A stretch of DNA of 64,000 bases from the NCBI GenBank assembly GCA_036384215.1, contig DASVMX010000143.1, positions 21 through 64,020 on the forward strand, written 5' to 3'. This DNA comes from Ktedonobacteraceae bacterium. GTDB taxonomy: Bacteria > Chloroflexota > Ktedonobacteria > Ktedonobacterales > Ktedonobacteraceae. The number at the start of each line of letters is the position of its first letter. Position 1 is the stretch's first letter. The position numbers were made by a program, and so were the translations under genes. This document shows positions 1-64,000 of the stretch, piece by piece. The notes under the pieces were generated by a model that was given only the letters and a program-made list of their open reading frames with translations, did not search any database and had not been told where the DNA came from.

Positions 1-1590
1 TGGCACGCGTCCCTGTCCACGAATGTAGTTAAAGTAAGCAAAGATCATGCCAATAGTCGCGACAGTGCCTCCAAAGCCTGTCGCCAGGGGCTTTGAGACC
101 AGGCTAATCAGCCAGGCCAGTATGACCAGCAGTGTGGTCCCGATACCTAACCAGTAATCAAATCGCTGCCAGAGACCACGCAGGTGTCGCCCAGGAGAGA
201 CAGCGCTTGTCCGGGTGATCTGGCCCTGCTCTTCCTCTACTGGCAGCAAAACCCTGCCATTTTCCTGCGGAACATAATGTTCTAAGAGAATAGATGGATC
301 TTGCGGAGCATAGTTCTGCAACAGAAGATTATTCGCCAACCCATCCTGCGAAACTTGAGGAAGGGAACTCTTGCCATGCTGCTGCTGTGTGCCGCTCTGA
401 GTAGAACCCCTGGATGCTCGCTCCAGACGATGGTCACGCGCGCGCAGAATATCCAGGCCCAGGCAGGTGACACTAAATGCTCCCAGGAGCCCGAAGGCGT
501 ACATATCACCCAGGACATCAATTGCGCCATTCACGAAAATCAACACTGCAATGGGAATGCCTGTCGCCAGAAGGATAGACCAGTGAGGCGTATTGCGGAA
601 TTTGTTGCGTTTGAGAATAAATCTGGGCAAAAATTCCATGCGGGAGAGGGCCATAAAGACGTGATAGGCTCCAATTACTGCCGTATTACTCGCGAAAGCA
701 AGAATCAGGCTGGCACTGATGGCTACCTCTGTTTGGAGTATGGTGTTGCCCCAGTGCCCCCCCAACAACGAGATAAGCTGGGTTGAAATGACGGGATCGG
801 CTGCCTCCTTTTGCTGTAACAGCGTAGAGAGGATGGTGAGCAGCGGGCTGGTGGCGCCAATGGTAATGACCACCAGGAGCAACGCCAGGCTGATGACCTT
901 CTTGCGTGGCGATTTCATTACAGGTGAAAGCTGGGAAATGCTCTCCAATCCCGAAAACGCCAGGAATGCGCTGGCGAAGCCGACGAGCAGCGATACAGGC
1001 GTGAGCGAGGCATGGGCGAACATGCTGCCGAAGAGCGCCGGAAAAGAAGCCAGCGGGATGTGGGTAAACACGGTCCAGATGATGGCCAGATCGCTGCCAA
1101 ACGCGATGAGCGCGCCAATCAGGCTGACCTTCGCGCTTTCGCTAATCCCAATCCAGTTCAGAAACCCGAGGAAGACCAGCACCCCTATCGTTATTTCCAG
1201 AATAAAGGGGCCTATCGCAGGGAACACCACACTGAGATACTGAATAGCGGACAAACAACTGATGGCTGCTGTGAGAAAGTAGCTTACCAGAATAAACATG
1301 CCACCAAGCGCGCCCACCCAGGGATTCATGGCCTGGGCTGCAACGGTGACCACACCGCCGCCTTCAGGGAATCGCGCACTGACCTCGGCATATTTGAGGG
1401 CGAGCAGCACAAAAACGGACATGGTCAGCAGAACAAAAAAGCCGGCCAGGTTGCCAACTTTGCCATAGAGAATACCCGGAACATAGTAAATGGATGACCC
1501 AATGTCGGCAAAAACGACGGCCCAGCATAAGAGTGGGCCAAGTTGTCCGCCGTGGTGCGCGCTTTTTTTCGCTTGATGTGATGCTTCCAT
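1..1590 (-). CDS. APC-superfamily amino acid permease (C-terminal end runs off the window)
   Basis: This gene is absent from the ORF track because no stop codon lies in the window. The reverse frame from ATG 1590 is open for all 530 codons down to nt 1. My translation starts MEASHQAKKSAHHGGQLGPLLCWAVVFADIGSSIYYVPG. It shows about a dozen hydrophobic helices with permease-like segments (FPEGGGVVTV, AFSGLESISQ). Confidence 0.8.
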   Translation of the reverse strand, partial: MEASHQAKKSAHHGGQLGPLLCWAVVFADIGSSIYYVPGILYGKVGNLAGFFVLLTMSVFVLLALKYAEVSARFPEGGGVVTVAAQAMNPWVGALGGMFILVSYFLTAAISCLSAIQYLSVVFPAIGPFILEITIGVLVFLGFLNWIGISESAKVSLIGALIAFGSDLAIIWTVFTHIPLASFPALFGSMFAHASLTPVSLLVGFASAFLAFSGLESISQLSPVMKSPRKKVISLALLLVVITIGATSPLLTILSTLLQQKEAADPVISTQLISLLGGHWGNTILQTEVAISASLILAFASNTAVIGAYHVFMALSRMEFLPRFILKRNKFRNTPHWSILLATGIPIAVLIFVNGAIDVLGDMYAFGLLGAFSVTCLGLDILRARDHRLERASRGSTQSGTQQQHGKSSLPQVSQDGLANNLLLQNYAPQDPSILLEHYVPQENGRVLLPVEEEQGQITRTSAVSPGRHLRGLWQRFDYWLGIGTTLLVILAWLISLVSKPLATGFGGTVATIGMIFAYFNYIRGQGRVP

Positions 1591-1599
1591 ACGTGTTTT

Positions 1600-2166
1600 T
1601 CAACTATCTTTCAGCACGGTCGAATCGTGCAACTGGTGGTCGGTCTGACAAGAAAGGGTTTGCCGCCGCAGAACGTGGTGAGGCGAGGCAGCGTGAGGGG
1701 TCTTTCGGCCCAACCACTGAGGCAGCCATGGGAGGGCAGAGAAAACGGTGGGCCGCCCAGGCAATGACACCACATAGAGGGGAATGCCACGCTCTTCCAG
1801 GAGTTGTTTGACTTCGTGGGTGGCGAGCAAAACGCCTGCACCTCCACGCACGGTAAGCACGATCCCGGCACACTCCATCTCTTGCGCGAAGGTGCGGATA
1901 CTCCTGGAAGCCAGTTGGGTATACAGTTCTACCTGCTCCACAGGCACCCCCAGGCGGGTTGCTCGATGAGAGGCAAATGTGAGAAAGTCCCGTGATTGCT
2001 GGATGGCTTCCCATCTGGGACTTTTGCCGGGCTTCTGCGGCTGAGAAATGAGTGAAAGCAACATCAATGTTGCGTTCAGGCGCTGCGCCAAAGCCAGTGC
2101 GGAGGTAATTGCGACTGAATCGATTCCATGCGTGAATGGCAACAACACGCGTACCATGAGCACCAT
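1600..2166 (-). CDS. Universal stress protein (UspA)-like protein
   Basis: The 188-aa ORF has a USP-like alpha/beta pattern (RVLLPFTHGIDSVAITSALALAQRLNATLMLLSLI, GIVLTVRGGAG, IPLYVV). It ends 10 nt before the permease start. The overlapping 204-aa frame (1604-2218) is Arg/Pro-rich and looks like a shadow ORF. Confidence 0.55.
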   Translation of the reverse strand: MVLMVRVLLPFTHGIDSVAITSALALAQRLNATLMLLSLISQPQKPGKSPRWEAIQQSRDFLTFASHRATRLGVPVEQVELYTQLASRSIRTFAQEMECAGIVLTVRGGAGVLLATHEVKQLLEERGIPLYVVSLPGRPTVFSALPWLPQWLGRKTPHAASPHHVLRRQTLSCQTDHQLHDSTVLKDS

Positions 2167-2418
2167 CGCTTCCCAATGTTTGCTTTTCCTCGCAAGAGTC
2201 AGATTTTTTCTCTAGCATGATCGCTTCCCAGTGTGCTACACTAGGATCTCATAAAGACAAGCGTCAGGACCGTTTGTCCAGAGAAGCGGGCAAAGCTCGC
2301 TCTTTTATCCTGATGAGATCAGTATAGGATTTTTCTGTTTCTTTTTGCGTCACTCAAAAGGGTGAATAGCGTTCGCTCTTTGGTGTGAGAGCCATCTTGT
2401 CCGAAAGGAGGAGGTGAA

Positions 2419-3093
2419 ATGGCGATACGGATTGTACTGGTGGATGATCATAGTGTGGTGCGAGAAGGGTTACGAATGTTCCTGGGACGCGATCCCGAAC
2501 TGGTGGTGGTGGGTGAAGCCAATGATGGAGCGGAAGCGCTGGATGTGGTACGTCAACTGCGTCCCGATGTCGTGCTCATGGACCTGTTAATGCCTGTACT
2601 GGATGGGATTACAGCGACCACCCTGATTCGCCAGCAATACCCGGAAACGGAGGTGATAGCGATGACCAGCGTGTTGGAAAGCGCAACAGTGGTCAACGCG
2701 ATCAAAGCGGGAGCGATTGGCTATTTGCTCAAGGATACGCAGGCGGGGGAACTGCAACGCATGATCAAGGCAGCAGCAGCGGGACAGGTGCAGCTTTCAC
2801 CCCAGGCGTCGGCGTATTTGATGCGGGCGATGCGCATGGACGAGGCCCATGGAGAGCAAAAGAAAGAGGCGCTGACCGCGCGAGAGACCGATGTGCTTCG
2901 TTTACTGGCGCAAGGGCACCCGAACAAAGAAATCGCGCGGCAGTTGCAACTGGTCGAAGATACCATCAAAACGCATGTCCGGCATATTCTGGCCAAACTG
3001 GGCGTGCAGAGCCGCACGCAGGCTGTCCTCTGTGCACTCGACCTGGGTCTGGTTTCTGCTGAATCAGCAAAGAAAACTACCATCGACTCATAG
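2419..3093 (+). CDS. Two-component response regulator, NarL/LuxR family (REC + LuxR HTH)
   Basis: The REC domain shows IRIVLVDDH and DVVLMDLLMP. The C-terminal LuxR HTH shows LTARETDVLRLLAQGHPNKEIARQLQLVEDTIKTHVRHILAKLGV. A strong SD (AGGAGGAGG) lies upstream. Confidence 0.9.
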   Translation: MAIRIVLVDDHSVVREGLRMFLGRDPELVVVGEANDGAEALDVVRQLRPDVVLMDLLMPVLDGITATTLIRQQYPETEVIAMTSVLESATVVNAIKAGAIGYLLKDTQAGELQRMIKAAAAGQVQLSPQASAYLMRAMRMDEAHGEQKKEALTARETDVLRLLAQGHPNKEIARQLQLVEDTIKTHVRHILAKLGVQSRTQAVLCALDLGLVSAESAKKTTIDS

Positions 3094-3174
3094 TTCTCAG
3101 CCAACTGCACAGCGCTGGCTCATCTTCTAACAAAGGATTGGCTGTTTTAAAAGAAAGCATGAGAGGAGCAATCG

Positions 3175-4314
3175 ATGAAGTGTCTCCCTCGCCTGCGCTT
3201 TCCTCTGCTCACATGGCTTGCAACAGTCCGCTGGAAACGCCTGGGCCAGGATAGCGTGTTCGCGCTGAGCGGTGTCGCTCTTGTTACCGGGACCATTGCT
3301 GGGATTCACCTGTTTCCGCGTATCCAGACAATTTCCCTGGTGTATCTGATAGTAATCCTGGCACTGGCAAGCACGCGAGGACTCTATGCGGCTATTCTGG
3401 CTTCATTGCTCGCCTCACTCTCAGTGGATTTTTTCTTTGTTCCCCCATCCTACACGCTGGCGGTCTTCCAGGTGGAAGATTTGCTGACCTTATTCGTCTT
3501 TCTGATAGCAGCTATTCTGACCAGCCAGCTTGCCTCAGCGCTGCGCCGACGTGTAGAACAAGCGAATGTACGTGAACGAGAGCTTCGCCTGCTCTACGAA
3601 CAGGCCAGCGTGCGCGAACGAGAATTGCGTTTGCTCTATGAACAGGCACAAGAACTGGCTGCGTTGCAAGAGCGACAACACCTGGCTCGCGAACTGCATG
3701 ATTCGGTATCACAAGTGCTCTACAGCATGAGCCTGGGTGCACATACGGTTCTGGATGCGTTAGAGAGCAAAGAGCTTGAACAGGCGCGCATTTCGGCACA
3801 CTATGTGATTTCGTTGGTTGAGGCAGGGCTGACAGAGATGCGAGCCCTGATCTTTGAACTTCGTCCCGAATCGCTTGAAACAGAAGGCCTGGTCGCTGCT
3901 TTCAACCGGCAAGTCGCAGTCCTACGCACGCGTCATAAACTTGCTGTGCAGTTTGACCTGGAAAAGGAACCCGATCTGCCACTAGAGAAAAAAGAAGCGC
4001 TCTACCGCATCGCGCAAGAAGCCTTACATAATATTGTCAAGCATGCCCGTGCCAGCACTGTGGTCCTTCAATTGATTGCTCAGCAAGATGAGATCGTTCT
4101 CGAAATACGCGATAACGGCAGAGGATTTGATCCTACAGAACTTTTCCTCGGGCATCTCGGTTTGCACTCTATGCGGGAACGCGCGACAAAGGTCGGTGGA
4201 ACGCTCATCATCAAGAGCACACCGGGAAAAGAGACGATGATCCGTGCATGCATCCCTTTGGCTGTGGAAGACGAAGAATCTGCATTTTCTTCTCAAGACG
4301 CTTCAACCTGCTAG
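3175..4314 (+). CDS. Sensor histidine kinase, HisKA_3 (NarX/DesK) type with DUF4118-like membrane domain
   Basis: The N-terminal membrane segment resembles DUF4118 (LALASTRGLYAAILASLLASLSVDFFFVPP). The H-box is LARELHDSVSQVLYSM. The HATPase region shows NIVKHARAS and IRDNGRGFD. The gene lies directly downstream of the response regulator. Confidence 0.9.
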   Translation: MKCLPRLRFPLLTWLATVRWKRLGQDSVFALSGVALVTGTIAGIHLFPRIQTISLVYLIVILALASTRGLYAAILASLLASLSVDFFFVPPSYTLAVFQVEDLLTLFVFLIAAILTSQLASALRRRVEQANVRERELRLLYEQASVRERELRLLYEQAQELAALQERQHLARELHDSVSQVLYSMSLGAHTVLDALESKELEQARISAHYVISLVEAGLTEMRALIFELRPESLETEGLVAAFNRQVAVLRTRHKLAVQFDLEKEPDLPLEKKEALYRIAQEALHNIVKHARASTVVLQLIAQQDEIVLEIRDNGRGFDPTELFLGHLGLHSMRERATKVGGTLIIKSTPGKETMIRACIPLAVEDEESAFSSQDASTC

Positions 4315-4526
4315 TCAGTAGTGACACTGGCGAGCGCCAATTCAGTATCATCCTGAAGACGGCGTAAGCCTGGAGAAGGGCCAGAGTCCTCGGTGCGAAA
4401 TGAAAAGCCCATCGATTTATACTAAAATGGGCCTTCAAGCGGCTTCTAGAGCCATTTCGCACCGCATAATAGTTCTAGTCTGGAAGGTACTCTGGCTTCT
4501 ACTCTATTGTTTGCCAGGCAAGAGCG

Positions 4527-6398
4527 CTACTGAATCAGTCGCCGGATCTTGCCGCATGCCATGTACGAGCCCCCATTCGCGGTCTCGATCACCTGGTCTA
4601 CCACGTACAGGACACCCTCTTCACGAATGTCGCGTGGGAACCGCATATTATAGTTCGGGTCGTAGCCATCGGAGACGACGCGTGCGCGCAGTTTACTGCC
4701 CTCGCGGATACACTGGACAAGCACACCGTCATCTGCGTTGATCGTCGTCTCGAGGTCCGCCGCGGTGCGGGCGGACACTTTCGAGGCTTGCGGTGGGCCA
4801 TTGCGTCCGGCTGATGGAGCCCCAAACCTGCTGGTGCCTTTGTAGCGGTGCTCCTGTCCAGGCAAGGCGAGACGGCGGATGTTGCCGACGGCGCGGTAGA
4901 AGGTTCCGTTGGCCGACAGTTGCAGTACATCTACGACATAATGAACACCCTCTTCACGAATATTGCGTGGAAACTGGACGTTCACGTTCTGGTCGTAGCC
5001 TTCGGAAGCGACACGCATACGCAGCTTGCCACCCTCGCGGGAGCACGCCAGTTCCACCCCTCCATTGACGGCGGCTGTCGTATCCAGATCAGCCGCCGAA
5101 CCGCCGGCTGTGCCGCGCAGCGACAAGTCGGCGCGACTCCGCATCTGTGCCTGATACGACTGATCGCGCATCTCCTTGCGGCTGGTGCTGTCAAACCGGT
5201 GATGTTCAAGCCGCTCGGCGAAGTGCTCCAGTTGTGCGATCTCTTCGGCTATCTCGAATTGCTCATCCAGACCTTGTTGACGCAGGTCGGCGCTGATCTG
5301 GCGCAACGTCTGGGCCGCCCTGGTAACGTCACCGCTGTCAGCCAGTTCAATTGCCGTATCTTTCGCCTTCGCAATTCGGATTCGGCTGATTTGCAAGACG
5401 ACATCGGTGGCAGGTGCAGCCGCAATCGCCTCCTCGATGGTGACAACGGGCACGGATACTATGAGCGGCGCGGTGCCCGAAAAGGATTGGATGGCGCCGT
5501 CGGCGACCGCCTCGTACCGATAGGAGATAGCCAGCAGAGGGATGCCGGGGCTTGTATCCGTCTGGGCGGGGATCGTGAGTTCAAGGGCCAGGAGTTTATC
5601 TTCGTTCTCGTAGAGGTCGCCCATGCTCAGCGTCATGGCACTCTGCTGCGTCTCTGTGCGGTAATTGCTATACAGGTTACGGATCTGGACGCCACTGTCT
5701 GACACCGGCGCGATCGTCAGCGCAAGGTTTTGTGCCACAACCGATGCCAGGCTCTCGACCTCAATCCGAAAGACCTCCTCAGCATCATCAGGCGTCTGGA
5801 TGAAGTAGAAGTTTCCGCCCGCGGCCTGCGCCATACCAATCAAGAGATCTTCGTTGAAGTTTGCTCCGAAGCCGAGTGTGGTCGTGACCACGCCATCGTC
5901 AGCCTTGTGGCGCGCAGTGGCGATCAGCACCTTTGGATCGACGACTCCTACGTTGGCCTGGCCATCGGTCAGCAGCAACACTCGATGGATCATGTCGGCG
6001 CCGCGCCGGGCGAGGACGTGCTCGCACCCTTTGAGCCACCCTCCGCTCAGATTGGTCGTCCCTCCCGCCCGAACCCTGCGAATTATTTCGCGAATCGCCT
6101 GTTTGTCGAAAACATTGCCTGGCGGCAAGATGGTTTCGACCGTATCGTCGTAGACAACCAGCGACAACAGATCGTCTGGTCCGAGTTGCTCGACCAGTGT
6201 CTCCGCCGCGTTGAGCGCCTGCTTGAGCGAGCGCCCCGCCATCGAGCCAGAGCGATCGATCACCAGACTGAGATTGAACGGCCGGCGCGTGGCGCGTGGT
6301 TCAGTGGATGGTTGGGGGCGGAGAGTGATGAGGAGATCGACAGTAGTAGGATGTTCGACCGGGAGAGCGGATGGGCTGAGTGCGAAGTGGGTCTGCAT
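4527..6398 (-). CDS. von Willebrand factor A (vWA) domain protein with two C-terminal repeat modules
   Basis: The MIDAS motif is LVIDRSGSMAG, with TNLSGG and LLTDGQAN also present. The C-terminus carries two tandem modules of about 65 aa (about 4870-5068 and 4530-4735). Confidence 0.85.
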   Translation of the reverse strand: MQTHFALSPSALPVEHPTTVDLLITLRPQPSTEPRATRRPFNLSLVIDRSGSMAGRSLKQALNAAETLVEQLGPDDLLSLVVYDDTVETILPPGNVFDKQAIREIIRRVRAGGTTNLSGGWLKGCEHVLARRGADMIHRVLLLTDGQANVGVVDPKVLIATARHKADDGVVTTTLGFGANFNEDLLIGMAQAAGGNFYFIQTPDDAEEVFRIEVESLASVVAQNLALTIAPVSDSGVQIRNLYSNYRTETQQSAMTLSMGDLYENEDKLLALELTIPAQTDTSPGIPLLAISYRYEAVADGAIQSFSGTAPLIVSVPVVTIEEAIAAAPATDVVLQISRIRIAKAKDTAIELADSGDVTRAAQTLRQISADLRQQGLDEQFEIAEEIAQLEHFAERLEHHRFDSTSRKEMRDQSYQAQMRSRADLSLRGTAGGSAADLDTTAAVNGGVELACSREGGKLRMRVASEGYDQNVNVQFPRNIREEGVHYVVDVLQLSANGTFYRAVGNIRRLALPGQEHRYKGTSRFGAPSAGRNGPPQASKVSARTAADLETTINADDGVLVQCIREGSKLRARVVSDGYDPNYNMRFPRDIREEGVLYVVDQVIETANGGSYMACGKIRRLIQ

Positions 6399-6609
6399 AA
6401 TAGCTTCCTTCCTGTAAATGTTGTAATTGTTAGACTTCGATCAGTTCTTTGGCGGTGTAACTCCGTTTCATCCGGCGTTAAATTGTTCGATCAATAGTGG
6501 TCATTGTCATACTTCCTTGCCACATTATCTGTATATTTTTATCTCTCAATGTTGTATACTGCCGCTAAGATAGCTTAGCAGCCCCAAACAGCGCAAGAAC
6601 CCAGGACTT

Positions 6610-6768
6610 TCATCTACTAAATTCGTCAAGAATCATCGTCTTTTCATCTGTTAACGCCAGTAGGATAGACGCTGCACTATGCCGCAAGTCATGAATACGC
6701 ATATGCGGCAAACTCAGACCACGAAGTATTTTACCAAAAGCCCGCAGCAGGTAACTCGGATTAAAGCA
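6610..6768 (-). pseudogene. Tyrosine recombinase / phage-integrase fragment (C-terminal box II region only)
   Basis: Reverse-strand translation gives PSYLLRAFGKILRGLSLPHMRIHDLRHSAASILLAL followed by unrelated residues and a stop. HDLRHSAAS is the integrase box II signature. The fragment has no start codon, has a stop immediately upstream, and lies inside an AT-rich gap. Confidence 0.55.
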
Positions 6769-6847
6769 CTAGACTGAAGTAGAGGAAAATTGTGCTGCTG
6801 GCTATAAGCCTTCTTCAGATAACTCAACCGTCATGGCCTATGTAAAA

Positions 6848-6877
6848 TTGACAAAACACACAAAACATGTGTAAAAT
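6848..6877 (+). promoter_or_regulatory. Candidate sigma-70 promoter upstream of the regulator gene
   Basis: TTGACA (6848-6853), an 18-nt spacer, then TAAAAT (6872-6877). It lies about 155 nt upstream of the preferred start at 7033. Confidence 0.35.
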
Positions 6878-7032
6878 CTGAGGTGTGTTGCGAAAAATGG
6901 CCTCGTGTCCCGCCCTTTGCGCAAGGATAGAGGCTCTTTTTGAATAGTACGCGACACGGGTGCTCAAACAACGTCCCGTTGCTCCCTTTTCCGCTTCCAC
7001 CGGCGGCTGTATCTCTGCAAAGAGGTTATCTG

Positions 7033-10000
7033 ATGGCAGATTTGTTGACATTGAGTAAAATCACCGCGCCATTGTTACCTCCAACCACCCTTTACCGGGC
7101 TTCCCTGATCCAGAAACTTAACAAGGTCGCCGACAAGCCACCCGGGGAGGCGTTTTCTTATAAGCTGATCCTCCTCTGCGCGCCTGCCGGCTATGGGAAA
7201 ACGCTCTTGCTGGCAGACTTCGCCCGCCACACCAGTATCCCCTGTTGCTGGTACTTTCTGGATCAGAATGATGGCGACCGTGCCTGCTTTCTCACGACTC
7301 TGCTGGCCAGCATCCGCCAGCGTTTTCCCACATTCGGGCCGGTGCTCGATGGCTTGCTGGCCAGTACGGTCCCGACGATGACCAGTTTGACCCGGCAGCC
7401 CTATTCTTTTGAGGAGATGATGGATGCCTTGCTGGCAACGATGAAAGCAGAGATCACAGAGCGGTTCGCGCTTTTTTTCTGTAATTATCATGAGATCAGC
7501 CAGAATAAGAGCATCAATGCCCTGATAAATCATTTTCTGGCCCATCTGCCGACGCAATGTATTGTCGTGATTGAGAGCCGCACGATTCCTCCGCTGGAGT
7601 TCGCTCCATTGATTACTCAGCGCAAGATCCTGAGCCTCGGCAGGGCTATTCTGCGCTTCACTCCCCAGGAAATTCGGGATCTCGCGCTCCTGCAAGGCAA
7701 TGCTCCTCTGAGCGAGGCGGAAGCCGGCCACATCGCAGACTCCTTCGATGGATGGATCGCGGGCATCTTGCTGAGCACTCGCCTGGGAGAGATCCAGTTC
7801 CTGGACCCCGCGGCCTCCACTGACTCTGACTCTCCCCTGTCCCTGATCCAGGGGAGTCGCAAGGAACTGCTCGCCTATTTTCTCACCGAGGTATTCGGGC
7901 GCGATCTCGCCACGTATGCGTTTTTGAAAGATGCGAGCATCCTTCAATATATGCTTCCATCGATCTGCAACCGCCTGCTCCAGATCGATGACGCTGGCGA
8001 ACGGCTCCGTTACCTGGCGCAACAAGGGCTGTTTGTGGTGCGCAGTGGAGAAGAACCCGAGGTCTTCTATACCTGCCATCCCTTTGTGCGCGAGCTCCTG
8101 TCCGACGAGTTGCGCCGCCAGGAGCCGGAGCACTTCGCCCGGCTTCACCGGCGAGCCGCGGAACTCTTTCACGCGGCGGGCGATCATAACCAGGCGCTGT
8201 ACCATGCCTTTCAAACCGATCGCTGGCATATCGCCGAGTCGATTATCATCGAGGTGAAAGATACGATGCTGGCGCGGGGCCAGGTCGAAACCCTCGCGCG
8301 CTGGCTCGACGATCTCCTGGTCAGGGCTTCTTCCCTTCATTCCGTCCTGCTCCTGGTGCGCGCCAGAATCCACCTGATCTTCGGAGAGGATGGCCAGGCA
8401 TTATCGCTGCTGGAGACTGCCGCCAGAGCCATCGATGGCCGACAGCCTCTACCTGGCGTGGACAATGTCTCCATTTTGCAGGCAGAGGTGGCGCTGCTGC
8501 GCAGCAAAGTGCTCTTTCAGAAGCGGGAGTATGCTCAGGCGCAGGCGCTGTGTCGCAATGTCCTGAACACCGTTTCCGTTGAAGAGATTGACCTGCGCGC
8601 CGATGCCTATGCGTGCCTGGCCATTGGCGAAAATCTGATCGGAGATTTTCATACAGGCATCGCCTATTTGCAAAAAGCTCTACATCTCTGGGGGCGGGAT
8701 GCCCAAACCAGGCAGACAGCCGATCTGCATAGCGCGCTGGCCAGCACCTATGGCCTGATTGGCAATTTTGCCCTGGCCGAACATCATCTGGCACGCGCTT
8801 TTACCTGCTGGAAATATTTGCACAACGACTGGGGTAAGATCGATAATCTCATCCGTGCAGGCCTGATCAAGCACTACCAGGGAGATCTCGGCGAGGCGGA
8901 GGTCTGCTTTACGCGAGCATTGGCACTGAGCCGGGGGCCGATTCACTTTCGCCGCGAGGAGGCCTACACGCTGGTAAGCCTGGGAGAACTGCACCAGAAT
9001 CAGGGGCTCTCGAACCATGCTCTGGCCTGCCTCGACGACGGCCTGGCCCTGGCTCTACAGATGGAAGATGGATATCTGACCAACTACGCCTACCGGACAC
9101 TGGCCCTGACACACCTGTTGATAGGCGATGCCAGCACAGCCCTGCTGCTGGTCTCGAAAATTGACCTGCACAGCGAACAGACAACCTCGATCAGCTACGA
9201 ACGAACCCTGCGCGAACTGGTCTATGGAACCATCCTCCTGCATCAAAAATACGCTGCCGAAGCATGTACTTGCCTGATCGCCCTTGAAAAACCCCTCAGC
9301 CAGATGGGTCTCAAGCGCGAGCAGGTTCAGTTGACGCTCCGCCTTGCGGCCTGTCAGCTCGCGCTGGGCAACCGGGTGGAAGTCATCAAACGCCTCGAGG
9401 CGCTGGCAACGACAGCCTGGCGGGACAATCTGGAATATTTCATTACTACCGAGTTGCACTCACTTCCCGATCTCGAATATTTTGTGAAGACGCAGCAGGC
9501 GATGGTGCAGATACGCACATATCTGCGCCAGGCAAGCGATATACCCGATGAGCCATTTTTCCCCGAAATACCCCGAGGGAGAACGCCAGGGCCAACTGTC
9601 GTTACCGTCAGTTCCCGGCGACCTGTCCTGGCGATCCAGGGGCTGGGAGAGCCGGCAATCACCCTGGACGGCGTCCCGGTCACGAACTGGCATCTCGCAC
9701 GCGCCATGGAACTGGCCTTCTTTCTACTGGAAAAAAATCATCCGGTGCACAAAGATCAGATCCTGGAGGCACTCTGGCCAGAAATGTTGGGCCAGGTGGA
9801 GCAGACGCTGCGGACCAACGTCTATTATGCCCGCAAAGCCCTGGGCAGCAAGGCCATTCTCTACCAGAGCGGCGCCTATGAGCTCAAGCTCGCCCCGCTC
9901 TATAAGGTGGTCTACGATGTAGCAAGCTTTCAGGAGCACGCACGGCAGGCCTGCGAGGCGCTAGAAGTCGGAAAAAACGAACTGGGCAGAGATCACTTTC

Positions 10001-10368
10001 TCAAGATGGTCGATCTTTACAGAGGGGATTATGTCCGGTCGTTTTATAGCGACTGGTGTAGTTTTCGCCGCGACGAATTGCGCCAGGCCTATCTCGACGC
10101 CCGGCGTTCGCTGGCACAAATGGCCTGGAGCCAGGAACTCTTCGACGAAAGCCTCAGCCACTGGAAACATATGCTCATCGTGGACGGCTGCCTGGAAGAA
10201 GCTCATTACGGGCTGATGCGCTGTTACCTGCGCCAGGGCAAAAGAAGCCTGGTCCTGCGCCAGTATCAGCGCTGCGCGGAAACGCTGAAGAGCGAGCTTG
10301 GCATCAAGCCGGGTCCAGCTTTGCAAAACCTGTATCAGCAGATCATCGCTTCTCCAGAAGCCCGTTAG
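7033..10368 (+). CDS. Large transcriptional regulator: MalT-type STAND ATPase + TPR + C-terminal OmpR-type wHTH and BTAD (SARP module)
   Basis: The N-terminus matches the MalT/LAL pattern (SKITAPLLPPTTLYRASLIQKL) and has an intact Walker A (CAPAGYGKTLLL). The centre is TPR-like. The C-terminus is SARP-like (ILEALWPE..VYYARKALG; LMRCYLRQGKRSLVLRQYQRCAETLKSELGIKPGPALQNLYQQI). I moved the start from 6940 to ATG 7033, which has an AGAGG SD. Confidence 0.85.
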   Translation: MADLLTLSKITAPLLPPTTLYRASLIQKLNKVADKPPGEAFSYKLILLCAPAGYGKTLLLADFARHTSIPCCWYFLDQNDGDRACFLTTLLASIRQRFPTFGPVLDGLLASTVPTMTSLTRQPYSFEEMMDALLATMKAEITERFALFFCNYHEISQNKSINALINHFLAHLPTQCIVVIESRTIPPLEFAPLITQRKILSLGRAILRFTPQEIRDLALLQGNAPLSEAEAGHIADSFDGWIAGILLSTRLGEIQFLDPAASTDSDSPLSLIQGSRKELLAYFLTEVFGRDLATYAFLKDASILQYMLPSICNRLLQIDDAGERLRYLAQQGLFVVRSGEEPEVFYTCHPFVRELLSDELRRQEPEHFARLHRRAAELFHAAGDHNQALYHAFQTDRWHIAESIIIEVKDTMLARGQVETLARWLDDLLVRASSLHSVLLLVRARIHLIFGEDGQALSLLETAARAIDGRQPLPGVDNVSILQAEVALLRSKVLFQKREYAQAQALCRNVLNTVSVEEIDLRADAYACLAIGENLIGDFHTGIAYLQKALHLWGRDAQTRQTADLHSALASTYGLIGNFALAEHHLARAFTCWKYLHNDWGKIDNLIRAGLIKHYQGDLGEAEVCFTRALALSRGPIHFRREEAYTLVSLGELHQNQGLSNHALACLDDGLALALQMEDGYLTNYAYRTLALTHLLIGDASTALLLVSKIDLHSEQTTSISYERTLRELVYGTILLHQKYAAEACTCLIALEKPLSQMGLKREQVQLTLRLAACQLALGNRVEVIKRLEALATTAWRDNLEYFITTELHSLPDLEYFVKTQQAMVQIRTYLRQASDIPDEPFFPEIPRGRTPGPTVVTVSSRRPVLAIQGLGEPAITLDGVPVTNWHLARAMELAFFLLEKNHPVHKDQILEALWPEMLGQVEQTLRTNVYYARKALGSKAILYQSGAYELKLAPLYKVVYDVASFQEHARQACEALEVGKNELGRDHFLKMVDLYRGDYVRSFYSDWCSFRRDELRQAYLDARRSLAQMAWSQELFDESLSHWKHMLIVDGCLEEAHYGLMRCYLRQGKRSLVLRQYQRCAETLKSELGIKPGPALQNLYQQIIASPEAR

Positions 10369-10447
10369 CCCCTCATCTCCGGCCCGCTCGCTCATAAGCA
10401 TGGCCAGATCCCACCAGCCACCAGCGAGGCGGGCAGCGCGCCTTCGC

Positions 10448-10708
10448 TCAGGCCAGGGGACCCGACCAGGGATCTTCACGCGGAGAGGCCTGGTCAGTTG
10501 CTTTCTCTGGAGCAAGCCTGGCGCTCACGAGCCGGCTAAATTCACAGAGCGTCGACGCGCTGACCTGCTCGATGACCTCGCTCTCGCTCTGGGTGAGCTG
10601 AAAGCCTTGCTGCTGGATAGCACTCAGCGGATGGAGAAGCAGAGCCTGGCAAAAATCGTCGTCAAGGGTTGCCAGGCCTAAAATCTGGTTGATGGTATCC
10701 CAGGACAT
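10448..10708 (-). CDS. Small helical protein resembling Os1348/LigA-type NHLP-clan RiPP leader proteins (candidate precursor)
   Basis: The sequence MSWDTINQILGLATLDDDFCQALLLHPLSAIQQQGFQLTQSESEVIEQVSASTLCEFSRLV follows the pattern I recall for NHLP-clan / LigA-like leaders (D-x-x-F-x-x-x-L-L-x-x-P, then G-[FL]-x-L-[TS]-x-x-E). It is the last gene of the minus operon, after pmbA. An alternative start lies at 10735. Confidence 0.5.
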   Translation of the reverse strand: MSWDTINQILGLATLDDDFCQALLLHPLSAIQQQGFQLTQSESEVIEQVSASTLCEFSRLVSARLAPEKATDQASPREDPWSGPLA

Positions 10709-10837
10709 GGCTTTTCTTGCTTTCTCTAACCTCAACAGTACACAGCTTTATATCTATCAGTAACGGGCTGCTGCAACCGCGCTCCCGGGAGTTGTGAGCA
10801 CAGGTCGCAGCTTACCCTCGCGACGCACGTTGGCGAC

Positions 10838-12175
10838 TTACCCGACCTGGACGCGGGCGATGAGCAGGCTGGGTGCGCCGGCTCCATCGGCCAGGGGCGA
10901 GAACTGCAAATCGGAGCCACAGGCGCGCACATTCCGCAGCAGCTCGAAGATGTTGGCAGAAATGGGCACACCGCTGACGGGATAACGCGGCTGCCCCTGC
11001 TCAATCCACCAGCCCTGCACAACCAGGGTAAATTTGCCAGTGGTGCCCTGGATACGCCCGGGGCGCAGGACGCTGGTGACGATGATCCCGTGCTGGAGTT
11101 GCTGGCGCAATTCATCCGGCGTGGCGTTGCCAGCCTGAAGATAGACGTTCGAGGGCGCCGCCCGCGGCTGCTGCCAGAGCGATGGTTTCAACGCATTGCC
11201 TCCGGGCGTCGCGTTCAGCAGGTCCGCGCTGCGCAGGGTGTGCAGAAAGGCACGCAGCCGGCCCTGCTCCACCAGGGTGGTCGCACTCACAGGCGTCCCT
11301 TCATCGTCAAACGGGCGACTCTTGAGACCGGTGTGCAAGGCGCCATCGTCGATCAGCGACACCGCGGGCGAGGCAATGGGATGGTCGATGCTTTTGAGCA
11401 ATGGCTTGAGATCCTGGAGCACATTTTCGGCGGTCAGCAGCACGCCGAGGGAGCGCGCGATATCGGCGGCAGCGAGCGGCGGCAGGAGAACCTCGCAGGG
11501 ACCAGCGGGCGCCTGCCTCGAAGGCTCGTGCAAGAACACGAGATGATCGCTCACGTGCTGGCCGAGCGCCTCCAGGTCCAGGCCAGCAAAGCACTGGCTG
11601 GAGGCCGCCGTCGTGAGATGCCCGAACGCTCCCTCGGCCCAGATCCAGATGCGATAGTTGCTCGTCTGGCAAACCGCTCGCAGGCCGCGAGAGTTGACCA
11701 GCCCTGTAAATGAAGTTGACTCCGCGTAACAGGCGTGTACAATCAGCCCGGTCGCCGGCTGCTTGCTGCTGATTGTGGCCATGACCTCCTCGATCATGGC
11801 CCGTTTGCGCGCCTGGGCGAGCAACGGCTCCTGGGCGAGAGCAAATGGCGAGCAACTCCGCTCGCTGTTCAGCCATGCAGGCGAGGAGATGCCGCGCTGG
11901 CGCGCCTCCAGCACCGCCTGGCGAGCAATAGTGGCCAGGCCAGCAGCGGACAAATCATTGGTCGAGAGCAGAGCCAGCCGATCATCACACCACACGCGCA
12001 GCGCCAGCCCGCTCTGCCAGCCGCTGCTCTCGTTGCAGTGGTCTTGCTGGAGGGTGATACGCGTGGCCGGTCCCTGGCGCAGGTAGACATCAGCCTCGTC
12101 GGCGCCAGCATCCAGAGCCATATCCAGCAGTTGCGTGGCTCTCTGTAGAACCTCTGTGACCTCAGACATTGGCAT
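10838..12175 (-). CDS. pmbA: PmbA/TldE-family peptidase U62 subunit (non-catalytic partner)
   Basis: The N-terminus is typical of the family (LDMALDAGADEADVYLRQG..ITLQQ). No HExxxH motif is present. Its ATG overlaps the tldD stop by 1 nt (TAATG). Confidence 0.85.
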   Translation of the reverse strand: MPMSEVTEVLQRATQLLDMALDAGADEADVYLRQGPATRITLQQDHCNESSGWQSGLALRVWCDDRLALLSTNDLSAAGLATIARQAVLEARQRGISSPAWLNSERSCSPFALAQEPLLAQARKRAMIEEVMATISSKQPATGLIVHACYAESTSFTGLVNSRGLRAVCQTSNYRIWIWAEGAFGHLTTAASSQCFAGLDLEALGQHVSDHLVFLHEPSRQAPAGPCEVLLPPLAAADIARSLGVLLTAENVLQDLKPLLKSIDHPIASPAVSLIDDGALHTGLKSRPFDDEGTPVSATTLVEQGRLRAFLHTLRSADLLNATPGGNALKPSLWQQPRAAPSNVYLQAGNATPDELRQQLQHGIIVTSVLRPGRIQGTTGKFTLVVQGWWIEQGQPRYPVSGVPISANIFELLRNVRACGSDLQFSPLADGAGAPSLLIARVQVG

Positions 12176-13530
12176 TAGCCTCCCCAGACAAGCAATTGAG
12201 GAACGCGCAGAGCTGGCTGACCGACCGAGACAACCAGGGGAAACTGGTCAAGTTTGTTGCACAGATAGCAGTAGTTGAGAAACTGGCAATCCGTGCTGAC
12301 CCGGTCGATGGCGTGCAGCACCTTCGGCCCATGCCCGGAAAGCATCGTCCCCAGGATGGGAGCAGTGATGCGTCCATTTTCCACCAGATAGCCCTCATCC
12401 ACGCGCAAGTTGAAGCGGCCGGAACCCATATCGGTATCGCCGCCAGAGATGGACTGAACCAGGATGCCCTGCTTTGTCCCGGCGACGATCTCCTCGAAGC
12501 TGGACTCGCCCGGCGCGACATAAGTGGTGCTCATGCGCGGAAGTGGCTGATAGGCATAGCTCAGACGGCGACCGTGGCCATTGGAGGCCCGGCCCGCGCC
12601 GGCGCTCCGCCGATCGTAGAGATAGTTGCGCAGAATACCCTGCTCGATCAGAACAGTTGGTCTGGCCGGTTCGCCCTCGTCGTCAAAGTGATAGAGAGCA
12701 GCACTCTCGGACGGTGCCGGATCATCGATAACGGTGATGATAGGCGCCGCGACCTGCCGGCCCAGGCAGCCCGCGTACGCCGAACTGGCCTGGCGGGCGA
12801 TGTCTGCCTCGAGCGCGTGACCACAGGCTTCGTGCAGGAGCACGGCCGGACCACCTGGCCCCAGGATCACGGTCATCTCGCCGGAGGGTGCCTCGACCGC
12901 CTCCACGCGGAGCAGCGCCGCCTCCATAGCCTGGCGAGCAATCGCCAGATGGCTATCATCCTGGCACAGGCCGGCGAGATGGGTTGCGCCGACCGAGCGT
13001 CGGCTTTTACGCACCTTGCGCTCGTGACGCAGGACGACCTCAACGTGGATCGCGGCGTGGTCTCGCTGATCCCTCACAATGCGACCATCGGAGCGACCAA
13101 CCAGGACCGTCTGCCATGTCGCGACGACACGTGTTGTGATATGGGTTGTGAAGCGGGGGCTGCTATGGCGCCGCGCCTCGGCCAGCGCGGCCTCGGCCAG
13201 GCGCAGCATCTCGGCCAGCAGCCGCTCAGCGCCAGGCGTCTGGCACGTGGCAAACGCTGGCGCCGTCGGTCGGACCTCGTCGCGCAGGCAGGGAACGAGC
13301 GCCCTGACGCCCGCCTCCGACAGGTCCGGGGTATGGACGTACTGGCTGGTCCCATCGCGCACTCGCCGGAGGCCCACTCCCTGCTCGGTGCGCACGCGAG
13401 CGTTGCGCAGTTCGCCATCTGTCAACTCGTACACCGCGTTGGTGATACGCTCAGCAAAGAGATCGGCGAACGTATCACCAGAGCGCAGAACGTCCGCAAG
13501 TGCTGCGTGAACCACATCGTGATCAAGCAT
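12175..13530 (-). CDS. tldD: TldD-family zinc metalloprotease (peptidase U62)
   Basis: The catalytic motif is LLHEACGHALEAD. The TldD-like N-terminus reads FADLFAERITNAVYELTDGEL. An AGGAGG SD lies upstream. Confidence 0.9.
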   Translation of the reverse strand: MLDHDVVHAALADVLRSGDTFADLFAERITNAVYELTDGELRNARVRTEQGVGLRRVRDGTSQYVHTPDLSEAGVRALVPCLRDEVRPTAPAFATCQTPGAERLLAEMLRLAEAALAEARRHSSPRFTTHITTRVVATWQTVLVGRSDGRIVRDQRDHAAIHVEVVLRHERKVRKSRRSVGATHLAGLCQDDSHLAIARQAMEAALLRVEAVEAPSGEMTVILGPGGPAVLLHEACGHALEADIARQASSAYAGCLGRQVAAPIITVIDDPAPSESAALYHFDDEGEPARPTVLIEQGILRNYLYDRRSAGAGRASNGHGRRLSYAYQPLPRMSTTYVAPGESSFEEIVAGTKQGILVQSISGGDTDMGSGRFNLRVDEGYLVENGRITAPILGTMLSGHGPKVLHAIDRVSTDCQFLNYCYLCNKLDQFPLVVSVGQPALRVPQLLVWGG

Positions 13531-13753
13531 ACATCAACTCCTCCTGTCCAGAGAGGCAATAAGGGCAGTTTTACCAACAATCGAGAGAAGAATGCATCAC
13601 CACTGCGCCAGGGCATCAGGAAGGCCATCTTCCCAATCCCCAGACGCCCGTCGGTACAGCCCCGGCATTGCTGACTCGCCTTGCGTCTGCCTCCTGTAGT
13701 AGCGATGCTGGCCATCGCCATGGCCCGATCTACCAGGAAACCCATCGCCGCCG

Positions 13754-15244
13754 CTACCCCTGATGCGGCCGGGAAGCCGGCGCCCTGGAGAGCAAGCTTG
13801 TGGGAAATGCCACAGGGTTGCGCGTGGCCAGGATGATGTTGATGCTCGATGCATCGTAACAGTGCAGCGCCATAAGCCCGGCTCCGGCCAGGAGATCGGC
13901 ATATTCGTTCAGGGAAAGCAGATCGCCCTGCGAGGAGATAAATTCTTTGACCGCGAAGTAGAGCGAATTGAGTGGTCCGTCGCGTCGCTCATTGAGGACC
14001 GAATCAGCAATGAGCAGGACGCCATCTGGACGGAGCGCGCGTGCCAGACGCGCAAAGAGAGGCGGCAGATCCTGCGGGTGCTGGGTATGGCATACCTGCC
14101 CCAGAATAATCGCATCAAACGCATTTTCTCCATAATCGACGTGCAGGAGATCACCAGTCCAGAAACGGGCCTGGGCGGTCAGGTTGAGCCGCTCGATATT
14201 GCGCTGAGCCTGGGGCAACACCTGGGGTTGGTCCAGGAAGGTGACAATCGCGGTCGGCTCGGTGCGAGCGACCCCGACACCCCAGACGCCGGAGCCGGCG
14301 CCGACATCCAGCACGGCAGCGTGAGCGAGCGAGCGCCCCCGCGCCAGGGTCATAGCAACGGTGCTGGTAAGCTGCAAATACGAGGGGAAGATGAGCGTAT
14401 TGTATCTGGCCAGGGCCAGGTAGAAACTATTACTCTGTTCCGGGTCCTGCAAATCTAGAATGTGCCGATTGTGCAGAATAGTCTCGTCAAGCTGGCCCAG
14501 CGCCTCCCAGTACAGGCCCGTGAGGTGGCATCCCTGGCCATAAAAGAGCACGTTCCGCCGATTCAGCACACGCTGCGCCTCTGCACAGTAGCGATAATTC
14601 TCTCCATCTGCCTCCAATATTCCCAGTTGTACGAGGAGGGTAAGTAACATGTTCAGCCCGGCGGGATGCGCCTGGCAGGTCTCGGCCACCTGACTCAAGG
14701 AATACGTGCTCTCGCTAAAGAGGTGGAACAGATCCATTTCGGAGGCGCAGATCAGAGCCTGGGTTCGCAAGAACTGGCGAGCTACGCGGTCGAAGAGCTT
14801 TTCAGCTTCGTCCGGCACATCAGACGGAACATCCTTGACGGAGAACAGGCGGGTGTAGTGCTCTAGCAAATCCCAATTACAGCCGTCGTGCCGCACCGGG
14901 GCTCCAGTACGCACGGCTGCGGGCAGCTTGCGCGCCGGCTGCCACCAACGGCTGGCCTGGCTCAGGCGCCCGGTGAAAGAGCGGTCGTGGAGCGGACCGG
15001 CCAGCGCGGGGCTGAGCGCCAGACTGCCACCCTCATCCGCAGTCAGCACGCCGCTACCGACCAGCATCTCCGTCACGACACGTGTGCCCCGTAGCGAGGT
15101 CCCCAGGCGCCGTGCCAGTTGATCTACCCGCATTGTGTCCTGGCCGAGGGCGTCAAACAGCTTCAGGCGCAAGGCCGTATGCAGCACAGCCGAATCGACG
15201 CAGGCATATTTGGTTAAAAATTCCAGATCGTGAGCAAGATCCAT
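13754..15244 (-). CDS. Class I SAM-dependent (O-)methyltransferase with two N-terminal winged-helix/dimerisation-like segments
   Basis: The SAM motif I is VLDVGAGSGVWG, with a post-I FLDQP and LRPDGVLLIAD. The N-terminus has two OMT-dimerisation-like segments (SAVLHTALRLKLFDAL..VDQLARRLG and ICASEMDLFHLFSE..LSQVAETC). I moved the start from 15775 to ATG 15244 (SD GGAGAGGAGAGAG), because the track ORF otherwise overlaps the upstream gene by more than 350 nt. Confidence 0.85.
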   Translation of the reverse strand: MDLAHDLEFLTKYACVDSAVLHTALRLKLFDALGQDTMRVDQLARRLGTSLRGTRVVTEMLVGSGVLTADEGGSLALSPALAGPLHDRSFTGRLSQASRWWQPARKLPAAVRTGAPVRHDGCNWDLLEHYTRLFSVKDVPSDVPDEAEKLFDRVARQFLRTQALICASEMDLFHLFSESTYSLSQVAETCQAHPAGLNMLLTLLVQLGILEADGENYRYCAEAQRVLNRRNVLFYGQGCHLTGLYWEALGQLDETILHNRHILDLQDPEQSNSFYLALARYNTLIFPSYLQLTSTVAMTLARGRSLAHAAVLDVGAGSGVWGVGVARTEPTAIVTFLDQPQVLPQAQRNIERLNLTAQARFWTGDLLHVDYGENAFDAIILGQVCHTQHPQDLPPLFARLARALRPDGVLLIADSVLNERRDGPLNSLYFAVKEFISSQGDLLSLNEYADLLAGAGLMALHCYDASSINIILATRNPVAFPTSLLSRAPASRPHQG

Positions 15245-15417
15245 ATGCTCTCTCCTCTCCTGGTCCTTGAAAAGATCCTCGCACCCTATCCAGGCAGGAT
15301 TCTCCCGGCTCGCCCCTCCCTCGGGTGAGGGAGGTGGCGTCTCGTCTGTATGAGCGGGACGGCCGCCCCGGTGTTCGTCTGCCTGCTCAGCTGGAGTTCC
15401 CGTGCGAAGAGCTGAAT

Positions 15418-17565
15418 TCAGGAGGCCGTTTTCTCCGGGTAGAGATTCATCAGATAGAATGGTTTGTTGAGCTTCGTGCCCGGAGCCACCAGCGAGCTCT
15501 GTTCCCACGCGGCCACAGCCTCCGGCGTCGGATGTTCCAGGCATGCACGGGCCTGCTCGACGGTACCGAGCAAATCCTCGCAGAGTTCGATGCACAGGCG
15601 CCGTGCTCGCCGCAGGAGATTCCCGGACTCCTCTCCCTCCTGCAACTGATAAGCGCAGAGAGCGCGGGCGAGCAGGGATTCGGGCAGGTGATCGTAATCT
15701 CCAAGCTTTTCGCGCAACTCCACGCTGCGTCCATACCACTGATGAGCCTGGCGAAACTCGGCCAGGCGATAGCACAGGTAGCCGCAGGCTCGGGCGATGA
15801 TCTCGCTGTGAAAGCTATCCTCGCCAGCCACGGCTTGCTCATAGCTTTGCTTATAGCACTCCAGAGCAGGCGCCAGAGCCCCGGCCTTCATGCGCAAGCC
15901 GCCTTCGCGGAACAAATAGTGTTTGGCAAAGATTTCGTTCGCAACGCTCAGGAAGCTGCGAAAAAAGGTCCAGGTGGACAGCGCCTGCTCTAGCCGGCCG
16001 GTATCTTCGAGGAGCACGGAGATATTGGAGACCAAATTGACCTTGAGATGGGTCGCCTCTTTCTGATGCAGGGGCTTCATGAGCGAGAGCGCGTTCTGCA
16101 CCATGGTCATGCCATCGCGGTAGTGTCCCTGCTGGTAATTCATCAGGGCACTGACGTTGAGCAGCCAGCCGTGCTCCAGCACTGCCTCGGGAGTGGACAG
16201 CCCATTGATCGCCTGGAATCCCTGGAGCAGGTATGTTCGCGCCTGCTCGATACGGTGCAGGCGTTTGCCAGTGATCAGGCCCAGGTACATACAGAGCTGG
16301 GCGCGCATCTCCGGCGCGGTCGCCAGCTCCAGGGCCAGTTGATAGCAGCTTGACGCCGCCTCGTGATGTTCAAGAAAAGTCTGGGCCAGCGCAATGGCTT
16401 TCCAGGTCGCGATCAGAATATCGCGCCTCTGGTGGATTTCCGCCACGGAGAATTCGAGTGCGACATAGAGATCATGGGCGGTCAGCGGCTTCCAGATAGC
16501 TTTAAAGCGCTCGACATCAAATTGCTCATCGCTGAGTACACCGAGCAAGACGATAATCTGCCGCCCCAGGAAAAGCACGGTCTCCATGTTGAGGACGAAC
16601 AGGGCCAGGCGCGTAGCCTGAAGCGCATAGGCACATCCCTCTTCGATCTGTCCCTGCGTGAAATGAGACAGGGCCAGTTGGGTTGCCTGCGCTTCATCGC
16701 ATGGTCCTCCAGAGACAGGGTCAACGACAGCAGAAACGGCCGCCATGGTATCAGCATCAGAACCGATGTCTGGCAGCGCGATTTCCTCTCCAAGCAACTG
16801 GCTCCGCACTCGCTCTAACAGCCGGGCATGTTCCCTCCGCCAGTCGAGGAAGCCCGCGATCTCCGCTGGCAGCGAGTGCTCTTCAGCAGAGGTTCCAACA
16901 ACAGCGGACTCGCGCAGCACACCCACCAGCACCAGGGGGATATGGGCCTGATTAATCCAGCGATTGAGCCGGCGGAAGGTCAGCAGAGTCAGGCGGTCGG
17001 CTGCCTGTAGCTCATCCCACCAGAGCACCAGAGGTCCCCGGGCTAGCGTCGGACTGGCCTGACGGGCCTCGATCACAAACTGGCAGAGGCCATTGATCAT
17101 GCGGAAAGCCTGCTCGGACTCGCGGTGAGAGCGGCGCTCGGATGGCGTCAGAGCAATCTGGGAAAGCGAGAGCGCCGGCTGGAAGCCCAGGCGGTCCATC
17201 AGCTGGGGATGGAGCGCGCTCAACTCCGCCGCGTAGCGCTGGATGATCTCCGGCGTCTCCTCGGCCACCAGCGGTAGCAACTGCTCCAGGAGTTGGCGGA
17301 CCGGCCAGAACGAGATCATCCCAGGCTGGAGACAACATACATGCAGCATGGTGCCACCTCGCTCGCTGACGAAGTGGCGATACTCCTGGCGGTGATCCTC
17401 AAGAGCAGCACCCGCACCCTGCGCCACGATCAGCAGGCTGCGAACGGTGGTTGGATCGCAGTCCGCGGCCTGGCGATAGAGGGTCTGGAGGCGCTGCTCT
17501 ATCCGCGCTTCCTGCTGCTGATGTAAAGGCTCCGCCTGGACGACGGGTCTAGAAGTGGAACTCAT
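15418..17565 (-). CDS. STAND-like/TPR repeat protein, paralog 1 (degenerate P-loop)
   Basis: Paralogous to 22038-24344 and 41291-43285. Shared blocks are SERRSHRESEQAFRMING, LVLWWDELQAADRLTLL (Walker-B-like) and HLKVNLVSNISVLLEDTG..FFRSFL. The C-terminal half is TPR-like. QGAGAALED sits where the P-loop should be. The preferred start is ATG 17565 (SD AAGGAG). Confidence 0.75.
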   Translation of the reverse strand: MSSTSRPVVQAEPLHQQQEARIEQRLQTLYRQAADCDPTTVRSLLIVAQGAGAALEDHRQEYRHFVSERGGTMLHVCCLQPGMISFWPVRQLLEQLLPLVAEETPEIIQRYAAELSALHPQLMDRLGFQPALSLSQIALTPSERRSHRESEQAFRMINGLCQFVIEARQASPTLARGPLVLWWDELQAADRLTLLTFRRLNRWINQAHIPLVLVGVLRESAVVGTSAEEHSLPAEIAGFLDWRREHARLLERVRSQLLGEEIALPDIGSDADTMAAVSAVVDPVSGGPCDEAQATQLALSHFTQGQIEEGCAYALQATRLALFVLNMETVLFLGRQIIVLLGVLSDEQFDVERFKAIWKPLTAHDLYVALEFSVAEIHQRRDILIATWKAIALAQTFLEHHEAASSCYQLALELATAPEMRAQLCMYLGLITGKRLHRIEQARTYLLQGFQAINGLSTPEAVLEHGWLLNVSALMNYQQGHYRDGMTMVQNALSLMKPLHQKEATHLKVNLVSNISVLLEDTGRLEQALSTWTFFRSFLSVANEIFAKHYLFREGGLRMKAGALAPALECYKQSYEQAVAGEDSFHSEIIARACGYLCYRLAEFRQAHQWYGRSVELREKLGDYDHLPESLLARALCAYQLQEGEESGNLLRRARRLCIELCEDLLGTVEQARACLEHPTPEAVAAWEQSSLVAPGTKLNKPFYLMNLYPEKTAS

Positions 17566-17854
17566 CGCAACCTTTCTCCTTTTTTGCAGAGAGAGAACCG
17601 GGGCACGAGGCACGAAGGGGCAGGCAAGCTGTCCCTCTGCCTGCGGGTTGACCGCAAGAAAACCGAAGCACGAAGAGACAGGCAAGCGGCGGGACAACTT
17701 CTCGCGGCGCGAGAAGTCGCCGATGACCTGGCGTCATTGACCTTGCCGACGCAGCCTATCTGCGTTGGGCCCCCTGCAAACACATGAACCGCACCCTCTC
17801 TTCCCCCTGCCCTCTCAGCCTCTCATCTCTCAGGAGGGAGTTCGGGGAATGATC

Positions 17855-18111
17855 GGGGGAACGGGTTCGCTTGTAGTGTAGCCAGAGAGTTGGCGCCTTG
17901 CCAGAGACACCAGTACGCACCGAAAGAGTATCTTTGTACTCTCACCCATATTGTTTCCGCAAAACTGCGAGCACGACCGGGTGAGCCATCTCGCTGACAA
18001 GTATCATAATACTTCTTGCGCCGGGACATATGTCCCCCTGGCAGTGTATCGATGAACCTAGACAGGAGAAAAGACGCTGGCTACACTACAAGCGGACCCC
18101 TTCCCCTGACC
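17855..18111. repeat. Inverted-repeat-bounded element, copy 1 (arms about 17855-17885 and 18077-18111)
   Basis: The left arm is GGGGGAACGGGTTCGCTTGTAGTGTAGCCAG. The reverse complement of the right arm is GGTCAGGGGAAGGGGTCCGCTTGTAGTGTAGCCAG. The arms are homologous to those at 37831-38178. Confidence 0.6.
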
Positions 18112-18299
18112 ACCCTGCTGGCTTCCTCCTGCCTTCAGGAGGCTGAGAGGGCATGGCAACCCCCGGCTACAACGGGTGCCAGAACCAGCAAGCAAGGCAG
18201 TAGCTTTGCGTTGAGGGAGGGTATGGTAGGGGAAAAGGGATCTTCTATAGGACAATCGTTGTCTTTTGGAATGTCTCTTCATCCTTTTCGGAGGTTTTT

Positions 18300-18734
18300 A
18301 TGGAAAAGCCCGTTACTTCGACGACTCCATCCCATGCTCAGCAAGCGCCAGAGCCTGCCGCGAGCGCCCCTGCGCAGCAGCCGGCACCTGTCGCGCAGTC
18401 TGGCGCTGTCCCGACGGCGCTCGTGGCCCCTGGCGTCGTGCCCGCAACCGGGGAGCAGAGCACCGCAGCGGCTGCACAGCCCACTGCGACGCCCACGACT
18501 CCTGCTACACCTGCCGCGGGACAGACGGCTCCGGCGCCCGCGACGCAGGCTCCCGCCGCGCCCGCCGCGCCCGCCGCGCCTGGCACTCCCGCTGCGGGAC
18601 AGGGCAGCCCGGGAAACCCCGCGCCCGCGGCACAGGAGCAGGTTGTCTTCGATGAACTGGAAGAGATTGAGTTTCTCCTGGATGAGATTGAGGACCAGAT
18701 TGCTCCGCTCGCGCTCCAGGCTCCCCTGCGGTGA
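18300..18734 (+). CDS. Pro/Ala/Thr-rich small protein with acidic C-terminal helix (candidate scaffold/precursor peptide)
   Basis: GGAGG lies 5 nt upstream of the ATG. It is the first gene of the plus operon. Codon usage looks natural in this frame, whereas the overlapping frames are Arg-rich. The C-terminus is QEQVVFDELEEIEFLLDEIEDQIAPLALQAPLR. Confidence 0.6.
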   Translation: MEKPVTSTTPSHAQQAPEPAASAPAQQPAPVAQSGAVPTALVAPGVVPATGEQSTAAAAQPTATPTTPATPAAGQTAPAPATQAPAAPAAPAAPGTPAAGQGSPGNPAPAAQEQVVFDELEEIEFLLDEIEDQIAPLALQAPLR

Positions 18735-18903
18735 GCTGACCCCTGCTGGCCTGGCCCCCCCGGAGCTGGTCTCGTCGCCCGGGGCTGCTCTGTGGGTAAG
18801 GCGAGCAGGCCAGGGCACCAGAACCAAAGAGCGTGGTGCCACTCGCGCTGTCCCGGCCCGTTCCAATGCCGGGGCGGGCTGGTCTCCCGCCTCCGCGCCT
18901 CTA

Positions 18904-18936
18904 CCGATCATCCGGGCGCGGGAAACGGATGATCGG
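18904..18936 (+). other. Stem-loop between the candidate precursor gene and the flavin reductase gene
   Basis: CCGATCATCC, a 13-nt loop, then GGATGATCGG. No U-tract follows, so it is not a classical terminator. It could act as an attenuator or processing site. Confidence 0.3.
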
Positions 18937-18962
18937 GAAAATCACGAAAGGAAAAGTATTCG

Positions 18963-19517
18963 ATGCATCTAGTGCAAAACCAATCCACTCCACCGCAGCA
19001 ATTGCCTCTCTACCGCTATTTTGCCAGCACAGTGGCGCTAATCACCTCGCAAAGCGAGGGCCAGCAGCGGAACGTTATGGCCTGCGAGTGGACGATGAAC
19101 GTCTGCCGGCATCCCCTGAAGATTATGACGCTGATCAATAAGGACGACCTGACCCACGAGCTGATTATGGCCAGCGGTGAGTTCGGGGTAAATCTGTGTT
19201 CGGAGGAACAGAGTTCCCTTTCGCACTTTGCCGGCAGCAACACCGGACGCGAGGAAGATAAGCTCCACAATACGATCTTTAACGGCCTGCTATATACCGC
19301 GACGCGCATCCAGGCTCCGATGATTCGGGGGTGTGTGCTCAATGCCGAGTGTGTGGTCGAGCAGGCCATCGACATGGGCAAGCACACGGCCTTTATCGGG
19401 CGGGCTCTGGCCGCCCGGCTTAATCCCAACCTGCGCCCTTTGCTGTACCACCAGGGCTGCTATCTGCGCTGTGGCGAGGTGATTCCCAAGCCCGAACACT
19501 CCGCGCAGGAGGTCTGA
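18963..19517 (+). CDS. Flavin reductase-like FMN-binding domain protein
   Basis: The sequence follows the PF01613-like pattern: FASTVALITSQSEGQQRNVMACEWTMNVCRHPLKIMTLI..GEFGVNLCSEEQSSLSHFAG..DKL..HTAFIGRAL. Confidence 0.8.
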   Translation: MHLVQNQSTPPQQLPLYRYFASTVALITSQSEGQQRNVMACEWTMNVCRHPLKIMTLINKDDLTHELIMASGEFGVNLCSEEQSSLSHFAGSNTGREEDKLHNTIFNGLLYTATRIQAPMIRGCVLNAECVVEQAIDMGKHTAFIGRALAARLNPNLRPLLYHQGCYLRCGEVIPKPEHSAQEV

Positions 19518-19567
19518 GCACCCGGTCGGTGAGAAAGTCGTGCAATGAACGAGAGGAAAGAGGGACG

Positions 19568-22057
19568 ATGGTGTTTACCGACGAATATACGTGGCAATTC
19601 CTGCCACATTATGTCATTCGCAGCACGGGCTTTCCTTTCCAATGGTTGGAAAGTCTCTCATTCCCGGAAACGACGGTTCTGATCGAGCGAGTGCTAGAGG
19701 CGGAACACGCGTTACAGGAGTGGGAAGCCCGCCTGGGTCGTTTGTGGGAAGCCGACACAGAACTCGCCTGGCCAAGAAAGGTGAAGCAGCAACTGCGCAA
19801 ATGGATAGTCAGGCGCGAAGGCGGTATTTGCCAGCGACTCCCTCTTTTACCTGAGTCTCTCAGGAGCGTAGCGGAGGAATGGGCGGCCGGGTGGGATGCT
19901 CGTGTCACCGCGTATTATGCCAGTCTGGAAGCACACAATCAGGCGTTTGAACGGGAGTTGCCGACGAAACGAGCACAACTTCGCCGGCTTGTGGCAGATC
20001 CCCGCTACCAGGAGGCCATCTTTTTGTCCAGCCCCGATATGTATCACCATCACATCCACAAATACCTCGACCAGCAAGATGGTTCCAGGCGCACTTCAGA
20101 ACTCAAGCGGGTAGAAAAGCGCTTCTTTAAATACCTGCAGCGGCTGTGTGGCAAGAATGAAACCTCCAGCTTTTTTGGACCACTCAACTACGGACGCATC
20201 GATCCTGCCCGAAAGCATTTCCTGGACGAACGCCGCTCGGCTGGTCCTCTGATCCAATATCGCCAGGTTTTTCTGGCCTTCTGGATGGTCAAGGCCCTGG
20301 CGGAGGCGATCAGGCGCGATGAGCGTTTGCAGGATGAGCTTCCTGTGAGCCTGCACCCGATGGTCGAGATCAGGGACGGCGGGAGCCTGTATCTCCATTC
20401 CGGCGACCGCGTATTCGCCGTGGGACAGTCCCTGGCGCGGATATTGCAGGCGCTGGATGGCAGCCAGAGCCTGCCGCAGTTTCTGGCATCGCTGCCAGCC
20501 GAGGAACAACCGCGGGCTGAACGCTTACTCCAGGCGCTATTGCAAGCGGGCATCGTGCGCAGGGGCTTCGTGGTACCATCGACGGTTGCCCGACCCATGG
20601 AGCATGTCGTCGCACAGTTGCACCGGCTCCCGGACTCGCCGGCTCGCCAGGAGTGGGAGCAGAGGCTCGCGATGTGGAACCACTGGTGCGAGGAGATGAC
20701 GGCCGCCGATCTGCCGACACGCATCCGCCTGCTGGAGCAGGGTGAGGCTCGTTTCACCGAGCAAACCGGAGAGCCCGCTCAACGGGGCAGCGGAAACCTG
20801 TACGCGGACCGCTATATCTTTTACGAAGAGGCCCGCGGCCACGTCGAGCAGTTTGTCATGGGTCGAGCCTTCTACGAGAAAATGCGGCGGGATCTGCGCG
20901 GGGCGCTGGAATTGAGCGCGTTCCAGGGACATCACGAGTGGAAACATCTCCAGAAGCTGGGCCACGAGCTCTTTCGCGAGCTCTCTCCTGCCGGGCATCC
21001 TGTCCCGTTTTTCCGCTTTCTCAATGCCCTGCGCGAGCGCTATCCAGCCTTCCCGGATATCCCGCCCCTGCCGGAACAGGAGGAGATCAGGAGCCTGATT
21101 GCAGGCAAAGTAGAACAGGGCGAAATCCACCGCGTGTCCCTGTCCTCACAAGAACTGCCCATCATTGAGCAGAAGACCGCCTGTTACAGCCTGCCGGATC
21201 TGTTCTTTGCCTCCACCAGCATCGAGGCCATGCAACGGGGCGAGTTTCAGATCGTGCTGGGCAAACTGCACCATCATCTCCTGGTTCCCAACTGGATGAC
21301 CTGCTTCTACGGTGACAAAGCGGGCCTGGCCGCCGACTTGCGCTCATATCTGGAACATGTCCCGGCCTTCCAGCAACTGGTCTGCCCTGAAGTTATTCGG
21401 CGCAACAAGGGTTTTTACGATTTTCCCGGTCGGATGGTGGAATTCTCCGAACGCTCGCTGAAGTCGAGAGAAGAGGTTGTCCCACTGTACGATATTCAGG
21501 TGGTGGAGCAGGCAGATGGCACGCTCGGCCTGGAACGCATCTCCAGCGGAGAACCAATGATCTTCTATATCTCGCTGGCCGACCAGGTGCGCTATTTGCC
21601 GTTTGCCCTGTTCGCGCTGCCAGCGCTGTCGCAGGTGTCCTTCTCCCTGGGCACACATACGCCAAGGATCGAGATCGATGGCGCGGTATACCAGCGCGAA
21701 CGCTGGGAGGTGCCCTCCAATGAATGGATGGGTTTACTCAACGGGGATGAACTGGAGAACTTCACCAGCCTGCACCGCCTGAAACAGACTTACGAACTTC
21801 CCGACCTGGTCTACGTGCGCGGGTCCTCCGAGCGCAAACCGTATGTGCTGGACTTCCGCAACTTCTTCTGCCTGGAGCTTCTGCACTCGATCATGGAGAA
21901 AAACGACTCTTTGCTGATCGAAGAGATGCTTCCAGCGCCAGATCAACTCTGGCTCAAAAACAGTCAGGGACGATATTCCTGTGAATTTCGCATGAATGTG
22001 TTTAAAATCAGAAACCATGCTGAAAGAGAGACAGACAATGATCATCGATCACATTGA
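19568..22057 (+). CDS. LanB N-terminal (glutamylation) domain-only protein, small LanB / PEARL-like, paralog 1
   Basis: Motifs are YVIRSTGFPFQWL, PRYQEAIFLSSPDMY and RVEKRFFKYLQRLCGKNETSSFFGPLNYG, the last being the counterpart of the LanB RxxxRxTPFGLF segment. Also LYADRYIFYEE, HTPRIEIDGAVYQRERWEV and KPYVLDFRNFF. I set the start to ATG 19568 (SD GAGGAAAGAGGG) by alignment with the paralogs. Confidence 0.8.
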   Translation: MVFTDEYTWQFLPHYVIRSTGFPFQWLESLSFPETTVLIERVLEAEHALQEWEARLGRLWEADTELAWPRKVKQQLRKWIVRREGGICQRLPLLPESLRSVAEEWAAGWDARVTAYYASLEAHNQAFERELPTKRAQLRRLVADPRYQEAIFLSSPDMYHHHIHKYLDQQDGSRRTSELKRVEKRFFKYLQRLCGKNETSSFFGPLNYGRIDPARKHFLDERRSAGPLIQYRQVFLAFWMVKALAEAIRRDERLQDELPVSLHPMVEIRDGGSLYLHSGDRVFAVGQSLARILQALDGSQSLPQFLASLPAEEQPRAERLLQALLQAGIVRRGFVVPSTVARPMEHVVAQLHRLPDSPARQEWEQRLAMWNHWCEEMTAADLPTRIRLLEQGEARFTEQTGEPAQRGSGNLYADRYIFYEEARGHVEQFVMGRAFYEKMRRDLRGALELSAFQGHHEWKHLQKLGHELFRELSPAGHPVPFFRFLNALRERYPAFPDIPPLPEQEEIRSLIAGKVEQGEIHRVSLSSQELPIIEQKTACYSLPDLFFASTSIEAMQRGEFQIVLGKLHHHLLVPNWMTCFYGDKAGLAADLRSYLEHVPAFQQLVCPEVIRRNKGFYDFPGRMVEFSERSLKSREEVVPLYDIQVVEQADGTLGLERISSGEPMIFYISLADQVRYLPFALFALPALSQVSFSLGTHTPRIEIDGAVYQRERWEVPSNEWMGLLNGDELENFTSLHRLKQTYELPDLVYVRGSSERKPYVLDFRNFFCLELLHSIMEKNDSLLIEEMLPAPDQLWLKNSQGRYSCEFRMNVFKIRNHAERETDNDHRSH

Positions 22058-24344
22058 AAACAGGAAGACCTCCGCTCACAGCGCCGAGCTGACCTTCCCG
22101 GCGTTCGAGGAGCGGCGCTCGCCCGTTCTGTGGCTGGTCGGGGAGGAGATTGCTGGCGCGGGCGACGCGATGGACGCGGCCGCGCACGAGGCCGAACAGC
22201 ATGGTCATCTGTCGGCCCACCTGCGACTGCGGGGGCGGCGCTCGCATTCTTTCCTGGGATTGAAACAACTGCTGGCCCACCTGGGGCCTATCCTGCGCGC
22301 CGAGGCTCCCGACCTGCTGCGAACCTGCGACACCGAGTGGGTCACGCTCTTCCCCGAGGCACGCGCAGATCTTTTCTTTCAACAGACCCGGCCGCTCGAC
22401 GAAATCGCGCTGCCCTCCTCTGAACGCCGCCTATCTCGGGAGTCTGAGCAGGTCTTTCGCCTGATTAACCGGGGCATTACCCTGATCCTGACAGCCCTTG
22501 ACCAGTGCCCATCTCTGCGAGAGCGGGTCCTGTGGGTCTGGGTCCATAACCTGGACTTTGGTGATCGCCTGACCATCCACGCCCTCCACCATCTGTGCCG
22601 CCGCTCACATCCACGCGTGCGCCTGGTCGCGTCTCTGCAACAGATGCCAGAGCGGACCAGCGACGCTCGGGAGGCGGCGCCGGAGGGCGATCTCATCAGG
22701 CGCCTGCTGAACGATCAAGCAACGTTTGCGCGCTTCCTGGCGCATGTCGCCGACGATATCGCGCCCGACCTCATCTTCCTGTATCCCTGGAGCCGGGAGG
22801 GGGTCCAGCGCCATGTGCTCACGCAGCACCCGGAGCGGGCAGAGCAGATCGACGAGATCAGCGCCTGGAGCAATGGATCTCCCGTGCTGGTTCAGGCGCT
22901 GCTGGAGCATGGCGAGTACCTGGCCGATCCGTCCCATGGCTGGCAGGAGGCAGAGCGCGAATACCTGCGCCACTACCGGGCTACCTACGCGACAGAGGTC
23001 GTCTTCAGTGCCGCCGGGATCTGTCCTCCTACCCGCCCACGTTTCCTGTTGATGGAACGCGTGATCGCACCGATGAAGATCGAGCCGGAGGAGATGCGCC
23101 GCTACCATCGGCTGCTCTGCGAGCGTCTGGTTGCCAGCGGACGACCAGCAGACTGGTCGGAGGAGGAATATCAGAGCCACCTCTGCTACCATGCCTTCCA
23201 GGGCGGCCTGTATGCTGAAGGGCTCGACCACCTGGGCAAAGCCGTCACCCCATCGATCCACTGGGGCAATTACGAGAATGTGCTGGCTCTGCTCAAGCAA
23301 GCGCTGCGGGCCGGGCAACAGACCAGCTTCGCACAGGCAGAGCTCGTGGGTCTGTGGAAATGGTGCGGTCTGGTCCAGGCATACATCGGCAATTTCGCCG
23401 GAGCCATGGAAGCATATCAGCAGGCGCTGGAGATAGCTACCGCGCCCGCGACCAGAGCACAGCTCTACGCCTATCTCTCCCTCCTGGCAACCAAACGGCT
23501 GGCGGATTTCAGCCAGGCTGAACAACTCCTGGATGCAGGCCTGGCCGAAATCGCAGGCCGCGACGACGATGAGAGCACCGTCGAGCGGGCCTGGCTGTCC
23601 AATATTCGGGCGCTTTCCCTCTTTTCCCAGAAGCAGCACGCTCAAGCCTTCGCGTTGTGCAAAAGCGCGTACGACGTGATTCGCTCCACCCACATCGATG
23701 GCGTACTGCATCTGAAAGTCAATCTGATCTCCAATATGAGCGTTGTAATGGAGGAGATGGGCAATATCGCTGGCGCCCTCAAGGCCTGGCATTTCTTCCG
23801 GCCCTTTTTGCAGGGAGACAATCAGCTCTTCCAGAAGACCTACTACTATCGCGAGGCGGGCCTGCTACTCAAGCAGGGAGAAACCGAACAGGCGATCGAG
23901 CTGTTTCGCACCTCGTATCGACAAGCCGAGGCCACGCATGACGCCTTCCACATGGATTTCATTGCCCGAGACATCGGCGCCCTGTACTATCACAGGCAGC
24001 GTTGGGACGATGCGCGAGAATGGTTTGCGCGCAGCGGAGAAGCCGCGATACAGGCGGGCAATGTCTCACGGGCACAGGGAGCTTGTGCTGCCCGGGCGCT
24101 GGTGGCCTGGCACGCAGGCCAGCAGGCGGAGGCCTGCGCTCTCCTGCGCGACCTGCTGGCAGGACCGGCGCTCGTCCCGGCGCGTCGCTCACGGTGCGAG
24201 GCCCTGCTGGGAGAATGGCAGGGCGCGGATTCCGGCAACGGACCCCAGGAAGTCGAGCGCAAAGAAATCGGCTGGCCTCGCACCAAGCTGGGTCAGCCAT
24301 TTTACCTGATCCATATTCCGGCCGGACATGTTATTAAGGAATGA
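22038..24344 (+). CDS. STAND-like/TPR repeat protein, paralog 2 (degenerate P-loop)
   Basis: Shared blocks with paralogs 1 and 3 are SERRLSRESEQVFRLINRG, VLWVWVHNLDFGDRLTIHAL and HLKVNLISNMSVVMEEMG..FFRPFL. The C-terminal half is TPR-like. The start is uncertain (21996, 22017 or 22038). Every option overlaps the end of the upstream LanB-like gene. Confidence 0.75.
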   Translation: MIIDHIENRKTSAHSAELTFPAFEERRSPVLWLVGEEIAGAGDAMDAAAHEAEQHGHLSAHLRLRGRRSHSFLGLKQLLAHLGPILRAEAPDLLRTCDTEWVTLFPEARADLFFQQTRPLDEIALPSSERRLSRESEQVFRLINRGITLILTALDQCPSLRERVLWVWVHNLDFGDRLTIHALHHLCRRSHPRVRLVASLQQMPERTSDAREAAPEGDLIRRLLNDQATFARFLAHVADDIAPDLIFLYPWSREGVQRHVLTQHPERAEQIDEISAWSNGSPVLVQALLEHGEYLADPSHGWQEAEREYLRHYRATYATEVVFSAAGICPPTRPRFLLMERVIAPMKIEPEEMRRYHRLLCERLVASGRPADWSEEEYQSHLCYHAFQGGLYAEGLDHLGKAVTPSIHWGNYENVLALLKQALRAGQQTSFAQAELVGLWKWCGLVQAYIGNFAGAMEAYQQALEIATAPATRAQLYAYLSLLATKRLADFSQAEQLLDAGLAEIAGRDDDESTVERAWLSNIRALSLFSQKQHAQAFALCKSAYDVIRSTHIDGVLHLKVNLISNMSVVMEEMGNIAGALKAWHFFRPFLQGDNQLFQKTYYYREAGLLLKQGETEQAIELFRTSYRQAEATHDAFHMDFIARDIGALYYHRQRWDDAREWFARSGEAAIQAGNVSRAQGACAARALVAWHAGQQAEACALLRDLLAGPALVPARRSRCEALLGEWQGADSGNGPQEVERKEIGWPRTKLGQPFYLIHIPAGHVIKE

Positions 24345-24400
24345 AGAGGCGTCGTATGCTGTCGCAAGATGCAAACAGGAAGAAGACAGGTAAAAAACCG

Positions 24401-26881
24401 ATGAACAAAGCATGGACACTCGCTCCTGATTTCATCCTGAGAAGTACCGGCTTCCCACTGTCCTGGATCGAGCCCCTGCGCTTCACTGGAACGGTGGAAG
24501 CCATTCACCGCCTGCTCGCGGAAGAGCAGACGCTGGCCCGCCTGCGAACTGACTCGCAGGAGAAGCCACAGGCCGACTGGATTCACGACCGCGATGCCGC
24601 GCTGCGCTGGAAGAAGCTGAAAAAGAGCCTGGCCAGAGGAAACGCTATCCCAGAAGAAGAGATCCGCTGGGTGCAGCACCTGGAAGGGCCGGCGGCGGAA
24701 CTGACGCAACTCAACACAATGCTTGAACGCTGCCTGCAACTTGAGCAGGCAGCCAGGCAAACCTTTGAGGCCGAGATGGAGGAAAAACGCCGGGTTCTGC
24801 GCGAGATCGTGGCAGATCCGCGCTTCCAGGAAGCCATCTTCCTCTCCAGTCCCCATATGTTCTTCCAGGGACTATTGCCGTATATTCGCACAGAACAGAA
24901 AAAGCGCAATACGGAGAGCAAAAGGCTGGAGAGGCAGTTGATCGCGTATCTACAACGTCTGGTCGGGAAGAACGAAACGACCAGCTTTTTTGGTCCGATC
25001 AACTACGGCAGCTTTGACCGGGAAATCAGTGAAGAGGGCGCCGAGCAGGATAAATGCTTATCAGTGCGCTATACCTATCAGAGCGCGCTCCAGCACCGTG
25101 AAACGTTTATGGCCTACTGGGCGGTACAGGCTCTGGCTGACGCTTTTACCGCTCAACCTGCGGTGTATCCCTATCTGACGCCGATACGCAGTTTTCTCTT
25201 CCAGTTGCTCGATAGCCAGCAAGTGCAATCTGGCCTGTCCCAGAAGCGCCAGACCCTGGCTCCAATCGAGTACCAGGTCCTCCTGCTGGCCGATGGTCGC
25301 CACACGATTGCGCAACTGGAGCAGGAGATGCAGCGAGAGCGCGAGGAACTGCGAACTATCCTGCAACGCCTGGCGGATCAGCAGCTCCTGCGCCTGGCCT
25401 GGGAGGTTCCGGTAACGGAGACGCGCTGCCTGGAGTGGCTGGTCATGGCCACGGAAGAGGTGCGCGAGGAGACGCCCGAGATCGAACGCTGGCAGCAGGG
25501 GCTGAGACGCCTGCGCCAGATCAAAGACACTTTCTCACCTGCCGCGCTGGAGGAAAAAGCCGGGCTCCTGCACGAGGCCGAGGAAGTCTTCCAGGAGCTG
25601 ACCGGGCAGGAGGCCGCCCGGCGCGGCGGGCAGATGTATGCCGACCGCCTGCTCTTTTACGAAGAATGCAAGGGCCATCTGGCCGATCTGCGCCTGGAGC
25701 CACAGGCGCAGAAGGATTGGGAAAAACGCCTGGCCGGCATCCTGCACATGAGCGCGCTGCACTCTCTGGAGATGAAAAAGCAGCAGCGGCGCTTTGCCCT
25801 CGATGTCTACCGGGAGCTCTATGGTGACTCCGAGCGGCCAGTGCCCTACCTGCGTTTCCTGGCCGATGTAATGCACCACGCGAACCGGGAGCGCTGGCAG
25901 CAGGAATTCGCGCAGATCCAGAGCGCCATCGCCAGCGCGGTCACCCGGCAGATCCAGGCGCTGGCGCTGGCTGGCCAGGGCAAGCAGGTTACGCTGACCT
26001 CCGAGGATCTCATCGGCCTCTGCGCATCGCCCGAGCTGGCAGGGGACGATCCCCTGTTCTGCTCGCCCGACCTGATGTTCGTACCCGCGACAGGCCAGCT
26101 TGTCGTGGGCGAAGTGCACGACACGGTCATGCTCTGGAGCTGGGCACTGTCCTTTCACTCCCAGGCCGAGCGAGTGCAGCAAAGCATGTGGCACCTGCTT
26201 GAGGAAACCGTAGATTGCCAGACAATCAATATCCTCTCGTCGAAGCGGCTCAAAATCGCGCCATTCGAGTATCCTGGCGCCTCCGTTCAGGTGAAAGCCC
26301 GCTCGGTCAGTCAACGCCATGAGAAGCGAGCCGCGGCAGATCTCTCCGTACGCCCTGGAGCTGGCAGGCTTGAGCTCCTGCTGGCAGGCAACGAGGAACC
26401 GGCACAGGTCTATAATGGGGAACTCCACACGATGACGCACGACTGGTTTGCCTTGCCCGGCGTCACCACCTTTCGCATCCACACAGGCCAGCACACACCT
26501 CGCGTGGTTATCGAAGACGTGATCTATCAGCGCGAGCAGTGGCACCTGACACGCGCCGACCTCCTCCAGCCCAAATATACCGGCACCTCCTTCGAGCTCT
26601 TTTACGATCTGCTGAAAATGCAGCAGGCGTGGGAAATGCCTGACTACATCTTTGTCAGGATCAGCGGCGAGCCAAAGCCCCTCATGATCGATTTTCACAA
26701 TTTCTTCCTCCTGGAAATGTGGGAGGCCTTTCTGAAGGAAGGGCGCACAATGGTGGTCAGCGAAATGGTGCCCGCCCCCAATCAGCTCTGGCTGACCGAC
26801 CGGGAGGGCCAGACCTACGCCGCGGAATTTCGCACATCGGCGTTTTTCCGTCCGGTGCAGCGGGAAGGAGCAGGCGCTTGA
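24401..26881 (+). CDS. LanB N-terminal domain-only protein, small LanB / PEARL-like, paralog 2
   Basis: Motifs are FILRSTGFPLSWI, PRFQEAIFLSSPHMF, RLERQLIAYLQRLVGKNETTSFFGPINYG, MYADRLLFYEECKG, HTPRVVIEDVIYQREQWHL and KPLMIDFHNFF. I chose ATG 24401 by alignment with the paralogs. The track start is 24341. Confidence 0.8.
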   Translation: MNKAWTLAPDFILRSTGFPLSWIEPLRFTGTVEAIHRLLAEEQTLARLRTDSQEKPQADWIHDRDAALRWKKLKKSLARGNAIPEEEIRWVQHLEGPAAELTQLNTMLERCLQLEQAARQTFEAEMEEKRRVLREIVADPRFQEAIFLSSPHMFFQGLLPYIRTEQKKRNTESKRLERQLIAYLQRLVGKNETTSFFGPINYGSFDREISEEGAEQDKCLSVRYTYQSALQHRETFMAYWAVQALADAFTAQPAVYPYLTPIRSFLFQLLDSQQVQSGLSQKRQTLAPIEYQVLLLADGRHTIAQLEQEMQREREELRTILQRLADQQLLRLAWEVPVTETRCLEWLVMATEEVREETPEIERWQQGLRRLRQIKDTFSPAALEEKAGLLHEAEEVFQELTGQEAARRGGQMYADRLLFYEECKGHLADLRLEPQAQKDWEKRLAGILHMSALHSLEMKKQQRRFALDVYRELYGDSERPVPYLRFLADVMHHANRERWQQEFAQIQSAIASAVTRQIQALALAGQGKQVTLTSEDLIGLCASPELAGDDPLFCSPDLMFVPATGQLVVGEVHDTVMLWSWALSFHSQAERVQQSMWHLLEETVDCQTINILSSKRLKIAPFEYPGASVQVKARSVSQRHEKRAAADLSVRPGAGRLELLLAGNEEPAQVYNGELHTMTHDWFALPGVTTFRIHTGQHTPRVVIEDVIYQREQWHLTRADLLQPKYTGTSFELFYDLLKMQQAWEMPDYIFVRISGEPKPLMIDFHNFFLLEMWEAFLKEGRTMVVSEMVPAPNQLWLTDREGQTYAAEFRTSAFFRPVQREGAGA

Positions 26882-28011
26882 AAACCACGAGCGACGTGAT
26901 TATCGTCGGCGCGGGGATCGTCGGTTGTATGCTGGCCTACTGGCTGCGCAAAAGCGGACGCAGCGTGCTGCTTTTCGAGCGCGGCCAGCCCGGCCAGGAG
27001 GCATCTGGCGCCTATGCCGGTCTGCTCTCGCCCGCCGCCGAGGGGCACGTGGAGGGACCGTACGCGAGCCTCTCCCGGCAGGGGCTGGCCGCGCTGCGGG
27101 AGACTGTGGCGATCCTCCAGGACGAGACCGGCCTTGATGCCGGGCTGGCCTGCGCCCCTCTTTTTCGCGTCGCTACCAGTAAGCAGGAGGGCGAGGTGCT
27201 GTACCAGTACTGGCAGAAGCAACGTACCCTGGGCGGTTCGGCGACATGGCTGGAGGCAAGCGAGGTGCTGGCCGCAGAGCCTGCCTTCTCGCCGCGGATC
27301 ATCGGGGCCATGCGCAGCCCGGAGGAATATCACCTGATGCCCCGCTGCCTGCTGCCGGCAGTAGTCGCTGCCGGCCAGTTGCGCGGCGTGCGGATGCTTG
27401 CGGGAACCGCGGTCAGCCGCCTGCTCACCCGCGGACAGCGCGTCATCGGCGTAGAGGCCGGGGGAACAATCTACCAGACGGAGCAGGTTGTGCTGGCCAG
27501 CGGCGCGTGGTCGCCCGCCCTGCTGCAACCACTCGGACTGGAACTGGCGGTCGCGCCCAAACGCGGGCAGATGCTGACGATTGTCTGTCCTGATTTTCCG
27601 CTCGCTTTCATCGTCAACACAGCCTGGGGCTATCTCGTACCCAAGTCCGACAGGAGCATTGTCGTTGGGGCAACGCAAGAAGACGCGGGCTTTGTCAAGG
27701 CCGTGACCATGTCGGGAATAGCCCAGCTCCTGCGCGTGCTCTCGGTCCTGCCTCCCCTGATGCACGCCACCCTCCAGCAGACCTTCACTGGCCTCAGACC
27801 GATGTCCGCGGATGGGATGCCCCTCCTGGGGCCAGTGCCCGGTTGGGAGGGGCTCTGTGTCGCCACCGGGCACTCCCAGCATGGGATTTTGCTCTCCGAT
27901 ATCACCGCTCGTATGGTCACCGCTCACCTCAATGGAGAAAATCCGGGCGAGCATTGGGCAGACTTTCAGGTCGCCCGCGCCCTCACCCCAGGAAAGGACC
28001 ACGTTCTATGA
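26878..28011 (+). CDS. FAD-dependent oxidoreductase, glycine oxidase (ThiO)/DAO family
   Basis: The dinucleotide fold is DVIIVGAGIVGCMLAYWL. Other ThiO-like segments are VVLASGAWS, KRGQML, GLRPMSADGMPLLG and VATGHSQHGILLS. The TTG start at 26878 (SD GGAAGGAG) overlaps the upstream stop (TTGA). The stop overlaps the next ATG (ATGA). Confidence 0.85.
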   Translation: MKTTSDVIIVGAGIVGCMLAYWLRKSGRSVLLFERGQPGQEASGAYAGLLSPAAEGHVEGPYASLSRQGLAALRETVAILQDETGLDAGLACAPLFRVATSKQEGEVLYQYWQKQRTLGGSATWLEASEVLAAEPAFSPRIIGAMRSPEEYHLMPRCLLPAVVAAGQLRGVRMLAGTAVSRLLTRGQRVIGVEAGGTIYQTEQVVLASGAWSPALLQPLGLELAVAPKRGQMLTIVCPDFPLAFIVNTAWGYLVPKSDRSIVVGATQEDAGFVKAVTMSGIAQLLRVLSVLPPLMHATLQQTFTGLRPMSADGMPLLGPVPGWEGLCVATGHSQHGILLSDITARMVTAHLNGENPGEHWADFQVARALTPGKDHVL

Positions 28012-30083
28012 AGCAGATCCAGCGCTGGCAGATCGTCTTTCCGCCCCAGGTTGACCCTGGCTATCTTCCCTACCGGGCAGCCTCCCTGGCAAAGAGGTTA
28101 CGGCTGGCCGGCCACATAGTCCAACTGGTTGACGATAACCTGAACGCCTACGACTATTTCCTCACCCCCCGGAGCATCGCCGCCGCCGTCCAGCAGGCGG
28201 AGCAGGCGCTGCGGGAAAGCAGCGAGATTGGCCCCGGCGAGACAGAACTGCGCTACTATCGGGCAGTCAAAACGGCCCTGTGCGGACCCGCCTTCGCCGA
28301 GCGGGTAGCGCGGGCCTGGCAGAAGTACCTTGACGCGGATGCCTCGCTGGCCGCGCAGGCCCGGGCGAAGCGGATCGTGCAGCAAGGACTGGAAGCCGCC
28401 AGCCTGGCCACTACGCCCACGCTGATCAGCCTGCACGATCTCAACCTGCGCTACTCAACACAGTCCACCCGGGAGATCATAGCCGCGGCCTCTGATCCTG
28501 CGGAAAATCCCTACCGGGCCTTTTTTCAGGCCCGCCTGAGCCAGGTGCTCCAGGACCAGCCAGAGTCTCTGCTGCTGTGGATCGAATTCGACCAGCAGTT
28601 GATCCCGGCGTTCACCCTGGCACGCTTGCTCAAAGACGCACACAGCCCCACGCGCATCATCCTGGGAGGACCGTTCCTACAGCCGTTCGCGCCCACCTGG
28701 CAGAGCGATGGTCCCTGGCGAACGTTGATCGACGAGGTAATCAGCGGGAACGATGCTCTGGAAGCATTGATCGCCGGTGGGAAAGGGCCAGCAGTGAAGG
28801 AGAACACAACTGGTCCGAATAGAGAGGAGGAGACAGGCGCAGACAAGCTCTGGTCCGTCGATGGCCTGCCCCTGGCACGCTATCCTGGCCAGCCTGCCAC
28901 GGTCGTTCTGACGCTGGACGAGACCGAATTTCTCCCAGGAGAGACGGTACAGACAAGCGCAAAGGTCGCGGACCTGTTCCGGCGCATGCAGACGCTGGCC
29001 CGCGAGGCTACTGGTCTGCGCTTCCACATCGCCACGCCCCTGGAGGTTCCACGGCTGCTCGAACTGGCCGCGCTGATCGAAGCGAACGGCTGCGCTGTAG
29101 CCTGGGGGAGCTTCATTGCATTCGGGGCCGCGCTCACCTCCGAGCAGGCGCGCGCGCTGGCCAGAGCTGGCTGCCACTATCTGCACTTTGAGATCAAGGG
29201 ATACCTTGGCTATCCTGACCCGGCAACGGCTCGCTCGACGATGGTCGCCACCTGGCAGCATACGCGGCAGGCCGGCATGTTCGTGTTATGGACGATTGTG
29301 TATGGCCATCCGCTCGACGACCCCGCGCAGTTTCCCGATGCCGTCGCCTTTCTGGCCGAACACCTCCACCTGGCCGATCGCCTGGTGCGCTTCAAGGTCT
29401 TTCGCCTCTATAGGGGAAGTCGCTTCTGGCGGGACCCGAAAGCCTATGGTATTCGCCTGCTTGCAGCAGAGACGAACAGGGATCTCCAGCGACATTTCGC
29501 TTTTGTCTCCCGCTACGGAATGGAGAGCGAACACCTGCACACTCGGGCCAGGGGCTTTATCGCGACTCTGCAGAAGCGCCTCCAGGATTTTCCCCAGCCG
29601 CCGCTGGCGATGGACGATCGGGCCTTCTCTCGTCCTACCTGGGTGCAAGCCGAGGCCGGGGCAGCCGCGACTATCTCGCTGGACGAACAGGGCCTGCTGA
29701 TGACATCGCCATCGCTCACCATCTGTCGCCTGCACTGTTCGTTCAGCGAGCTGGATCGGCGCTGGAGTGGCTTCCTGCCAGGCTTCTCGCCGCTACCGGC
29801 GGAGGGGACGCTGGCACAGTCGCCCTCGGTAGTAGCGTACGAGGCCGAACATCATCGGCTGCTGGTGGTCAACGGGGCGGTGCTCGCCCTGCTCGAACTA
29901 TGCCGCGAGCCTGTTCGCCAGGAAGTGCTCTTTCAGCGCTTTCCAGCGAAACAGCACGCGGCCCTGCGTTCGGTCCTGGAGAAGCTGATCAGGGATGGGC
30001 TGATTCTGTCACGGGACGGCGAGCCTGTTCGCCCACAACCACCACGCGAAACTCACACGAGCGCCGCCCGTCCTGCTCTGTGA
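28008..30083 (+). CDS. B12-binding/radical-SAM-like protein lacking the CxxxCxxC cluster motif, with C-terminal PqqD/RRE-like domain
   Basis: The N-terminus resembles class B rSAM enzymes (IVFPPQVDPGYLPYRAASLAKRLRLAGHIVQLVDDN..RIILGGPF). The barrel-like segment is ARAGCHYLHFEIKG. GQPATVVLTLDETEFLPGE sits where the Cys triad is expected. The C-terminus LLVVNGAVLALLELCREPVRQEVLFQRFPAKQHAALRSVLEKLIRDGLIL fits a PqqD-like RRE pattern. Confidence 0.6.
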   Translation: MKQIQRWQIVFPPQVDPGYLPYRAASLAKRLRLAGHIVQLVDDNLNAYDYFLTPRSIAAAVQQAEQALRESSEIGPGETELRYYRAVKTALCGPAFAERVARAWQKYLDADASLAAQARAKRIVQQGLEAASLATTPTLISLHDLNLRYSTQSTREIIAAASDPAENPYRAFFQARLSQVLQDQPESLLLWIEFDQQLIPAFTLARLLKDAHSPTRIILGGPFLQPFAPTWQSDGPWRTLIDEVISGNDALEALIAGGKGPAVKENTTGPNREEETGADKLWSVDGLPLARYPGQPATVVLTLDETEFLPGETVQTSAKVADLFRRMQTLAREATGLRFHIATPLEVPRLLELAALIEANGCAVAWGSFIAFGAALTSEQARALARAGCHYLHFEIKGYLGYPDPATARSTMVATWQHTRQAGMFVLWTIVYGHPLDDPAQFPDAVAFLAEHLHLADRLVRFKVFRLYRGSRFWRDPKAYGIRLLAAETNRDLQRHFAFVSRYGMESEHLHTRARGFIATLQKRLQDFPQPPLAMDDRAFSRPTWVQAEAGAAATISLDEQGLLMTSPSLTICRLHCSFSELDRRWSGFLPGFSPLPAEGTLAQSPSVVAYEAEHHRLLVVNGAVLALLELCREPVRQEVLFQRFPAKQHAALRSVLEKLIRDGLILSRDGEPVRPQPPRETHTSAARPAL

Positions 30084-32475
30084 GCCAGAGCTGTCGGGTG
30101 TTCGGGAGCATTTCGGTGATAATCAGGTGGCTGCTCTGCCGCGCAATCTGATCGAGGATCTCGACCAGGAAGTAGCTGGACAGATCGAGATAGAACGGTT
30201 TGGGTTCCTGGGGAGCCCGCACGAACACCTCGTCGGGGAGGTTCTGGCGGGCTTTCCAGCGCCAGATTCCCAGCAAACGGGCAAAGTCCTTTGCCTCGGG
30301 TGCGCAGAGCTGGCCACCTGGCAGTACCCAGCGCTCCCGCTGGTAGACGAGATCATCGATCTCGATCCGCGGGGTATGTTCGCCCAGTTCGATGAACGGC
30401 GGCTGCACGGCGGGAAACGCGAAGGGGGCAATCGGATCAAGTCCCTCACTGCTCTGCTTCAGGGGAGTATAAAGCCTTAACATTCGGTCTTCAGCACTGA
30501 GACGCAACTGCCCCTGCCACTCGCGGATCTCCACGCTCGCCGCGGGGATCGCCCGGCAGTCGGGATACCGGGAGCGCAATTCGAGCGTCGCCCCGGGCAG
30601 CGGATAAGGATAGATTTTGCTCTTGCGGGTATAGGCGATCTGCGCCGCTGCTTCGCCACCTGGCTGCCCCTGGAGCTTTGCCCGCAGGGCTTCCGCAAAG
30701 GCCTGGCCATTGTCGCCCAGGAAAAACGCCGTGGGAAAGACCCACACCAGCGGATAGGGATGGACCTCGCCGAGCACAAGTTGAAAATCGCCTTCCTGTA
30801 GTGCCTCCTGGCTCGCGGCGGCGATCATTATGTCAAGTGAGCTATAGTTGCAGGCGTCGGCTTCAGGTAGCAGAGATAGGCCAGGCAGTTCGTCGCCGCG
30901 CAGGCGCGAGCAGTGCCCGCCGCTGTGTGACCGGACCAGCTCGCGAAGTTCGTGGAGAAAGGCGTCCAGTTCGTCTGGCCCGGTGACAGAAGCGGGCGAT
31001 TTCTGCTGCTGGAGCGCCTGCAGATAGGCCAGGAATGGCACGCCAGTGCCGGATTCCGGCAGCAGGCGCTGCCAGAGCGCCCGGGCCGCGCGCTGCTGTC
31101 GCTGTAGCATAAGCTGGCCGTTGACCTGCGACAGGCGCAGCAGCGGCTGCATCTTCTCCTCGATGGCCCGGGCGAGATCTCCCCCGAGCGTGCATTGCGC
31201 CAGGTTCCCCAGGCACTCCTCGAAGAGGAGCAAGCGATCGCTGTACATCTTGCCCGCCCCGCGCCGCGTCGATTTACCGCAGATGCCTGTGACATATGCC
31301 TCCAGTTCAGCCAGAACCTCTACGCGCGCGGGAAAATCGCTGCTGGCGAAGGCGTGGACGAGACGCTCGATCTCATCCAGCACCCCGATCCAGGTAGCTC
31401 GGGCCGACAGATCTTCCGGCAGGCCGGTCAGCCACTCGCGCAGCACAGCCAGCGGCTGGCTGCTATCGCCAGGCAGGATTATCTCCAGGGTCAGGGCGCC
31501 GGGCTTCTGGAGCCGTCTGCCCCGCTCCCAGGTGGCCGTCCAGTCCTCGTCGAGCAGCGCGGCCAGCTCTTGCAGCGTGCGCTGGCCGTCGGCCAGTTGA
31601 AAGAGCCGCACTGACCGCTCGTCGAGCACGAGGGAAATCCCCGCAGCAGGAAACACAAGGCGCTCATCGGCCTCCAGGCGACAGAAGGTGCCGCGCCGGG
31701 GCCTGAGATACGGCTGGATACCCGGATCGGCGCTCACGGCGGCGGCCAGCGTCTCGGCCAGCCACTGGCCGGGAAAAGCTACCCGCTGACGGATAGCGGC
31801 CTGGGCCTGGCGCATCTGTAACTTGCAGGAGGCATCCAGATCGAACTGGCCATAGTTGATCGGGCCAAAGAAGCTCTGGGTCTCGTTCTTGGCGCAGAAG
31901 CGCTGGAGGTAGAAGACCAGCCGTCGCTCCAGTTTGCGGATGGCGCTGGTGCGCGTGCTATCGCCGTCGCTGCTGAGATAGCGTTGCAGAGCCGCAAACA
32001 TGTCGGGATTGGAGAGGAAAATGGCTTCCTGCACGCGAGGATCGGCAACGATCCGGCGCAGTTCCCGCCGTCTCTCAGCAAGCTCGCGCTGCCAGGTCGC
32101 CTGACCATCCGCCAGCAGGGCCGTGTGCTCCGCCAGCAGGATATTCCAGCGCGCCAGGAGTTCCCGGTGCTCGCCGTAGAAGGACGCAAGCGGGAGCACC
32201 TCCAGGTTCTCGACGCAGCGTCGATGGCCCACGGACCGCCGCGAGGAGGAAAGGCTGGAGAGGAGCGAGCTCTGCTGCTCCTCTCGCGCCTGCCTGACCA
32301 CCACGGGAAAGCTCTCCTCCAGCAACAGGCGCTGTAACCCGGCGATATCCGCCTCGCAGCGCAGGATCTCACGTATCTTGCTCGTTGTGCAGGGAAATTT
32401 CAGCCGTTCAAGCAATTCTATGGGGAAGCCAGTCGTCCTGACGGCAAACGGTGAGAGAATGGTCCACGTTTCCAT
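29989..32475 (-). CDS. LanB N-terminal domain-only protein, small LanB / PEARL-like, paralog 3
   Basis: Motifs are FAVRTTGFPIELL, PRVQEAIFLSNPDMF, KLERRLVFYLQRFCAKNETQSFFGPINYG, MYSDRLLLFEECLG, HTPRIEIDDLVYQRERWVL and KPFYLDLSSYF. The start is ATG 32475 (SD GAGGAGGG), 4 nt after the stop of paralog 4. Confidence 0.8.
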   Translation of the reverse strand: METWTILSPFAVRTTGFPIELLERLKFPCTTSKIREILRCEADIAGLQRLLLEESFPVVVRQAREEQQSSLLSSLSSSRRSVGHRRCVENLEVLPLASFYGEHRELLARWNILLAEHTALLADGQATWQRELAERRRELRRIVADPRVQEAIFLSNPDMFAALQRYLSSDGDSTRTSAIRKLERRLVFYLQRFCAKNETQSFFGPINYGQFDLDASCKLQMRQAQAAIRQRVAFPGQWLAETLAAAVSADPGIQPYLRPRRGTFCRLEADERLVFPAAGISLVLDERSVRLFQLADGQRTLQELAALLDEDWTATWERGRRLQKPGALTLEIILPGDSSQPLAVLREWLTGLPEDLSARATWIGVLDEIERLVHAFASSDFPARVEVLAELEAYVTGICGKSTRRGAGKMYSDRLLLFEECLGNLAQCTLGGDLARAIEEKMQPLLRLSQVNGQLMLQRQQRAARALWQRLLPESGTGVPFLAYLQALQQQKSPASVTGPDELDAFLHELRELVRSHSGGHCSRLRGDELPGLSLLPEADACNYSSLDIMIAAASQEALQEGDFQLVLGEVHPYPLVWVFPTAFFLGDNGQAFAEALRAKLQGQPGGEAAAQIAYTRKSKIYPYPLPGATLELRSRYPDCRAIPAASVEIREWQGQLRLSAEDRMLRLYTPLKQSSEGLDPIAPFAFPAVQPPFIELGEHTPRIEIDDLVYQRERWVLPGGQLCAPEAKDFARLLGIWRWKARQNLPDEVFVRAPQEPKPFYLDLSSYFLVEILDQIARQSSHLIITEMLPNTRQLWLTEQDGRRSCEFRVVVVGEQARRPVTESAHP

Positions 32476-32479
32476 AGCG

Positions 32480-34978
32480 TTATCCCTCCTCGCTTTCCGC
32501 CAGGGAAAAGGGCCAGCCATTGCCAGGCGCGCTGCTCAAAACGGTTCGCAGTTCGCAGCAATAACGTCCGGTGGCCTTGTCGCCAAGCCAGAGGTGCTCG
32601 GGATCGGGCCACATTTCCACGAAGGTGATGGTCTCCGTCTGACCGACCAGGTGGGCCAGCAGTTCCAGGGCAAAGTAGTTGTGGAAGTCGATATAGATGG
32701 GTTTTGGTTCTGTAGGCATGGAGATAAAGACGTGGTCGGGCAGGCCCAGGCGCTGCTGAAATTCCAGCATGTCGATGAAAAGCTGGAACGACGTTCCCTG
32801 GGCGTGTCCACCGGGAATGGCGGAGGACGGTACCTCCCAGCGCTCCCGCTGATAGACCACGCCCTGGATCTCGATGCGAGGCGTGTGCTCTCCCAGGCGT
32901 ACGGGCACCTGGCGCACCAGGGGATAGGAGAAACAGGCGAACGGCGCGTAGAGCGGCTCAGGCACGGAGTAGGACGGCGGATAGAAGCAGAGGGCGCGCG
33001 GATCGCCGGGCCGGCGCAGCAGTAATTCTTCGCCCTGGCGCTCAACCACGAGCTGGCTCAACTCGGGCTGGCCAGGCCGGGTGGAGACGGATGATACCTG
33101 CAGGCTCTGGCCGGCAAACTCGGGTGGGGCTGTCTTCATATGCCTGCCAAAGAGAAGATTCGTCGGCATGAGGGCGTCGGTCGGGGCAGGCAGACAGCGG
33201 GCAATCTCGCTCTCCCAGGCTCCGGGATTATCGACAAAGGTCAGCATCCAACCGACTGGCTGCACGCCATGGTGGATCTCGCCGAGTACGACCTGGTAGC
33301 GGCCCTGATCCACCGCCTCACCATCAGAGGCCGCCAGGAGAACGTCGGGCGAGAGGACCACTGGCTGCGCAAGGGGCTGGCAGAGGGGAGCCAGGTCCGC
33401 CGCCGAGAGAGCGCAGGTGTGTGCTGTGCTGCGCCAGGCCACCAGGTCGGCAAAGCGCTGCTGGAGTTGCTCCGCGGCAGGTGAAGGGGCTGGCTCGGAA
33501 TAGCGCCGCCTCCAGGCCGAGAGAAAACGAATAAAAGGGATGGAACGGCCATCCGCGCTGCATTCGTCGAAGAGCCTGTTCGCCCGGGCGTGCAGATCGG
33601 CGAGCGCGAGCTGACTATAAGTCGCGCCGAGTGCGGCAATCGGCGTGAGGGCCTCGCTCATCTTCTGGTGATGCTGCTCGCTCAGCCGCAACTCCACGAG
33701 ATTGCCCAGACACTCCTCGTATAGAAGGATGCGGTCCTGGAACATCTTGCCCTGGCCACGGCGCGCTTCGCTCTCCGTCAGCTCGGTATAACGCGCCTCC
33801 AGGTCCGCCAGGATGGCCTGGCGCTGCGAGAGATCGGCCTCGGAGAAGCGCTGGCAGGAGTGCTGGAACCAGGTCAGAATGACCAGCCAGCGCCGCTGAG
33901 CCTCACAATCGGCTGGCAGGGTCCCAAGTTGCTGGATCAGATAGTCCAGGGGATCGAGAATGGCGGCAGGGATCGGCAGATCGAGGCGTAGATAGCCTGC
34001 GGCCACCAGGCGCTCCACCGCCGCGAGTGTCTCCGCGAGCGACAGACCCAGGAGGCCGGCCAGTTCCACGACCCTGCGACTCCCATCGCAGAGCGCGTAC
34101 AGATCCTGGTCCTCGACCGGGCGCGGGCGCAGAAAGACGTGCCCTGGACACAGGTAGGGGCGCAACTCGGGCTCTCTGGCAACGCTCCTGGCCAGCTCGA
34201 CGATGGCCCAGTAGGCAAAGAACACGTGGCGCTGGCGGATACGATCCGCAGATCGGCACGAGCGAAAACCCGTTTCGCCCTCAAAGACGCCATAGTTGAG
34301 CGGCCCGAAGAAGCTGGTGGTGTCATTTTTCGCGCAGAAACGCTGTAAATAGGTATAGAAGCGCCGTTCGAGATGCTTGATCTTGAACGGGCGATGGTGC
34401 GGGTCCCAGTGGCGGCGATAGTAATGCCATCCGACCTCGTAGATTGAGGGATTGGAGAGCCAGAGAGCTTCCTGAGTACTCGCGGCTCCAACCAGATCGT
34501 AGAGGGTCCGGCGTCGTTCCTCGAGCTCGCCCTGAAAGGTCCTTTCGCCCTCCTCCTGGAGCTGGCTCAATTCCAGGCAGGTACTTTGCCAGCCGACCAG
34601 CCAGTCAGCGAGCAATGGCCGGCCATGGTCCTCGCGCACGGCGGCGATTACGGCCGGATCAGGCGGCTGGCCGCGCCGGATAGTGCGCGCCAGTTTGTAC
34701 CAGAAGCGAAAGGCCTCTTTGTCCCGCCCGGCCTCCGTCTCTTCCGCGCACAGAGTCGGAAAGAGCTCTTCCTCAAAGCGCTGCTGGAGTTGCTTCTGGT
34801 GGGCCTGAGTGTGGAGAAATTGCCGGGCGATGACGACGCTGGCGGAGAAGCGCAGCGAGGTCAACCAGTCAAAGGGAAAACCGGTGCCACGCAGCACAAA
34901 ATACTTCATCAGATGCCAGGAATGCGCCCGCTCTCCACTATCCTGAGTTGCTTGCAGATCGATCAAATGCTGGTTCAT
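32480..34978 (-). CDS. LanB N-terminal domain-only protein, small LanB / PEARL-like, paralog 4
   Basis: Motifs are FVLRGTGFPFDWL, STQEALWLSNPSIY, HLERRFYTYLQRFCAKNDTTSFFGPLNYG, MFQDRILLYEECLG, HTPRIEIQGVVYQRERWEV and KPIYIDFHNYF. Confidence 0.8.
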   Translation of the reverse strand: MNQHLIDLQATQDSGERAHSWHLMKYFVLRGTGFPFDWLTSLRFSASVVIARQFLHTQAHQKQLQQRFEEELFPTLCAEETEAGRDKEAFRFWYKLARTIRRGQPPDPAVIAAVREDHGRPLLADWLVGWQSTCLELSQLQEEGERTFQGELEERRRTLYDLVGAASTQEALWLSNPSIYEVGWHYYRRHWDPHHRPFKIKHLERRFYTYLQRFCAKNDTTSFFGPLNYGVFEGETGFRSCRSADRIRQRHVFFAYWAIVELARSVAREPELRPYLCPGHVFLRPRPVEDQDLYALCDGSRRVVELAGLLGLSLAETLAAVERLVAAGYLRLDLPIPAAILDPLDYLIQQLGTLPADCEAQRRWLVILTWFQHSCQRFSEADLSQRQAILADLEARYTELTESEARRGQGKMFQDRILLYEECLGNLVELRLSEQHHQKMSEALTPIAALGATYSQLALADLHARANRLFDECSADGRSIPFIRFLSAWRRRYSEPAPSPAAEQLQQRFADLVAWRSTAHTCALSAADLAPLCQPLAQPVVLSPDVLLAASDGEAVDQGRYQVVLGEIHHGVQPVGWMLTFVDNPGAWESEIARCLPAPTDALMPTNLLFGRHMKTAPPEFAGQSLQVSSVSTRPGQPELSQLVVERQGEELLLRRPGDPRALCFYPPSYSVPEPLYAPFACFSYPLVRQVPVRLGEHTPRIEIQGVVYQRERWEVPSSAIPGGHAQGTSFQLFIDMLEFQQRLGLPDHVFISMPTEPKPIYIDFHNYFALELLAHLVGQTETITFVEMWPDPEHLWLGDKATGRYCCELRTVLSSAPGNGWPFSLAESEEG

Positions 34979-35039
34979 ACGCAGGGAAACCTTCTCTTTC
35001 TTCTGTCACGCGCTGGTCGCGCCTGTTTGTAAGACCGGA

Positions 35040-37508
35040 CTATTGATAGACCATGGTCATTCTCCACTCACAGCTATGGGTCCCCCCGACCTTTTTCAGC
35101 CACCATTGATCTGCCTCCGGCAGGCATTCTGTTAGCTCAAGCGTCGCGTTATCGCGGATCATGGTAAAGAGGAGTTCCAGGCTAAACAGGCTGGCGAAAT
35201 CCACGTAGAAGGGCTTTCGCTCCGAGGGGACACGGGCAAAACACCGCTCGGGTAGGCCATGGCGCTGCCGGAATGCGCTGGCGTGCAGCATGAGTTCGCT
35301 GCCGCTCATCTGCGCGTGTGGTGGCGTCAGTTCGTCGGTCGCGAGCTTCCAATGCGCCCGTTGCATAACAACGTCCTGGATCGTGCAGCGCGGCGTGTAT
35401 GTCCCGAGGCTGATTACTGGCGGGATGACCGGGGGCGTGCCGAAAATCCAGTTGGAGACGCTGCGTGGATCGCCCGGATAGAGATCAATGATCTCGTTCA
35501 GAGAGCGGGAGTGCAGAGCCAGCCCGTCGTCGGTCAGGACAACGTCCAGATCCATAGCCGGCAGAACCTGGTCGCGCTCTTTGACCGAGCGCCCCAGCAT
35601 CTCGATGCTCATGCCTGGCAGTTCCAGGTAGAAAGTCTTGCCCTGCTGGCGGCGGTGAACCAGCGCGGCGCGCATGGGAGTTCCACCCGGCTGTACCAGG
35701 CATGTGGCGAGGGCACTGGCTAGTTCGTCCTGCCTGGGACTGAAGGTCAGGAAATGGCACCAGACCTGCGCCCCATAGTGTATCTCGCCCACCACCAGCT
35801 GGTAGTCGCCAGCCCTGATCGCAGCCACGTCGTGTGCCGCCAGGAAAAGATCGGGGGAGACCATCGTGCCAGGCTGGATGGGCTGCATGTACGGCCGCAG
35901 GTCGCTCGCGCTCAAGCGAATGTGCTCTCCTTGCTGGCGCTCGCGGGCCAGCCCGGCCAGCCCCTGTAGAAAGTCCTGCACAGTCGTATCTGCCACGCAC
36001 TCTTCCAGGCGCACCTGCCGCTCCAGTTGATAGACAAAGGCCAGGTATGGCTGTGGTTCACCCCCACCCATGGCCAGGAAGACCTCGCGGGCCCGCTTCA
36101 TACACACTCGCTGCAAAACCACGCTATAGCTGGCACAGAGATCAAGAGCAGGCCGCAGACTCGCCAGCAGACGATCATGCAGGGCTCGACCAATCGTGCA
36201 GTCTGCGATATCGCCGTGAGCCTCGTCATAGATTAGCAAACGGTCGGCGTATGTTTCTCCTTCGCTCCGCCGCGCCGGTTTTTTTGCCAACCCGCTGAAG
36301 TCACTCTCGAGCCGCTCAAGGAGCGCAAGCTTCTCTTCTATCGGCGCGGCGGCGAAGGTGGTGATGCCCTGGTGGAACTGATCCAGGCGCTGGAGCCAGG
36401 CGGCGCGAGCCTCACACGTGCCTGGCAGTTGAGCCACGCGAGCGCGCAGCCACTCCAGCGGATTGAAGACGGCAGTGGGAATCTCAATACGCAGCACAAT
36501 CAGCCCTCGCGCACAGGCAGAGTGCAGCATTGGCCATTGCTCGCCTCCAAGCGCCTGCCAGAGATCGCTGATGCTGCGCTGGCCGTCGATGGCACCCAGC
36601 AACGCGGCCAGTTCCCGGGGGAGGCGTACGGTCTGCCCATGGGTGACCACAGAGAGTTCGCCAGAGGGCAGCAGCGTGCAGCCGCTCTGGAGCCTGGGCA
36701 CCAGGTACGGCTGCACGCTCTGGTCCCCGGCGATGACATCGGCCAGTGCCTGGGTGGCCCAGTAGGTCATGCGGGTAAGCCGTTGAGCCAGGCGCCCATC
36801 CGGCACCCGGGTCAGCGCCAGCGGCTCAGACGCGGCTGGATCATAGCGTCCATAGTCAATGGGACCAAAGAAGCTTGTGGTGTCGTTCTTGGCGCAGAAG
36901 CGCTGCAAATAGGTATAGAGGCGGCGTTCCAGGTGCCGAACCTTCGCCGGGCGCTGATATGCCGCATAATGGTGCAGGTATGAGGGCAGGGCAACGGAAT
37001 ACATATTGGGGGTGGAGAGCAGCAACGCCTCCTGGAAGAGCTGATCCCGGGCAATCTCGTGCAGGCGCTCCCGGGTGGAGCGGAGTTCGCTGGCAAAGGC
37101 CTGCTCAAATTCCTCCTGGCTCGCAGCCAGAGCCTCCAGGGCGGTGTTCCAGCCCTCGATCCAGGCACCTATGGCGGGACAGCGCCCTACCAGGAAGCTT
37201 TTCAATTCGGGTGGGCAGACTTTGCGTTTATAAACACAACGATTGAGCTGATACCAGCGCTCAAATGTGGGGGAATCTGCACACCTCTCCTGCTCCTGAT
37301 CCAGGATGCCGGGAAAGACCTGCTCGTTGAACGAGCGGTGCAATCGGTCAAGCTGCGTGCCGAATTCCAGCACACGCAGGCTCCGTGCCTGGCTCAGCGG
37401 CATGCGAAGTTCGTCGAGTTGTTCAAAAGGGAAACCAGTACTCCTGAGTAAAAAGCAGGGGAGCAGCGTCCAGGGATTGCGCGCCTGGTCGGGGTTTTGA
37501 GAGATCAT
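35040..37508 (-). CDS. LanB N-terminal domain-only protein, small LanB / PEARL-like, paralog 5
   Basis: Motifs are FLLRSTGFPFEQL, QLFQEALLLSTPNMY, HLERRLYTYLQRFCAKNDTTSFFGPIDYG, TYADRLLIYDEAHG, YTPRCTIQDVVMQRAHWKL and KPFYVDFASLF. I chose ATG 37508 (SD GAGGAA) by alignment with the paralogs. The track start is 37592. Confidence 0.8.
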   Translation of the reverse strand: MISQNPDQARNPWTLLPCFLLRSTGFPFEQLDELRMPLSQARSLRVLEFGTQLDRLHRSFNEQVFPGILDQEQERCADSPTFERWYQLNRCVYKRKVCPPELKSFLVGRCPAIGAWIEGWNTALEALAASQEEFEQAFASELRSTRERLHEIARDQLFQEALLLSTPNMYSVALPSYLHHYAAYQRPAKVRHLERRLYTYLQRFCAKNDTTSFFGPIDYGRYDPAASEPLALTRVPDGRLAQRLTRMTYWATQALADVIAGDQSVQPYLVPRLQSGCTLLPSGELSVVTHGQTVRLPRELAALLGAIDGQRSISDLWQALGGEQWPMLHSACARGLIVLRIEIPTAVFNPLEWLRARVAQLPGTCEARAAWLQRLDQFHQGITTFAAAPIEEKLALLERLESDFSGLAKKPARRSEGETYADRLLIYDEAHGDIADCTIGRALHDRLLASLRPALDLCASYSVVLQRVCMKRAREVFLAMGGGEPQPYLAFVYQLERQVRLEECVADTTVQDFLQGLAGLARERQQGEHIRLSASDLRPYMQPIQPGTMVSPDLFLAAHDVAAIRAGDYQLVVGEIHYGAQVWCHFLTFSPRQDELASALATCLVQPGGTPMRAALVHRRQQGKTFYLELPGMSIEMLGRSVKERDQVLPAMDLDVVLTDDGLALHSRSLNEIIDLYPGDPRSVSNWIFGTPPVIPPVISLGTYTPRCTIQDVVMQRAHWKLATDELTPPHAQMSGSELMLHASAFRQRHGLPERCFARVPSERKPFYVDFASLFSLELLFTMIRDNATLELTECLPEADQWWLKKVGGTHSCEWRMTMVYQ

Positions 37509-37830
37509 ACAGCAGTTTCCTCGCAACCTTTCTCTTTGCCAGCCCTGTTCGTCCTCGGGAGAAAAGCCAGGCTGGACACGAATGTACTGCACTGACGCTC
37601 ACGGCGGCGTTGAAACGCGGGTGGGTCAGGGACCGCTGTCTGTGTGGGGATTGCTGGTCGACAGGGACGGCATCCGCAAGCCAACCAGATCATGCTTCTC
37701 CTCCGGCAGGCAGCATGATTTGATTGGGCGCTGAGACCATGAAGCGAGTCGGGGCACGTCTCATTGCCAACACCCCTCTCCCCCGCTGCGCGCTGCCCGT
37801 TCCACTTCTCGTCAGTGGACGCAACGCGAG

Positions 37831-38178
37831 GGTCAGGGGAACGGGTCCGCATGAAGTGTAGCGGGGGCAAGAGACGCTGTACAGGTTCACCAGTACGCTC
37901 CCTGGTAAGGACTGAGATCCAGGCCCGGGAGTATTAGCGTACACTGCTTCTCTTCTTTTTCCTCCCGAGCACTACGCGATAAACTCTTGCACGAAGGGTC
38001 GCAGTTCGTCCAGATCGCGAGCATTGGGAAACCGAGGGATCAATTCCTGCACGGCAGCCTGCTCTCGAAGTACCCCAATAATCTTTCTCGACAGGACACA
38101 TGTACCTCCGGCTGTGTACTGGCAAACCTGTACAGCGTCTCTCGCCCCCGCTACACTCCTTGCGGACCCATTCTCCCG
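37831..38178. repeat. Inverted-repeat-bounded element, copy 2 (arms about 37831-37896 and 38116-38178)
   Basis: The left arm is GGTCAGGGGAACGGGTCCGCATGAAGTGTAGCGGGGGCAAGAGACGCTGTACAGGTTCACCAGTAC. The reverse complement of the right arm is GGGAGAATGGGTCCGCAAGGAGTGTAGCGGGGGCGAGAGACGCTGTACAGGTTTGCCAGTAC. The arms are homologous to copy 1. Confidence 0.65.
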
Positions 38179-38281
38179 GCAGGTGTGCTGGCCGTGGAGA
38201 GAGGTTGCGAGACAGGCGCGTGAGAAGTCGTTCCAGCTCGCTTCTCGCTGCTGAGTCCATGAGCAAAGGATCAGAATACCC

Positions 38282-39874
38282 ATGGAAAACACTCAGGCTA
38301 CGCTTTTGCGTATTGCTGTGGCAGGCTGGCCCCTGACCCTGGCACCACAGAAGTCTTCACTCACCAATGAATTGCCGGTTTTGACGCTGAACTACGAGGG
38401 TCTGACGCGTATCGATAAAGACCTCCGCACGGTCCCGGCTGCGGCGGAGAGATGGCAGTATAACAGCGATTCGACCAGCATATCGTTCACCCTGCGCTCC
38501 GGGCTGACCTACAGCGACGGATCTCCGCTTCGGGCACGCGACTTCGTCCAGGCCGTCTACCGCGTGCTCGATCCGCGCAGTCCGGGGAACTATCAAACCC
38601 TGCTCGCAATGATCGCCGGGGCAGAGGCCATCATCGACGCCGGGCCAGAGGTGGACGAGGCGCGACTGCGCGATCTGTGCGGACAACTGGCGGTCTCGGC
38701 CCCGGACGACCGCACCATCGACTTCGCGTTGACCCGGCCTACACCTTATTTTCACACCCTGGCCAGCACCTGGGTGCTGTATCCGGCGAAACAGGAGCGC
38801 ATCGACAGAGGCGGAGCGCGCTGGGGCGCAGACGCGGCCAATCATCTCGGCAACGGACCCTTCCAGATGACGACCATCGATCCGCGGGCCAATCTGATCG
38901 CGTTCAAGGCCAATGAGTATTACTGGCATGGCCGCCCCAAACTGGATGGCGTGCACCTGCTATACATTGATGACAAAGCCGCGGCCTTCCAGAGCTATTT
39001 GCGGGGCGAGGTGGATATCCTGGCGCCCGATCCACGCGATGTTCCACGCATCAAGGCCGACGCAACACTCAGCCAGGAATTCAAGGAATATCCCGGAGCC
39101 TGTACGATGGTCCTCGAATTCGCTCTGGTGAAGGCTCCGTTCAACAACAAGCTGGTGCGCGAGGCATTTACCTATGCCTTTGACCGCGGCTCGTATATTC
39201 GCGATGTCCTTCACGAGACCGAGGTCAAGACCCTGACCTGGATTCCCCCTGGCTATCCAGGCCACGATCCCTGCGAGAGGCGCTATGACTTCGATCCGGT
39301 GCAGGCACGCCATTGCCTGACAGCGGCTGGCTTTCCGGGCGGACAGGGTCTGCCGGAGATCCGCTTCTCCTACAGCCAGAATCCCATCAACCAGGCGCGG
39401 GTCGATTACATCATCCAGATGTATCAGCGGATTCTTGGGGTTGCCATCACGCCCAATCCAGTAAGCGACGCTGGCCTGGCGGAGATGAGAAGGTCAGTCG
39501 AGACCTTTCCGCAGATAGTAATCGGTGGCGGCTGGTGCGCCGACTATCCCGATCCGCAAAACTGGCTGAGCGTCTACTGGCACTCGCGCACCAACATCGC
39601 CCGCAGCGTTGGCTATAAAAACGAGGAGGCCGACCGGCTGATGGACCTGGCTGATGTCGAGACCGAGCCAGAGAAGCGCATCGAGTTGTACAGGCAGGCA
39701 CAGGAACTGATCGTGGGCGACGTGGCCCAACTGGCCCACGGCCACACCAAAAACGGCTACCTGATCAAGCCCTGGATCAAAGGCCTGGACCTGACCGCGC
39801 AGGACTGGGTATTTCCAGGGCAGGTCACCAGCCTGCTCACGACGGTTATCGAGAAGGAACCACCAGGGCGGTAA
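38282..39874 (+). CDS. Family-5 (peptide/nickel type) solute-binding-protein homolog lacking a signal peptide
   Basis: The SBP_bac_5 pattern is LRIAVAGWPLTL..LNYEGLTRIDKDL..PAAAERWQYNSD..ISFTLRSGLTYSDGSPLRARDF. An in-frame stop at 38252-38254 leaves no room for a signal or lipobox extension. No ABC permease or ATPase genes lie nearby. Confidence 0.85.
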   Translation: MENTQATLLRIAVAGWPLTLAPQKSSLTNELPVLTLNYEGLTRIDKDLRTVPAAAERWQYNSDSTSISFTLRSGLTYSDGSPLRARDFVQAVYRVLDPRSPGNYQTLLAMIAGAEAIIDAGPEVDEARLRDLCGQLAVSAPDDRTIDFALTRPTPYFHTLASTWVLYPAKQERIDRGGARWGADAANHLGNGPFQMTTIDPRANLIAFKANEYYWHGRPKLDGVHLLYIDDKAAAFQSYLRGEVDILAPDPRDVPRIKADATLSQEFKEYPGACTMVLEFALVKAPFNNKLVREAFTYAFDRGSYIRDVLHETEVKTLTWIPPGYPGHDPCERRYDFDPVQARHCLTAAGFPGGQGLPEIRFSYSQNPINQARVDYIIQMYQRILGVAITPNPVSDAGLAEMRRSVETFPQIVIGGGWCADYPDPQNWLSVYWHSRTNIARSVGYKNEEADRLMDLADVETEPEKRIELYRQAQELIVGDVAQLAHGHTKNGYLIKPWIKGLDLTAQDWVFPGQVTSLLTTVIEKEPPGR

Positions 39875-39955
39875 CGCCTGGTACGAGAGCCAATCATCCG
39901 CTGTTATGAGAAGATCTCTCGCGCAAGCGACAGCAGGAGAGAAAGCAGAAAGACG

Positions 39956-41191
39956 ATGATGAAAATCACCCTGTTTCGATCACTGACACAACGTTCGTTT
40001 GCCTTCCTCTGGAGCGGGCAGGCCATTTCAGCGCTGGGAGATAGCCTCTACCGCGTGGCCCTGGCCTGGTGGGTGCTGGAGAAAACCGGCTCCGCGACAA
40101 TTATGGGCATTGTGCTGATCTTCTCCTTCATCCCGATGCTCCTGTTCCTGCTCATCGGGGGCGTGGCCGTAGACCGCTTTTCTCGTCTACAGGTGATGCT
40201 AATCTCGGACACCCTGCGCGGGGTGATCGTGCTGACCATGGCGTTGCTCGGCTTTGCTCAGCACCTGGAGGTCTGGCATGTCTATATCGCCAGTGTGCTC
40301 TTTGGCCTGGTCGATGCGTTTTTCCAGCCCGCGTACGCGGCGGTCATTCCAGAGATTATGCCCCAGGATCTGCTGCCCAGCGCTAATTCGCTCACGGTGC
40401 TGAGTCGACAGACCTTCAGCGTCGTAGGTCCAGCTCTGGGGGCGCTCATCATCGCTTTGGGCAACACATCAGCCGCGTTTGTCTGCGATGGCCTGACCTT
40501 TGTCTTCTCCGCCTGCTGCCTGCTGATGATCCGCCAGATACCCGCGCCGGACGCTCGCGGTAAATCCGAGGCTCCCGGACGTGAGCCAGGGATTATCGCC
40601 GATCTACGCGAAGGCATCGGCACGGTGATAGCCTCGCCGTGGATCTGGATCACGATTGTGGTCTCTGCCCTGGCGAATATTACGCAATCCGCCCCTTTCA
40701 GTGTCTCGCTGCCATTTCTCGTCACCAGAACCTGGCACGCCAATGTCCAGGTCCTGGGAACGCTCTACTCGGTCTATTTCCTGGGCTCGGTGCTTGGGGC
40801 AATCTGGCTCGGCCACGCGAAGAAATTACGGCGGCGTGGCCCGCTGGCCTACTTTTTCGTGATCCTCAGCGGGCTGATGACGCTCTCCCTCGGCCTGCCG
40901 CTCCCGGTAGGCGGGATGTTTGTGACGGCACTCATTCGCGGGCTCTCGTTTACCGCGTTCGAGCTCGTCTGGGTGAATACGCTACAGGAGCTTGTGCCCG
41001 GCAAATTGCTGGGGCGCGTGGCCAGCATCGATTATCTCGGCTCATTTGCCCTGCTGCCGCTTGGCTACGCCATCGCCGGGCGGGTCACCGACCTCGTCGG
41101 CCCGCCAGCGGTATTTTTGATCGGCGGCCTCATCACGATTAGCGTCGCTATGCTCGGGATCACCCACCCGGTTGTCAGGCGCGTGGATTGA
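39956..41191 (+). CDS. MFS transporter (EntS/MFS_3-like exporter)
   Basis: About 12 hydrophobic helices are visible. The N-terminus is typical of the family (FAFLWSGQAISALGDSLYRVALAWWVL..GGVAVDRFSR). Confidence 0.85.
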   Translation: MMKITLFRSLTQRSFAFLWSGQAISALGDSLYRVALAWWVLEKTGSATIMGIVLIFSFIPMLLFLLIGGVAVDRFSRLQVMLISDTLRGVIVLTMALLGFAQHLEVWHVYIASVLFGLVDAFFQPAYAAVIPEIMPQDLLPSANSLTVLSRQTFSVVGPALGALIIALGNTSAAFVCDGLTFVFSACCLLMIRQIPAPDARGKSEAPGREPGIIADLREGIGTVIASPWIWITIVVSALANITQSAPFSVSLPFLVTRTWHANVQVLGTLYSVYFLGSVLGAIWLGHAKKLRRRGPLAYFFVILSGLMTLSLGLPLPVGGMFVTALIRGLSFTAFELVWVNTLQELVPGKLLGRVASIDYLGSFALLPLGYAIAGRVTDLVGPPAVFLIGGLITISVAMLGITHPVVRRVD

Positions 41192-41290
41192 CGTGCCTGC
41201 GCAGCCAGACAGGCGCTCCGGGGCAACGATTAGAACCCAGGCACAACAGGCATGAGATGGGCGATTACAGACCGAAAGGGAACCATAGCA

Positions 41291-43285
41291 ATGGAGAACA
41301 ACACGTTTGAACTTATGACAAGCAACCGAAAGGGTCTTGCCCAGAAAGAGCGAGATGAGCGTCTCCAGGCCGGCGCGTTGCCGCACGCCTGGCTCCAGCC
41401 CTTCGCGGCCCTGGAGACAGCGGCGGCAGCGGAGCCGCTGATCTGGCTGCATGCTCCTCACGAGCTGACCGCCGAGCTTCTGCCCCTGCTCCGGGCGCAT
41501 CTGGACGCCGGGCACAACCGTTGTTTCCTCGCGGGATATCCCACCGCCGAGCACTCCTCCTTCGCCCCACTTCGTCCCCTGCTGCGCCAACTCCTGCCGC
41601 TGGTCAAGGATGGCGTCGCGGAGATCCTGTACGCGTGCGCTCCAGAGCTGGTAGCGCTGCTCCCCGACCTGGCCTCATCGCTGCTTACGGAGACTTCCGA
41701 GCTCGCCACGCTGGTGCACATGCCCCTCCACTCCGACCGCACCCTGCCGCTCGATTCCGACTACGTCTACCGTATTGCGATGCGCGCCGGCTGGTTTCTC
41801 GAAAACGCGGGCCGGCACTACACTGCAGCCTCCCAGCGCCGGCCCGTCTTCGTCTTCCCCTGTGTCGAAAAGTTCGACCGGCCAACCCTGCAAACGCTCT
41901 ATCACCTCTGCTGGCGAGCGCGCACTGGAGCATTCCGGCTAGTGATCATCAGCGCCTGTGCCCCGGACACCGGACCCATCGACGAGTCACTCGGACTCTT
42001 TGACCTCCAGCACGTACAGCAGACCTTCCTCTCAAAGCTCTATGAAAGACTAAAGCCAGCACTCGTGCGTCTGCCTGCCACAGTTCCCAACCAGCCATCC
42101 CTGGCACCTCTGCCCGCTGGCGATGACAGCGAGGCCTGCGCGTACCGATTGGCTGTCACAGCCTTGGGTACGGCTCCGCTGGAGGAGGCACAGCTGGCAT
42201 TTTTCCATGCCGTCGAGGTGAGTACGCAATATCTGAACGCGCAGCCAGTGTTGAGCCTGGCCGCGGAGGCGCTGGCGCGAGAAGATCTGGAGATCGACGG
42301 CGAGTTCGTGGCGTCCATCTGGCACACGGCGGGCATGGCTCACGCCTCGCATGGCGACTATACGCGGGCAACCGACTGCTTTCGCCGGGGCTTCGCTCGC
42401 ACACACCAGCCAGTGATGCGCGCCCGCCTGGCCATGTTCCTCTCCCTCGTCCTGGCTAAACGCATGGGCCAGTTCGAGGAGGCCGAACACTTCCTGGCCA
42501 CAGGCTATAGCGCGATCGAAAGCGCCGAGACCCCAGAAGCGACCCTGGAGCATGGCTGGCTGAACAATGTGAAGGCCCTGATCGCCTACCGCAATCGCGA
42601 CTATGGCCAGGCGCTACGCCTGACGCAGAGCGCGCTGGAGTTTATGAAACCCTATCGCACCCCTGCCAGCATCAGCCTGAACACCAACCTCGTGGCCAAT
42701 GCCAGTGTGGTCTTCGAGACCACGGGAAAATGCGAGCGGGCGCTGGGCATCTGGGGCATCTTCCGCACTTTCCTGGATGAGGCCGGGGATGTCTTTGGCA
42801 AATATTACTATCTCCGCGAGGCAGGCCTCCAGCTCAAAGCAGGCCTGATCGCAGAGGCGACCAGGGGGTATCAACAGGCCTTCGCTATGGCCAAACGCGT
42901 TGGCGACCTCGTGACCATGGAGGCCGCGGCCCGCGCCAGCAGCCAGATCGCGGGCCGCGCCGGCGACTATGCCAGCGCGCTGACCTGGGCCGAACGCCTC
43001 CCCGCGCTGCTTGAGCAGATCGGCGATCAGCAGCAACTGTACCAGAGCTGGCTCGCCATCGCCGCCTGCCACGCCCTGCAGACCCACCCGCGAGAGGCAG
43101 AAGCCGCCCTGTGCAACGCCCGGCTCCTCCTGGAACGCGACAACCGGCTCCAGGAATGCCCGGACCTCCTGGACGCGCTCACCCGGCTCCAGGCTGGCCA
43201 GGCCGACGCGATTGACTGGCAGCGCTGGCTCCCGGCCCTCCCCCACACCATGCTTCGCGGCCCCTCGCACCTGTTCCAGCCATGA
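41291..43285 (+). CDS. STAND-like/TPR repeat protein, paralog 3 (most degenerate NTPase region)
   Basis: Shares RPVFVFPCVEKFDRPTLQTLYHLCWRA and SLNTNLVANASVVFETTG..IFRTFL..YYYLREAGLQLKAG with paralogs 1 and 2. The C-terminal half is TPR-like. The preferred start is ATG 41291; the track start is 41252. Confidence 0.7.
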   Translation: MENNTFELMTSNRKGLAQKERDERLQAGALPHAWLQPFAALETAAAAEPLIWLHAPHELTAELLPLLRAHLDAGHNRCFLAGYPTAEHSSFAPLRPLLRQLLPLVKDGVAEILYACAPELVALLPDLASSLLTETSELATLVHMPLHSDRTLPLDSDYVYRIAMRAGWFLENAGRHYTAASQRRPVFVFPCVEKFDRPTLQTLYHLCWRARTGAFRLVIISACAPDTGPIDESLGLFDLQHVQQTFLSKLYERLKPALVRLPATVPNQPSLAPLPAGDDSEACAYRLAVTALGTAPLEEAQLAFFHAVEVSTQYLNAQPVLSLAAEALAREDLEIDGEFVASIWHTAGMAHASHGDYTRATDCFRRGFARTHQPVMRARLAMFLSLVLAKRMGQFEEAEHFLATGYSAIESAETPEATLEHGWLNNVKALIAYRNRDYGQALRLTQSALEFMKPYRTPASISLNTNLVANASVVFETTGKCERALGIWGIFRTFLDEAGDVFGKYYYLREAGLQLKAGLIAEATRGYQQAFAMAKRVGDLVTMEAAARASSQIAGRAGDYASALTWAERLPALLEQIGDQQQLYQSWLAIAACHALQTHPREAEAALCNARLLLERDNRLQECPDLLDALTRLQAGQADAIDWQRWLPALPHTMLRGPSHLFQP

Positions 43286-43396
43286 GAGAGCAGAAAGTGT
43301 TCTATCTTGCAAGCAAGCTGATGGCGAAAGGAGCTGGGGGCGCAGATCCATGAGGGATATTATATGCGTCTCATGCCTCCTTATAGCAGGTCGATA

Positions 43397-44572
43397 CTAT
43401 TTTTTAGTCTTGTCAAATTTTGGTAGCGGTAAAGCCAGCAGCAGAGCGGCAACGATCCCCAGAGCGCCGCAGAGGAGCCAGAGGCCGGTCGCGCTCCAGG
43501 CGAAGATCAGGGTACCGAGCAGCGGGGCGAAGGTGAGGCCGCTGCCCCAGGTCAGCCCCCAGATGCCCTGGTAGCGACCGCGCTGGGGCAGGGGCGCCAG
43601 GTTGGCAACGTAGGCCGCCGAGACGGGCGAGTGGATCATCTCGCCCAGCGTCCAGACGCCGACGGTCACGGCAAGCAGGGGAAGCGTGGAGGCGAAGGCG
43701 AGCAAGCCAAAGCCCAGACCGATGAGCGACAGCCCGCTGGCGATAACGGTACGCATGGGCAGGCGCTGTGTCACCAGGCTGATAGGTAGTTCGAGAAAGA
43801 TGATGAGCAGGCCGTTCAAGGAGATGAGCGTCCCATACAGCGCATCCGACAGGCCCAGCGCGTGGACCTGGAGCGCGAAGGTGGACTGATTCTGGAAGTA
43901 GACAAAGGAGATCAGCAACGAGGCCAGCAAAAAGAGCAGGAAACGATAGTCGCCGCGCAGGTTCTGCCAGAGTCCATTCCGCTCACGCTGGAGCTGTGCG
44001 TGGCCAATGGAATCTACAGGCAACGCGCACAGGACCAGGAGGCCGAAGGCAAATGAGGTCAGCGCATCGCCGACGAAGATGAGCAAGAACGAGCGGTTGG
44101 CGAGAAAGCCGGCAACCGCCGGTCCCGCCGCGAAGCCCAGGTTGATGCAGAAGCGATAGAGAGCATAGGCTCGAATGCGCCGCGCTGGTGGCACGAGGTC
44201 GGCGATCAGCGCGCTGGCAGCCGGTCGATAGAGTTCACCCGTCACCCCGGCGAGACCGACCAGCGGGATCAGCAAGCGCAGATCCGCCACCTGGGAGAGC
44301 AGAAGCATCGTCGCGGCTGATGAGAACATCGAGAAAAGCAGCGTATTGCGTCGCCCCAAATGATCGGTGCAATACCCCCCCAGCACCGACGCGCCCAGGC
44401 TACCGATACCATAGACACTAACAGCCACCCCCGCCTGGGTCGGCGTATATCCTCGGGAAATCATATACAGAATGAGAAAAACGCTCACAAAGCTCCCAAA
44501 GCGATTGACGAACACACCGGCAAAGAGTATCCAGAGGGCGCGCGGAAATGGTGTACTCTCCATCTTTTCCAT
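43397..44572 (-). CDS. MFS transporter
   Basis: 12 predicted helices are visible. The MFS loop motif is GGYCTDHLGRRNTLL. Confidence 0.85.
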   Translation of the reverse strand: MEKMESTPFPRALWILFAGVFVNRFGSFVSVFLILYMISRGYTPTQAGVAVSVYGIGSLGASVLGGYCTDHLGRRNTLLFSMFSSAATMLLLSQVADLRLLIPLVGLAGVTGELYRPAASALIADLVPPARRIRAYALYRFCINLGFAAGPAVAGFLANRSFLLIFVGDALTSFAFGLLVLCALPVDSIGHAQLQRERNGLWQNLRGDYRFLLFLLASLLISFVYFQNQSTFALQVHALGLSDALYGTLISLNGLLIIFLELPISLVTQRLPMRTVIASGLSLIGLGFGLLAFASTLPLLAVTVGVWTLGEMIHSPVSAAYVANLAPLPQRGRYQGIWGLTWGSGLTFAPLLGTLIFAWSATGLWLLCGALGIVAALLLALPLPKFDKTKK

Positions 44573-44629
44573 AAGGCCGGTACTCCCTTCTCGCAGAAAT
44601 AAAAACGGATTCGCATATCACAGGCCTTT

Positions 44630-45313
44630 TTATTTGACGGACGAAACGCTCTGTTCGGGCGGTTCGGCCACAGGATACCATCTTCCACCGATATTGTGCT
44701 CTCTGGCCCAGACGATGGCTTCGGCCCGCGAGTGTACATCCAGCTCCAGGTAGAGACTGCTGACATAATTGCGCACGGTCTGCTCGGCCAGATTGAGTTC
44801 AGCGGCGATGCGGGCGTTTTCCCAGCCACGCGCTATCATCTCCAGCAATTGTTGTTTGCTTTTACTGAGCAGGGGTTCCGCTGCCTGGACCTGCTCACGG
44901 CACACCAGCTTCTCCATCACGGGTCGGCTGAACCAGGTGCCCCCGTGCATGACCGTGCGAATAGCATAAATCACGGCCTCCGTGGTCTCGCTGTGGAGCA
45001 CATAGCCCGCCACGCCACGGCCCACCAGTTCGTACAGGGAAGCGACATCGACCGTAAACGCCAGGATCAGCAGCCGGACCTCGGGACAATGGTCGCGCAG
45101 GGCACCAGCCACTTCACACGCGTCCATATCAGGGAGCCTGATGTCCAGCAGGAGGATATCCGGCCTGAGCTCCTCGCAGAGCTGCCAGGCTTCATGGCCA
45201 CTGGTCGCCTCGCCCACCAGGCTCAGGTCGTGACTATCATCCAGCGTCGCACGCAGGCCAGCGCGTACCAGCGGATGACTATCCGCCACCAGCACTCGAA
45301 GCTTCTCCTTCAT
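44630..45313 (-). CDS. Orphan response regulator, NarL/LuxR family
   Basis: The REC domain shows LRVLVADSHPLVRAGL and DILLLDIRLPDMD. The LuxR HTH shows QLLEMIARGWENARIAAELNLAEQTVRNYVSSLY. No cognate kinase gene is adjacent. Confidence 0.9.
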   Translation of the reverse strand: MKEKLRVLVADSHPLVRAGLRATLDDSHDLSLVGEATSGHEAWQLCEELRPDILLLDIRLPDMDACEVAGALRDHCPEVRLLILAFTVDVASLYELVGRGVAGYVLHSETTEAVIYAIRTVMHGGTWFSRPVMEKLVCREQVQAAEPLLSKSKQQLLEMIARGWENARIAAELNLAEQTVRNYVSSLYLELDVHSRAEAIVWAREHNIGGRWYPVAEPPEQSVSSVK

Positions 45314-45565
45314 AACTTTCCTTCTTCTCGCTCACTCTGGCCTACTGCCATGCTGTCCGCCATGTTTGTGAACAGCATGGCTCTCACCCGGCAGAAAGCG
45401 GTTTCCCCACGCAGCCCACCCGGACCTAAGCGCCGAGAGGACCGTCAGGTCTCTCAATGCATTTCCCCTGGTCTTCGCAGCATCCCGGTGGTACTCTCTC
45501 CTGGCGCGCACGCGCAAAGCTGCCCCGCTGCAACAGAACTGCAACGTCTTGAGGCCAACTGAAGA

Positions 45566-46567
45566 TCAGATATATTCGCGCAACCCTGCCTGATGGCCGG
45601 ACCGACGCAGTCTCAGGAGCGCCTGGTATTCGATCTGCCGCACGCGCTCCCGCGAGATTCCCAGTTCTTTGCCTACTTCCTCCAGCGAGCAGCCCGAACC
45701 GTCGGCCAGACCATAGCGCAGCGCGATCACAAGGCGCTGGCGTGGTGTCAGGATCGCCAGGGCGGTATGCAGTTCTTCACGCAGGAACTTGTGGGCAACG
45801 ATCTCGTCGGACGAAGGGGCAGCGCTGTCCTCCAGGCTGTCTTCCAGGGAATAGTGGGCCTGGTCGTCATGGCTCGCTTCGAGGGAAACTGGCTGTTCGT
45901 TGAGATCGAGGAGGTTGATCAGCACAGCCTCCTCGATGCCACAGGCGGCCGCAATCTGCTCTGACTGAGGATCATGGCCGTGCTCCTGCGAGAGCCGCGC
46001 GCTGACTCGCCGGGCCTGGCAGAGCCACTTGATCACCTGCTCGGGCAGATGGATAAAGCGCGATTGATCGGTTACTGCCCGCTGAATGGCCTGGCGAATC
46101 CACCAGACCGCGTAGGTGCTGAAACGATAGCCGCGGCGATAGTCAAATTTCTCAGCGGCGCGGATCAGGCCCAGATTGCCTTCCTGGACGAGGTCGAGGA
46201 GAGGCACGCCCAGGCCGCTGGAGCGCCGGGCAATGGCAATTACCAGGCGCAGGTTGGACTCGACCAGCTTCTGCCTCGCCAGCGTATCGCCAGCGGCGGC
46301 CCGCTGCGCCAGCTCGATCTCTTCGGCCTGGGTCAGCAGATGAAATTGACGAATATCCGCAAGATAACACTGTAAAGCATCTTCAGCACCCGTGGTTCTG
46401 GGAAAATAGGTGCTCTGAGCCTGGTGGGACAGAGTGGAAAAATCCTCCCATCTCCCCGAATCCTTCTCTCCTTCCGCTCTCCCCGCTTCGCTCATGATGA
46501 TCGCATCTAGTGAAACGTCATCGCTGGCTCCCACCTCAGCGACGCGTTCCAGGGTGGATTTGAGCAA
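45566..46567 (-). CDS. RNA polymerase sigma-70 family factor (RpoD-like group)
   Basis: Region 2 reads [15 protein letters not shown] and [37 protein letters not shown]. Region 4 reads [27 protein letters not shown]. The TTG start is preceded by GGAGGA. Confidence 0.9.
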
Positions 46568-46714
46568 GAGAATCCTCCATGCTTTTCCTCACTTCTGATC
46601 CGTTCCAGAAGAATAATCCGTTAACTTTTGCTACAAGCATACATTAACGCTGTTTAGTGTGGATTGTCTGACTGTTCAACGGTGCGGTAAACAGCTAGTA
46701 AACAGATCATCAGC

Positions 46715-46761
46715 AATTCCTCGGTTTTCGGGCAGGGGTGCTGCGCGAAAACCGAGGAATT
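46715..46761. other. 16-bp inverted repeat between greA and the sigma-factor gene
   Basis: AATTCCTCGGTTTTCG, a 15-nt loop, then CGAAAACCGAGGAATT. No U-tract follows on the minus-strand transcript. Function is unknown; it could be an attenuator or an operator. Confidence 0.3.
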
Positions 46762-46853
46762 AAGAAGCACGCAGGCGCCGCGGTGCTGATCTGCGTCAGT
46801 ACGATGAATGTCTTCGCAGGCAGCCTCACCACGGCGAGAGCAAGAGGAATAGT

Positions 46854-47318
46854 TCAGGCGATATGAAGAATCGTATAGACTTTTACCCCGCCTGGAGTAG
46901 AGACTGTCACCACATCGCCCACTTTACGGCCCAGCAAGGCTCTCCCCACAGGTGATTCATTAGAAATTAAGCCCTCGGCTGGCTTTGCCTCGTAGGCTCC
47001 AACCAGGGTATACTGGTGCTCACCGCTCCCCGCCGCGCTTACCTGAACTACGGACCCGAGAGAGATCTCCTGTGTAGAGCCGCCGCTAATTGGTTGTGCG
47101 GTGGCCAGCATTTGCTCCAGTTCCAGAATACGGCTTTCTAACCTGGCCTGGGCGTTTTTGGCATCATCATAGGCGGCGTTGTCGATCACGTCTCCTGCTT
47201 CCTTGGCCTCCTGGAGATATTGCTCAACCTCGGCACGTTTGACCGTTCTTAAAAACTCCAGTTGCTTGAGCGCGCGCTGCCGCCCATCCTCAGTAAGAAA
47301 AACATTCGGCGTTATCAT
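46854..47318 (-). CDS. greA: Transcription elongation factor GreA
   Basis: The sequence reads FLTEDGRQRALKQLEFL..AAYDDAKNAQARLESRILELEQML..ISNESPVGRALLGRKVGDVVTV. I moved the start to ATG 47318 (SD GGGAGAAGAGAG). The track start at 47435 would add 39 atypical residues. Confidence 0.9.
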   Translation of the reverse strand: MITPNVFLTEDGRQRALKQLEFLRTVKRAEVEQYLQEAKEAGDVIDNAAYDDAKNAQARLESRILELEQMLATAQPISGGSTQEISLGSVVQVSAAGSGEHQYTLVGAYEAKPAEGLISNESPVGRALLGRKVGDVVTVSTPGGVKVYTILHIA

Positions 47319-47703
47319 CTCTCTTCTCCCTTTACATTTGTATTCTTTCCCGGCAAAGGCCTCTTTCAACAACGAAAGCGCCTGCTCATCCGGGAAAAGG
47401 CTCGACCTTTTTATCAAAACGATGGAATAGAGCATTTCTTTTTCTATAGCCTGCCCGCGTCAATTTGAAGTGAGCGATAGCCATGCACGTGGTCACTGCC
47501 ACATTCTCTCATTCCACCTGACCAGGTTATTTTCATGAAGTATAGCACATATGTTCTATTATTACAACAAACAAACACTTTCCGCTCGGAGCCGGTCTCC
47601 GTTGGGATCGCTGTGCAAAAAAGGTATCGCAGCGTGTTAAATAAGGATCATGAGTCCTTCTCCTCCATTCACTCTAAAATGACGATGAAAGCCTCCTGCT
47701 GAT

Positions 47704-47773
47704 AAAAAAACCGCGGTAATTGTGCAGGACGCCTCGGCACCCGCGAGTGCCGAGGCGTCCTGCACAATTACCG
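47704..47773 (-). terminator. Rho-independent terminator of the lipoprotein gene
   Basis: A perfect 27-bp stem (CGGTAATTGTGCAGGACGCCTCGGCAC / GTGCCGAGGCGTCCTGCACAATTACCG) is followed on the minus strand by a U7 tract (A-run 47704-47710). Confidence 0.85.
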
Positions 47774-47810
47774 TTAGCAAAGCCGAGAAAGGTAAAACGA
47801 GCGATTGTTT

Positions 47811-48494
47811 TCAACCGAGGAAGGTAAATGTCCGCAGCATTGGCGCAAAATAGGTTGAACTGGCCTGGCTGAACGATTGCTTTACCCCCATGTAGATCAG
47901 GACAACTCCTCTGGTGCCTGCCGTATGAGGAGGATGGTTGGTGGCCAGGATAATCACTTCTCTCTCAACCTGGACCCCGTTGGAAAGGGTTGTACCACTC
48001 ACAGCCCGCTGGCTCCAGGTAGCTCCGGCCAGGGTAACTGTAGGTGAGACAGTCACACTTTGGGGACTGGTAAGAACCGCTTTGACGCTGGCTACATTCG
48101 CCTCGGCAAGCTGGTTGGCGCTCAGCTTGCCATTCGCATTGGGCTGGAGATTGACCGTCAGGTTATACGTCCCCGAAGCATCGGAGATACTTACAACCGT
48201 CCCGGCTGAACGTGTCACCCAGCCCTGAGGATATTGTAGGGAAAAAACGCTGCCGCTATACAACTGGAAAGTCACTGTCGCTACAGGTGGAGGTGTGGAA
48301 AGCACAGCCTGAGGGGATGAAGGAATAACCGTTGGAGCCGAGGCGCTTGCTTGATCGTCACAAGCCGCCAGGCTGAAAACCACCAGCGCGAGGAAACAGA
48401 ACATGAGCACACCTCTCCAACCCTCGCGGACCCTAAACTGGCTCGTCTTTGACGCACCATATTCATGATCGGTGAAACGATGCAATCCGTGCAT
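47811..48494 (-). CDS. Hypothetical secreted lipoprotein
   Basis: The signal/lipobox is VLMFCFLALVVFSLAAC-DDQ. The mature part is Ser/Thr/Val-rich. The start is uncertain (48494 or 48530). Confidence 0.6.
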   Translation of the reverse strand: MHGLHRFTDHEYGASKTSQFRVREGWRGVLMFCFLALVVFSLAACDDQASASAPTVIPSSPQAVLSTPPPVATVTFQLYSGSVFSLQYPQGWVTRSAGTVVSISDASGTYNLTVNLQPNANGKLSANQLAEANVASVKAVLTSPQSVTVSPTVTLAGATWSQRAVSGTTLSNGVQVEREVIILATNHPPHTAGTRGVVLIYMGVKQSFSQASSTYFAPMLRTFTFLG

Positions 48495-48587
48495 ACATTC
48501 GCTCCTTATGCGTAAGTGAAACAATAACACTTTGCAGCGAGTATATGCCAGTGCGATCTATATGTCAAGATGTCTATACCACCTGAC

Positions 48588-48619
48588 TTATCAGCCGTTG
48601 GAATTATCAGCCGTTGGAA
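48588..48619. repeat. Perfect 16-nt tandem duplication
   Basis: TTATCAGCCGTTGGAA occurs twice (48588-48603 and 48604-48619). It is intergenic, between the transglutaminase-gene terminator and the lipoprotein gene. Confidence 0.9.
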
Positions 48620-48625
48620 ATTACG

Positions 48626-48675
48626 AAAAACCGTGGATATAGCGACGCAGGCAAGCGGCGTCGCTATATCCACGG
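48626..48675 (-). terminator. Rho-independent terminator of the MoxR-DUF58-transglutaminase operon
   Basis: An 18-bp stem (CCGTGGATATAGCGACGC / GCGTCGCTATATCCACGG) with a 9-nt loop is followed on the minus strand by UUUUU. Confidence 0.7.
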
Positions 48676-48700
48676 AGGCAGGCAAATCATCAAACGTGTA

Positions 48701-51187
48701 TTAATCAATACGCTCTTCGATCACCACGGTAGAAGCGCTTGGCCGCGCGCGTCGGGCGAAGGGTCGGCGCAGCCAGGTACCCAGTTGGGATGGCCAGGTG
48801 CGCAAGAAGTGTGGGTGACGCAGCACATAGACCATCATGTGCGGCTGTAGCGTTTTCCAGAGACCTGGCACTTCTCCTGTCTCGCCTGTTCTGGTGGGAT
48901 GATCCGGGCTATCCCGGTCGGCCCAACGTTCACGCGCGTAAATGTCGCCGAGGCGTTCAAAGGTCACTGCGTCCTCAGGATCTGCCGCGGCGAGCGAGAG
49001 CATATACTCGCGCGGCGTCTGCCAGCGCCGGTTTGCGATTCCAGCCCAGCTGGCCAGCACTCCCAGACGACCATAAGCCTCCGCTGGTGGGCTGAGCCCG
49101 CGGAAGAGGCGGCGCCACCAGAACTGGAAGTAGAGCAGGCCACCCACAATAAAGATGGCCAGAACCAGCAGCACAATACCTACATCCTGGCGGATCTGGG
49201 CCGTGATTGAAGATCCGTCGCCATTCGGGTTTCCAGCGCCCTGGCTCAAGCCTTGCGGCTCATCCGGCCTGTTGTGGGGCTTGAGACCTGTTACCGGAGA
49301 ACCTGACGGATTCACCGAAACGCCTGGTGTGCCCGAGGGTTTGGTCGGGCGAGTAAACTGCGAGAAAGTCGCGGAGGGCTCGAAGTTAATCCAGCCGTAC
49401 CCGGCAAAGTAGATCTGCGTCCAGGCGTGAGCATCGGTACCACTGATGTCTTGCTCGTTGCGAGCAGCATTGTATTTCCCGTTAGTATAGCCGGCAGCTA
49501 CCCGAGCAGGAATCCCCAGTTCGCGTGCCATCAGAGTCATGGCGGTCGCGAAGTAGTTACAAAAACCACGTTTCGATTTGAACAGGAACCAGGAAGCGGC
49601 TTCTTCTCCAGGAGGAGGTGGGGCAATGGTCGCGTCGTAGGTATAATGGTCGCGCAGGTAGTTTTCTATAGCGGTCACTTTATCATACATCGTCGATGCA
49701 TTGGCCGTGATCTGGAGAGCCAGCCTGCGAATCTCCGAGTCCAGGCCCGTCGGCAATTTGGTATAGACCGTGAGAATATTAGGATCAAAGTATGTCACAG
49801 GCTCCGGCCCATCATATGCGGATGGCGCCTGCGTAGCCAGGTCCGCCATGGATATGCTCTCCAAAGACTGAATGTCAGCGCTTGAAACATAGGAGACCAC
49901 CGTATAGGCATCCCCTGCGCTCAGTTTCCCGTTATTCCGCAGCCAGGCAATCACTTCGCCATCCGATTTGTTTCTGACAAGCTGGGTATCTTGATCGGCG
50001 GCCACAATCTGCGACGCGCCAAAAAGATACGCATATTGCTCGCCGGGTGGATTCACCACAGTCACCGTCTGATCCACTTCTCGGAGAAGCTGAGATCCAT
50101 CAGAGGAGACAATCTTTGCCTTTTGCGGCGAGGCATCCTGTGAGCCATTGGACCAGTTTCGCACACCGTCGTATTGATCGTAACTTGAATAGATCAAGTA
50201 CTGCGTACCATCGCTGGTCTTGAGATGGAAAACAGGGGTATTGGTCAGGTTCGGGTTGCCACCCAGAGTCAGTGTGTTGGTAAAGTTCCCATGATTGGGA
50301 GCAATGTTTCCCCCGTTGAACGACAGCCAATGATTCCAGGCATTCTGTGCCTGAACCCAGGGATTAGAATCGGCACTCCAGATCTGCGAGGCCTGCTGAC
50401 TGGTATACCCCCAGGGCAACAACCAGGCCAGAACCAGGATGGCCAGCGAGATTAACGAACCGGCCTGCATGAATTCCCAGCCCAGATCATCCGAACAGCG
50501 CAACCCCTGGCGCTTCCAGCGAGCCGAAGATTCGTAGAGATTAAAACGCAGCAACAAGAGTAGCGCGGCTACCAGAAACATTATCAGGAAGACAACATAG
50601 CCAGCGGGTATTGCGCTCAGGTTAATCAAAAGCACAACAGCGTTGGCGAGCAGCATCAACCAGGGACTCCGTGTCCGGTAGACCAGCCAGGCGCTGGTAT
50701 ATGCCAGCAAAAAGCCCAGCAACAGAATAAAAAAGAGGAAGATCGATTCGTTATTACTGGTGCCCCCGTTCAAAATGAGGACAAACCAGGCGCGCATCTG
50801 ATCCCAGAAAACAAGCAACTGGCCACCCCAGTCAGCACTGCTGGTCTGCCAGAAGGCGAACAACAGACTGATCACCACCGCTAAAAGATGAATCAGTACC
50901 CTTGGCACGCGCTGTTGTTTGGACGCGATCACGCCCAAAACCAGACCAAGCCCGGTCAGCGGGGTCAGCAGGTTGATATGCTCAACCCAGCCCATAATCT
51001 GAATGCACCAGATGGTACTGTACACCACCAGGGCCAGCAGAAAAAAGGTGAACCAGCCCTCCGCCAGACGGAGATGGGCAAAGATACTCCTGACCTGGCG
51101 CTGCGCCCTCTGGTTCCTGCCTGGATCTTCCCCCTGGCGTTGATCCGCTATCAATTTCGCAAGGCGATCAACGGTTGCGTCTTGCAT
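48701..51187 (-). CDS. Transglutaminase-like membrane protein (TgpA/DUF3488-type)
   Basis: Multiple N-terminal transmembrane helices are present. The Cys-His-Asp core is GFCNYFATAMTLMARELGIPARV..DAHAWTQIYFAGYGWINFEPS. One more transmembrane helix lies C-terminal to the core. Confidence 0.85.
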   Translation of the reverse strand: MQDATVDRLAKLIADQRQGEDPGRNQRAQRQVRSIFAHLRLAEGWFTFFLLALVVYSTIWCIQIMGWVEHINLLTPLTGLGLVLGVIASKQQRVPRVLIHLLAVVISLLFAFWQTSSADWGGQLLVFWDQMRAWFVLILNGGTSNNESIFLFFILLLGFLLAYTSAWLVYRTRSPWLMLLANAVVLLINLSAIPAGYVVFLIMFLVAALLLLLRFNLYESSARWKRQGLRCSDDLGWEFMQAGSLISLAILVLAWLLPWGYTSQQASQIWSADSNPWVQAQNAWNHWLSFNGGNIAPNHGNFTNTLTLGGNPNLTNTPVFHLKTSDGTQYLIYSSYDQYDGVRNWSNGSQDASPQKAKIVSSDGSQLLREVDQTVTVVNPPGEQYAYLFGASQIVAADQDTQLVRNKSDGEVIAWLRNNGKLSAGDAYTVVSYVSSADIQSLESISMADLATQAPSAYDGPEPVTYFDPNILTVYTKLPTGLDSEIRRLALQITANASTMYDKVTAIENYLRDHYTYDATIAPPPPGEEAASWFLFKSKRGFCNYFATAMTLMARELGIPARVAAGYTNGKYNAARNEQDISGTDAHAWTQIYFAGYGWINFEPSATFSQFTRPTKPSGTPGVSVNPSGSPVTGLKPHNRPDEPQGLSQGAGNPNGDGSSITAQIRQDVGIVLLVLAIFIVGGLLYFQFWWRRLFRGLSPPAEAYGRLGVLASWAGIANRRWQTPREYMLSLAAADPEDAVTFERLGDIYARERWADRDSPDHPTRTGETGEVPGLWKTLQPHMMVYVLRHPHFLRTWPSQLGTWLRRPFARRARPSASTVVIEERID

Positions 51188-51190
51188 GGC

Positions 51191-52402
51191 CTACCTCCAT
51201 TGTGCGTAGCGCGCCTCAGGCTCACGTTCGAGCGCTTCGCCCAAATCGTCCTGACTCTTCACGCGCAGCACTGGCACCCCTGCTCCTTCTAAGAGAGCCA
51301 GGGTATCTTCGTCCGCGGGTCGCTGGTCAAACGAAGTCGCGTTTAAACCAACCACGGCGACCTGGACACCCCGGCGTTGCAAATGGCGCACCCCGTCGTG
51401 CCAGTCCCGCGAACTTGAGGGAGTAATCAGAATTGCGACGGTATTTCGTCCGAAATGGAAAGCATCGAGCGCCAGCGCCTCTTTGAGGTCTGGTCCATTC
51501 CCCGCTTTGACCACCGCCAGCAGTTCCAGCACACGCTCAAGCTGGCGCTCGCCACGGTCGAGCGAGAGAAATTCACGCTGCTCACCAGTGACAATCATTC
51601 CTAGAGAGAGATCCTGGCGCAACAGATACGCGGCAACCGTCGCGGCAATCGTCACACCATACTCCTCGGTCGAGTGCTCGCCCTCGCCAGCCTGAACCGC
51701 GTGGTGCAGGTCCAGGAAAATCCAGGCGTCGAGCGCTGGATCAAGGTCAAATTCTTTGACCATCAGCTTATTAAAGTGTGCGCTGGAACGCCAGTGAATG
51801 CTTCTCAGCGAATCCCCATTGACGTAATCACGCACTGTCGTGGCGTTGGTCGTTGTCTGCAGGGCCCGGCGCGAACTGCGCCCTCTGCCCGGCAGGCCGC
51901 CGGTAAAGAGCGTAAAGGAGCTGATCGGCAACACGCGTGGTAAGACCAGCAGGTCGCGCGGGGCCGTCAACGTTACGCGACGGCGAAACATCCCAAAGGG
52001 ATCGCCGCTGGTCGCCGTGACCGGGCCGAGTTGAAAGCGACCTCGCTGCTTACAAAGCGTGCGGGCGCGCCAGGTCGCGCGTTTGCGCCCGCCCATGCTG
52101 GCCACATAACCGGCTCGATGGCCGGGCAAAGTCGAGCCATCGGCGATCTGTACCCAGAGCTTGGGCAGGACGCTGACATTATCCAGCATCAGGCGCTCGT
52201 CGAAAAGCTCGCCAACCTGGACACGCGCCGCAACCGAGGCCCGGCGAAAGATCATATTATGCAGGCTATAACGTGCCCAGAACCACGAAAGCGCGAACAA
52301 CAGGAACATCACATAGGTCAGTACATAGAGTACATGCCATCCGCTGCTAATCGCGAAGAAGGCCAGAATGACCACCAGAAAGAGTGCTTGCCAGGGACGC
52401 AT
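51191..52402 (-). CDS. DUF58 family protein (vWA-like, MoxR-associated)
   Basis: The DUF58 signature is VRDYVNGDSLRSIHWRSSAHFNKLMVKEFD. Two N-terminal transmembrane helices are present. It lies between the MoxR and transglutaminase genes. Confidence 0.8.
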   Translation of the reverse strand: MRPWQALFLVVILAFFAISSGWHVLYVLTYVMFLLFALSWFWARYSLHNMIFRRASVAARVQVGELFDERLMLDNVSVLPKLWVQIADGSTLPGHRAGYVASMGGRKRATWRARTLCKQRGRFQLGPVTATSGDPFGMFRRRVTLTAPRDLLVLPRVLPISSFTLFTGGLPGRGRSSRRALQTTTNATTVRDYVNGDSLRSIHWRSSAHFNKLMVKEFDLDPALDAWIFLDLHHAVQAGEGEHSTEEYGVTIAATVAAYLLRQDLSLGMIVTGEQREFLSLDRGERQLERVLELLAVVKAGNGPDLKEALALDAFHFGRNTVAILITPSSSRDWHDGVRHLQRRGVQVAVVGLNATSFDQRPADEDTLALLEGAGVPVLRVKSQDDLGEALEREPEARYAQWR

Positions 52403-52405
52403 AAC

Positions 52406-53377
52406 TTAGCGCCCCTTTCCACCCGCCACCCACGCGCCCGGCACCGGCACTGTCTGGAGAATCTCATCCAGAATAGCCGCTGAGGTAATACCTCGGACAC
52501 GCGCAGCAGGTGTAACAATGATTCGGTGCGCCAGCGTTGCTTTACTCAACAACTTCACATCATCGGGAATCACGTAGCCGCGCCCGCGCATGGCCGCCAG
52601 CGCCTGTGAAGCCCGAAATAACGCCAGAGAACCGCGCGGGCTGGCTCCCAGGTAGATATTGTTGTGTGAACGCGTCGCACTGGCCAGCGCGACAATATAT
52701 TCACGAATCGATGGGTCCACATGCACAGAGCGCACCTGCTGCTGAATCTGCACCAGTTCCTCGGCGCGCATAATCTGCTCCAGGTCGTCCAGAGGATGAT
52801 GAAATTGATGCGAATCCAGGATATTCACCTCGTCCTGCTGTCGTGGATAGCCCAGAGTAATATTCATCATAAAGCGGTCAAGCTGCGCTTCGGGCAAAGG
52901 GAAAGTACCTTCATATTCAATTGGGTTCTGCGTGGCCATGACCATAAAGGGATCTGGCAGTTTATAAGTCGAGCCATCAACGGTCAACTGCGCCTCTTCC
53001 ATCGCCTCAAGAAGTGCGGATTGCGTTTTAGGAGTTGCGCGGTTAATCTCGTCCGCCAGCACGATCTGAGCCATCACAGGGCCAGGTCTGAATTCAAAAT
53101 TTCCTGTCTTCTGGTTATAAATGGAGACGCCAGTGACATCACTCGGCAAAAGGTCGGGGGTAAACTGGATGCGCTTAAATGTGCAACCAATCGAGCGCGC
53201 AATGGCCTTGGTCAACACTGTCTTGCCCACGCCGGGCACATCCTCAATTAACACATGCCCGTGGCAGATCACAGCAATGAGACTAAAAGCCACCGATTCC
53301 GCTTTGCCAACAATAACTTTCTCAACGTTATTAATTACTCGTTGAACCGCAGTAGCTAAATCCTGTACAGACTGCAT
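52406..53377 (-). CDS. MoxR-family AAA+ ATPase
   Basis: Walker A is [16 protein letters not shown]. The sequence [17 protein letters not shown] and the Walker [23 protein letters not shown] are typical of MoxR. Confidence 0.9.
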
Positions 53378-53649
53378 GCTTTTCTCCCCAGAAATCCTGA
53401 TCTGATATTACAACTCCTGAAACAGTGTGGAACAATTTGGCAACTTGCAATGGCTATCCTCTAGTTTATCACGCGACAGCAAGGTCACAAAGAGATTTTT
53501 TGCCAGAGTTCCAATTGTTTATCGTTGTGTATATTACTACGCCGTCAGGAGACGATTTGTCGCAGGGTTGTCGATAATCTAGCCCAGAAACCTGAATCTG
53601 GCCTGAGAGGCACTGGTGAGAATGGTCCAACTATGATATCATAGGCTCC

Positions 53650-53949
53650 ATGGAAAACCAGAATACAAGTAATCAGGCACAAGAACTTCACGCTGTTGTG
53701 CATGGCCGGGTTCAGGGAGTTGGTTTTCGCTATTTTGTGGTAGAGAAGGCGCTGGGCCTGGGCTTGCGCGGGTACGCGCGCAATGAAAGCGATGGCAGTG
53801 TGGAGGTGCTGGCTCAGGGGCCGCGCCCGGCCCTGGAAAACTTGCTGGCGCTCCTCTGGCGCGGACCTTCCGCCGCCACTGTCTCTCAGGTAGAGGTGGA
53901 CTGGGGCAAACCGTCAACCCACGTGAGCAGCTTCCACGTTCGCTGGTAA
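53650..53949 (+). CDS. acyP: Acylphosphatase
   Basis: The signature is VHGRVQGVGFRYF..GYARNESDGSVEV. The size is 99 aa. Confidence 0.85.
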   Translation: MENQNTSNQAQELHAVVHGRVQGVGFRYFVVEKALGLGLRGYARNESDGSVEVLAQGPRPALENLLALLWRGPSAATVSQVEVDWGKPSTHVSSFHVRW

Positions 53950-54139
53950 ACGTTGGTGTGCACCTGTTCTCATTAGTTATGAACGCCAGGTTTCTGCTGG
54001 ATATACCATACCAGGCAAGCAAACAAGCAACTCGCGAATATGGCGTGCGCGGTGACGCTCTTGACGCGCCGTCTCGGCTCGCACATATTCCGGCCCGCCG
54101 GACAGGCAGGATAGATCATTTGTCGCAAAGGGGTTTTTT

Positions 54140-54430
54140 ATGATTGATCGCAAAACCGTCATGCATATCGCAAAGCTCGCCCGTCTGGGTTTAAAAGAAG
54201 AAGAGATCGATGTGCTGGGGCAGCAGCTCTCGGTGATTCTGGAAAATATCGCGATCCTGCAAGAGGCCGACGTTTCTGGTGTTTCGCCCACCGCGCACGC
54301 ATCGCGCCTGCATAATGTCATGCGCGACGATATCCCGCAGCCCTCGTACGCGCCAGAGGTGCTGCTGGCGAATGCGCCCGCGCAAGAAGATAACTGCTTG
54401 AAAGTCCGCGCGGTGTTGGAGGAAGCATAA
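54140..54430 (+). CDS. gatC: Asp/Glu-tRNA amidotransferase subunit C
   Basis: The sequence reads VMHIAKLARLGLKEEEIDVLGQQLSVILENIAILQEADVSGVSPT. The gene lies immediately upstream of gatA. Confidence 0.9.
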   Translation: MIDRKTVMHIAKLARLGLKEEEIDVLGQQLSVILENIAILQEADVSGVSPTAHASRLHNVMRDDIPQPSYAPEVLLANAPAQEDNCLKVRAVLEEA

Positions 54431-54432
54431 AG

Positions 54433-55893
54433 ATGAGTGAACTCTATAAGCTGACGATTGACGAGGCGGGCAAGCTCCTGCGTGCGGGCAAGCTCTCTGC
54501 GGTGGAACTGACACAGGCTCACCTGGACCGCATTCGCGCAGTTGACGATAAGGTCAAGGCCTTTACGCTGGTTACAGACGACCTGGCGTTGAAACAGGCT
54601 GAAGAAGCTGATCGCCGCCTGCGCAGTGGCCAGGATGTGACCCCGCTGACGGGCATTCCACTGGGCATCAAAGACGTGATCTGCACCAAAGATATCACCA
54701 CCACCTGTGGCTCGCGCATGCTGGAAAACTTCAAGCCGCCCTACGACGCGGCGGTGATGGAGAAGCTGAACGCGGCTGGCGCGGTGATGCTGGGCAAGAC
54801 CAATATGGACGAGTTCGCCATGGGCTCTTCCACTGAGCACTCGGCCTTCTTTCCCACGCACAATCCCTGGGATCTCGAACGTGCGCCGGGCGGCAGTAGC
54901 GGCGGCTCGGCTGCCGCGGTGGCTGCCGGTATGGCAATGGGTACGCTGGGCAGCGATACTGGCGGCTCAATCCGCCAGCCCGCGGCCCTCTGCAACATCG
55001 TTGGCCTGAAACCGACCTATGGCCGTGTCTCGCGCTTTGGCCTGATCGCCTTCGCCTCTTCGCTGGACCAGATCGGACCCTTTACGCGCAGCGCCCGCGA
55101 CGCGGCCCTGATCATGCAGACCATCTCTGGCGCCGATCCCCGCGATGCTACCTGCTCACCCGAGTCGGTAGCCGATTATGCTGCCGCGCTGAACGGCGAT
55201 ATCAAAGGTATACGCATCGGTGTCCCTACGGAATACCGGGTCGAGGGCACACAGACAGGTGTGGAGCAGGCTGTACGCTCCTCAATCGAGAAGTTGCGCG
55301 AACTGGGGGCAGAGGTCGAAGAGGTCTCGCTGCCACACACGCGCTTTGGCGTCCCGGCCTACTATATTATTGCTCCTGCCGAGGCCAGCGCGAACCTCTC
55401 GCGCTACGATGGCGTCAAATATGGCTACTCTTACCGCGATACCGACGATATGTGGGAGGCGCTGGAGAAGACGCGCGAGTTCGGCTTTGGCCAGGAAGTC
55501 AAGCGTCGCATTATGCTGGGCACCTATGCGCTTTCGTCCGGCTACTACGACGCCTACTACAAACAGGCCGAGAAAGTGCGCACATTGATTGCACGCGACT
55601 TCAGCGAGGCCTTCGCCAGGTTCGACGTGCTGGCCAGCGCGACCAGTCCCTCGGTAGCCTTCCGCCTGGGCGAAATCTCTGATCCCTACGAGATGTACTT
55701 GCAGGATGTCTTCACCATTCCAGCCAACCTGGCCGGCATCTGCGGCGTCTCCATCCCAGGTGGCTTTAGCCAGGGTCTGCCCGTCGGACTGCAACTGCTC
55801 GGCAACGTCTTCGCGGAGGACAAAATTCTGCGCGTGGCCGATGCCTTCGAGCGCGTCACCGACTACCATACCCGCTGGCCCGAAAATCTGTAA
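54433..55893 (+). CDS. gatA: Asp/Glu-tRNA amidotransferase subunit A (amidase signature family)
   Basis: The amidase signature is GGSSGGSAAAVAAG. GIPLGIKD and GSDTGGSIRQPAA are also present. The size is 486 aa. Confidence 0.95.
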   Translation: MSELYKLTIDEAGKLLRAGKLSAVELTQAHLDRIRAVDDKVKAFTLVTDDLALKQAEEADRRLRSGQDVTPLTGIPLGIKDVICTKDITTTCGSRMLENFKPPYDAAVMEKLNAAGAVMLGKTNMDEFAMGSSTEHSAFFPTHNPWDLERAPGGSSGGSAAAVAAGMAMGTLGSDTGGSIRQPAALCNIVGLKPTYGRVSRFGLIAFASSLDQIGPFTRSARDAALIMQTISGADPRDATCSPESVADYAAALNGDIKGIRIGVPTEYRVEGTQTGVEQAVRSSIEKLRELGAEVEEVSLPHTRFGVPAYYIIAPAEASANLSRYDGVKYGYSYRDTDDMWEALEKTREFGFGQEVKRRIMLGTYALSSGYYDAYYKQAEKVRTLIARDFSEAFARFDVLASATSPSVAFRLGEISDPYEMYLQDVFTIPANLAGICGVSIPGGFSQGLPVGLQLLGNVFAEDKILRVADAFERVTDYHTRWPENL

Positions 55894-55899
55894 CTGCAT

Positions 55900-55958
55900 T
55901 CTCGTTTGTCCGATACGCGCGTCTGGCCGATATTCCGCCGCGCGCCGGACAAACGAGA
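55900..55958 (+). terminator. Possible terminator hairpin after gatA
   Basis: A 13-bp stem (TCTCGTTTGTCCG / CGGACAAACGAGA) encloses a GC-rich 33-nt loop that can pair internally. The downstream sequence is T-rich. It is not a textbook terminator. Confidence 0.4.
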
Positions 55959-56124
55959 TCTCTGTTCTGAATTTGCTCTTTAGTATTTTATAATACACAT
56001 ATTCACAAAAGGCATAGACATTGGCTATAAGAAAAGGCCGGGGCGCGTAAAGGACATGGCTCGGCTTACCAGGAACTTCTTGTGGCTATGCGGGTCTTTG
56101 CTTTGAAGAATTGAGAAACGACCA

Positions 56125-57138
56125 ATGAATCGACGGAGACTACTTGCTTTTATTCTGCTTGCTCTTGCTATTCTGATTATTATCGGCGCACCCATCTGGT
56201 TCTTTACGCCTCTCAGCAGCGCCTTTGACACTCCGCTGGCCCCCACGGCGGCACCGCTGGATCTTCTGACCGTGACTCCCGTACCCAGAGTTACACCCGT
56301 GGCCATCCTGACTCCACAGGGCAAGCCAGCAACAATCCTGGCCAGCGAAGCCATTCTGGTAGACGCGGACACCAGCACGATCCTCTACGAAAAAAAGGCC
56401 GAAACCCCGGTCCCTATGGCCAGCACAACCAAGATCATGACCGCCCTGATCGCCATCCGGTCCGGCAATCTCGACCAGGTGATTACTGTAGGGCAGGACG
56501 CGGTGAATGAAGATAAAATCGGCAGCAACGCCAACCTCGCGGTTGGCGAGAAACTTTCGCTCAAAGAACTGCTCTACGCCCTGCTGTTGCCCTCCGGTGA
56601 CGATGCCGCCGTGGCCATCGCGGACGGCGTAGCCGGTTCACAGGATGCCTTTACCGCCATTATGAACGTCGAGGCTCAGAAACTCCACCTGTTCCAGACC
56701 CATTTCGATAACCCTACCGGCCTGGATACGGATCTCAACCTGAACCCCTTACCTGGCAACGCGCATTACACCACACCTTATGATTTTGTGCGCCTGGCCC
56801 ACTACGCCATGAGCATTCCGCTCTTCGCGCAAATCGTCAGCATGCCAACCTATCACCTCGCGGCCAGCGCCACTCACGCGAACTTTAACTGGAAAAATAC
56901 TAACACGATGCTAACCACCTACAAAGGAGCGCTGGGCGTCAAAACCGGCTGGACCGGTGCCGCGGGCGGCTGCCTGGTCTTCTCCGCCAAACGCAACGGC
57001 CACAGTCTGATTGGCGTCGTGTTCCATTCCAGCCGCACTAACAGCACCCAGTTACAAGACGAACAGACGCGCGTGGCCGACGCCGAAACTCTGCTCACCT
57101 GGGGCTTTGCCCTGCCCGCCCAGATGCCCAGGGTATAG
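56125..57138 (+). CDS. D-alanyl-D-alanine carboxypeptidase (peptidase S11, PBP5/6-like)
   Basis: An N-terminal membrane anchor is present. The SxxK motif is ASTTKIM, followed by LPSGDDAA and the KTG motif GVKTGWT. Confidence 0.85.
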   Translation: MNRRRLLAFILLALAILIIIGAPIWFFTPLSSAFDTPLAPTAAPLDLLTVTPVPRVTPVAILTPQGKPATILASEAILVDADTSTILYEKKAETPVPMASTTKIMTALIAIRSGNLDQVITVGQDAVNEDKIGSNANLAVGEKLSLKELLYALLLPSGDDAAVAIADGVAGSQDAFTAIMNVEAQKLHLFQTHFDNPTGLDTDLNLNPLPGNAHYTTPYDFVRLAHYAMSIPLFAQIVSMPTYHLAASATHANFNWKNTNTMLTTYKGALGVKTGWTGAAGGCLVFSAKRNGHSLIGVVFHSSRTNSTQLQDEQTRVADAETLLTWGFALPAQMPRV

Positions 57139-57162
57139 CACACAAATTCAAGCCTGACACGC

Positions 57163-58218
57163 TCACTCACCAAAGGCGTTGAAAACCTGGGCATAATCGT
57201 ATGGCTGCTGATCGATGCCGCTACAGCCATGGGGCGCGGTCTGAGAGGTGGTACAGGAGCGGTCGCGCCTGATGCTCCAGAAAGAAACCAGAGCCATCTG
57301 CTGACGCTCGGCAAAGTTATTGACGAGCTGCGCGTCCCGCAGGGTGAAAATCTCGCGGGTATGGTCATTGACCCCGATCATAGGCGTCAGGCCAAGCATA
57401 CCCCAGAGCTGGTCGGCGCTTTTCGCCGGATAGAGTTGCTGCAACTGGCGAAAAACGCTGCCGGCCGCGGTAATAGCGTTCTGCCCCATCTGATCGCCAG
57501 GTGCGTTTTTACTGTAATAGTCCATGATCATCAGATTCACGACATCGACGCGCACCCCGTCCTGGATGGCATTGCGTAAGAGATTCAGACTGCTCTGGCC
57601 CAGGCCCGTCGTCTCGACAGGCAGGGTATAAGAGATGTTAAGCTGCCGGCCAGCCCGCGCCGCATAGCGCTGCAAAGCGGCGATTGCCCGATTGCGCAAG
57701 CGGGTCGCCTGGCTATTTTTTAAGGTCTGCCCTTCAATATCAAAGTCGAGATGGCTCAGACCATAGGCGTCAATGGTCGCCTGGTATTGTGCAAACAGAT
57801 CAGGTAAGGTATTACACACGGTAGCCAGTTCTGAATTGGCTGAGCCGCCAAAGGCCACGCGCACATCGCCGCCGCGCGCACGCAAAGCGGCGATGTTATC
57901 GCGCATCCACGAGCCAATCGGCTGCCTGGTGTTCCAGGTCGCCTGGCAGGTTTTATCCTTGCTTCCCTCAACGAAAGCCAGCGTGAAAAAACGCGCGCCG
58001 CTGGCCCTCGACAGCGCCACCAGGTCGATCTCACTGGACGCGTCGTTACTATACGGCGCGAAATACCGCGTCGGCCAGCGCATTCGCCTCATCTGCTCTA
58101 CTTTCCTCTGTTCATCCCCACGATGCGCAAACGCCAGGCTCCCACTTGCCACCAGCGCGCTCAATCCCAGAAAACACAGCACTATTGACCGCCACACATA
58201 CATTTTTCGTCTGTCCAT
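57163..58218 (-). CDS. Secreted glycoside hydrolase family 18-like protein
   Basis: A signal peptide is present (IVLCFLGLSALVASGSLAFA). The catalytic-type DxDxE motif is HLDFDIEG. Confidence 0.65.
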   Translation of the reverse strand: MDRRKMYVWRSIVLCFLGLSALVASGSLAFAHRGDEQRKVEQMRRMRWPTRYFAPYSNDASSEIDLVALSRASGARFFTLAFVEGSKDKTCQATWNTRQPIGSWMRDNIAALRARGGDVRVAFGGSANSELATVCNTLPDLFAQYQATIDAYGLSHLDFDIEGQTLKNSQATRLRNRAIAALQRYAARAGRQLNISYTLPVETTGLGQSSLNLLRNAIQDGVRVDVVNLMIMDYYSKNAPGDQMGQNAITAAGSVFRQLQQLYPAKSADQLWGMLGLTPMIGVNDHTREIFTLRDAQLVNNFAERQQMALVSFWSIRRDRSCTTSQTAPHGCSGIDQQPYDYAQVFNAFGE

Positions 58219-58361
58219 ACGCTTCCATCCTTTTTCGCTGGCTCACATTCCCCTGGCAAACACGAAAAGCATTCTTTGCAACCAGGAACTATCTATTTAC
58301 ACTATACTGTCGGCAAAAACACCTACCTGCTCTTTCTTGCATAATGAGGTCATAGCATTCT

Positions 58362-58808
58362 TCACATAGTTTCCAGGGCAAAGAACGGGTGGCCAACTAC
58401 CGAGCGCTCAAACTCCTCAAGCGAGGAGGCCGCCGTGACGCCAAAATTGCGGGCGAAGGGGTAGCCGCGTTTGACTTCTTCTCGTAAAACGAGGGCTGCT
58501 TCTTCAGGAGACAGTTCTCTCGCGGTGACGATTTCGGAACGCCGCCCGCGCGTGAGGGTGGCTTCTCCTGCTGCTCGTAGATTGAGCACCCAGTCTCCCG
58601 CTCCAGCGCAGGCTACATAGCGCTTTCCATTGCGCCCAAGAAGCGCGAGAGGGACTGCACGCGGCTGCACGCTTTTGCGCCCGCGCACCGTCAGCAGATA
58701 GATGTGATAACTCTTGAAGCCTATGAGCTTGACGCCTGAGCGCAGCAGGGCCGTCGTCATAACATTTGCCAGACGGACATACAGAGGTGCATGATATGTT
58801 TTTGTCAT
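58362..58808 (-). CDS. DUF385 / deazaflavin-dependent nitroreductase-family (split beta-barrel) protein
   Basis: LLTVRGRKSVQPRAVPLALLGRNGKRYVACAGAGDWVLNLRAAGEATLTRG resembles the F420H2-dependent reductase family pattern. I moved the start to ATG 58808 (SD GAAGGAAA). Confidence 0.6.
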   Translation of the reverse strand: MTKTYHAPLYVRLANVMTTALLRSGVKLIGFKSYHIYLLTVRGRKSVQPRAVPLALLGRNGKRYVACAGAGDWVLNLRAAGEATLTRGRRSEIVTARELSPEEAALVLREEVKRGYPFARNFGVTAASSLEEFERSVVGHPFFALETM

Positions 58809-59093
58809 TGTTTCCTTCTCATTCTCTAAAAAGACTGTATCGTCATGACTATTGCCGATGGTCATCACACAGAAAGAGGGTTGAATGGTCTGATTTGGGA
58901 CAGATACCAGTTTGATATAGGCAAATCAGACTGAAAAGCTGTCCCAAAAAGGACTGCTCGTCCCTCTTTCTTTATGATGATCGAATACAATGATCATGCC
59001 AACAACGTACCTGTTCATCAATAGAGGGAGAAACATAGATGTCAAAAATAGAAAAAACTCCGCTGTTATCCTGGTTAGAAAAGAAGTAGCCCT

Positions 59094-59957
59094 ATGGAAG
59101 AGTCATTTGAAGCCCACCGCTCCTACCTTTTTGCCATTGCCTACCGTATGCTTGGGAGCGCGATGGACGCCGAGGATATGGTACAGGAAACCTATATACG
59201 CTACCAGACCGCGCAGCCTGAGAATATTCACTCACTCAAGGCGTATCTGACCACGATTCTGACGCGCCTGTGTATGGATCAACTCGATTTAGCGCGCAGG
59301 AAGCGAGAAGTATACGTCGGCCCCTGGTTACCGGAGCCGATCCTTACACCAGAGACGCCCGAAACAGCAGATCCAGAGAAGCGCGTCGAGTTGGAGGAAT
59401 CAATCTCGCTGGCGTTCCTGGTCCTGTTGGAACAACTCCAACCGTTCGAGCGAGCTGTCTTTCTGCTGCGCGAAGTCTTTGAGTACGAGTTTGCCGAGAT
59501 AGCCTCCATACTCGGCAAAAGCGAAGCTGCCTGCCGCCGCTCGTTCAGCCGAGCCAGACCCCATCTACGGGAACATCGACCACGCTTCACTGCCTCTCAC
59601 CAGACGCAGCAACAACTGCTGGACAGCTATGTTCAGGCGGTCGAGAATGGTGAGATGCAGAAGTTGATGAGCTTGCTCTCCGAGGATGTCGTTCTGTGGA
59701 CCGATAGTGGCGGAAAACTCAAAACAGCCGCGTTTCGTCCCATTACTGGACGCGATGCAGTGGCACGGTTTAGCGTGGGAACAAAACGCTTCAGGCCACT
59801 GAATTATCGTGTCGAGAAGGCAGAGGTCAATGGCCAGCCAGCCGTGGTGCTGTATTCTGGTGACCGGGTATTCTCCGTCCTGACTATTGATATAGAGGCA
59901 GAGCATATTCAAACCATTCGAATCATTGCCAACCCGGAGAAGCTCGCGCGGATCTGA
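59094..59957 (+). CDS. ECF sigma factor with fused C-terminal SnoaL/NTF2-like domain (ECF41/SigJ type)
   Basis: Region 2 reads YLFAIAYRMLGSAMDAEDMVQETYIRY. Region 4 reads ERAVFLLREVFEYEFAEIASILGKSEAACRRSFSRAR. A C-terminal extension of about 110 aa follows. No anti-sigma gene is adjacent. Confidence 0.85.
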   Translation: MEESFEAHRSYLFAIAYRMLGSAMDAEDMVQETYIRYQTAQPENIHSLKAYLTTILTRLCMDQLDLARRKREVYVGPWLPEPILTPETPETADPEKRVELEESISLAFLVLLEQLQPFERAVFLLREVFEYEFAEIASILGKSEAACRRSFSRARPHLREHRPRFTASHQTQQQLLDSYVQAVENGEMQKLMSLLSEDVVLWTDSGGKLKTAAFRPITGRDAVARFSVGTKRFRPLNYRVEKAEVNGQPAVVLYSGDRVFSVLTIDIEAEHIQTIRIIANPEKLARI

Positions 59958-60074
59958 GGAGAAACAGGCACTGACAAAGTTCCGGTCTGAAAAAGAGCTG
60001 CGAGCCAGAGTTGGTCGCGTCCCTGGCTCGCACACACCACTCATTGTGATATAACCCGACATTACATTCGTACG

Positions 60075-61361
60075 TTACAGTGATGGTAGTTTTGGATAAT
60101 AGTCGGGATTCAAGGAAAAGTCGAAGGCCTCGAAGAAGTCGCCGAGTTGAGGGTTGCCGTCGCGTGGGGGAAACGCCGGACCGGTTGCCCCGCCGTGAGC
60201 CGCATCGTTGTTGGTGCCAGGCGTGGCATGGTCGAACTGGTGATTGATGCTGGCCAGGCTGGGCAGACCGAAGCAGCGCTCGATGAATTTGAGAATCGAG
60301 GAATGTTCGTATAACCGATCAGAGAGGTAGCCGCGGCGCGCGTACGGCGAGACGACCAGGGTGGGTACGCGGTGCCCCAGGCCATAGGCGTCGAGTTGAG
60401 GAGGCGCGACATGATCAAAGAAGCCACCACCCTCGTCATAGGTCAAAAACAGGACCGAGCTCTGCCAGGCACTTGAGGCAATCAACGCGTTGATGATCTC
60501 GGCCATTTTATCCTGTCCGGTGTGAATGTCAGCGGGCGGGTGCTCGCTAATCAGTGATTCGGTGATCAGAAACGAGACCTGGGGCAGCTTACTGTTCTTG
60601 AGATCATTGTAATAATCGTCCTCGTCGGCGGTCAGGCGCGCGTCCTTTTCCCAGCGTTTGAAAAAGGCCAGCGCGTTGAAGTGCTCAAGGTCGTCGAAGG
60701 TACCATTGCCCAGGCCAAGGTTGTAGCATTTCCAGCTCATGTGGTGGGCATCCAGCAGATCAACAATAGTGGGATATTCCAGCACTCCCAGGCTCAATGA
60801 GTCTGTTGTCACGCCCCCCGAGGTTCCTGCCCAGAGCGCCAGGCGATTGGGAACGGTTGGTCCCAGGACAGAGGCGAAAGAGCGCCCGCAGAGCGTAAAA
60901 TGGTCGGCAAGGGCGTAGTAGTACGGCAGATTGGAGCCATCGTAATAGCCCAGAGCTGTCTTCCCATTGGTTGTGTAGAAGCCATCCATTTTTCCGCCAT
61001 CCCACTCGCTATGAATTGATTGCCAGGTATGGGAAGGATCGCCGGAGATCGGCAGAAAAAAATGATGCGGAGCTACCCTGCCGCCATCCCTATCAGGCTG
61101 CGTGTAACCGGCAGGCACCCCAAACGCTCCGGCGCGGGGATAATAGCCAAAATAGGTGTCAAAGCTGCGATTTTCCTGGCACGCGACCACGATATGCTCA
61201 ATTGGAAGCGTAGAAGCATAGGGGCGCGCGCGCGCCGCCGCGGCCTGCTGCATCACCTGATAACTCGCGCCCGCCGCCAGGCCAGCCCCGGCCAGAATAC
61301 TCAAACCGCTCAAGATCTGCCGGCGCGATTGGCGCCTGGAAACGAGGTCTCGAAAGCTCAT
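60075..61361 (-). CDS. Tat-exported phosphoesterase-family protein (phospholipase C / acid phosphatase AcpA type)
   Basis: The twin-arginine signal is [26 protein letters not shown]. The PF04185-type motif is [15 protein letters not shown]. Confidence 0.8.
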
Positions 61362-61654
61362 AAAAGGTTCGTCTCCCTACTCTCAATGATGGTGTTTTCC
61401 CGGCACCCGCCGGCGCAGACACATCATCCAGGCTTGGCCCGGCAGGCCAGTAGTTCTTGCTGGATGATCTACCCGGGGGTACTACGGATGACACATCAAG
61501 ATACATCGATTCGTAACCAAATAAACGGCACGTGTCCGGCTATTTACGCACAGAGTCCGGCTTTCAAAGACTAGCAAGACACGGGCAAACATGATAGAAT
61601 AGCTTTGCCTACGTAATCCACAACTATAATTTTTATTGAGTAGAGTAAACCAAT

Positions 61655-62800
61655 ATGCGTTACGCCATCTTCACTGACATACATGCCAATCTGGAGGCGC
61701 TGGAGACAGTCCTCGCGAAAATCGACGAGATCTCTCAGGAACAGCCCATTGATCAGATCTGGTTCCTTGGCGATCTGGTTGGTTATGGCCCTAATCCCAA
61801 CGAGTGTATTGAGAAATTGCGCGAACGCACCGATGTGATTATCGCGGGCAACCACGACTGGGCCGCTGTCGGTAAGTTAGACCTGGATGATTTCAGCGCG
61901 GCGGCACGTATCTCCGCGGAATGGACGGCCAAAGAGCTGACGCCGGAGCACCGCGAGTTTTTGCGCAATCTGCCAGAGCGCCTGGAGATCGGCGAGTGTA
62001 CACTGGTCCACGGCAGCCCTTACGGGCCCCTGTGGGAATACCTGACCTCCGAGGTGCTGGCTGAACGCAGTTTTCAGTACTTCAATAGCCGCTTCTGCCT
62101 GGTTGGCCACACGCACGTCCCGGTCATCTTTCAGCAGCCCTACACGCTGTCGAATGAGCCCACGGAAAAGCTCAATCCGCTCGATGAAGATACCGCCGAA
62201 ATGAGCGCGGTTGTGCTGACCTCGCAACAGGCGGAGCAGGCTGAAAACGCCCTGCTGGAAGCGGAGCAAGAGGCCAGCGCGCAGGCAGCCCTGGCCACCA
62301 TCGCGCAAAATCTGGCCGCGGAGGCCGACGAGGCTGCTGCGCAAACGCATCTCAATGGCAATGAACAAAACGGCACAGCGGACAAGGCAGATGACGAAGA
62401 GGGAGAGCCGGGCAATCACGAGTTCGTGGCCTATGAAATCGCCGATAAGACGACTCCTGAAAACGATATTCTGCACGCGGAAGACCGCTTGAACGATGAG
62501 ATCGAAGAGTTGTTGGAACTACTCGGTCTGAGTCAGAGCATGGTCCAGGTCACAAACGAAATGTTCACGCCCCCCGAACACCAGTGGACACCCCCGGAAG
62601 ACTACCGGGCAATCATCAACCCCGGTGGAGTCGGTCAGCCTCGCGACGGGGACCCACGCGCGGCCTTTATGGTCTACGATAGCGAGAAAAACACCTTTGA
62701 CTTCTATCGTCTGCCTTATGACTTTGAAAAAACACAGGAGAAGATCATTCTGGCCGGTCTGCCTCAATACCTGGCGGTGCGCCTGGCCTATGGTCGCTAA
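61655..62800 (+). CDS. Calcineurin-like metallophosphoesterase (YfcE/MJ0936-like) with a large acidic insertion
   Basis: The metal-binding motifs are TDIHAN, GDLVGYGPNP, AGNHD, GHTH and NPGGVGQPRDGD. A Glu/Ala/Asp-rich insert of more than 130 aa sits between GHTH and the last motif. Confidence 0.8.
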   Translation: MRYAIFTDIHANLEALETVLAKIDEISQEQPIDQIWFLGDLVGYGPNPNECIEKLRERTDVIIAGNHDWAAVGKLDLDDFSAAARISAEWTAKELTPEHREFLRNLPERLEIGECTLVHGSPYGPLWEYLTSEVLAERSFQYFNSRFCLVGHTHVPVIFQQPYTLSNEPTEKLNPLDEDTAEMSAVVLTSQQAEQAENALLEAEQEASAQAALATIAQNLAAEADEAAAQTHLNGNEQNGTADKADDEEGEPGNHEFVAYEIADKTTPENDILHAEDRLNDEIEELLELLGLSQSMVQVTNEMFTPPEHQWTPPEDYRAIINPGGVGQPRDGDPRAAFMVYDSEKNTFDFYRLPYDFEKTQEKIILAGLPQYLAVRLAYGR

Positions 62801-62811
62801 AACAGAGATTC

Positions 62812-63504
62812 ATGAAACTGATCGTCGGCCTGGGCAATCCAGGCCAGCAATATGAGCACACCCGCCACAATGTTGGCTTCCGCGTGGTGGATAGCCTGGC
62901 CGCGAAATGGGGCTGGAAGTGGTCCGAGCGGCGCGGCAAAACCATCATGGCCAGCGGTACCGTTGGCGTCGAGAAGGTCGTCCTGGTCAAGCCACTCACC
63001 TTTATGAACCTGAGCGGCGAAGCAGTCGGCGAACTGGCCCACTGGTATAAAGTTTCCCCGGAAGATATCCTGGTGGTCTACGATGAACTTGATCTGCCCA
63101 CCGGCAAGGTGCGCCTGCGCGCCAAAGGCAGCGCCGCCGGTCACAACGGCATGCGCGACATCATCGCGAAGCTGCATACCAACGACTTCCCCCGCCTGCG
63201 CGTTGGCATTGGTCACCCGCGCAATAGCCGCGTGGAAGGCCGCGACCACGTGCTCAGCAAAGCCAGTGGCGATGACGGCATCCTCCTGGCCAGCGGCGAA
63301 GAGCGGGCCGTCCAGGCCGTCGAAATGCTGCTCGCGCAAGGCCTTGACGCGACCATGAACGCCGTCAACACTGACCCCGAAGAGGCCGCGCAAAAAGCCG
63401 CAGAACAGGAACGCAAAAAACGCGAACGCGAAGAGCGCGCCCGCCAGAAACGCGAAGAACAGTCACAGCAAGAGAACGGCGAGAACGAACCCGCCGCCAG
63501 CTAA
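62812..63504 (+). CDS. pth: Peptidyl-tRNA hydrolase with Lys/Glu/Arg-rich C-terminal tail
   Basis: The sequence reads MKLIVGLGNPGQQYEHTRHNVGF..HNGMRDI..RLRVGIG. The C-terminal tail of about 45 aa is EEAAQKAAEQERKKREREERARQKREEQSQQENGENEPAAS. Confidence 0.95.
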   Translation: MKLIVGLGNPGQQYEHTRHNVGFRVVDSLAAKWGWKWSERRGKTIMASGTVGVEKVVLVKPLTFMNLSGEAVGELAHWYKVSPEDILVVYDELDLPTGKVRLRAKGSAAGHNGMRDIIAKLHTNDFPRLRVGIGHPRNSRVEGRDHVLSKASGDDGILLASGEERAVQAVEMLLAQGLDATMNAVNTDPEEAAQKAAEQERKKREREERARQKREEQSQQENGENEPAAS

Positions 63505-63565
63505 GGCCCCTTGACAACACTTTCCATCCCAACTATAGTAAGCCGAGCAGCATATGCTGCTCGGT

Positions 63566-63636
63566 GTGGGTATAGTTTAGTGGTAAAGCGCTGCCTTGCC
63601 AGGGCAGAAATGTGAGTTCGATTCCCACTATCGACG
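63566..63636 (+). tRNA. tRNA-Gly(GCC)-like gene with non-canonical acceptor and T stems
   Basis: Hand-folded. The acceptor stem is GTGGGTA/TATCGAC, with a G3-G70 mismatch and a G5-U68 wobble. The D arm is GTTT-AGTGGTA-AAGC and contains GG. The anticodon arm is CTGCC-TTGCCAG-GGCAG, giving anticodon GCC. The T arm is GTGAG-TTCGATT-CCCAC, with an A52-C62 mismatch. The discriminator is G and no CCA is encoded. Confidence 0.55.
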
Positions 63637-63644
63637 CCGTCACA

Positions 63645-63717
63645 GGGGGCGTGGTGCAACGTCAGCATGATGCCAGCACAGGCATATGACATCGGGTTCA
63701 ACTCCCGGTCGCCTCCT
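63645..63717 (+). ncRNA. tRNA-sized tRNA-like element (Ala-type G3:U70 acceptor, aberrant D and anticodon loops); possibly a tRNA pseudogene
   Basis: The acceptor stem is GGGGGCG/CGCCTCC and includes a G3:U70 pair. The T arm is canonical (TCGGG-TTCAACT-CCCGG), but one extra nucleotide precedes the 3' acceptor strand. The D loop lacks GG. The anticodon stem ATGCC/GGCAT encloses only 6 nt (AGCACA). Confidence 0.2.
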
Positions 63718-64000
63718 CTGCTTTTTGCTTTCTCATCTACATATCCCTGTCACCCTCTTCGTCAAACGGCGGCAAAAGTGGTTCGCGCTCCCCAACAGTA
63801 TTCTGGCGATAACACCGGTAAGAGTAACCATAGAGGAAAAACGAGACCGCGAAGTTGGCGAACTCTCCTCGCCACAGAGCATACTCTCACTTGATTTTTC
63901 CCTGGCAGATGCGTTATTATTTCAGTACCTACTGAAATATTGAACTTGTGAGAGTTTGGAAAGGTAAATTTGCTCCATGCAAGAGGCATATAAGGCAATT

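Follow-up and report, generated by a model that had tools for sequence, protein, structure and literature searches.

A probable relative of the ammosamide, lymphostin and bha gene clusters in a Ktedonobacteraceae genome

Cluster identity

The island at about 10.8-44.6 kb of the window (the whole 64-kb stretch analysed, from a Ktedonobacteraceae MAG of the Chloroflexota) belongs, with a probability that we put at about 0.85, to the ammosamide/lymphostin/bha ("pearlin", pyrroloiminoquinone-type) family of clusters. It is recognisable as a relative of these tryptophan-alkaloid pathways, scaffold peptide included. A preliminary description of the DNA had proposed small LanBs without an eliminase, performing PEARL chemistry in an architecture not recognised from any described pathway. 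The first part of that interpretation is supported and the second is not, since the amm/lym/bha pearlin set is present: an NF033737 scaffold, BhaC1/AmmC1 proteins, an oxidase, TldD/E and a methyltransferase. The parts and their family assignments are documented below, and the pathway steps are drawn by analogy with amm and bha.

Five PEARL paralogs

19568-22057 (+), PEARL paralog B1; PF04738, 78.3 bits; signature residues, Lys at the Glu566 position
24401-26881 (+), PEARL paralog B2; PF04738, 57.7 bits; signature residues intact
29989-32475 (-), PEARL paralog B3; PF04738, 85.1 bits; signature residues intact
32480-34978 (-), PEARL paralog B4; PF04738, 87.9 bits
35040-37508 (-), PEARL paralog B5; PF04738, 73.7 bits

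All five genes proposed in the preliminary description lie within ORFs at these coordinates, only their start codons being ambiguous (by 13-28 codons). They encode proteins of 822-832 aa, B2-B5 being 30-32% identical to B1 in the alignment, and each matches PF04738 (Lant_dehydr_N) well above the cutoff of 28 bits. No SpaB_C or LanC match was found in any of B1-B5 in Pfam, even at E ≤ 1. The motifs that had been described as shared recur as invariant columns of the B1-B5 alignment: RSTGFP, QEA..LS.P, YLQR..KN.T.SFFGP..YG, ADR, HTPR...QR..W and KP...D.

PF04738 is common to LanB glutamylation domains, and among solved structures the closest match is TbtB, a split LanB, followed by GodF (also split-LanB glutamylation) and then MibB, MadB and NisB; the AF2 model of the PEARL is poor (pLDDT 58). 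Such matches would also fit a lanthipeptide or thiopeptide pathway in which the five proteins act as split-LanB glutamylation enzymes, with the eliminase and cyclase genes located elsewhere, a reading that we consider extremely improbable. TbtB and GodF share the fold family with the window proteins, but they act on Ser/Thr with an elimination partner and do not use ATP, whereas the window has neither the partner nor the substrate residues. Pfam scans of 45 ORFs over the 64 kb, comprising all presumed genes and several overlapping alternatives, gave no match to an elimination domain, LanC, YcaO or pyridine synthase, as the preliminary description had asserted. The called genes tile the island and leave no gap large enough for an overlooked eliminase, LanC or YcaO gene. 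Homologous clusters of many genomes also have no eliminase in the loci with called genes that were inspected.

The residues of the ATP site point the same way. They have been described as Asp542/Glu564/His/Glu801/Arg803 in TglB (PMC11117183) and as Asp558/Arg715/Phe755/Glu813/Arg815 in BhaB-Trp (PMC11962472). These Asp/Glu-x-Arg/His residues are reported for PEARLs and absent from split LanBs (PMC11117183, PMC11962472), the latter reportedly having Tyr and Leu where PEARLs have Asp and Arg (PMC11117183). All of B1-B5 keep Asp544, His568, Arg710, an aromatic residue about 40 residues further on and Glu806-x-Arg808, with the same spacing as the residue positions described for TglB and BhaB-Trp, and the tRNA-CCA-binding Tyr/Arg (YLQR) is kept as well. 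PEARL chemistry is therefore supported as the best reading of these small LanB-type enzymes without an eliminase, as far as sequence comparison allows. Given the PEARL-specific residues, the scaffold type described below and no eliminase in the ORFs scanned, the split-LanB glutamylation reading is largely refuted.

Some of the five could instead be inactive relics or non-catalytic partners, leaving fewer than five aminoacyl-tRNA-dependent steps. We judge this unlikely. It would agree with the Lys that replaces Glu566 in B1 and with the bha system, where tests of the seven PEARLs reportedly showed no mass shift for several of them. However, every other catalytic and CCA-binding residue is kept in all five paralogs, the Glu at the position of the B1 Lys is reported to be non-essential in TglB (PMC11117183), and the Lys is conserved among B1 orthologs, which points to selection and not decay.

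The paralogs are old, functionally distinct duplicates, as had been suggested, because each has an ortholog in other clusters (loci designated L001, L080 and so on) that is closer than any paralog in the window. In both L080 and L081 a B1 ortholog (51-52% identity, 52% in L080) immediately precedes the DAO gene. In L001 the second of the PEARLs that follow the C gene is the B4 ortholog (54%), and of the window proteins B4 also matches best the PEARL adjoining BhaC1 in H. halodurans. B5 has orthologs in L001 (55%), L081 (48%), L041 (41%) and L002 (38%), and in many clusters, one of them a lym-type locus of Salinispora, the C1-like gene is directly followed by a PEARL of the B5 type. The nearest relative of B2 is the third PEARL of L001 (36%). 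Five PEARL genes is not an unusual number, bha having BhaB1-B7 along with BhaC1-C4.

Scaffold peptide

18300-18734 (+), AmmA/LymA/BhaA-family scaffold (carrier) peptide gene; NCBIfam NF033737

The gene, which was not named in the preliminary description, is preceded by a Shine-Dalgarno GGAGG 5 nt upstream of its ATG. Its product of 144 aa has an A/P/T/Q-rich low-complexity N-terminal part followed by an acidic helix, after which it ends ...VVFDELEEIEFLLDEIEDQIAPLAL-QAPLR (C-terminus ...LDEIEDQIAPLAL-QAPLR). Residues 118-139 match NF033737 (Amm_Lyn_leader) at 37 bits against a cutoff of 30. The core matches those of BhaA (LEEIEDKVAPLAL) and AmmA* (LDEVESKIAPLALA) (sequences from the SI of PMC9850906), the common pattern being (L/V)E/D-E-(I/V)-E-x-x-(I/V)-APLAL. 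It is identical to the L080 and L081 peptides over EIEFLLDEIEDQIAPLAL, and these two stop at ...APLAL. A degenerate motif scan found the scaffold motif in 74 other species genomes. Lacking Ser, Thr and Cys, the conserved core offers no residue for dehydration, and this Amm/Lym-type scaffold is the only recognisable peptide of the cluster, which also argues against split-LanB glutamylation. The scaffold terminates in QAPLR and not in the conserved Ala, an observation that counts against the pearlin-family reading, the trimming protease being hypothetical.

BhaC1/AmmC1-family proteins

15418-17565 (-), Ca, BhaC1/AmmC1-family TPR flavoprotein, by BhaC1 homology and motifs
21996-24344 (+), Cb, BhaC1/AmmC1-family TPR protein, by alignment with Ca/Cc and BLASTP against BhaC1
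41252-43285 (+), Cc, BhaC1/AmmC1-family TPR protein, by alignment with Ca/Cb and a BhaC1 match

These three TPR proteins had been taken for inert scaffolds; judged by their sequences, they are members of the BhaC1/AmmC1 family, to which the FMN-dependent Trp trihydroxylases belong. Ca, which is 100% identical to a protein (P0001) of a Ktedonobacteraceae MAG, is 24% identical to BhaC1 over 634 aa (144 bits), matches the Saccharothrix and Actinoplanes proteins of the published BhaC1 alignment at E about 1e-129, and carries the motifs PSERRSHRESEQAFR, EHGWLLNVSAL and TKLNKPFYLMNLY. It is the probable ortholog of the C-terminal-Trp trihydroxylase. Cb (133 bits against BhaC1 by BLASTP) has an insertion of about 100 aa, and its motif IALPSSERRLSRESEQVFR agrees with the published family alignment. 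Cc is the most divergent of the three (81.6 bits against BhaC1), with a degenerate RESEQ motif, and has a 40% ortholog in L080 within a matching SBP-MFS-C-MFS module.

Other genes of the island

10838-12175 (-), PmbA/TldE-type partner subunit; PF19289, 190 bits
12175-13530 (-), TldD-type metalloprotease subunit; PmbA_TldD domains, PRK10735, 226 bits
13754-15247 (-), SAM-dependent methyltransferase, O-methyltransferase family 2 type; PF08100 and PF00891
18963-19517 (+), flavin reductase; PF01613, 117.8 bits
26875-28011 (+), ThiO-like FAD glycine oxidase (DAO); PF01266, 223 bits; start approximate, listed ORF from 26719
28008-30083 (+), radical-SAM-derived protein, 691 aa; weak TIGR03975 match, C-terminal winged-helix (RRE-like) part
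38282-39874 (+), SBP_bac_5 family protein; Pfam, 234.6 bits; no obvious signal peptide
39956-41191 (+), MFS_1/MFS_3 transporter; Pfam; 63% ortholog in L080
43397-44572 (-), second MFS transporter; Pfam; 38% ortholog in L080

The preliminary description had named these neighbours and the three TPR proteins, and the profile matches bear it out. The ThiO-like oxidase scores 243 bits against TIGR02352, slightly below the cutoff of 250.8, and its orthologs (54-55%) directly follow the B1-type PEARL in L080 and L081; it would fill the role of Amm14/BhaG. In L002, L080 and L081, too, the flavin reductase gene has the peptide gene on one side and C1-like or PEARL genes on the other; the enzyme is the probable source of reduced flavin for the BhaC1-like hydroxylase(s). 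The TldD- and PmbA/TldE-type subunits have orthologs in L001 (54% and 47%, respectively); the corresponding amm pair is Amm12/13 (PMC12424672). The methyltransferase has tandem winged-helix "dimerisation" domains, and what precedes Met 15247 in its ORF looks like out-of-frame filler. The SBP_bac_5 protein has a 59% ortholog at the equivalent position in L080, and the transporter at 39956-41191 probably serves export; an MFS_3 pump is also present in the bha locus.

The radical-SAM-derived protein, described earlier as a cysteine-less rSAM-like RRE protein, indeed has no CxxxCxxC Fe-S motif in its sequence, and it weakly matches the radical-SAM methylase family TIGR03975. The best Foldseek matches of its AF2 model (pLDDT 75) are TsrM (6WTE), MgmA and HydE. 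Distant relatives keep SRGCYWxxCxFC where this subfamily has LTLDExExLPGE. Five close homologs were found, the two with contigs inspected (L080 and L081) lying in related clusters. The protein has lost its Fe-S cysteines and is specific to a subclade of this cluster type.

Comparison with known systems

Related loci share a common core, peptide-(flavin reductase)-C-PEARLs-TldD-TldE plus PEARL-DAO. Specific to the subclade are the radical-SAM-derived protein without Fe-S cysteines, the SBP-MFS-C-MFS module and the QAPLR tail of the scaffold. The AmmA-type acidic scaffold with an ...IAPLAL motif is shared with amm of Streptomyces sp. CNR-698 and the related lym of Salinispora, and so are the presence of several PEARLs and of an AmmC1-type TPR flavoprotein. 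The glycine-oxidase-like FAD enzyme, the TldD/E protease pair and the methyltransferase have counterparts of the same enzyme class in Amm14, Amm12/13 and Amm23, respectively. The window cluster differs from amm in its five PEARLs (four in amm) and three C paralogs, in the added cysteine-less radical-SAM-like protein and SBP homolog, in its scaffold with QAPLR and without the terminal Ala, and in its Chloroflexota host. With bha of Halalkalibacterium (Bacillus) halodurans C-125 it shares a scaffold end ...APLAL (ignoring the QAPLR tail), many PEARLs, several C paralogs, a glycine oxidase (BhaG), a TldD/E pair and an MFS_3 pump. However, identities are only 21-29% for PEARLs and about 25% for C proteins, bha has the NADPH:FMN quinone reductase BhaH in contrast to the PF01613 flavin reductase of the window, and the 17 kb of bha examined contain no radical-SAM-like or SBP homolog. 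The 3-thiaglutamate system of Pseudomonas syringae (TglB) has the PEARL class and the published ATP-site spacing in common with the window, but the window has a different scaffold family, no TglHI-type partners and likely Trp-based instead of Cys-based chemistry.

The ORF Pfam scans found no counterparts of the halogenase Amm3, the dipeptidase Amm19, Amm20 or an Amm17/BhaH-type quinone reductase; the cluster must accordingly make something other than ammosamide, perhaps not even a pyrroloiminoquinone. The same enzyme families might thus perform another chemistry on a Trp-derived (or other) pearlin that is not a pyrroloiminoquinone, in which steps absent from amm and bha would fall to the additional BhaC1 paralogs, to the cysteine-less radical-SAM-like protein and to some of the PEARLs. 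We hold this possible, though somewhat doubtful. The missing counterparts favour it, as do the conserved genes of the subclade's own (the radical-SAM-like protein and the SBP-MFS-Cc-MFS module), the Lys for Glu566 throughout the B1 orthogroup, and the bha literature, in which no product is identified and we found no reported function for BhaC2-C4. However, of the parts that define the early amm/bha steps (scaffold, C1-like protein, PEARLs, glycine oxidase, TldD/E) none is missing or damaged, and the first half of the pathway would therefore most simply be the same.

Proposed pathway

By analogy with amm and bha, the ribosomally made scaffold peptide would lose its five-residue QAPLR tail, exposing ...IAPLAL, the end of BhaA and of the closest relatives. 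PEARLs would then use ATP to phosphorylate the C-terminal carboxylate and ligate amino acids from aminoacyl-tRNA. As with BhaB1, the first of these is probably Ala; Trp would follow, and an o-hydroxy-p-quinone would subsequently form by oxidation. A further PEARL may place Gly from Gly-tRNA on the quinone; B1 is our guess for this step, because its orthologs always adjoin the oxidase. The ThiO-like oxidase would take off glyoxylate to leave an amino group. The remaining PEARLs may bring in a second nitrogen, a residue serving as C-terminal handle, or both, the assignment of single PEARLs to steps being inferred from synteny only. The TldD/PmbA pair would cut the modified Trp (or a dipeptide) from the scaffold, which would be reused, and the released compound would be tailored by the methyltransferase and exported by the MFS pumps.

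Promoter-region motif pairs

17856-18106, inverted pair of the ~27-nt motif GGGGAAnGGGTyCGCwwGnAGTGTAGC
37836-38169, second inverted pair of the same motif

The Ca and scaffold-peptide operons diverge from a promoter region that contains the first pair, and the second pair occupies the corresponding region from which the B5-B4-B3 and SBP operons diverge.

A pearlin-type gene cluster in a Ktedonobacteraceae genome

The island contains a gene for a 144-aa peptide, preceded by a GGAGG ribosome-binding site, which the preliminary description had overlooked. The C-terminal part of this scaffold (...VVFDELEEIEFLLDEIEDQIAPLALQAPLR) matches the NCBIfam model NF033737 ('ammosamide/lymphostin RiPP family protein', Amm_Lyn_leader) with 37 bits (cutoff 30), and its core matches by eye those of the published BhaA (...LEEIEDKVAPLAL) and AmmA* (...LDEVESKIAPLALA). 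The N-terminal part is unusually long (~115 aa), rich in Ala, Pro, Thr, and Gln, and of low complexity. A 318-aa ORF at 18016-18972 was rejected as a gene because it is out-of-frame Arg/Pro/Ser filler, the scaffold peptide being the real gene in another frame.

Principal genes of the island (coordinates, strand, description)
15418-17565 (-), Ca, BhaC1/AmmC1-family TPR protein
18300-18734 (+), scaffold peptide
19568-22057 (+), B1, LanB-like protein
21996-24344 (+), Cb, BhaC1/AmmC1-family TPR protein
24401-26881 (+), B2, LanB-like protein
26875-28011 (+), ThiO-like FAD glycine oxidase (DAO)
28008-30083 (+), radical-SAM-like protein
29989-32475 (-), B3, LanB-like protein
32480-34978 (-), B4, LanB-like protein
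35040-37508 (-), B5, LanB-like protein
41252-43285 (+), Cc, BhaC1/AmmC1-family TPR protein

The architecture had not been recognized from any described pathway, a view that we now revise: scaffold, peptide aminoacyl-tRNA ligase (PEARL) and C genes, ThiO-like oxidase, TldD/PmbA pair, methyltransferase, and MFS_3 pump match the gene sets described for the ammosamide (amm) and bha clusters (PMC12424672, PMC11117183), as well as what was read in the H. halodurans locus. The cluster is thus a member of the known amm/lymphostin (lym)/bha family of pearlins, with a few accessory genes. Since bha encodes BhaB1-B7 and BhaC1-C4, five PEARLs and three C proteins are not an unusual number of paralogs. Amm3, Amm19, and Amm20 of amm have no counterpart in the window, nor has the Amm17/BhaH-type reductase of amm and bha, so the cluster must make something other than ammosamide, and possibly a compound outside the pyrroloiminoquinones. 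The source is a metagenome-assembled genome (MAG), as judged from the name of a homolog; for two proteins of the window, exact-sequence look-ups yielded no record. The literature searched does not mention Chloroflexota for this pathway; what is new here is an amm/lym/bha pearlin cluster in a phylum without a report in that literature.

The five LanB-like proteins are predicted PEARLs

The five LanB-like genes were confirmed where the preliminary description had placed them, with products of 822-832 aa. All carry the proposed LanB N-terminal domain (Lant_dehydr_N, PF04738; 57.7-87.9 bits, cutoff 28), the motifs listed as shared are invariant columns in the alignment of the five paralogs, and B2-B5 are each 30-32% identical to B1, taken as reference. 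Among solved structures, a profile of the five retrieved the split-LanB glutamylation enzyme TbtB (6EC7) first and GodF next; when the PDB was queried with the sequence of one paralog alone, no match resulted, and relatives were detected by profile searches. The top Foldseek matches of an AF2 model of B1 were TbtB, GodF, MibB, MadB, and NisB, a weak indication given the low confidence of the model (pLDDT 58).

Proteins of this kind could also belong to a class I lanthipeptide or thiopeptide cluster, in which case elimination or cyclization enzymes would be expected. In B1-B5, SpaB_C and LanC matches were absent even at E<=1. Pfam scans of 45 ORFs across the 64 kb (all ORFs taken as genes plus several overlapping alternatives) gave no match to an eliminase, LanC, or YcaO/pyridine synthase, as had been reported from reading the sequence, and the island is tiled by genes. 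Moreover, the conserved core of the scaffold lacks Ser, Thr, and Cys altogether. From the ORFs scanned in the 64 kb and the scaffold core, we therefore rejected the lanthipeptide/thiopeptide assignment.

Pfam is unable to separate PEARLs from LanB glutamylation enzymes, and the distinction was sought in the active site. In TglB, the ATP site is lined by Asp542, Arg803, Glu801, and a conserved His; Asp542 and Arg803 are reported to be PEARL-specific and replaced by Tyr/Leu in split LanBs (PMC11117183). The equivalents in BhaB-Trp are Asp558, Glu575, Arg715, Phe755, Glu813, and Arg815, and its tRNA 3'-CCA end is bound by Tyr205 and Arg208 (PMC11962472). In B1-B5 and nine PEARLs of related loci (one from bha), we found Asp544, His568, Arg710, an aromatic residue ~40 positions further on, and Glu806-x-Arg808, the match to TglB being one of motif and identical spacing. 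A Y-L-Q-R segment, the counterpart of the CCA-binding Tyr/Arg, is invariant in the same set, as is Glu566-x-His568 except for Lys566 in B1 and its orthologs; the Glu at this position (Glu564 in TglB) is reported to be non-essential (PMC11117183). The ATP-site residues, their TglB-like spacing, and a scaffold core without Ser, Thr, or Cys, together with the YLQR segment and the lack of an eliminase, support the PEARL chemistry suggested earlier and the prediction that B1-B5 are PEARLs, i.e. small LanBs without an eliminase.

Each predicted PEARL contains an internal winged-helix part (residues ~259-335; 20342-20572 in B1) with weak matches to the RiPP recognition elements (RRE) of PqqD, PbtF-RRE, and ApyI type. 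The same part of the low-confidence B1 model matched the RRE fold, and it is probably the scaffold-binding domain.

The B1 orthogroup, comprising B1 and its orthologs on two soil contigs (L080 and L081), has Lys in place of the ATP-site Glu and always adjoins a glycine-oxidase gene, possibly the mark of a PEARL type that acts on a quinone and not on a C-terminal carboxylate.

BhaC1-family and accessory proteins

The TPR-containing FMN enzymes BhaC1 and AmmC1 introduce three hydroxyl groups into a C-terminal Trp (PMC9850906). The proteins Ca, Cb, and Cc, mutual paralogs, had been described as three TPR scaffolds; the TPR assignment holds, and the label of a scaffold gives way to membership of this enzyme family. 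In a profile search, proteins from Saccharothrix sp. NRRL B-16314 and Actinoplanes flavus, both included in the published BhaC1 alignment, were retrieved at ~E 1e-129. Ca showed 24% identity to BhaC1 over 634 residues (BLASTP, 144 bits), the BhaC1 and AmmC1 sequences having been rebuilt from a machine-read supplementary alignment; the rebuilt BhaC1 led as query to the H. halodurans locus, and the rebuilt AmmC1 retrieved no locus. Also recognizable are the family motifs PSxRRxxRESEQxFR, ERxWLxNxxAL, and TKLNxPFxLxNxY. On this sequence evidence, the three proteins belong to the BhaC1/AmmC1 family and are predicted flavoproteins.

The glycine-oxidase-like FAD enzyme and the TldD/E pair are kept in related loci, the likeness of the former to Amm14/BhaG being at the level of enzyme class. 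In the methyltransferase ORF, the 176 codons at the 5' end were discarded, as they have the composition of out-of-frame filler.

The radical-SAM-like protein indeed lacks the cysteines for an Fe-S cluster, with no CxxxCxxC [4Fe-4S] motif. Among 5.8 billion proteins, only five are close homologs of it; the contigs of two of these (L080 and L081) were read, and both lie within related PEARL clusters. A profile search yielded 1,186 relatives, of which the distant ones retain SRGCYWxxCxFC, whereas the subfamily has LTLDExExLPGE at this site and only two invariant Cys. An AF2 model (pLDDT 75) best matched TsrM, MgmA, and HydE. Although its fold resembles TsrM, the absence of CxxxCxxC led us to reject a class B (cobalamin-type) radical SAM enzyme. 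Because distant relatives keep the motif and the subfamily does not, the protein descends from radical SAM enzymes but lacks the ligands of the Fe-S cluster; its C-terminal part is of winged-helix type.

A further module, 38282-43285 (+) plus 43397-44572 (-), comprises an SBP_bac_5 protein (no obvious signal peptide), an MFS pump, the BhaC1 paralog Cc, and a second MFS pump. The block is conserved in L080 and was not seen in amm-, bha-, or Actinoplanes-type loci, as far as these were readable.

Related loci and scaffold variation

An ENA metagenome contig has the gene order peptide-C-PEARL-PEARL-PEARL-TldD-TldE, with orthologs of Ca, B5, B4, and TldD (50-55% identical) and TldE (47%). In Actinoplanes flavus the order is peptide-flavin reductase-C-PEARL x3-TldD-TldE-PEARL, and a DAO gene lies close by. 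Both soil contigs show peptide-flavin reductase-PEARL (B1 ortholog, 51-52%)-DAO-radical-SAM-like protein, and L080 further has SBP-MFS-C (Cc ortholog)-MFS. In many clusters, among them a Salinispora lym-type locus, the C1-like gene is followed by a PEARL of the B5 type. Every paralog of the window has an ortholog elsewhere that is closer than any paralog in the window, confirming, as anticipated, an old duplication and separate roles for B1-B5.

When genomes were scanned for the scaffold motif with a degenerate DNA pattern, B. halodurans and the ammosamide producer were missed, and matches came from 74 species genomes (loci L004-L077), including Streptomyces, Salinispora, Kitasatospora, Actinomadura, Myxococcus and relatives, Paenibacillus, Brevibacillus, Pseudovibrio, one Ktedonobacterales MAG, and one Dormiibacterota MAG. 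Across these genomes the scaffolds end in ...APLALA, ...APLAL, ...APLA, ...APLG, or extensions, often with Trp. The two closest relatives of our scaffold end in ...APLAL, exactly as BhaA does, so the unique QAPLR with which it continues is an added tail; C-terminal extensions of such scaffolds are probably removed (alignment legend, PMC9850906). Many Streptomyces, Kitasatospora, and Salinispora scaffolds have Trp within the extension (e.g. ...APLALASNEAIQWRR and ...APLALAATEPSRW), which prompts the question of whether a Trp-adding PEARL is required in those clusters.

Putative pathway

PEARLs form peptide bonds or transfer amino groups from aminoacyl-tRNA without need of the ribosome. With the parts of the pathway in place in the window, we infer its steps by analogy with amm and bha. 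The scaffold tail would be trimmed first, after which PEARLs would append Ala, the residue that BhaB1 attaches to BhaA, followed by Trp. The indole could next be oxidized to a hydroxyquinone by Ca together with the flavin reductase, and a PEARL would transfer Gly from Gly-tRNA to this quinone; the ThiO-like oxidase would then free glyoxylate, leaving the amine in place. B1 is suggested for the Gly step because its adjacency to the oxidase gene is conserved. The other PEARLs may provide a second nitrogen, a residue that serves as C-terminal handle, or both, like AmmB1, BhaB4, and AmmB4. Finally, the TldD/PmbA pair would free the modified residue, the methyltransferase would tailor it, and the MFS pumps would export it.

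A bolder proposal, which we consider rather unlikely, is that the Trp-derived pearlin of this Ktedonobacteraceae subclade is unlike any described pyrroloiminoquinone in its structure and late steps, with the two additional BhaC1 paralogs and the radical-SAM-like protein performing or chaperoning new on-scaffold chemistry and at least one PEARL using an unreported aminoacyl-tRNA or acceptor site.

Eight PEARL tRNA specificities are known so far, and every further PEARL enlarges this set. The cluster leaves the understanding of the enzyme class as it was and supplies five diverged PEARLs and three BhaC1-type predicted hydroxylases from Chloroflexota; as the scaffold peptide is defined, each step is directly testable.

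Putative operators and surroundings

The 64 kb contain four copies of a ~27-nt motif, GGGGAAnGGGTyCGCwwGnAGTGTAGC, where shuffled sequences would be expected to hold none.

Copies of the 27-nt motif (coordinates, strand)
17856-17882 (+)
18080-18106 (-)
37836-37862 (+)
38143-38169 (-)

All four copies lie in the two divergent promoter regions of the cluster, as an inverted pair each time (arms of 61-68 nt, 165-219 nt apart), and none of the 81 fetched loci contained the motif. The copies may be operators to which a cluster regulator binds or, alternatively, could mark the ends of a small mobile element.

The island is bordered by a large BTAD/TPR (SARP/AfsR-like) regulator at 6940-10368 (+) and by a LuxR-type response regulator and a sigma-70 factor at 44630-45313 (-) and 45566-46567 (-), respectively, which may control it. 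The flanks are of housekeeping character (two-component system, VWA, GreA, MoxR/DUF58/transglutaminase set, amidase, Pth). The G+C content of the island (about 10000-46000) is 59-64%, compared with 53-59% in the flanks, consistent with horizontal acquisition. A peptidyl-tRNA hydrolase gene at 62812-63504 (+) and a tRNA-Gly(GCC) gene at 63566-63638 (+), ~18 kb away, most likely have housekeeping functions and no relation to the cluster.

What the first reader, a model, noticed from the sequence alone, without database searches (positions are those of the whole stretch)
15418..43285. Three paralogous STAND/TPR proteins with progressively degenerate NTPase motifs embedded among the LanB-like genes
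The genes at 15418-17565 (-), 22038-24344 (+) and 41291-43285 (+) share several blocks:
- an N-terminal AAA_16/STAND-like region
- a conserved S-E-R-R-x-x-R-E-S-E-Q-x-F-R-x-I-N block
- a Walker-B-like strand
- a TPR-like C-terminal half
- in paralogs 1 and 2, a similar C-terminal tail (KLNKPFYLMNLYPE / KLGQPFYLIHIPAG)

Where the regulator at 7033 has an intact P-loop (APAGYGKT), these proteins read QGAGAALED, EEIAGAGDAMD and HAPHELTAELL. The Walker B decays from WWDELQAAD through VHNLDFGD to CVEKFD. They therefore look like pseudo-ATPases.

Paralog 2 overlaps the end of LanB-like 1 and sits directly before LanB-like 2. Paralog 1 heads the methyltransferase/TldD string. Paralog 3 closes the SBP-MFS string.

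None of them has a visible DNA-binding domain. They could be assembly scaffolds for a multi-enzyme complex, tRNA- or peptide-binding adaptors, or sensor modules. I know of no such partner for characterised PEARLs.
Basis: partly seen in the sequence, partly recalled or inferred. Interest (0 to 1): 0.6.

Follow-up and report, generated by a model that had tools for sequence, protein, structure and literature searches.

The report
Three BhaC1-type proteins in PEARL cluster
The three look-alike proteins belong to a known family of tryptophan-oxidising flavoenzymes that work alongside peptide-extending (PEARL) enzymes; their front half is a burnt-out ATPase module, and two of the three copies are unstudied variants of the family.

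Summary
Three real paralogs (BLASTP E 8e-58 to 1e-35) share an N-terminal α/β domain without a P-loop, a conserved SERR..RESE block and a TPR half, and they sit inside a five-PEARL cluster.

The claim that characterised PEARLs have no such partner is wrong. [quoted passage not shown] Two of my closest hits are rows of the published BhaC1 alignment. The matching scaffold-peptide gene lies at 18300-18734.

The pseudo-ATPase idea is supported. The N-domain model matches only P-loop NTPases (Cdc6/Orc1 Z 12.2). Its profile also retrieves genuine AAA_16 STAND proteins with intact Walker A motifs. The three BhaC1 papers I term-searched do not mention this.

The three copies are old lineages, each with orthologues in other clusters. 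Paralog 1 keeps every hallmark and is the likely hydroxylase. Paralog 2 is a conserved variant. Paralog 3 has lost four conserved His and the Lys654 equivalent, so it is probably non-catalytic.

An earlier scan note (e1-2130135) describes a related cluster in another genome.

The parts
15418..17565 (-). Paralog 1 (715 aa): BhaC1/AmmC1-family protein of the canonical type. It has a Walker-A-less AAA_16-like N-domain (about residues 1-270) and a TPR half. It keeps PSERRSHRESEQ, GKRL (K434), NLVSN (N514) and TKLNKPFYLMNLY (K698).
   Evidence: It forms a clade with Saccharothrix WP_033442357.1 and Actinoplanes flavus WP_208467297.1, both of which are rows of the published BhaC1 alignment.
22038..24344 (+). 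Paralog 2 (768 aa): a variant subfamily with SSERRLSRESEQ (His to Ser) and TKLGQPFYLIH (Asn to Gly). The Lys/Asn/Lys triad is kept. An extra segment of about 130 aa lies between the N-domain and the TPR half. The gene is translationally coupled to the PEARL genes on both sides.
   Evidence: It forms a clade with Brevibacillus (L012) and Pseudovibrio (L022, L024) copies.
41291..43285 (+). Paralog 3 (664 aa): a degenerate subfamily. The motif reads SDRTLPLDSDY, all four family-conserved His are lost, and the C-terminal Lys is replaced (TMLRGPSHLF). AKRM (Lys) and NLVAN (Asn) are kept. It lies after the SBP and MFS genes.
   Evidence: It forms a clade with L001:668-2722, L002:4476-7361 and L004:6616-8262.
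18300..18734 (+). Scaffold (precursor) peptide gene of BhaA/AmmA type. Its C-terminus reads ...FDELEEIEFLLDEIEDQIAPLALQAPLR. The true start may lie further downstream. It is divergent from paralog 1.
   Evidence: Compared by eye with the BhaA and AmmA* sequences printed in PMC9850906. Aligned with 19 peptides from related loci; F, E and IAPL are invariant.
19529..22057 (+). PEARL 1 (small LanB, N-terminal dehydratase domain only)
   Evidence: Pfam Lant_dehydr_N, E 5e-22, with no other family reported.
24341..26881 (+). PEARL 2
   Evidence: Pfam Lant_dehydr_N, E 9e-16.
29989..32520 (-). PEARL 3
   Evidence: Pfam Lant_dehydr_N, E 5.5e-24.
32480..34978 (-). PEARL 4
   Evidence: Pfam Lant_dehydr_N, E 6e-25.
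35040..37592 (-). PEARL 5
   Evidence: Pfam Lant_dehydr_N, E 1.4e-20.
26719..28011 (+). FAD-dependent oxidase of the glycine-oxidase kind, filling the role of BhaG/Amm14 by analogy. The true start is probably later than 26719.
   Evidence: Pfam DAO, E 1e-65, beginning at residue 59. The role is taken from PMC11117183 passages. No sequence comparison with BhaG was made.
28008..30083 (+). Protein resembling a radical-SAM enzyme but without a CxxxCxxC motif. It is possibly the Amm10 counterpart.
   Evidence: TIGR03975, E 4.6e-9, far below cut-off. The description of Amm10 comes from a PMC12424672 passage. A homologue follows the DAO gene in Pseudovibrio L024. Not compared with the Amm10 sequence.
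18963..19517 (+). Flavin reductase-like protein
   Evidence: Pfam Flavin_Reduct, E 6e-34. Homologues sit directly before the paralog-1-type gene in L001-L003.
13754..15775 (-). O-methyltransferase with a dimerisation domain. The ORF as listed overlaps paralog 1, so the true start probably lies downstream of 15417.
   Evidence: Pfam Dimerisation E 7e-21 and Methyltransf_2 E 1.5e-15.
10838..13530 (-). TldD/PmbA metallopeptidase pair (12175-13530 and 10838-12175)
   Evidence: Pfam PmbA_TldD_3rd, E 2e-61 and 4e-56. TldD homologues occur in 33 of 75 related loci.
38282..41191 (+). Family-5 solute-binding protein (38282-39874) and MFS transporter (39956-41191), upstream of paralog 3
   Evidence: Pfam SBP_bac_5 E 2.5e-69 and MFS_1 E 2.7e-33.
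6940..10368 (+). MalT-like STAND regulator with an intact P-loop, a TPR_MalT region and a C-terminal SARP/BTAD part. It is not a close relative of the three paralogs.
   Evidence: PRK04841, E 6e-58; APAGYGKT; N-domain profile E 0.43.

Best explanation
The three genes encode three anciently diverged members of the BhaC1/AmmC1 family. This family is the partner of PEARLs in pyrroloiminoquinone-type 'pearlin' pathways. Its characterised members hold the acidic scaffold peptide in a TPR cleft, thread its C-terminus through a tunnel, and use FMN to put three hydroxyls on the C-terminal Trp that a PEARL has added.

Shown here:
- Family membership.
- The presence of the matching scaffold peptide and five PEARLs.
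- The N-terminal domain is a remnant of an AAA_16/STAND NTPase that has lost Walker A family-wide, so nucleotide hydrolysis is not part of the mechanism.
- Each window paralog belongs to its own conserved lineage.

Inferred:
- Paralog 1 keeps every hallmark and lies divergently next to the scaffold-peptide gene. It is the Trp trihydroxylase of this cluster (about 0.65).
- Paralog 2 keeps the Lys/Asn/Lys substrate-holding triad but carries clade-fixed changes (two conserved His lost, the NRPF Asn changed to Gly) and is co-translated with two PEARLs. It performs a different step on a later scaffold-bound intermediate, or presents that intermediate to its neighbouring PEARLs (about 0.5).
- Paralog 3 has lost all four conserved His, the Arg-rich motif and the carboxylate-binding C-terminal Lys. 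It is a non-catalytic peptide-binding copy (about 0.5), perhaps linked to release or export.
For: Family membership:
- The homologue search with paralog 1 returned 31 proteins at E<=1e-3. Among them were Saccharothrix sp. NRRL B-16314 (P0029, E 7.6e-129, 41% identity) and Actinoplanes flavus (P0033, E 1.5e-121, 40%).
- These two proteins, with the same organism names, lengths (639 and 633 aa) and N-termini, are rows of the BhaC1/AmmC1 alignment in SI Fig. S8 of PMC9850906.
- That alignment shows the same hallmarks: PS(E/R)RR(L/S)H(R/K)ESEQ; TKRL (BhaC1 K391); NL(L/I)SN (N472); and TKLNRPFxLxNLY (K654).
- The paper predicts that K391 and K654 bind the C-terminal carboxylate and N472 the indole NH. 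K391 cross-links to the product.
- In paralog 1 the equivalents are K434, N514 and K698. The spacings are 80 and 264 residues, against 81 and 263 in BhaC1.

Context:
- A scaffold peptide ending ...EIEFLLDEIEDQIAPLALQAPLR lies at 18300-18734.
- 43 of 75 related loci hold such a peptide, and in 38 of these it lies directly upstream of the C gene.
- 56 of 75 loci have PEARLs in the fetched flanks.

STAND origin:
- The AF2 models are confident: pLDDT 88.4 for the full length and 86.5 for the N-domain.
- Foldseek on the N-domain gave RdrA at E 2e-5 and ORC4 at 2.5e-5.
- VIA-align 2 on the N-domain gave Cdc6/Orc1 2qby_B at Z 12.2 (rmsd 4.1, 176 aligned) and MalT 8bob_D at Z 9.5. All 50 listed rows are P-loop NTPases by title.
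- The N-domain profile found 205 proteins at E<=1e-3 among 1.84 billion.
- Six long proteins I picked from the weak tail (E 1.9e-7 to 3.6e-5) all carry Pfam AAA_16 above cut-off at the matched place (6 of 6). Five of the six have GEPGIGK[ST].
- The family's invariant Asp (D190) aligns with the Asp of the AAA_16 'LVLDDLHWAD' motif.

Three lineages:
- FastTree on 78 rows gave SH-like support of 100, 99 and 100 for the three clades. IQ-TREE on 33 rows gave SH-aLRT of 100, 95 and 100.
- The substitutions are clade-specific and fixed.
- In four genomes with paralog-2- or paralog-3-type copies that I searched whole, a canonical copy is also present. A fifth searched genome, Actinoplanes flavus, has only the paralog-1 type. 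On the Dormiibacterota contig L004 the paralog-3-like copy lies directly after a copy that keeps the motifs.
- The window's own genome has no further copies.
Against: - No activity, FMN binding or peptide binding was tested.
- Paralog 1's clade is separate from both characterised enzymes. The BhaC1-type and AmmC1-type clades lie elsewhere in the tree, so orthology of function is inferred from motifs only.
- The residues named as substrate-binding come from a published AlphaFold-Multimer model, not from a solved structure.
- Where FMN binds is unknown, so loss of His residues is only suggestive of loss of catalysis.
- 19 of 75 related loci show no PEARL within the fetched flanks.
- Pfam AAA_16 stays below its cut-off in every family member scanned: 4 of 37 hit at E<=1.
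- Long branches meet in the trees, as the tool warned, so the order of the deep splits is unsure.
Confidence: 0.7

Rival explanations
1. All three proteins are non-catalytic. They act as assembly scaffolds or peptide/tRNA adaptors that organise the PEARLs into a complex.
For: - All three have a TPR half and a dead NTPase domain.
- Paralog 2 is translationally coupled to two PEARLs.
- The ammosamide authors suggest a protein-protein interaction role for the TPR protein AmmC2 (PMC12424672 passage).
Against: - The characterised family members BhaC1 and AmmC1 are enzymes that purify with FMN and trihydroxylate Trp (PMC9850906 and PMC11117183 passages).
- Paralog 1 keeps 60 of 75 family-conserved positions, including every named substrate-binding residue.
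Confidence: 0.1
2. The roles are swapped. Paralog 2, the copy embedded between PEARLs, is the Trp trihydroxylase, and paralog 1 performs another oxidation.
For: - Paralog 2 keeps the Lys/Asn/Lys triad and 54 of 75 conserved positions.
- It is positioned between PEARLs, like the C gene in many AmmC1-type loci.
Against: - In Brevibacillus and Pseudovibrio the paralog-2 type coexists with a BhaC1-type copy whose Brevibacillus and Pseudovibrio relatives are rows of the published BhaC1 alignment. This suggests the paralog-2 type is the accessory copy.
- It lacks two His that are conserved in at least 90% of 65 reference members.
Confidence: 0.1
3. Paralogs 2 and 3 are redundant duplicates drifting toward loss and have no function of their own.
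For: The number of family-conserved positions kept falls from 60 to 54 to 43 of 75. Paralog 3 has lost the hallmark motifs.
Against: - Both are intact open frames.
- Each has orthologues in other phyla that share the same substitutions: paralog 2 in Bacillota and Pseudomonadota, paralog 3 in Actinomycetota and Dormiibacterota.
- Many TPR-core positions remain invariant.
Confidence: 0.06
4. They are STAND-type signalling sensors that regulate the cluster through partner proteins, without an HTH of their own.
For: They have the AAA_16 plus TPR architecture typical of MalT/AfsR-like regulators. A STAND regulator lies next to the cluster.
Against: - No Walker A is present in any copy.
- In the AmmC1-type clade the alignment rows begin only at strand 2; the part holding strand 1 and helix 1 was not aligned in them.
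- No effector or DNA-binding domain was found.
- The enzymatic function of family members is established.
- The neighbouring regulator is not a close relative (E 0.43).
Confidence: 0.03

Closest known systems
BhaC1 (Bacillus halodurans, BAB05752.1 / WP_010898191.1), the TPR-containing FMN-dependent trihydroxylase of a C-terminal Trp
   Same: It shares the same family hallmarks: the PSxRRxHxESEQ motif, the KRL Lys, the NLxSN Asn, the C-terminal TKLNRPFxLxNLY tail and the TPR half. The genes also share their neighbourhood: a scaffold peptide ending ...IAPLAL, several PEARLs and a glycine-oxidase-like gene.
   Different: The window copies fall in clades other than the BhaC1 type. Paralog 2 and paralog 3 carry clade-fixed losses of conserved residues. 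I did not run BhaC1's own sequence through any tool; I compared it by eye from the printed alignment.
AmmC1 (Streptomyces sp. CNR698, WP_051437089.1) and the lymphostin-cluster homologues of Salinispora
   Same: Same family. Salinispora, Streptomyces and Kitasatospora loci matched paralog 1 at tblastn E 1e-31 to 5e-35, each with a scaffold peptide directly upstream and PEARLs downstream.
   Different: AmmC1-type proteins are shorter (about 600 aa). In my alignment their rows begin only at strand 2 of the N-domain; the part aligned to the former P-loop is absent. The window copies keep strand 1 and helix 1.
AmmC2, an uncharacterised TPR protein of the ammosamide cluster
   Same: It is a second TPR protein in a PEARL cluster. 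Its authors suggest it mediates protein-protein contacts (PMC12424672 passage). That is the role I infer for paralog 3.
   Different: I had no AmmC2 sequence, so relatedness is untested. In AmmC1-type loci only one family member lies within 10 kb. In two of them (L060, L066) the upstream gene that matched the window's regulator is a SARP/BTAD regulator.
AAA_16 STAND NTPases with TPR arrays (MalT/AfsR-like regulators, kinase-AAA_16-TPR proteins)
   Same: They share the domain order (NTPase then TPR), the predicted fold, and an alignable helical insert and 'hWAD' Asp.
   Different: The window proteins have no Walker A, no conserved Walker B acidic pair and no effector domain. The Pfam AAA_16 score stays below cut-off.

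Membership tests
BhaC1/AmmC1 family (TPR-containing flavoenzymes of pearlin pathways) | Full-length sequence homology to proteins that the describers align with BhaC1 and AmmC1 | tested here: met
   Paralog 1 matches Saccharothrix P0029 (E 7.6e-129) and Actinoplanes flavus P0033 (E 1.5e-121). Both are rows of SI Fig. S8 of PMC9850906. Paralogs 2 and 3 match paralog 1 at E 8e-58 and 2e-54.
BhaC1/AmmC1 family (TPR-containing flavoenzymes of pearlin pathways) | Conserved PS(E/R)RR(L/S)H(R/K)ESEQ motif | tested here: inconclusive
   Met in paralog 1 (PSERRSHRESEQ). Paralog 2 has His changed to Ser (SSERRLSRESEQ). Not met in paralog 3 (SDRTLPLDSDY).
BhaC1/AmmC1 family (TPR-containing flavoenzymes of pearlin pathways) | Equivalents of BhaC1 Lys391, Asn472 and Lys654, the residues predicted to hold the C-terminal Trp | tested here: inconclusive
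   Paralog 1: K434, N514, K698, all present. Paralog 2: K486, N566, K750, all present. Paralog 3: K390 and N470 present, but the third is Met654. The residue roles come from PMC9850906 and PMC11117183 passages.
BhaC1/AmmC1 family (TPR-containing flavoenzymes of pearlin pathways) | Gene neighbourhood with a BhaA/AmmA-type scaffold peptide and PEARLs | tested here: met
   The scaffold peptide lies at 18300-18734. Five genes carry Lant_dehydr_N only. The same pairing occurs in related loci.
BhaC1/AmmC1 family (TPR-containing flavoenzymes of pearlin pathways) | Binds FMN and trihydroxylates the indole of a C-terminal Trp | not testable with these tools
   This needs protein expression, flavin analysis and mass spectrometry.
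STAND / AAA_16 P-loop NTPases | P-loop NTPase α/β fold of the AAA+/STAND kind | tested here: met
   On the predicted model only: VIA-align 2 gave Cdc6/Orc1 at Z 12.2, SSO1545 at 11.2, Avs3 at 9.8 and MalT at 9.5. Foldseek gave RdrA and ORC4 at E 2e-5.
STAND / AAA_16 P-loop NTPases | Walker A motif GxxxxGK[ST] | tested here: not met
   0 of 3 paralogs have it. The region is variable in the family, and the AmmC1-type rows of the alignment have nothing aligned to it.
STAND / AAA_16 P-loop NTPases | Sequence homology to genuine AAA_16 domains | tested here: met
   The N-domain profile hits six AAA_16 proteins at library-wide E 1.9e-7 to 3.6e-5. All six have Pfam AAA_16 above cut-off at the matched place.
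STAND / AAA_16 P-loop NTPases | Pfam AAA_16 gathering score reached | tested here: not met
   The score is 17.6 to 20.6 bits against a cut-off of 32.6. 4 of 37 family N-domains hit at E<=1.
AmmC2-type TPR protein | Sequence similarity to AmmC2 | not tested
   No AmmC2 sequence was reachable with the tools. Only a text mention was available.

The most novel reading that the evidence does not exclude
BhaC1-type flavoenzymes as a whole arose from AAA_16 STAND-TPR signalling ATPases, and the former nucleotide-binding domain was rebuilt around the Arg-rich PSERRxHRESE insert to hold FMN. This window shows the family split into three working forms:
- a Trp trihydroxylase (paralog 1);
- a second enzyme with new chemistry, or a PEARL-docking subunit (paralog-2 type, signature SERRLSRESE and TKLGxPFYLxH);
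- a catalytically dead, scaffold-peptide-binding pseudoenzyme that hands the finished intermediate to protease or exporter (paralog-3 type).
Probability: 0.25. Interest if true: 0.65.

Novelty: new variant of a known kind. Interest (0 to 1): 0.45.

Why it matters
BhaC1 and AmmC1 carry out a reaction described as unique (three hydroxylations of an indole). Their describers state that they have no recognisable flavin-binding site.

Recognising the N-terminal half as a remodelled AAA_16/STAND NTPase domain gives a concrete place and a set of invariant residues to test for FMN binding: the second Arg of SERR, the 'hWAD' Asp, and four conserved His. It also gives an evolutionary origin.

The two accessory lineages are conserved across phyla and always accompany a canonical copy in the genomes I checked. 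They are candidates for unassigned steps, or for the 'non-chemical' helper roles that remain open in pearlin pathways.

The practical gain is modest. The cluster itself is an ordinary member of a known class of biosynthetic gene cluster.

Tried and rejected
- **Complex prediction.** Complex prediction with paralog 3 (alignment A5) and the last 49 residues of the scaffold peptide (A4) gave no verdict: ipSAE 0.01 and 0.02, and controls were not run. It says nothing either way.
- **Profile against the neighbouring regulator.** hhalign of the N-domain profile against the regulator's NTPase part, given as a single sequence, found nothing. HMMER gave E 0.43. The paralogs are therefore not recent derivatives of that regulator.
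- **Two-sequence profile.** A profile of the paralog-2-type N-terminal 440-470 aa against six STAND proteins gave only weak matches (E 0.007 to 0.4). Its pairing of 'GEEIAGAG' with 'GEPGIGKT', and of 'SNGSPVLVQALL' with 'TEGNPFFVHQVL', is suggestive only.
- **Solved structures.** The search of solved structures with the family profile returned only generic TPR matches (best E 1.9e-5), so no solved relative was found by sequence. Foldseek on the full-length model was dominated by TPR proteins, which is why I modelled the N-domain alone.
- **Accession look-up.** The listing of cluster members, used to tie hits to the AmmC1/BhaC1 accession numbers, returned no accessions.
- **First peptide scan.** My first scan for an acidic small ORF (at least 22% Asp+Glu, at most 110 aa) missed the scaffold peptide, because the frame is 144 aa long and Pro/Ala-rich. 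It was found by listing ORFs.
- **Trees.** The IQ-TREE mixture run on 78 rows did not finish. I replaced it with FastTree and with IQ-TREE LG+G4 on 33 chosen rows.
- **Earlier findings.** Look-ups by place and by sequence found nothing.
- **Rejected idea.** I considered that the 318-aa ORF at 18016-18972 is a gene. Its Arg/Pro/Ser-rich translation is the out-of-frame shadow of the scaffold-peptide gene.

Full report
**What is in the window.** Between about 10.8 and 43.3 kb lies a biosynthetic cluster. It contains:
- five genes that carry only the N-terminal lantibiotic-dehydratase domain (small LanB, that is PEARLs);
- two TldD/PmbA peptidases;
- an O-methyltransferase;
- a flavin reductase-like protein;
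- a DAO-type FAD oxidase;
- a solute-binding protein and an MFS transporter;
- a MalT/SARP-type regulator at the edge.

The cluster region has a higher G+C content (about 0.59-0.64) than most of the flanks (about 0.53-0.59). The three genes of the finding are open frames at 15418-17565 (-), 22038-24344 (+) and 41291-43285 (+).

**Check of the observation.** The three proteins are clearly paralogous.
- BLASTP gives E 8e-58, 2e-54 and 1e-35 for the C-terminal halves. The N-terminal parts give separate hits of E 1e-16 and 5e-4.
- Pfam sees only TPR repeats plus a sub-threshold AAA_16 match in paralog 1 (E 0.0056, 17.6 bits against a cut-off of 32.6). NCBIfam sees nothing specific.
- None of the three has a Walker A motif, while the neighbouring regulator has APAGYGKT.
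- The gene-order statements are right. Paralog 2 overlaps the preceding PEARL by 20 nt and shares an ATGA with the next one.

**What the family is.** A homologue search with paralog 1 found 31 proteins at E<=1e-3. All were annotated at most as 'tetratricopeptide repeat protein'. They included proteins of Saccharothrix sp. NRRL B-16314 and Actinoplanes flavus at 40-41% identity.

A literature search for PEARLs and TPR proteins led to three papers:
- PMC9850906 (passages and supplement read);
- PMC11117183 (passages read);
- PMC12424672 (passages read).

They describe BhaC1 and AmmC1 as TPR-containing, FMN-dependent enzymes. These enzymes trihydroxylate the indole of the Trp that a PEARL has added to the C-terminus of the scaffold peptide, in the bha and ammosamide pathways. 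A review gives the positions as C4, C5 and C7.

The supplement's Fig. S8 aligns BhaC1 and AmmC1 with the very Saccharothrix and Actinoplanes proteins that I had retrieved; organism, length and N-terminus all agree.

The residues the authors single out sit in recognisable motifs:
- BhaC1 Lys391 and Lys654 are predicted to bind the C-terminal carboxylate, and Lys391 is confirmed by a cross-link.
- Asn472 is predicted to bind the indole NH.
- These residues lie in the KRL, TKLNRPF and NLxSN motifs respectively.
- Paralog 1 has all three (K434, K698, N514) at almost the same spacing.

The statement that characterised PEARLs have no such partner is therefore wrong.

**The scaffold peptide.** The listed 318-aa ORF at 18016-18972 has an Arg/Pro/Ser-rich translation and no family match. 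In another frame, at 18300-18734, lies a peptide ending ...FDELEEIEFLLDEIEDQIAPLALQAPLR. This is the acidic BhaA/AmmA type, whose sequences are printed in PMC9850906. It lies divergently from paralog 1. An alignment with 19 peptides from related loci keeps F, E and IAPL invariant.

**Context elsewhere.** A pattern-plus-tblastn scan of one genome per species returned 75 loci. They come from Actinomycetota (including Salinispora, home of the lymphostin cluster), Myxococcota, Pseudovibrio, Brevibacillus, a Dormiibacterota MAG and a Ktedonobacterales MAG. Using profiles built from the window's own proteins, I counted:
- 56 of 75 loci with at least one PEARL in the fetched flanks;
- 33 with TldD-like genes;
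- 28 with the DAO-type oxidase.

Of the 19 loci without a PEARL, most are Archangiaceae or other myxobacterial loci with full 10-kb flanks, and a few are short or partial contigs. A scaffold-peptide-like small ORF was found in 43 of 75 loci. In 38 of these it lies on the same strand directly upstream of the C gene (frames longer than 200 aa were dropped before the count). The family is therefore tied to this pathway type, not to generic regulation.

**The pseudo-ATPase.** AlphaFold2 models are confident: pLDDT 88.4 and pTM 0.89 for the full length, and 86.5 and 0.83 for residues 1-292 alone. The N-domain alternates five strands with helices.

Structure searches with the N-domain alone:
- Foldseek returned RdrA, ORC4, Cdc6/Orc1, BrxC and TnsC, with a best E of 2e-5.
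- The search independent of Foldseek returned Cdc6/Orc1 (Z 12.2, rmsd 4.1, 176 aligned), ORC, Cdc6, the archaeal ATPase SSO1545, Avs3 (Z 9.8) and MalT (Z 9.5). All 50 listed rows are P-loop NTPases, as I read their titles.

Sequence evidence agrees:
- A profile of 37 N-domains, searched against 1.84 billion representatives, found 205 proteins at E<=1e-3.
- In its weak tail were long multidomain proteins. All six that I scanned carry Pfam AAA_16 above cut-off exactly where the profile matched.
- Five of the six have an intact GEPGIGK[ST].
- Six family-length proteins from the same tail, scanned alongside, had no AAA_16 above cut-off: one had no family at all and the others TPR repeats, one with a sub-threshold AAA_16 match.
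- In the alignments, the family's PSERRLHRESEQvFR block lies over the STAND proteins' 'PSYR..AESERFRLF'. The family-invariant Asp (D190 in paralog 1) lies over the Asp of 'LVLDDLHWAD'.

The family thus descends from AAA_16-TPR STAND proteins and has lost nucleotide-binding motifs throughout. In the AmmC1-type clade the alignment rows begin only at strand 2; I cut them there, so this is a feature of my alignment as well as of the shorter proteins.

Term searches in three of the four library papers that mention BhaC1 found no occurrence of P-loop, AAA, STAND, ATPase or Rossmann. In PMC11117183, STAND itself was not among the terms searched. The fourth paper, a review, was searched only for BhaC1, TPR and AmmC1; it names only the TPR domain. 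The authors state that there is no canonical flavin-binding site. The original activity report was not in the searchable library, so I cannot say the point is unpublished.

**Three lineages, not local decay.** A motif table of 79 family proteins and two trees place each window paralog in its own clade. The trees are FastTree on 78 rows and IQ-TREE LG+G4 on 33 rows chosen to span the clades.
- Paralog 1 groups with the Saccharothrix, Actinoplanes flavus and actinobacterial-MAG copies (support 100).
- Paralog 2 groups with Brevibacillus and Pseudovibrio copies (99 and 95). Shared signatures are SERRLSRE[SN]E and TKLGxPFYLxH.
- Paralog 3 groups with second copies in the Saccharothrix and MAG loci (100), and more loosely with a Dormiibacterota copy (96). 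Shared signatures are NLV[AV]N and a tail of the form T[MT]LR.PS.LF.

Both tree tools warned of long branches, so the deep order is unsure.

Of 75 columns that are at least 90% identical in 65 other family members, paralog 1 keeps 60, paralog 2 keeps 54 and paralog 3 keeps 43. Four conserved His mark the difference (H147, H506, H549, H586 in paralog 1 numbering):
- The paralog-2 clade lacks the first and third.
- Window paralog 3 lacks all four, and also has Met in place of the Lys654 equivalent.

Whole-genome searches show the accessory types alongside a canonical copy:
- Brevibacillus and Pseudovibrio have a BhaC1 type plus a paralog-2 type.
- Saccharothrix and the MAG have a paralog-1 type plus a paralog-3 type.
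- Actinoplanes flavus has the paralog-1 type only.

The window's genome has exactly these three copies. Its other matches cover only the TPR part, at E 1e-10 or weaker.

**Mechanism proposed.** The following is established by others for the family. The TPR cleft binds the acidic helix of the scaffold peptide, the C-terminus enters a tunnel, and FMN-dependent hydroxylation of the appended Trp follows.

The following is inferred here:
- Paralog 1 does this job in the cluster.
- Paralog 2 keeps the substrate-holding triad but has a changed set of conserved polar residues, and it is co-translated with two PEARLs. It acts on, or presents, a later intermediate.
- Paralog 3 is non-catalytic and keeps only the binding scaffold.

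A complex prediction for paralog 3 with the peptide gave no verdict and is not used.

**Verdict.** The 'unknown partner' reading is refuted by existing literature. What remains of interest is the STAND ancestry of an unusual flavoenzyme family, and two conserved, unstudied sister lineages that occur together with the canonical type in this one cluster.

Noticed in passing
window 18016-18972 (+) versus 18300-18734 (+): The long 318-aa ORF is an out-of-frame shadow with an Arg/Pro/Ser-rich translation. The real gene is the 144-codon frame encoding the scaffold peptide. Its Pro/Ala/Thr-rich N-terminal two thirds may be partly untranslated, because the start is uncertain.
   Followed up: partly
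window 28008-30083 (+): A protein with weak similarity to RiPP radical-SAM C-methyltransferases (TIGR03975, E 4.6e-9) but no CxxxCxxC motif. Its start overlaps the stop of the DAO gene (ATGA, derived from the ORF coordinates). It fits the published description of Amm10: a TsrM-like N-terminus without the Cys motif and an RRE-like C-terminus. A homologue follows the DAO gene in Pseudovibrio L024 (12852-14695).
   Followed up: partly
L005, L018, L020, L023, L025, L027, L029, L030, L033, L037, L051, L059 and others: 19 of 75 related loci have the C gene but no PEARL in the fetched flanks. Most are Archangiaceae or other myxobacteria, and several have the scaffold peptide directly upstream. In Archangium gephyra L035 the PEARLs begin about 5 kb downstream, so the cluster may be split or more spread out in this group.
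   Followed up: no
L001:1-2722; L004:3124-8262; window 39956-43285: The paralog-3-type gene lies beside an MFS transporter gene in the window, in the actinobacterial MAG (divergent) and in the Dormiibacterota contig (MFS, then a canonical-like copy, then the paralog-3-like copy). It does not in Saccharothrix L002. This may hint at a link to export.
   Followed up: no
window 22038-24344, paralog 2 residues about 250-400; L012:9761-12076: Paralog 2 and its Brevibacillus orthologue carry an extra segment of about 130 aa between the N-domain and the TPR half. The segment contains 'SNGSPVLVQALL', which resembles the 'GNPxF' helical-arm motif of AAA_16 regulators (weak match, E 0.3). The Pseudovibrio copies (592 aa) lack the segment.
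   Followed up: partly
L021 (record titled Comamonas sp. KCTC 72670) and L013 (Proteobacteria bacterium MAG): Their C genes nest inside the Myxococcus clade with very short branches. The records may be mislabelled or contaminated, or the genes recently transferred.
   Followed up: no
window 1-10000 and 46000-64000 versus 10000-46000: The cluster is richer in G+C (about 0.59-0.64) than most of its flanks (about 0.53-0.59). Together with its nearest relatives being actinobacterial, this suggests acquisition by transfer.
   Followed up: no
window 6940-10368 (+): The regulator has an unusual order. A MalT-like NTPase and TPR_MalT region come first, and a SARP-type Trans_reg_C plus BTAD part sits at the C-terminus. 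This reverses the usual AfsR order.
   Followed up: no

Follow-up and report, generated by a model that had tools for sequence, protein, structure and literature searches.

Positions 18300-18734 on the plus strand of the window, that is, of the whole 64,000-nucleotide stretch of DNA analysed here, contain an open reading frame encoding a polypeptide of 144 amino acids, the translation of which matched exactly that given in an earlier note on this DNA. A Shine-Dalgarno sequence was present 5 nt upstream of the ATG, as described there. The gene and the elements recognised in and around it are as follows.

18290..18294, plus strand: Shine-Dalgarno sequence GGAGG, read directly, followed by TTTTT and then ATG 18300
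18300..18734, plus strand: predicted scaffold-peptide gene of the AmmA/BhaA (ammosamide/lymphostin) family, 144 aa plus TGA
18300..18623, plus strand: P/A/T/Q-rich extension, codons 1-108, delimited by composition and predicted disorder; the variable region of the family
18552..18580, plus strand: tandem repeat of CCCGCCGCG, 3.2 copies, period 9, 100% match, coding for PAA-PAA-PAA
18624..18716, plus strand: predicted scaffold module, from an acidic amphipathic helix to IAPLAL, codons 109-139, delimited by AlphaFold2 and by invariant alignment columns
18663..18689, plus strand: EIEFLLDEI, codons 122-130, alignment counterpart of DIDFDLEEI in BhaA; includes FLLD
18699..18716, plus strand: IAPLAL, codons 134-139, counterpart of the (A)PLAL(A) motif that directs the C-terminus into the active site of the PEARL (PMC11962472)
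18717..18731, plus strand: non-canonical tail QAPLR, codons 140-144, delimited by DNA alignment
18904..18936, plus strand: hairpin with a 10-bp stem and a 13-nt loop, 27 nt upstream of the flavin-reductase ATG

The canonical start codons in this frame are limited to ATG 18300 and the GTG codons 42 and 47. Neither GTG is preceded by a Shine-Dalgarno sequence and an internal start was set aside on this ground; the nearest in-frame start being GTG codon 47, at least about 70 P/A residues must be co-translated with the conserved block. Over 18300-18640 all three plus frames and one minus frame are open. Codon-usage log-likelihood (annotated frame -0.05, the two others -0.09 and -0.10) and GC content by codon position, computed over six frames, gave no discrimination within the P/A stretch, and the frame was therefore set by where start codons lie and by the conserved block. 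The alternative open frames at 18016-18972 (plus) and 18279-18911 (minus) were rejected because they translate to Arg/Cys/Trp-rich nonsense. An identical gene was found when run SRR10695388 was consulted in its Logan assembly, an independent one, which differed from the window by one mismatch in 3104 nt, located in intergenic DNA outside the gene at 17856. Neither a signal peptide nor a domain was detected on the protein. The open frames and uninformative codon statistics could be taken to mean that GC-rich low-complexity DNA has given rise to a spurious ORF, or that the product is an unrelated P/A-rich protein of the envelope or linker type, but such a reading is at odds with the nonsense in the other frames, the missing signal peptide and domain and, as set out below, a match to a curated family, a conserved C-terminal block and synteny; we regard it as effectively refuted, with a negligible chance of being correct.

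Residues 1-111 consist to 75% of P, A, T and Q and to 53% of P and A, in agreement with the roughly 110 low-complexity residues reported before, and the tandem units placed at about 18551-18577 are real, their start lying one base further on, at 18552. The whole protein has neither Cys nor Trp, and its last 33 residues, 10 of which are acidic, are free of Ser, Thr and Cys, which bears out the composition claimed earlier. AlphaFold2 predicted a helix at residues 109-138 (pLDDT 81-93), as expected from the acidic C-terminal helix that had been proposed, and no secondary structure in residues 1-108 (pLDDT about 50-65). A predicted helix behind predicted disorder matches what a docking helix would look like in such a model.

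A search against curated NCBIfam models assigned residues 118-139 to NF033737 (Amm_Lyn_leader, 'ammosamide/lymphostin RiPP family protein') with 37.0 bits and E = 2.6e-9, above the curated cut-off of 30 bits. The identical protein is already in NCBI as HEX7734149.1 (MAG TPA, Ktedonobacteraceae bacterium), named ammosamide/lymphostin RiPP family protein, in a protein cluster of which it is the single member. A newly built family HMM, run against all six-frame ORFs of the 64-kb window, gave one match (E = 7e-16) and no second scaffold gene. With the 43-aa C-terminus as a protein query, database-size E-values limited the result to four matches, and profile searches were required. When 1.84 billion representative proteins were searched with a profile, 78 family members were recovered, all with the motif LDDLxDIEFLLDEIE[DN][QK]IAPLA at the C-terminus and with variable N-termini that are frequently rich in P, A, S, T or E; a second profile search enlarged the set to 162 sequences. 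A scan of named genomes yielded 44 loci, distributed over Myxococcota, Actinomycetota (among them the Salinispora that make lymphostin) and Dormiibacterota, with none in Ktedonobacteria. Of two scans of metagenome contigs for close relatives with the tail or the long N-terminus, one returned none and the next a single locus of Dormiibacterota type (L047).

The four closest relatives are 66-74 aa long and have in common the gene order scaffold, flavin reductase, TPR protein, PEARLs; synteny with the window was also seen in loci L001, L002 and L048. Within 10 kb of 46 family loci, TPR homologues occurred at 25, TldD at 24 and PEARLs at 18-19; for the TldD/E pair as a whole, 20-24 of the 46 loci have homologues nearby. 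In syntenic clusters the C-terminal block beside LanB-like genes was conserved and the N-terminus variable, as the earlier note had anticipated for a scaffold peptide. The block contains 17 invariant columns in common with relatives of the active type. The consensus of a helix [DE]I[ED]F.L[DE]E[IV]E leading into IAPLA(L)(A) is matched by EIEFLLDEIEDQIAPLAL, residues 122-139 of 144, and this block shows 67% identity to AmmA and BhaA, two scaffolds that have been characterised. The score above the curated cut-off, the NCBI name and the block identity thus agree with the call of a PEARL scaffold made in that note, and support the gene product as a putative AmmA/BhaA-type PEARL (pearlin) scaffold peptide, an identity that is not new, as the curated HMM and the public annotation already capture the gene. 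By analogy with these scaffolds, the working part would be the C-terminal 30 or so residues, comprising the acidic amphipathic helix EIEFLLDEIEDQ and then IAPLAL.

The genes on either side of the predicted scaffold gene that bear on its role are listed below.

10838..13530, minus strand: TldD/E-like protease pair, 12175-13530 with HEACGH and 10838-12175 without HExxxH; counterpart of Amm12/13
15418..17697, minus strand: TPR protein a, transcribed divergently from the scaffold gene, with homology to the syntenic TPR genes
18963..19517, plus strand: flavin reductase, PF01613; syntenic in L001, L002 and L048
19529..22057, plus strand: PEARL-like 1, 842 aa, LanB N-terminal domain only
21996..24344, plus strand: TPR protein b, divergent BhaC1/AmmC1-like paralogue
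24341..26881, plus strand: PEARL-like 2, 846 aa
26719..28011, plus strand: ThiO-like FAD glycine oxidase, DAO 1e-65, TIGR02352 243 bits; counterpart of BhaG/Amm14 (PMC11117183)
29989-32520, 32480-34978 and 35040-37592, minus strand: three more PEARL-like genes, the last matching TglB (PDB 6EC7)

Of the operon order proposed earlier, the succession flavin reductase, LanB-like protein, TPR protein, LanB-like protein and oxidase held, but the 'rSAM-like' gene at its end is weak, with a partial 35-bit match to rSAM_ocin_1 and no CxxxCxxC motif. The true start of the oxidase is probably downstream of 26719 because its DAO domain begins at residue 59. The flavin reductase is presumed to supply FMNH2 to a TPR-FMN hydroxylase, an enzyme class described in PMC9850906. 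The window encodes three TPR proteins. In L001 and L002 a TPR gene follows that of the flavin reductase; TPR protein a is 47-50% identical to its product over the full length (about 670-690 aa) and, on sequence grounds, is the best candidate for a Trp trihydroxylase of the BhaC1/AmmC1 type; a PDB sequence search with it gave no match. Five LanB-like proteins of 832-850 aa, with mutual identities of 28-34% and PF04738 only, are encoded beside the scaffold gene, and PEARL4 and PEARL5 are 47-50% identical to PEARLs of L002. The elimination domain PF14028 was absent from all five, and the 30 ORFs scanned included no LanC-like protein. The cluster also contains an O-methyltransferase fusion, a SARP-type regulator and transporters. 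The partner set of a pyrroloiminoquinone-type pathway (TPR-FMN hydroxylase, glycine oxidase and TldD/E) is present as judged by homology, and the host cluster appears to be a pyrroloiminoquinone-type gene cluster of Ktedonobacteraceae. Counterparts of the amm halogenase, the asparagine-synthase-like amidotransferase and the dipeptidase were missing from the ORFs scanned, and the product therefore probably differs from ammosamide.

FDEL and FLLD in the C-terminal helix had been proposed to bind the LanB-like enzymes at their RRE, in the manner of a class I lanthipeptide leader. Apart from a superficial likeness to F-x-L-D, this proposal could appeal to the fact that PEARLs are LanB homologues and have retained the RRE (PMC11962472). 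The characterised counterpart behaves otherwise. Replacement of FDLE in BhaA by four Ala left BhaBC-Trp fully active and deletion of FDLE left partial activity, BhaA mutagenesis indicated that the RRE of the PEARL is dispensable, and AlphaFold3 predicted no contact between BhaA and the RRE, as likewise reported for TglB; the dependence of the PEARL maps to the segment from about K33 through the PLALA end (PMC11962472). The nine residues DIDFDLEEI are instead essential to the TPR-FMN hydroxylase BhaC1, according to PMC9850906, so the box in BhaA corresponding to FLLD serves BhaC1, and the docking claim did not hold. A Ser/Thr/Cys core is also absent, as are PF14028 and LanC among the ORFs scanned. 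The earlier statement that the peptide is no lanthipeptide core agrees with these absences, and we consider a lanthipeptide-style leader very improbable.

The stem-loop that had been placed between the gene and the enzymes was confirmed as a perfect stem of CCGATCATCC (18904-18913) and GGATGATCGG (18927-18936), with a folding energy of -20.4 kcal/mol (z = -2.7), and a comparable hairpin occupies the same intergenic gap in L001 and L002. Its interpretation as a terminator following a RiPP precursor was unsupported, as it lacks a T-run and was not called by a terminator scan. An Rfam scan of 17600-19100 returned sub-threshold miRNA noise only. The hairpin may have a part in the processing or stability of the mRNA.

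Two features set the peptide apart from its family. The first is length: 144 aa compared with 30-94 aa (median 61.5) in the 161 other members, an excess of 50 residues over the longest of them. The excess is due to a disordered P/A-rich N-terminal expansion; 115 aa precede the block here, whereas none of the 79 other members measured has more than 70 aa before it, an expansion of the variable region by about 2-3 fold, and the N-terminal P+A fraction of 0.51 is the highest in the 162-member set. Slippage is indicated as the driver of this expansion by the perfect 9-bp repeats, which would be its footprint. In BhaA the N-terminal part is dispensable, and a 14-20-mer tag works fused to MBP, eGFP or lysozyme (PMC11962472 and PMC9850906), from which a long disordered N-terminus should be tolerated. 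By this analogy the 108-residue N-terminus is probably dispensable, and the data do not require a specific function for it.

The second feature is the tail. In 139 of the 162 members the peptide ends at APL, APLA/G, APLAL/GL or APLALA, no more than three residues past APL, the most frequent ending being ...APLA (61 of 162), and all close relatives terminate in ...APLAL or ...APLAR. The present peptide ends in ALQAPLR and thus lacks the typical short form with a carboxylate directly after APLA, APLAL or APLALA; the short tail that the earlier note took for a scaffold hallmark is a departure from the family pattern. The codon for Gln140, CAG (18717-18719), aligned with a TAG stop in both syntenic relatives, so that QAPLR corresponds to translated former 3'-UTR. 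Judging from this alignment, the tail is the outcome of a change of the ancestral TAG stop to CAG. Residues past the motif also occur in other members, such as ...APLALASNEAIQWRR in Salinispora, ...TTEPSRW in Kitasatospora and ...APLARRMR in Dormiibacterota; such tails being found in accepted members, QAPLR is no bar to family membership.

The tail might be used as it is, with a PEARL extending the peptide from Arg144 and the enzymes co-adapted to an acceptor end five residues further out. The resemblance of ...APLR to the commonest ending ...APLA, the Arg endings of other members (APLAR, APLARRMR) and the acceptance by BhaBC-Trp of any C-terminal residue and of Ala-block insertions upstream of PLALA (PMC11962472) would fit such direct use. 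[quoted passage not shown] We therefore regard direct use as unlikely. Given this intolerance of BhaC1, trimming of QAPLR would probably be needed, and an enzyme of the BhaC1 type may accept the untrimmed peptide only poorly.

Alternatively, stop loss and runaway low-complexity expansion may be signs of a decaying scaffold that is a poor substrate in a silent or inactive cluster. Both the length and this tail are unique among the 162 members, the protein cluster has one member and the 64-kb window holds no compensating second scaffold gene. Against decay, all 17 invariant columns of the functional block are perfectly conserved, the gene has a strong Shine-Dalgarno sequence and a frame that stays intact through 108 low-complexity codons, the partner enzymes are all intact long ORFs, and N-terminal fusions of the size of MBP or eGFP leave BhaB and BhaC1 unblocked (PMC11962472; PMC9850906). 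Decay appears distinctly unlikely on this evidence.

We consider it highly probable that the gene encodes a carrier peptide serving a bha/amm-like cycle, with a slippage-expanded, probably dispensable N-terminus and a stop-loss tail that most likely has to be trimmed first. PEARLs use ATP to phosphorylate the C-terminal carboxylate of the scaffold and then ligate an amino acid from aminoacyl-tRNA (PMC11117183); in the bha pathway Ala and then Trp are added onto ...APLAL, BhaC1 oxidises Trp to a hydroxyquinone, and further PEARLs bring in nitrogen from Gly-, Leu- or Asn-tRNA together with a glycine oxidase. In the amm pathway AmmB4 adds Arg, and the TldD/E-like Amm12/13 frees a dipeptide and regenerates the scaffold (PMC12424672). 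By analogy, QAPLR would most likely be trimmed before the canonical cycle, a task that might fall to the TldD/E pair or to a carboxypeptidase. PEARLs would then phosphorylate the exposed carboxylate and add the expected Ala and then Trp from aminoacyl-tRNA, after which the acidic helix would be held in the TPR cleft of the TPR-FMN hydroxylase, with the terminal Trp trihydroxylated at the expense of reduced flavin from the adjacent flavin reductase. The quinone amino groups would be installed by further PEARLs and the ThiO-like glycine oxidase, and the TldD/E pair would finally cleave off the modified residue or residues, freeing the scaffold for a new round.

There is a slim chance that one or other of the unusual features is functional and not accidental. 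The P/A-rich N-terminus could be a PAS-like 'bristle' that resists proteases and keeps a reusable scaffold from being threaded from its N-terminus and degraded in 'pencil-sharpener' fashion by the TldD/E encoded in this cluster, and QAPLR could make the peptide a 'pro-scaffold' that is primed by C-terminal proteolysis, which, if true, would amount to a built-in activation step for the pathway. The finding places a predicted pearlin cluster for Trp-derived quinones in Ktedonobacteraceae (Chloroflexota), a group without a representative among the 44 named-genome loci. With its five PEARLs and three BhaC1-like TPR paralogues, the cluster could add to the range of aminoacyl-tRNAs on which PEARLs draw and could yield a new product of the pyrroloiminoquinone type. 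The peptide can also be seen as a natural experiment on the tolerance of N-terminal ballast and on the effect of an acceptor carboxylate shifted by five residues, questions that are relevant to the use of the BhaA tag in C-terminal protein labelling.

Among characterised systems, the bha pathway of Bacillus (Halalkalibacterium) halodurans C-125 offers a close comparison. EIEFLLDEIEDQIAPLAL and DIDFDLEEIEDKVAPLAL of BhaA, taken from its 20-residue minimal substrate, are identical at 12 of 18 positions and similar at 17 of 18, the ending ...APLAL of BhaA is that of the closest relatives of the present peptide, and the partner sets are alike in having several PEARLs, a TPR-FMN hydroxylase (BhaC1) and a glycine oxidase (BhaG). 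In contrast to the peptide described here, BhaA is 39 aa long and stops exactly at PLAL, where the Ktedonobacteraceae protein (144 aa) continues with QAPLR; the hosts belong to Bacillota and Chloroflexota, respectively, and the bha cluster encodes seven PEARLs compared with five. AmmA (Amm6), the scaffold for ammosamide C in Streptomyces sp. CNR-698, falls in the same NCBIfam family, and 14 of 21 positions are identical over ELEEIEFLLDEIEDQIAPLAL. Shared with the amm cluster are a TldD/E pair (Amm12/13), a glycine oxidase (Amm14), a methyltransferase and the presence of multiple PEARLs, whereas the present cluster has three TPR paralogues and, among the ORFs scanned, none of the halogenase, amidotransferase and dipeptidase of amm. 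The AmmA construct employed in published work is 50 aa long and ends in ALA-W, compared with 144 aa here.

Scaffolds of the lymphostin type from Salinispora have the conserved helix and APLAL(A) in common with the present peptide and also run past the motif, to ...APLALASNEAIQWRR. Their tails are conserved between species and contain Trp, whereas QAPLR lacks Trp and corresponds to 3'-UTR in the closest relatives. Lymphostin clusters include NRPS-PKS genes. The TglA/TglB system for 3-thiaglutamate in Pseudomonas syringae follows the same logic, with a scaffold of about 50 aa extended at its C-terminus by a PEARL, but TglA belongs to another scaffold family without the APLAL helix. In that system Cys is added, the subsequent chemistry is carried out by TglHI and an M50 protease takes the place of the TldD/E used elsewhere (PMC10885120). 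The leaders of class I lanthipeptides, with their FNLD box and the NisB RRE, share with the present system an acidic F-x-L-D-like motif and enzymes of the LanB family, yet the scaffold peptide lacks a Ser/Thr/Cys core and its LanB-like partners lack the elimination domain. Set beside these systems, the scaffold peptide of the Ktedonobacteraceae cluster is ordinary in kind and peculiar in two points, its N-terminal expansion and its stop-loss tail.

The biosynthetic cluster differs in base composition from its surroundings, with a G+C content of 0.59-0.64 throughout about 10000-46000 of the window. On either side the values are 0.53-0.58, the one exception being a bin of 0.59 at 54-56 kb. This difference suggests that the cluster is a compositional island, which may have been acquired horizontally.

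A hairpin was found in the gap between the scaffold and flavin reductase genes in all three syntenic clusters (3/3), those of the window and of the related loci L001 and L002:

Window, 18904-18936: hairpin in the scaffold/flavin reductase gap
L001, 10266-10297: hairpin in the scaffold/flavin reductase gap
L002, 5061-5092: hairpin in the scaffold/flavin reductase gap

Each has a stem of 9-11 bp and a loop of 13-14 nt, and lacks a T-tract; the stem sequences are not alike, and the distance from the scaffold stop codon is 170 nt in the window versus 65 nt in L001 and L002. These hairpins may be mRNA processing or stability elements that set the scaffold-to-enzyme ratio. Directly after the scaffold stop codon, the window also contains a long imperfect GC-rich hairpin (18735-18815; -47.8 kcal/mol, z = -2.1).

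A conserved basic tail, ...APLARRMR, is common to Dormiibacterota-type members of the scaffold family, and the sequence of one Ktedonobacteria-like relative finishes with ...APLAR (entries L026, L047 and P0013). In the amm pathway, AmmB4 adds an Arg that is a protease recognition handle (PMC12424672); a C-terminal Arg that is genetically encoded might have a related role. Myxobacterial members (P0155 from Pyxidicoccus, loci L003-L024) are annotated at NCBI as 'Xan family putative trans-acting RiPP leader peptide', so that one scaffold family goes by two names in the database. In L001, a metagenomic relative with the syntenic arrangement, the region directly upstream of the scaffold gene (514-8128) contains two NRPS genes, with C-A-PCP and C-A-PCP-TE architectures, and a radical SAM/lysine-aminomutase-like gene; these neighbours hint that pearlin and NRPS steps may be combined in a hybrid pathway, as they are for lymphostin or in the sna cluster.

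Further observations concern individual genes of the window cluster:

10838-13530, minus strand: TldD/E-like pair
13754-15775, minus strand: O-methyltransferase fusion, 673 aa
15418-17697, minus strand: TPR protein of BhaC1/AmmC1 type
21996-24344, plus strand: TPR protein of BhaC1/AmmC1 type
27843-30083, plus strand: 'rSAM-like' ORF with a partial rSAM_ocin_1 match (35 bits)
41252-43285, plus strand: TPR protein of BhaC1/AmmC1 type

For the 'rSAM-like' ORF, so called in the earlier note, the most likely start is the ATG at 28008, which is preceded by AGGAAAGGA, overlaps the stop codon of the oxidase gene as ATGA and gives a product of 691 aa. Besides the partial match, the ORF has no Pfam match, and the absence of any CxxxCxxC motif means that it is not a radical SAM enzyme of the canonical type. 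None of the related loci yielded a homologue.

The O-methyltransferase fusion has dimerisation and methyltransferase domains at residues about 323-633; the ~320 aa on their N-terminal side are unassigned, the only match there being a weak one to the DprA winged-helix. Within the TldD/E-like pair, HExxxH is present in 12175-13530 (HEACGH, residue 233) and absent from its partner, resembling heterodimers of catalytic TldD and non-catalytic TldE.

Among the three paralogous TPR proteins of this single cluster, only 15418-17697 is orthologous over its full length to the TPR protein encoded in the syntenic clusters; the similarity of 21996-24344 and 41252-43285 lies mainly in the C-terminal half. 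For amm and bha, the literature surveyed does not describe several hydroxylase-like paralogues within a cluster.
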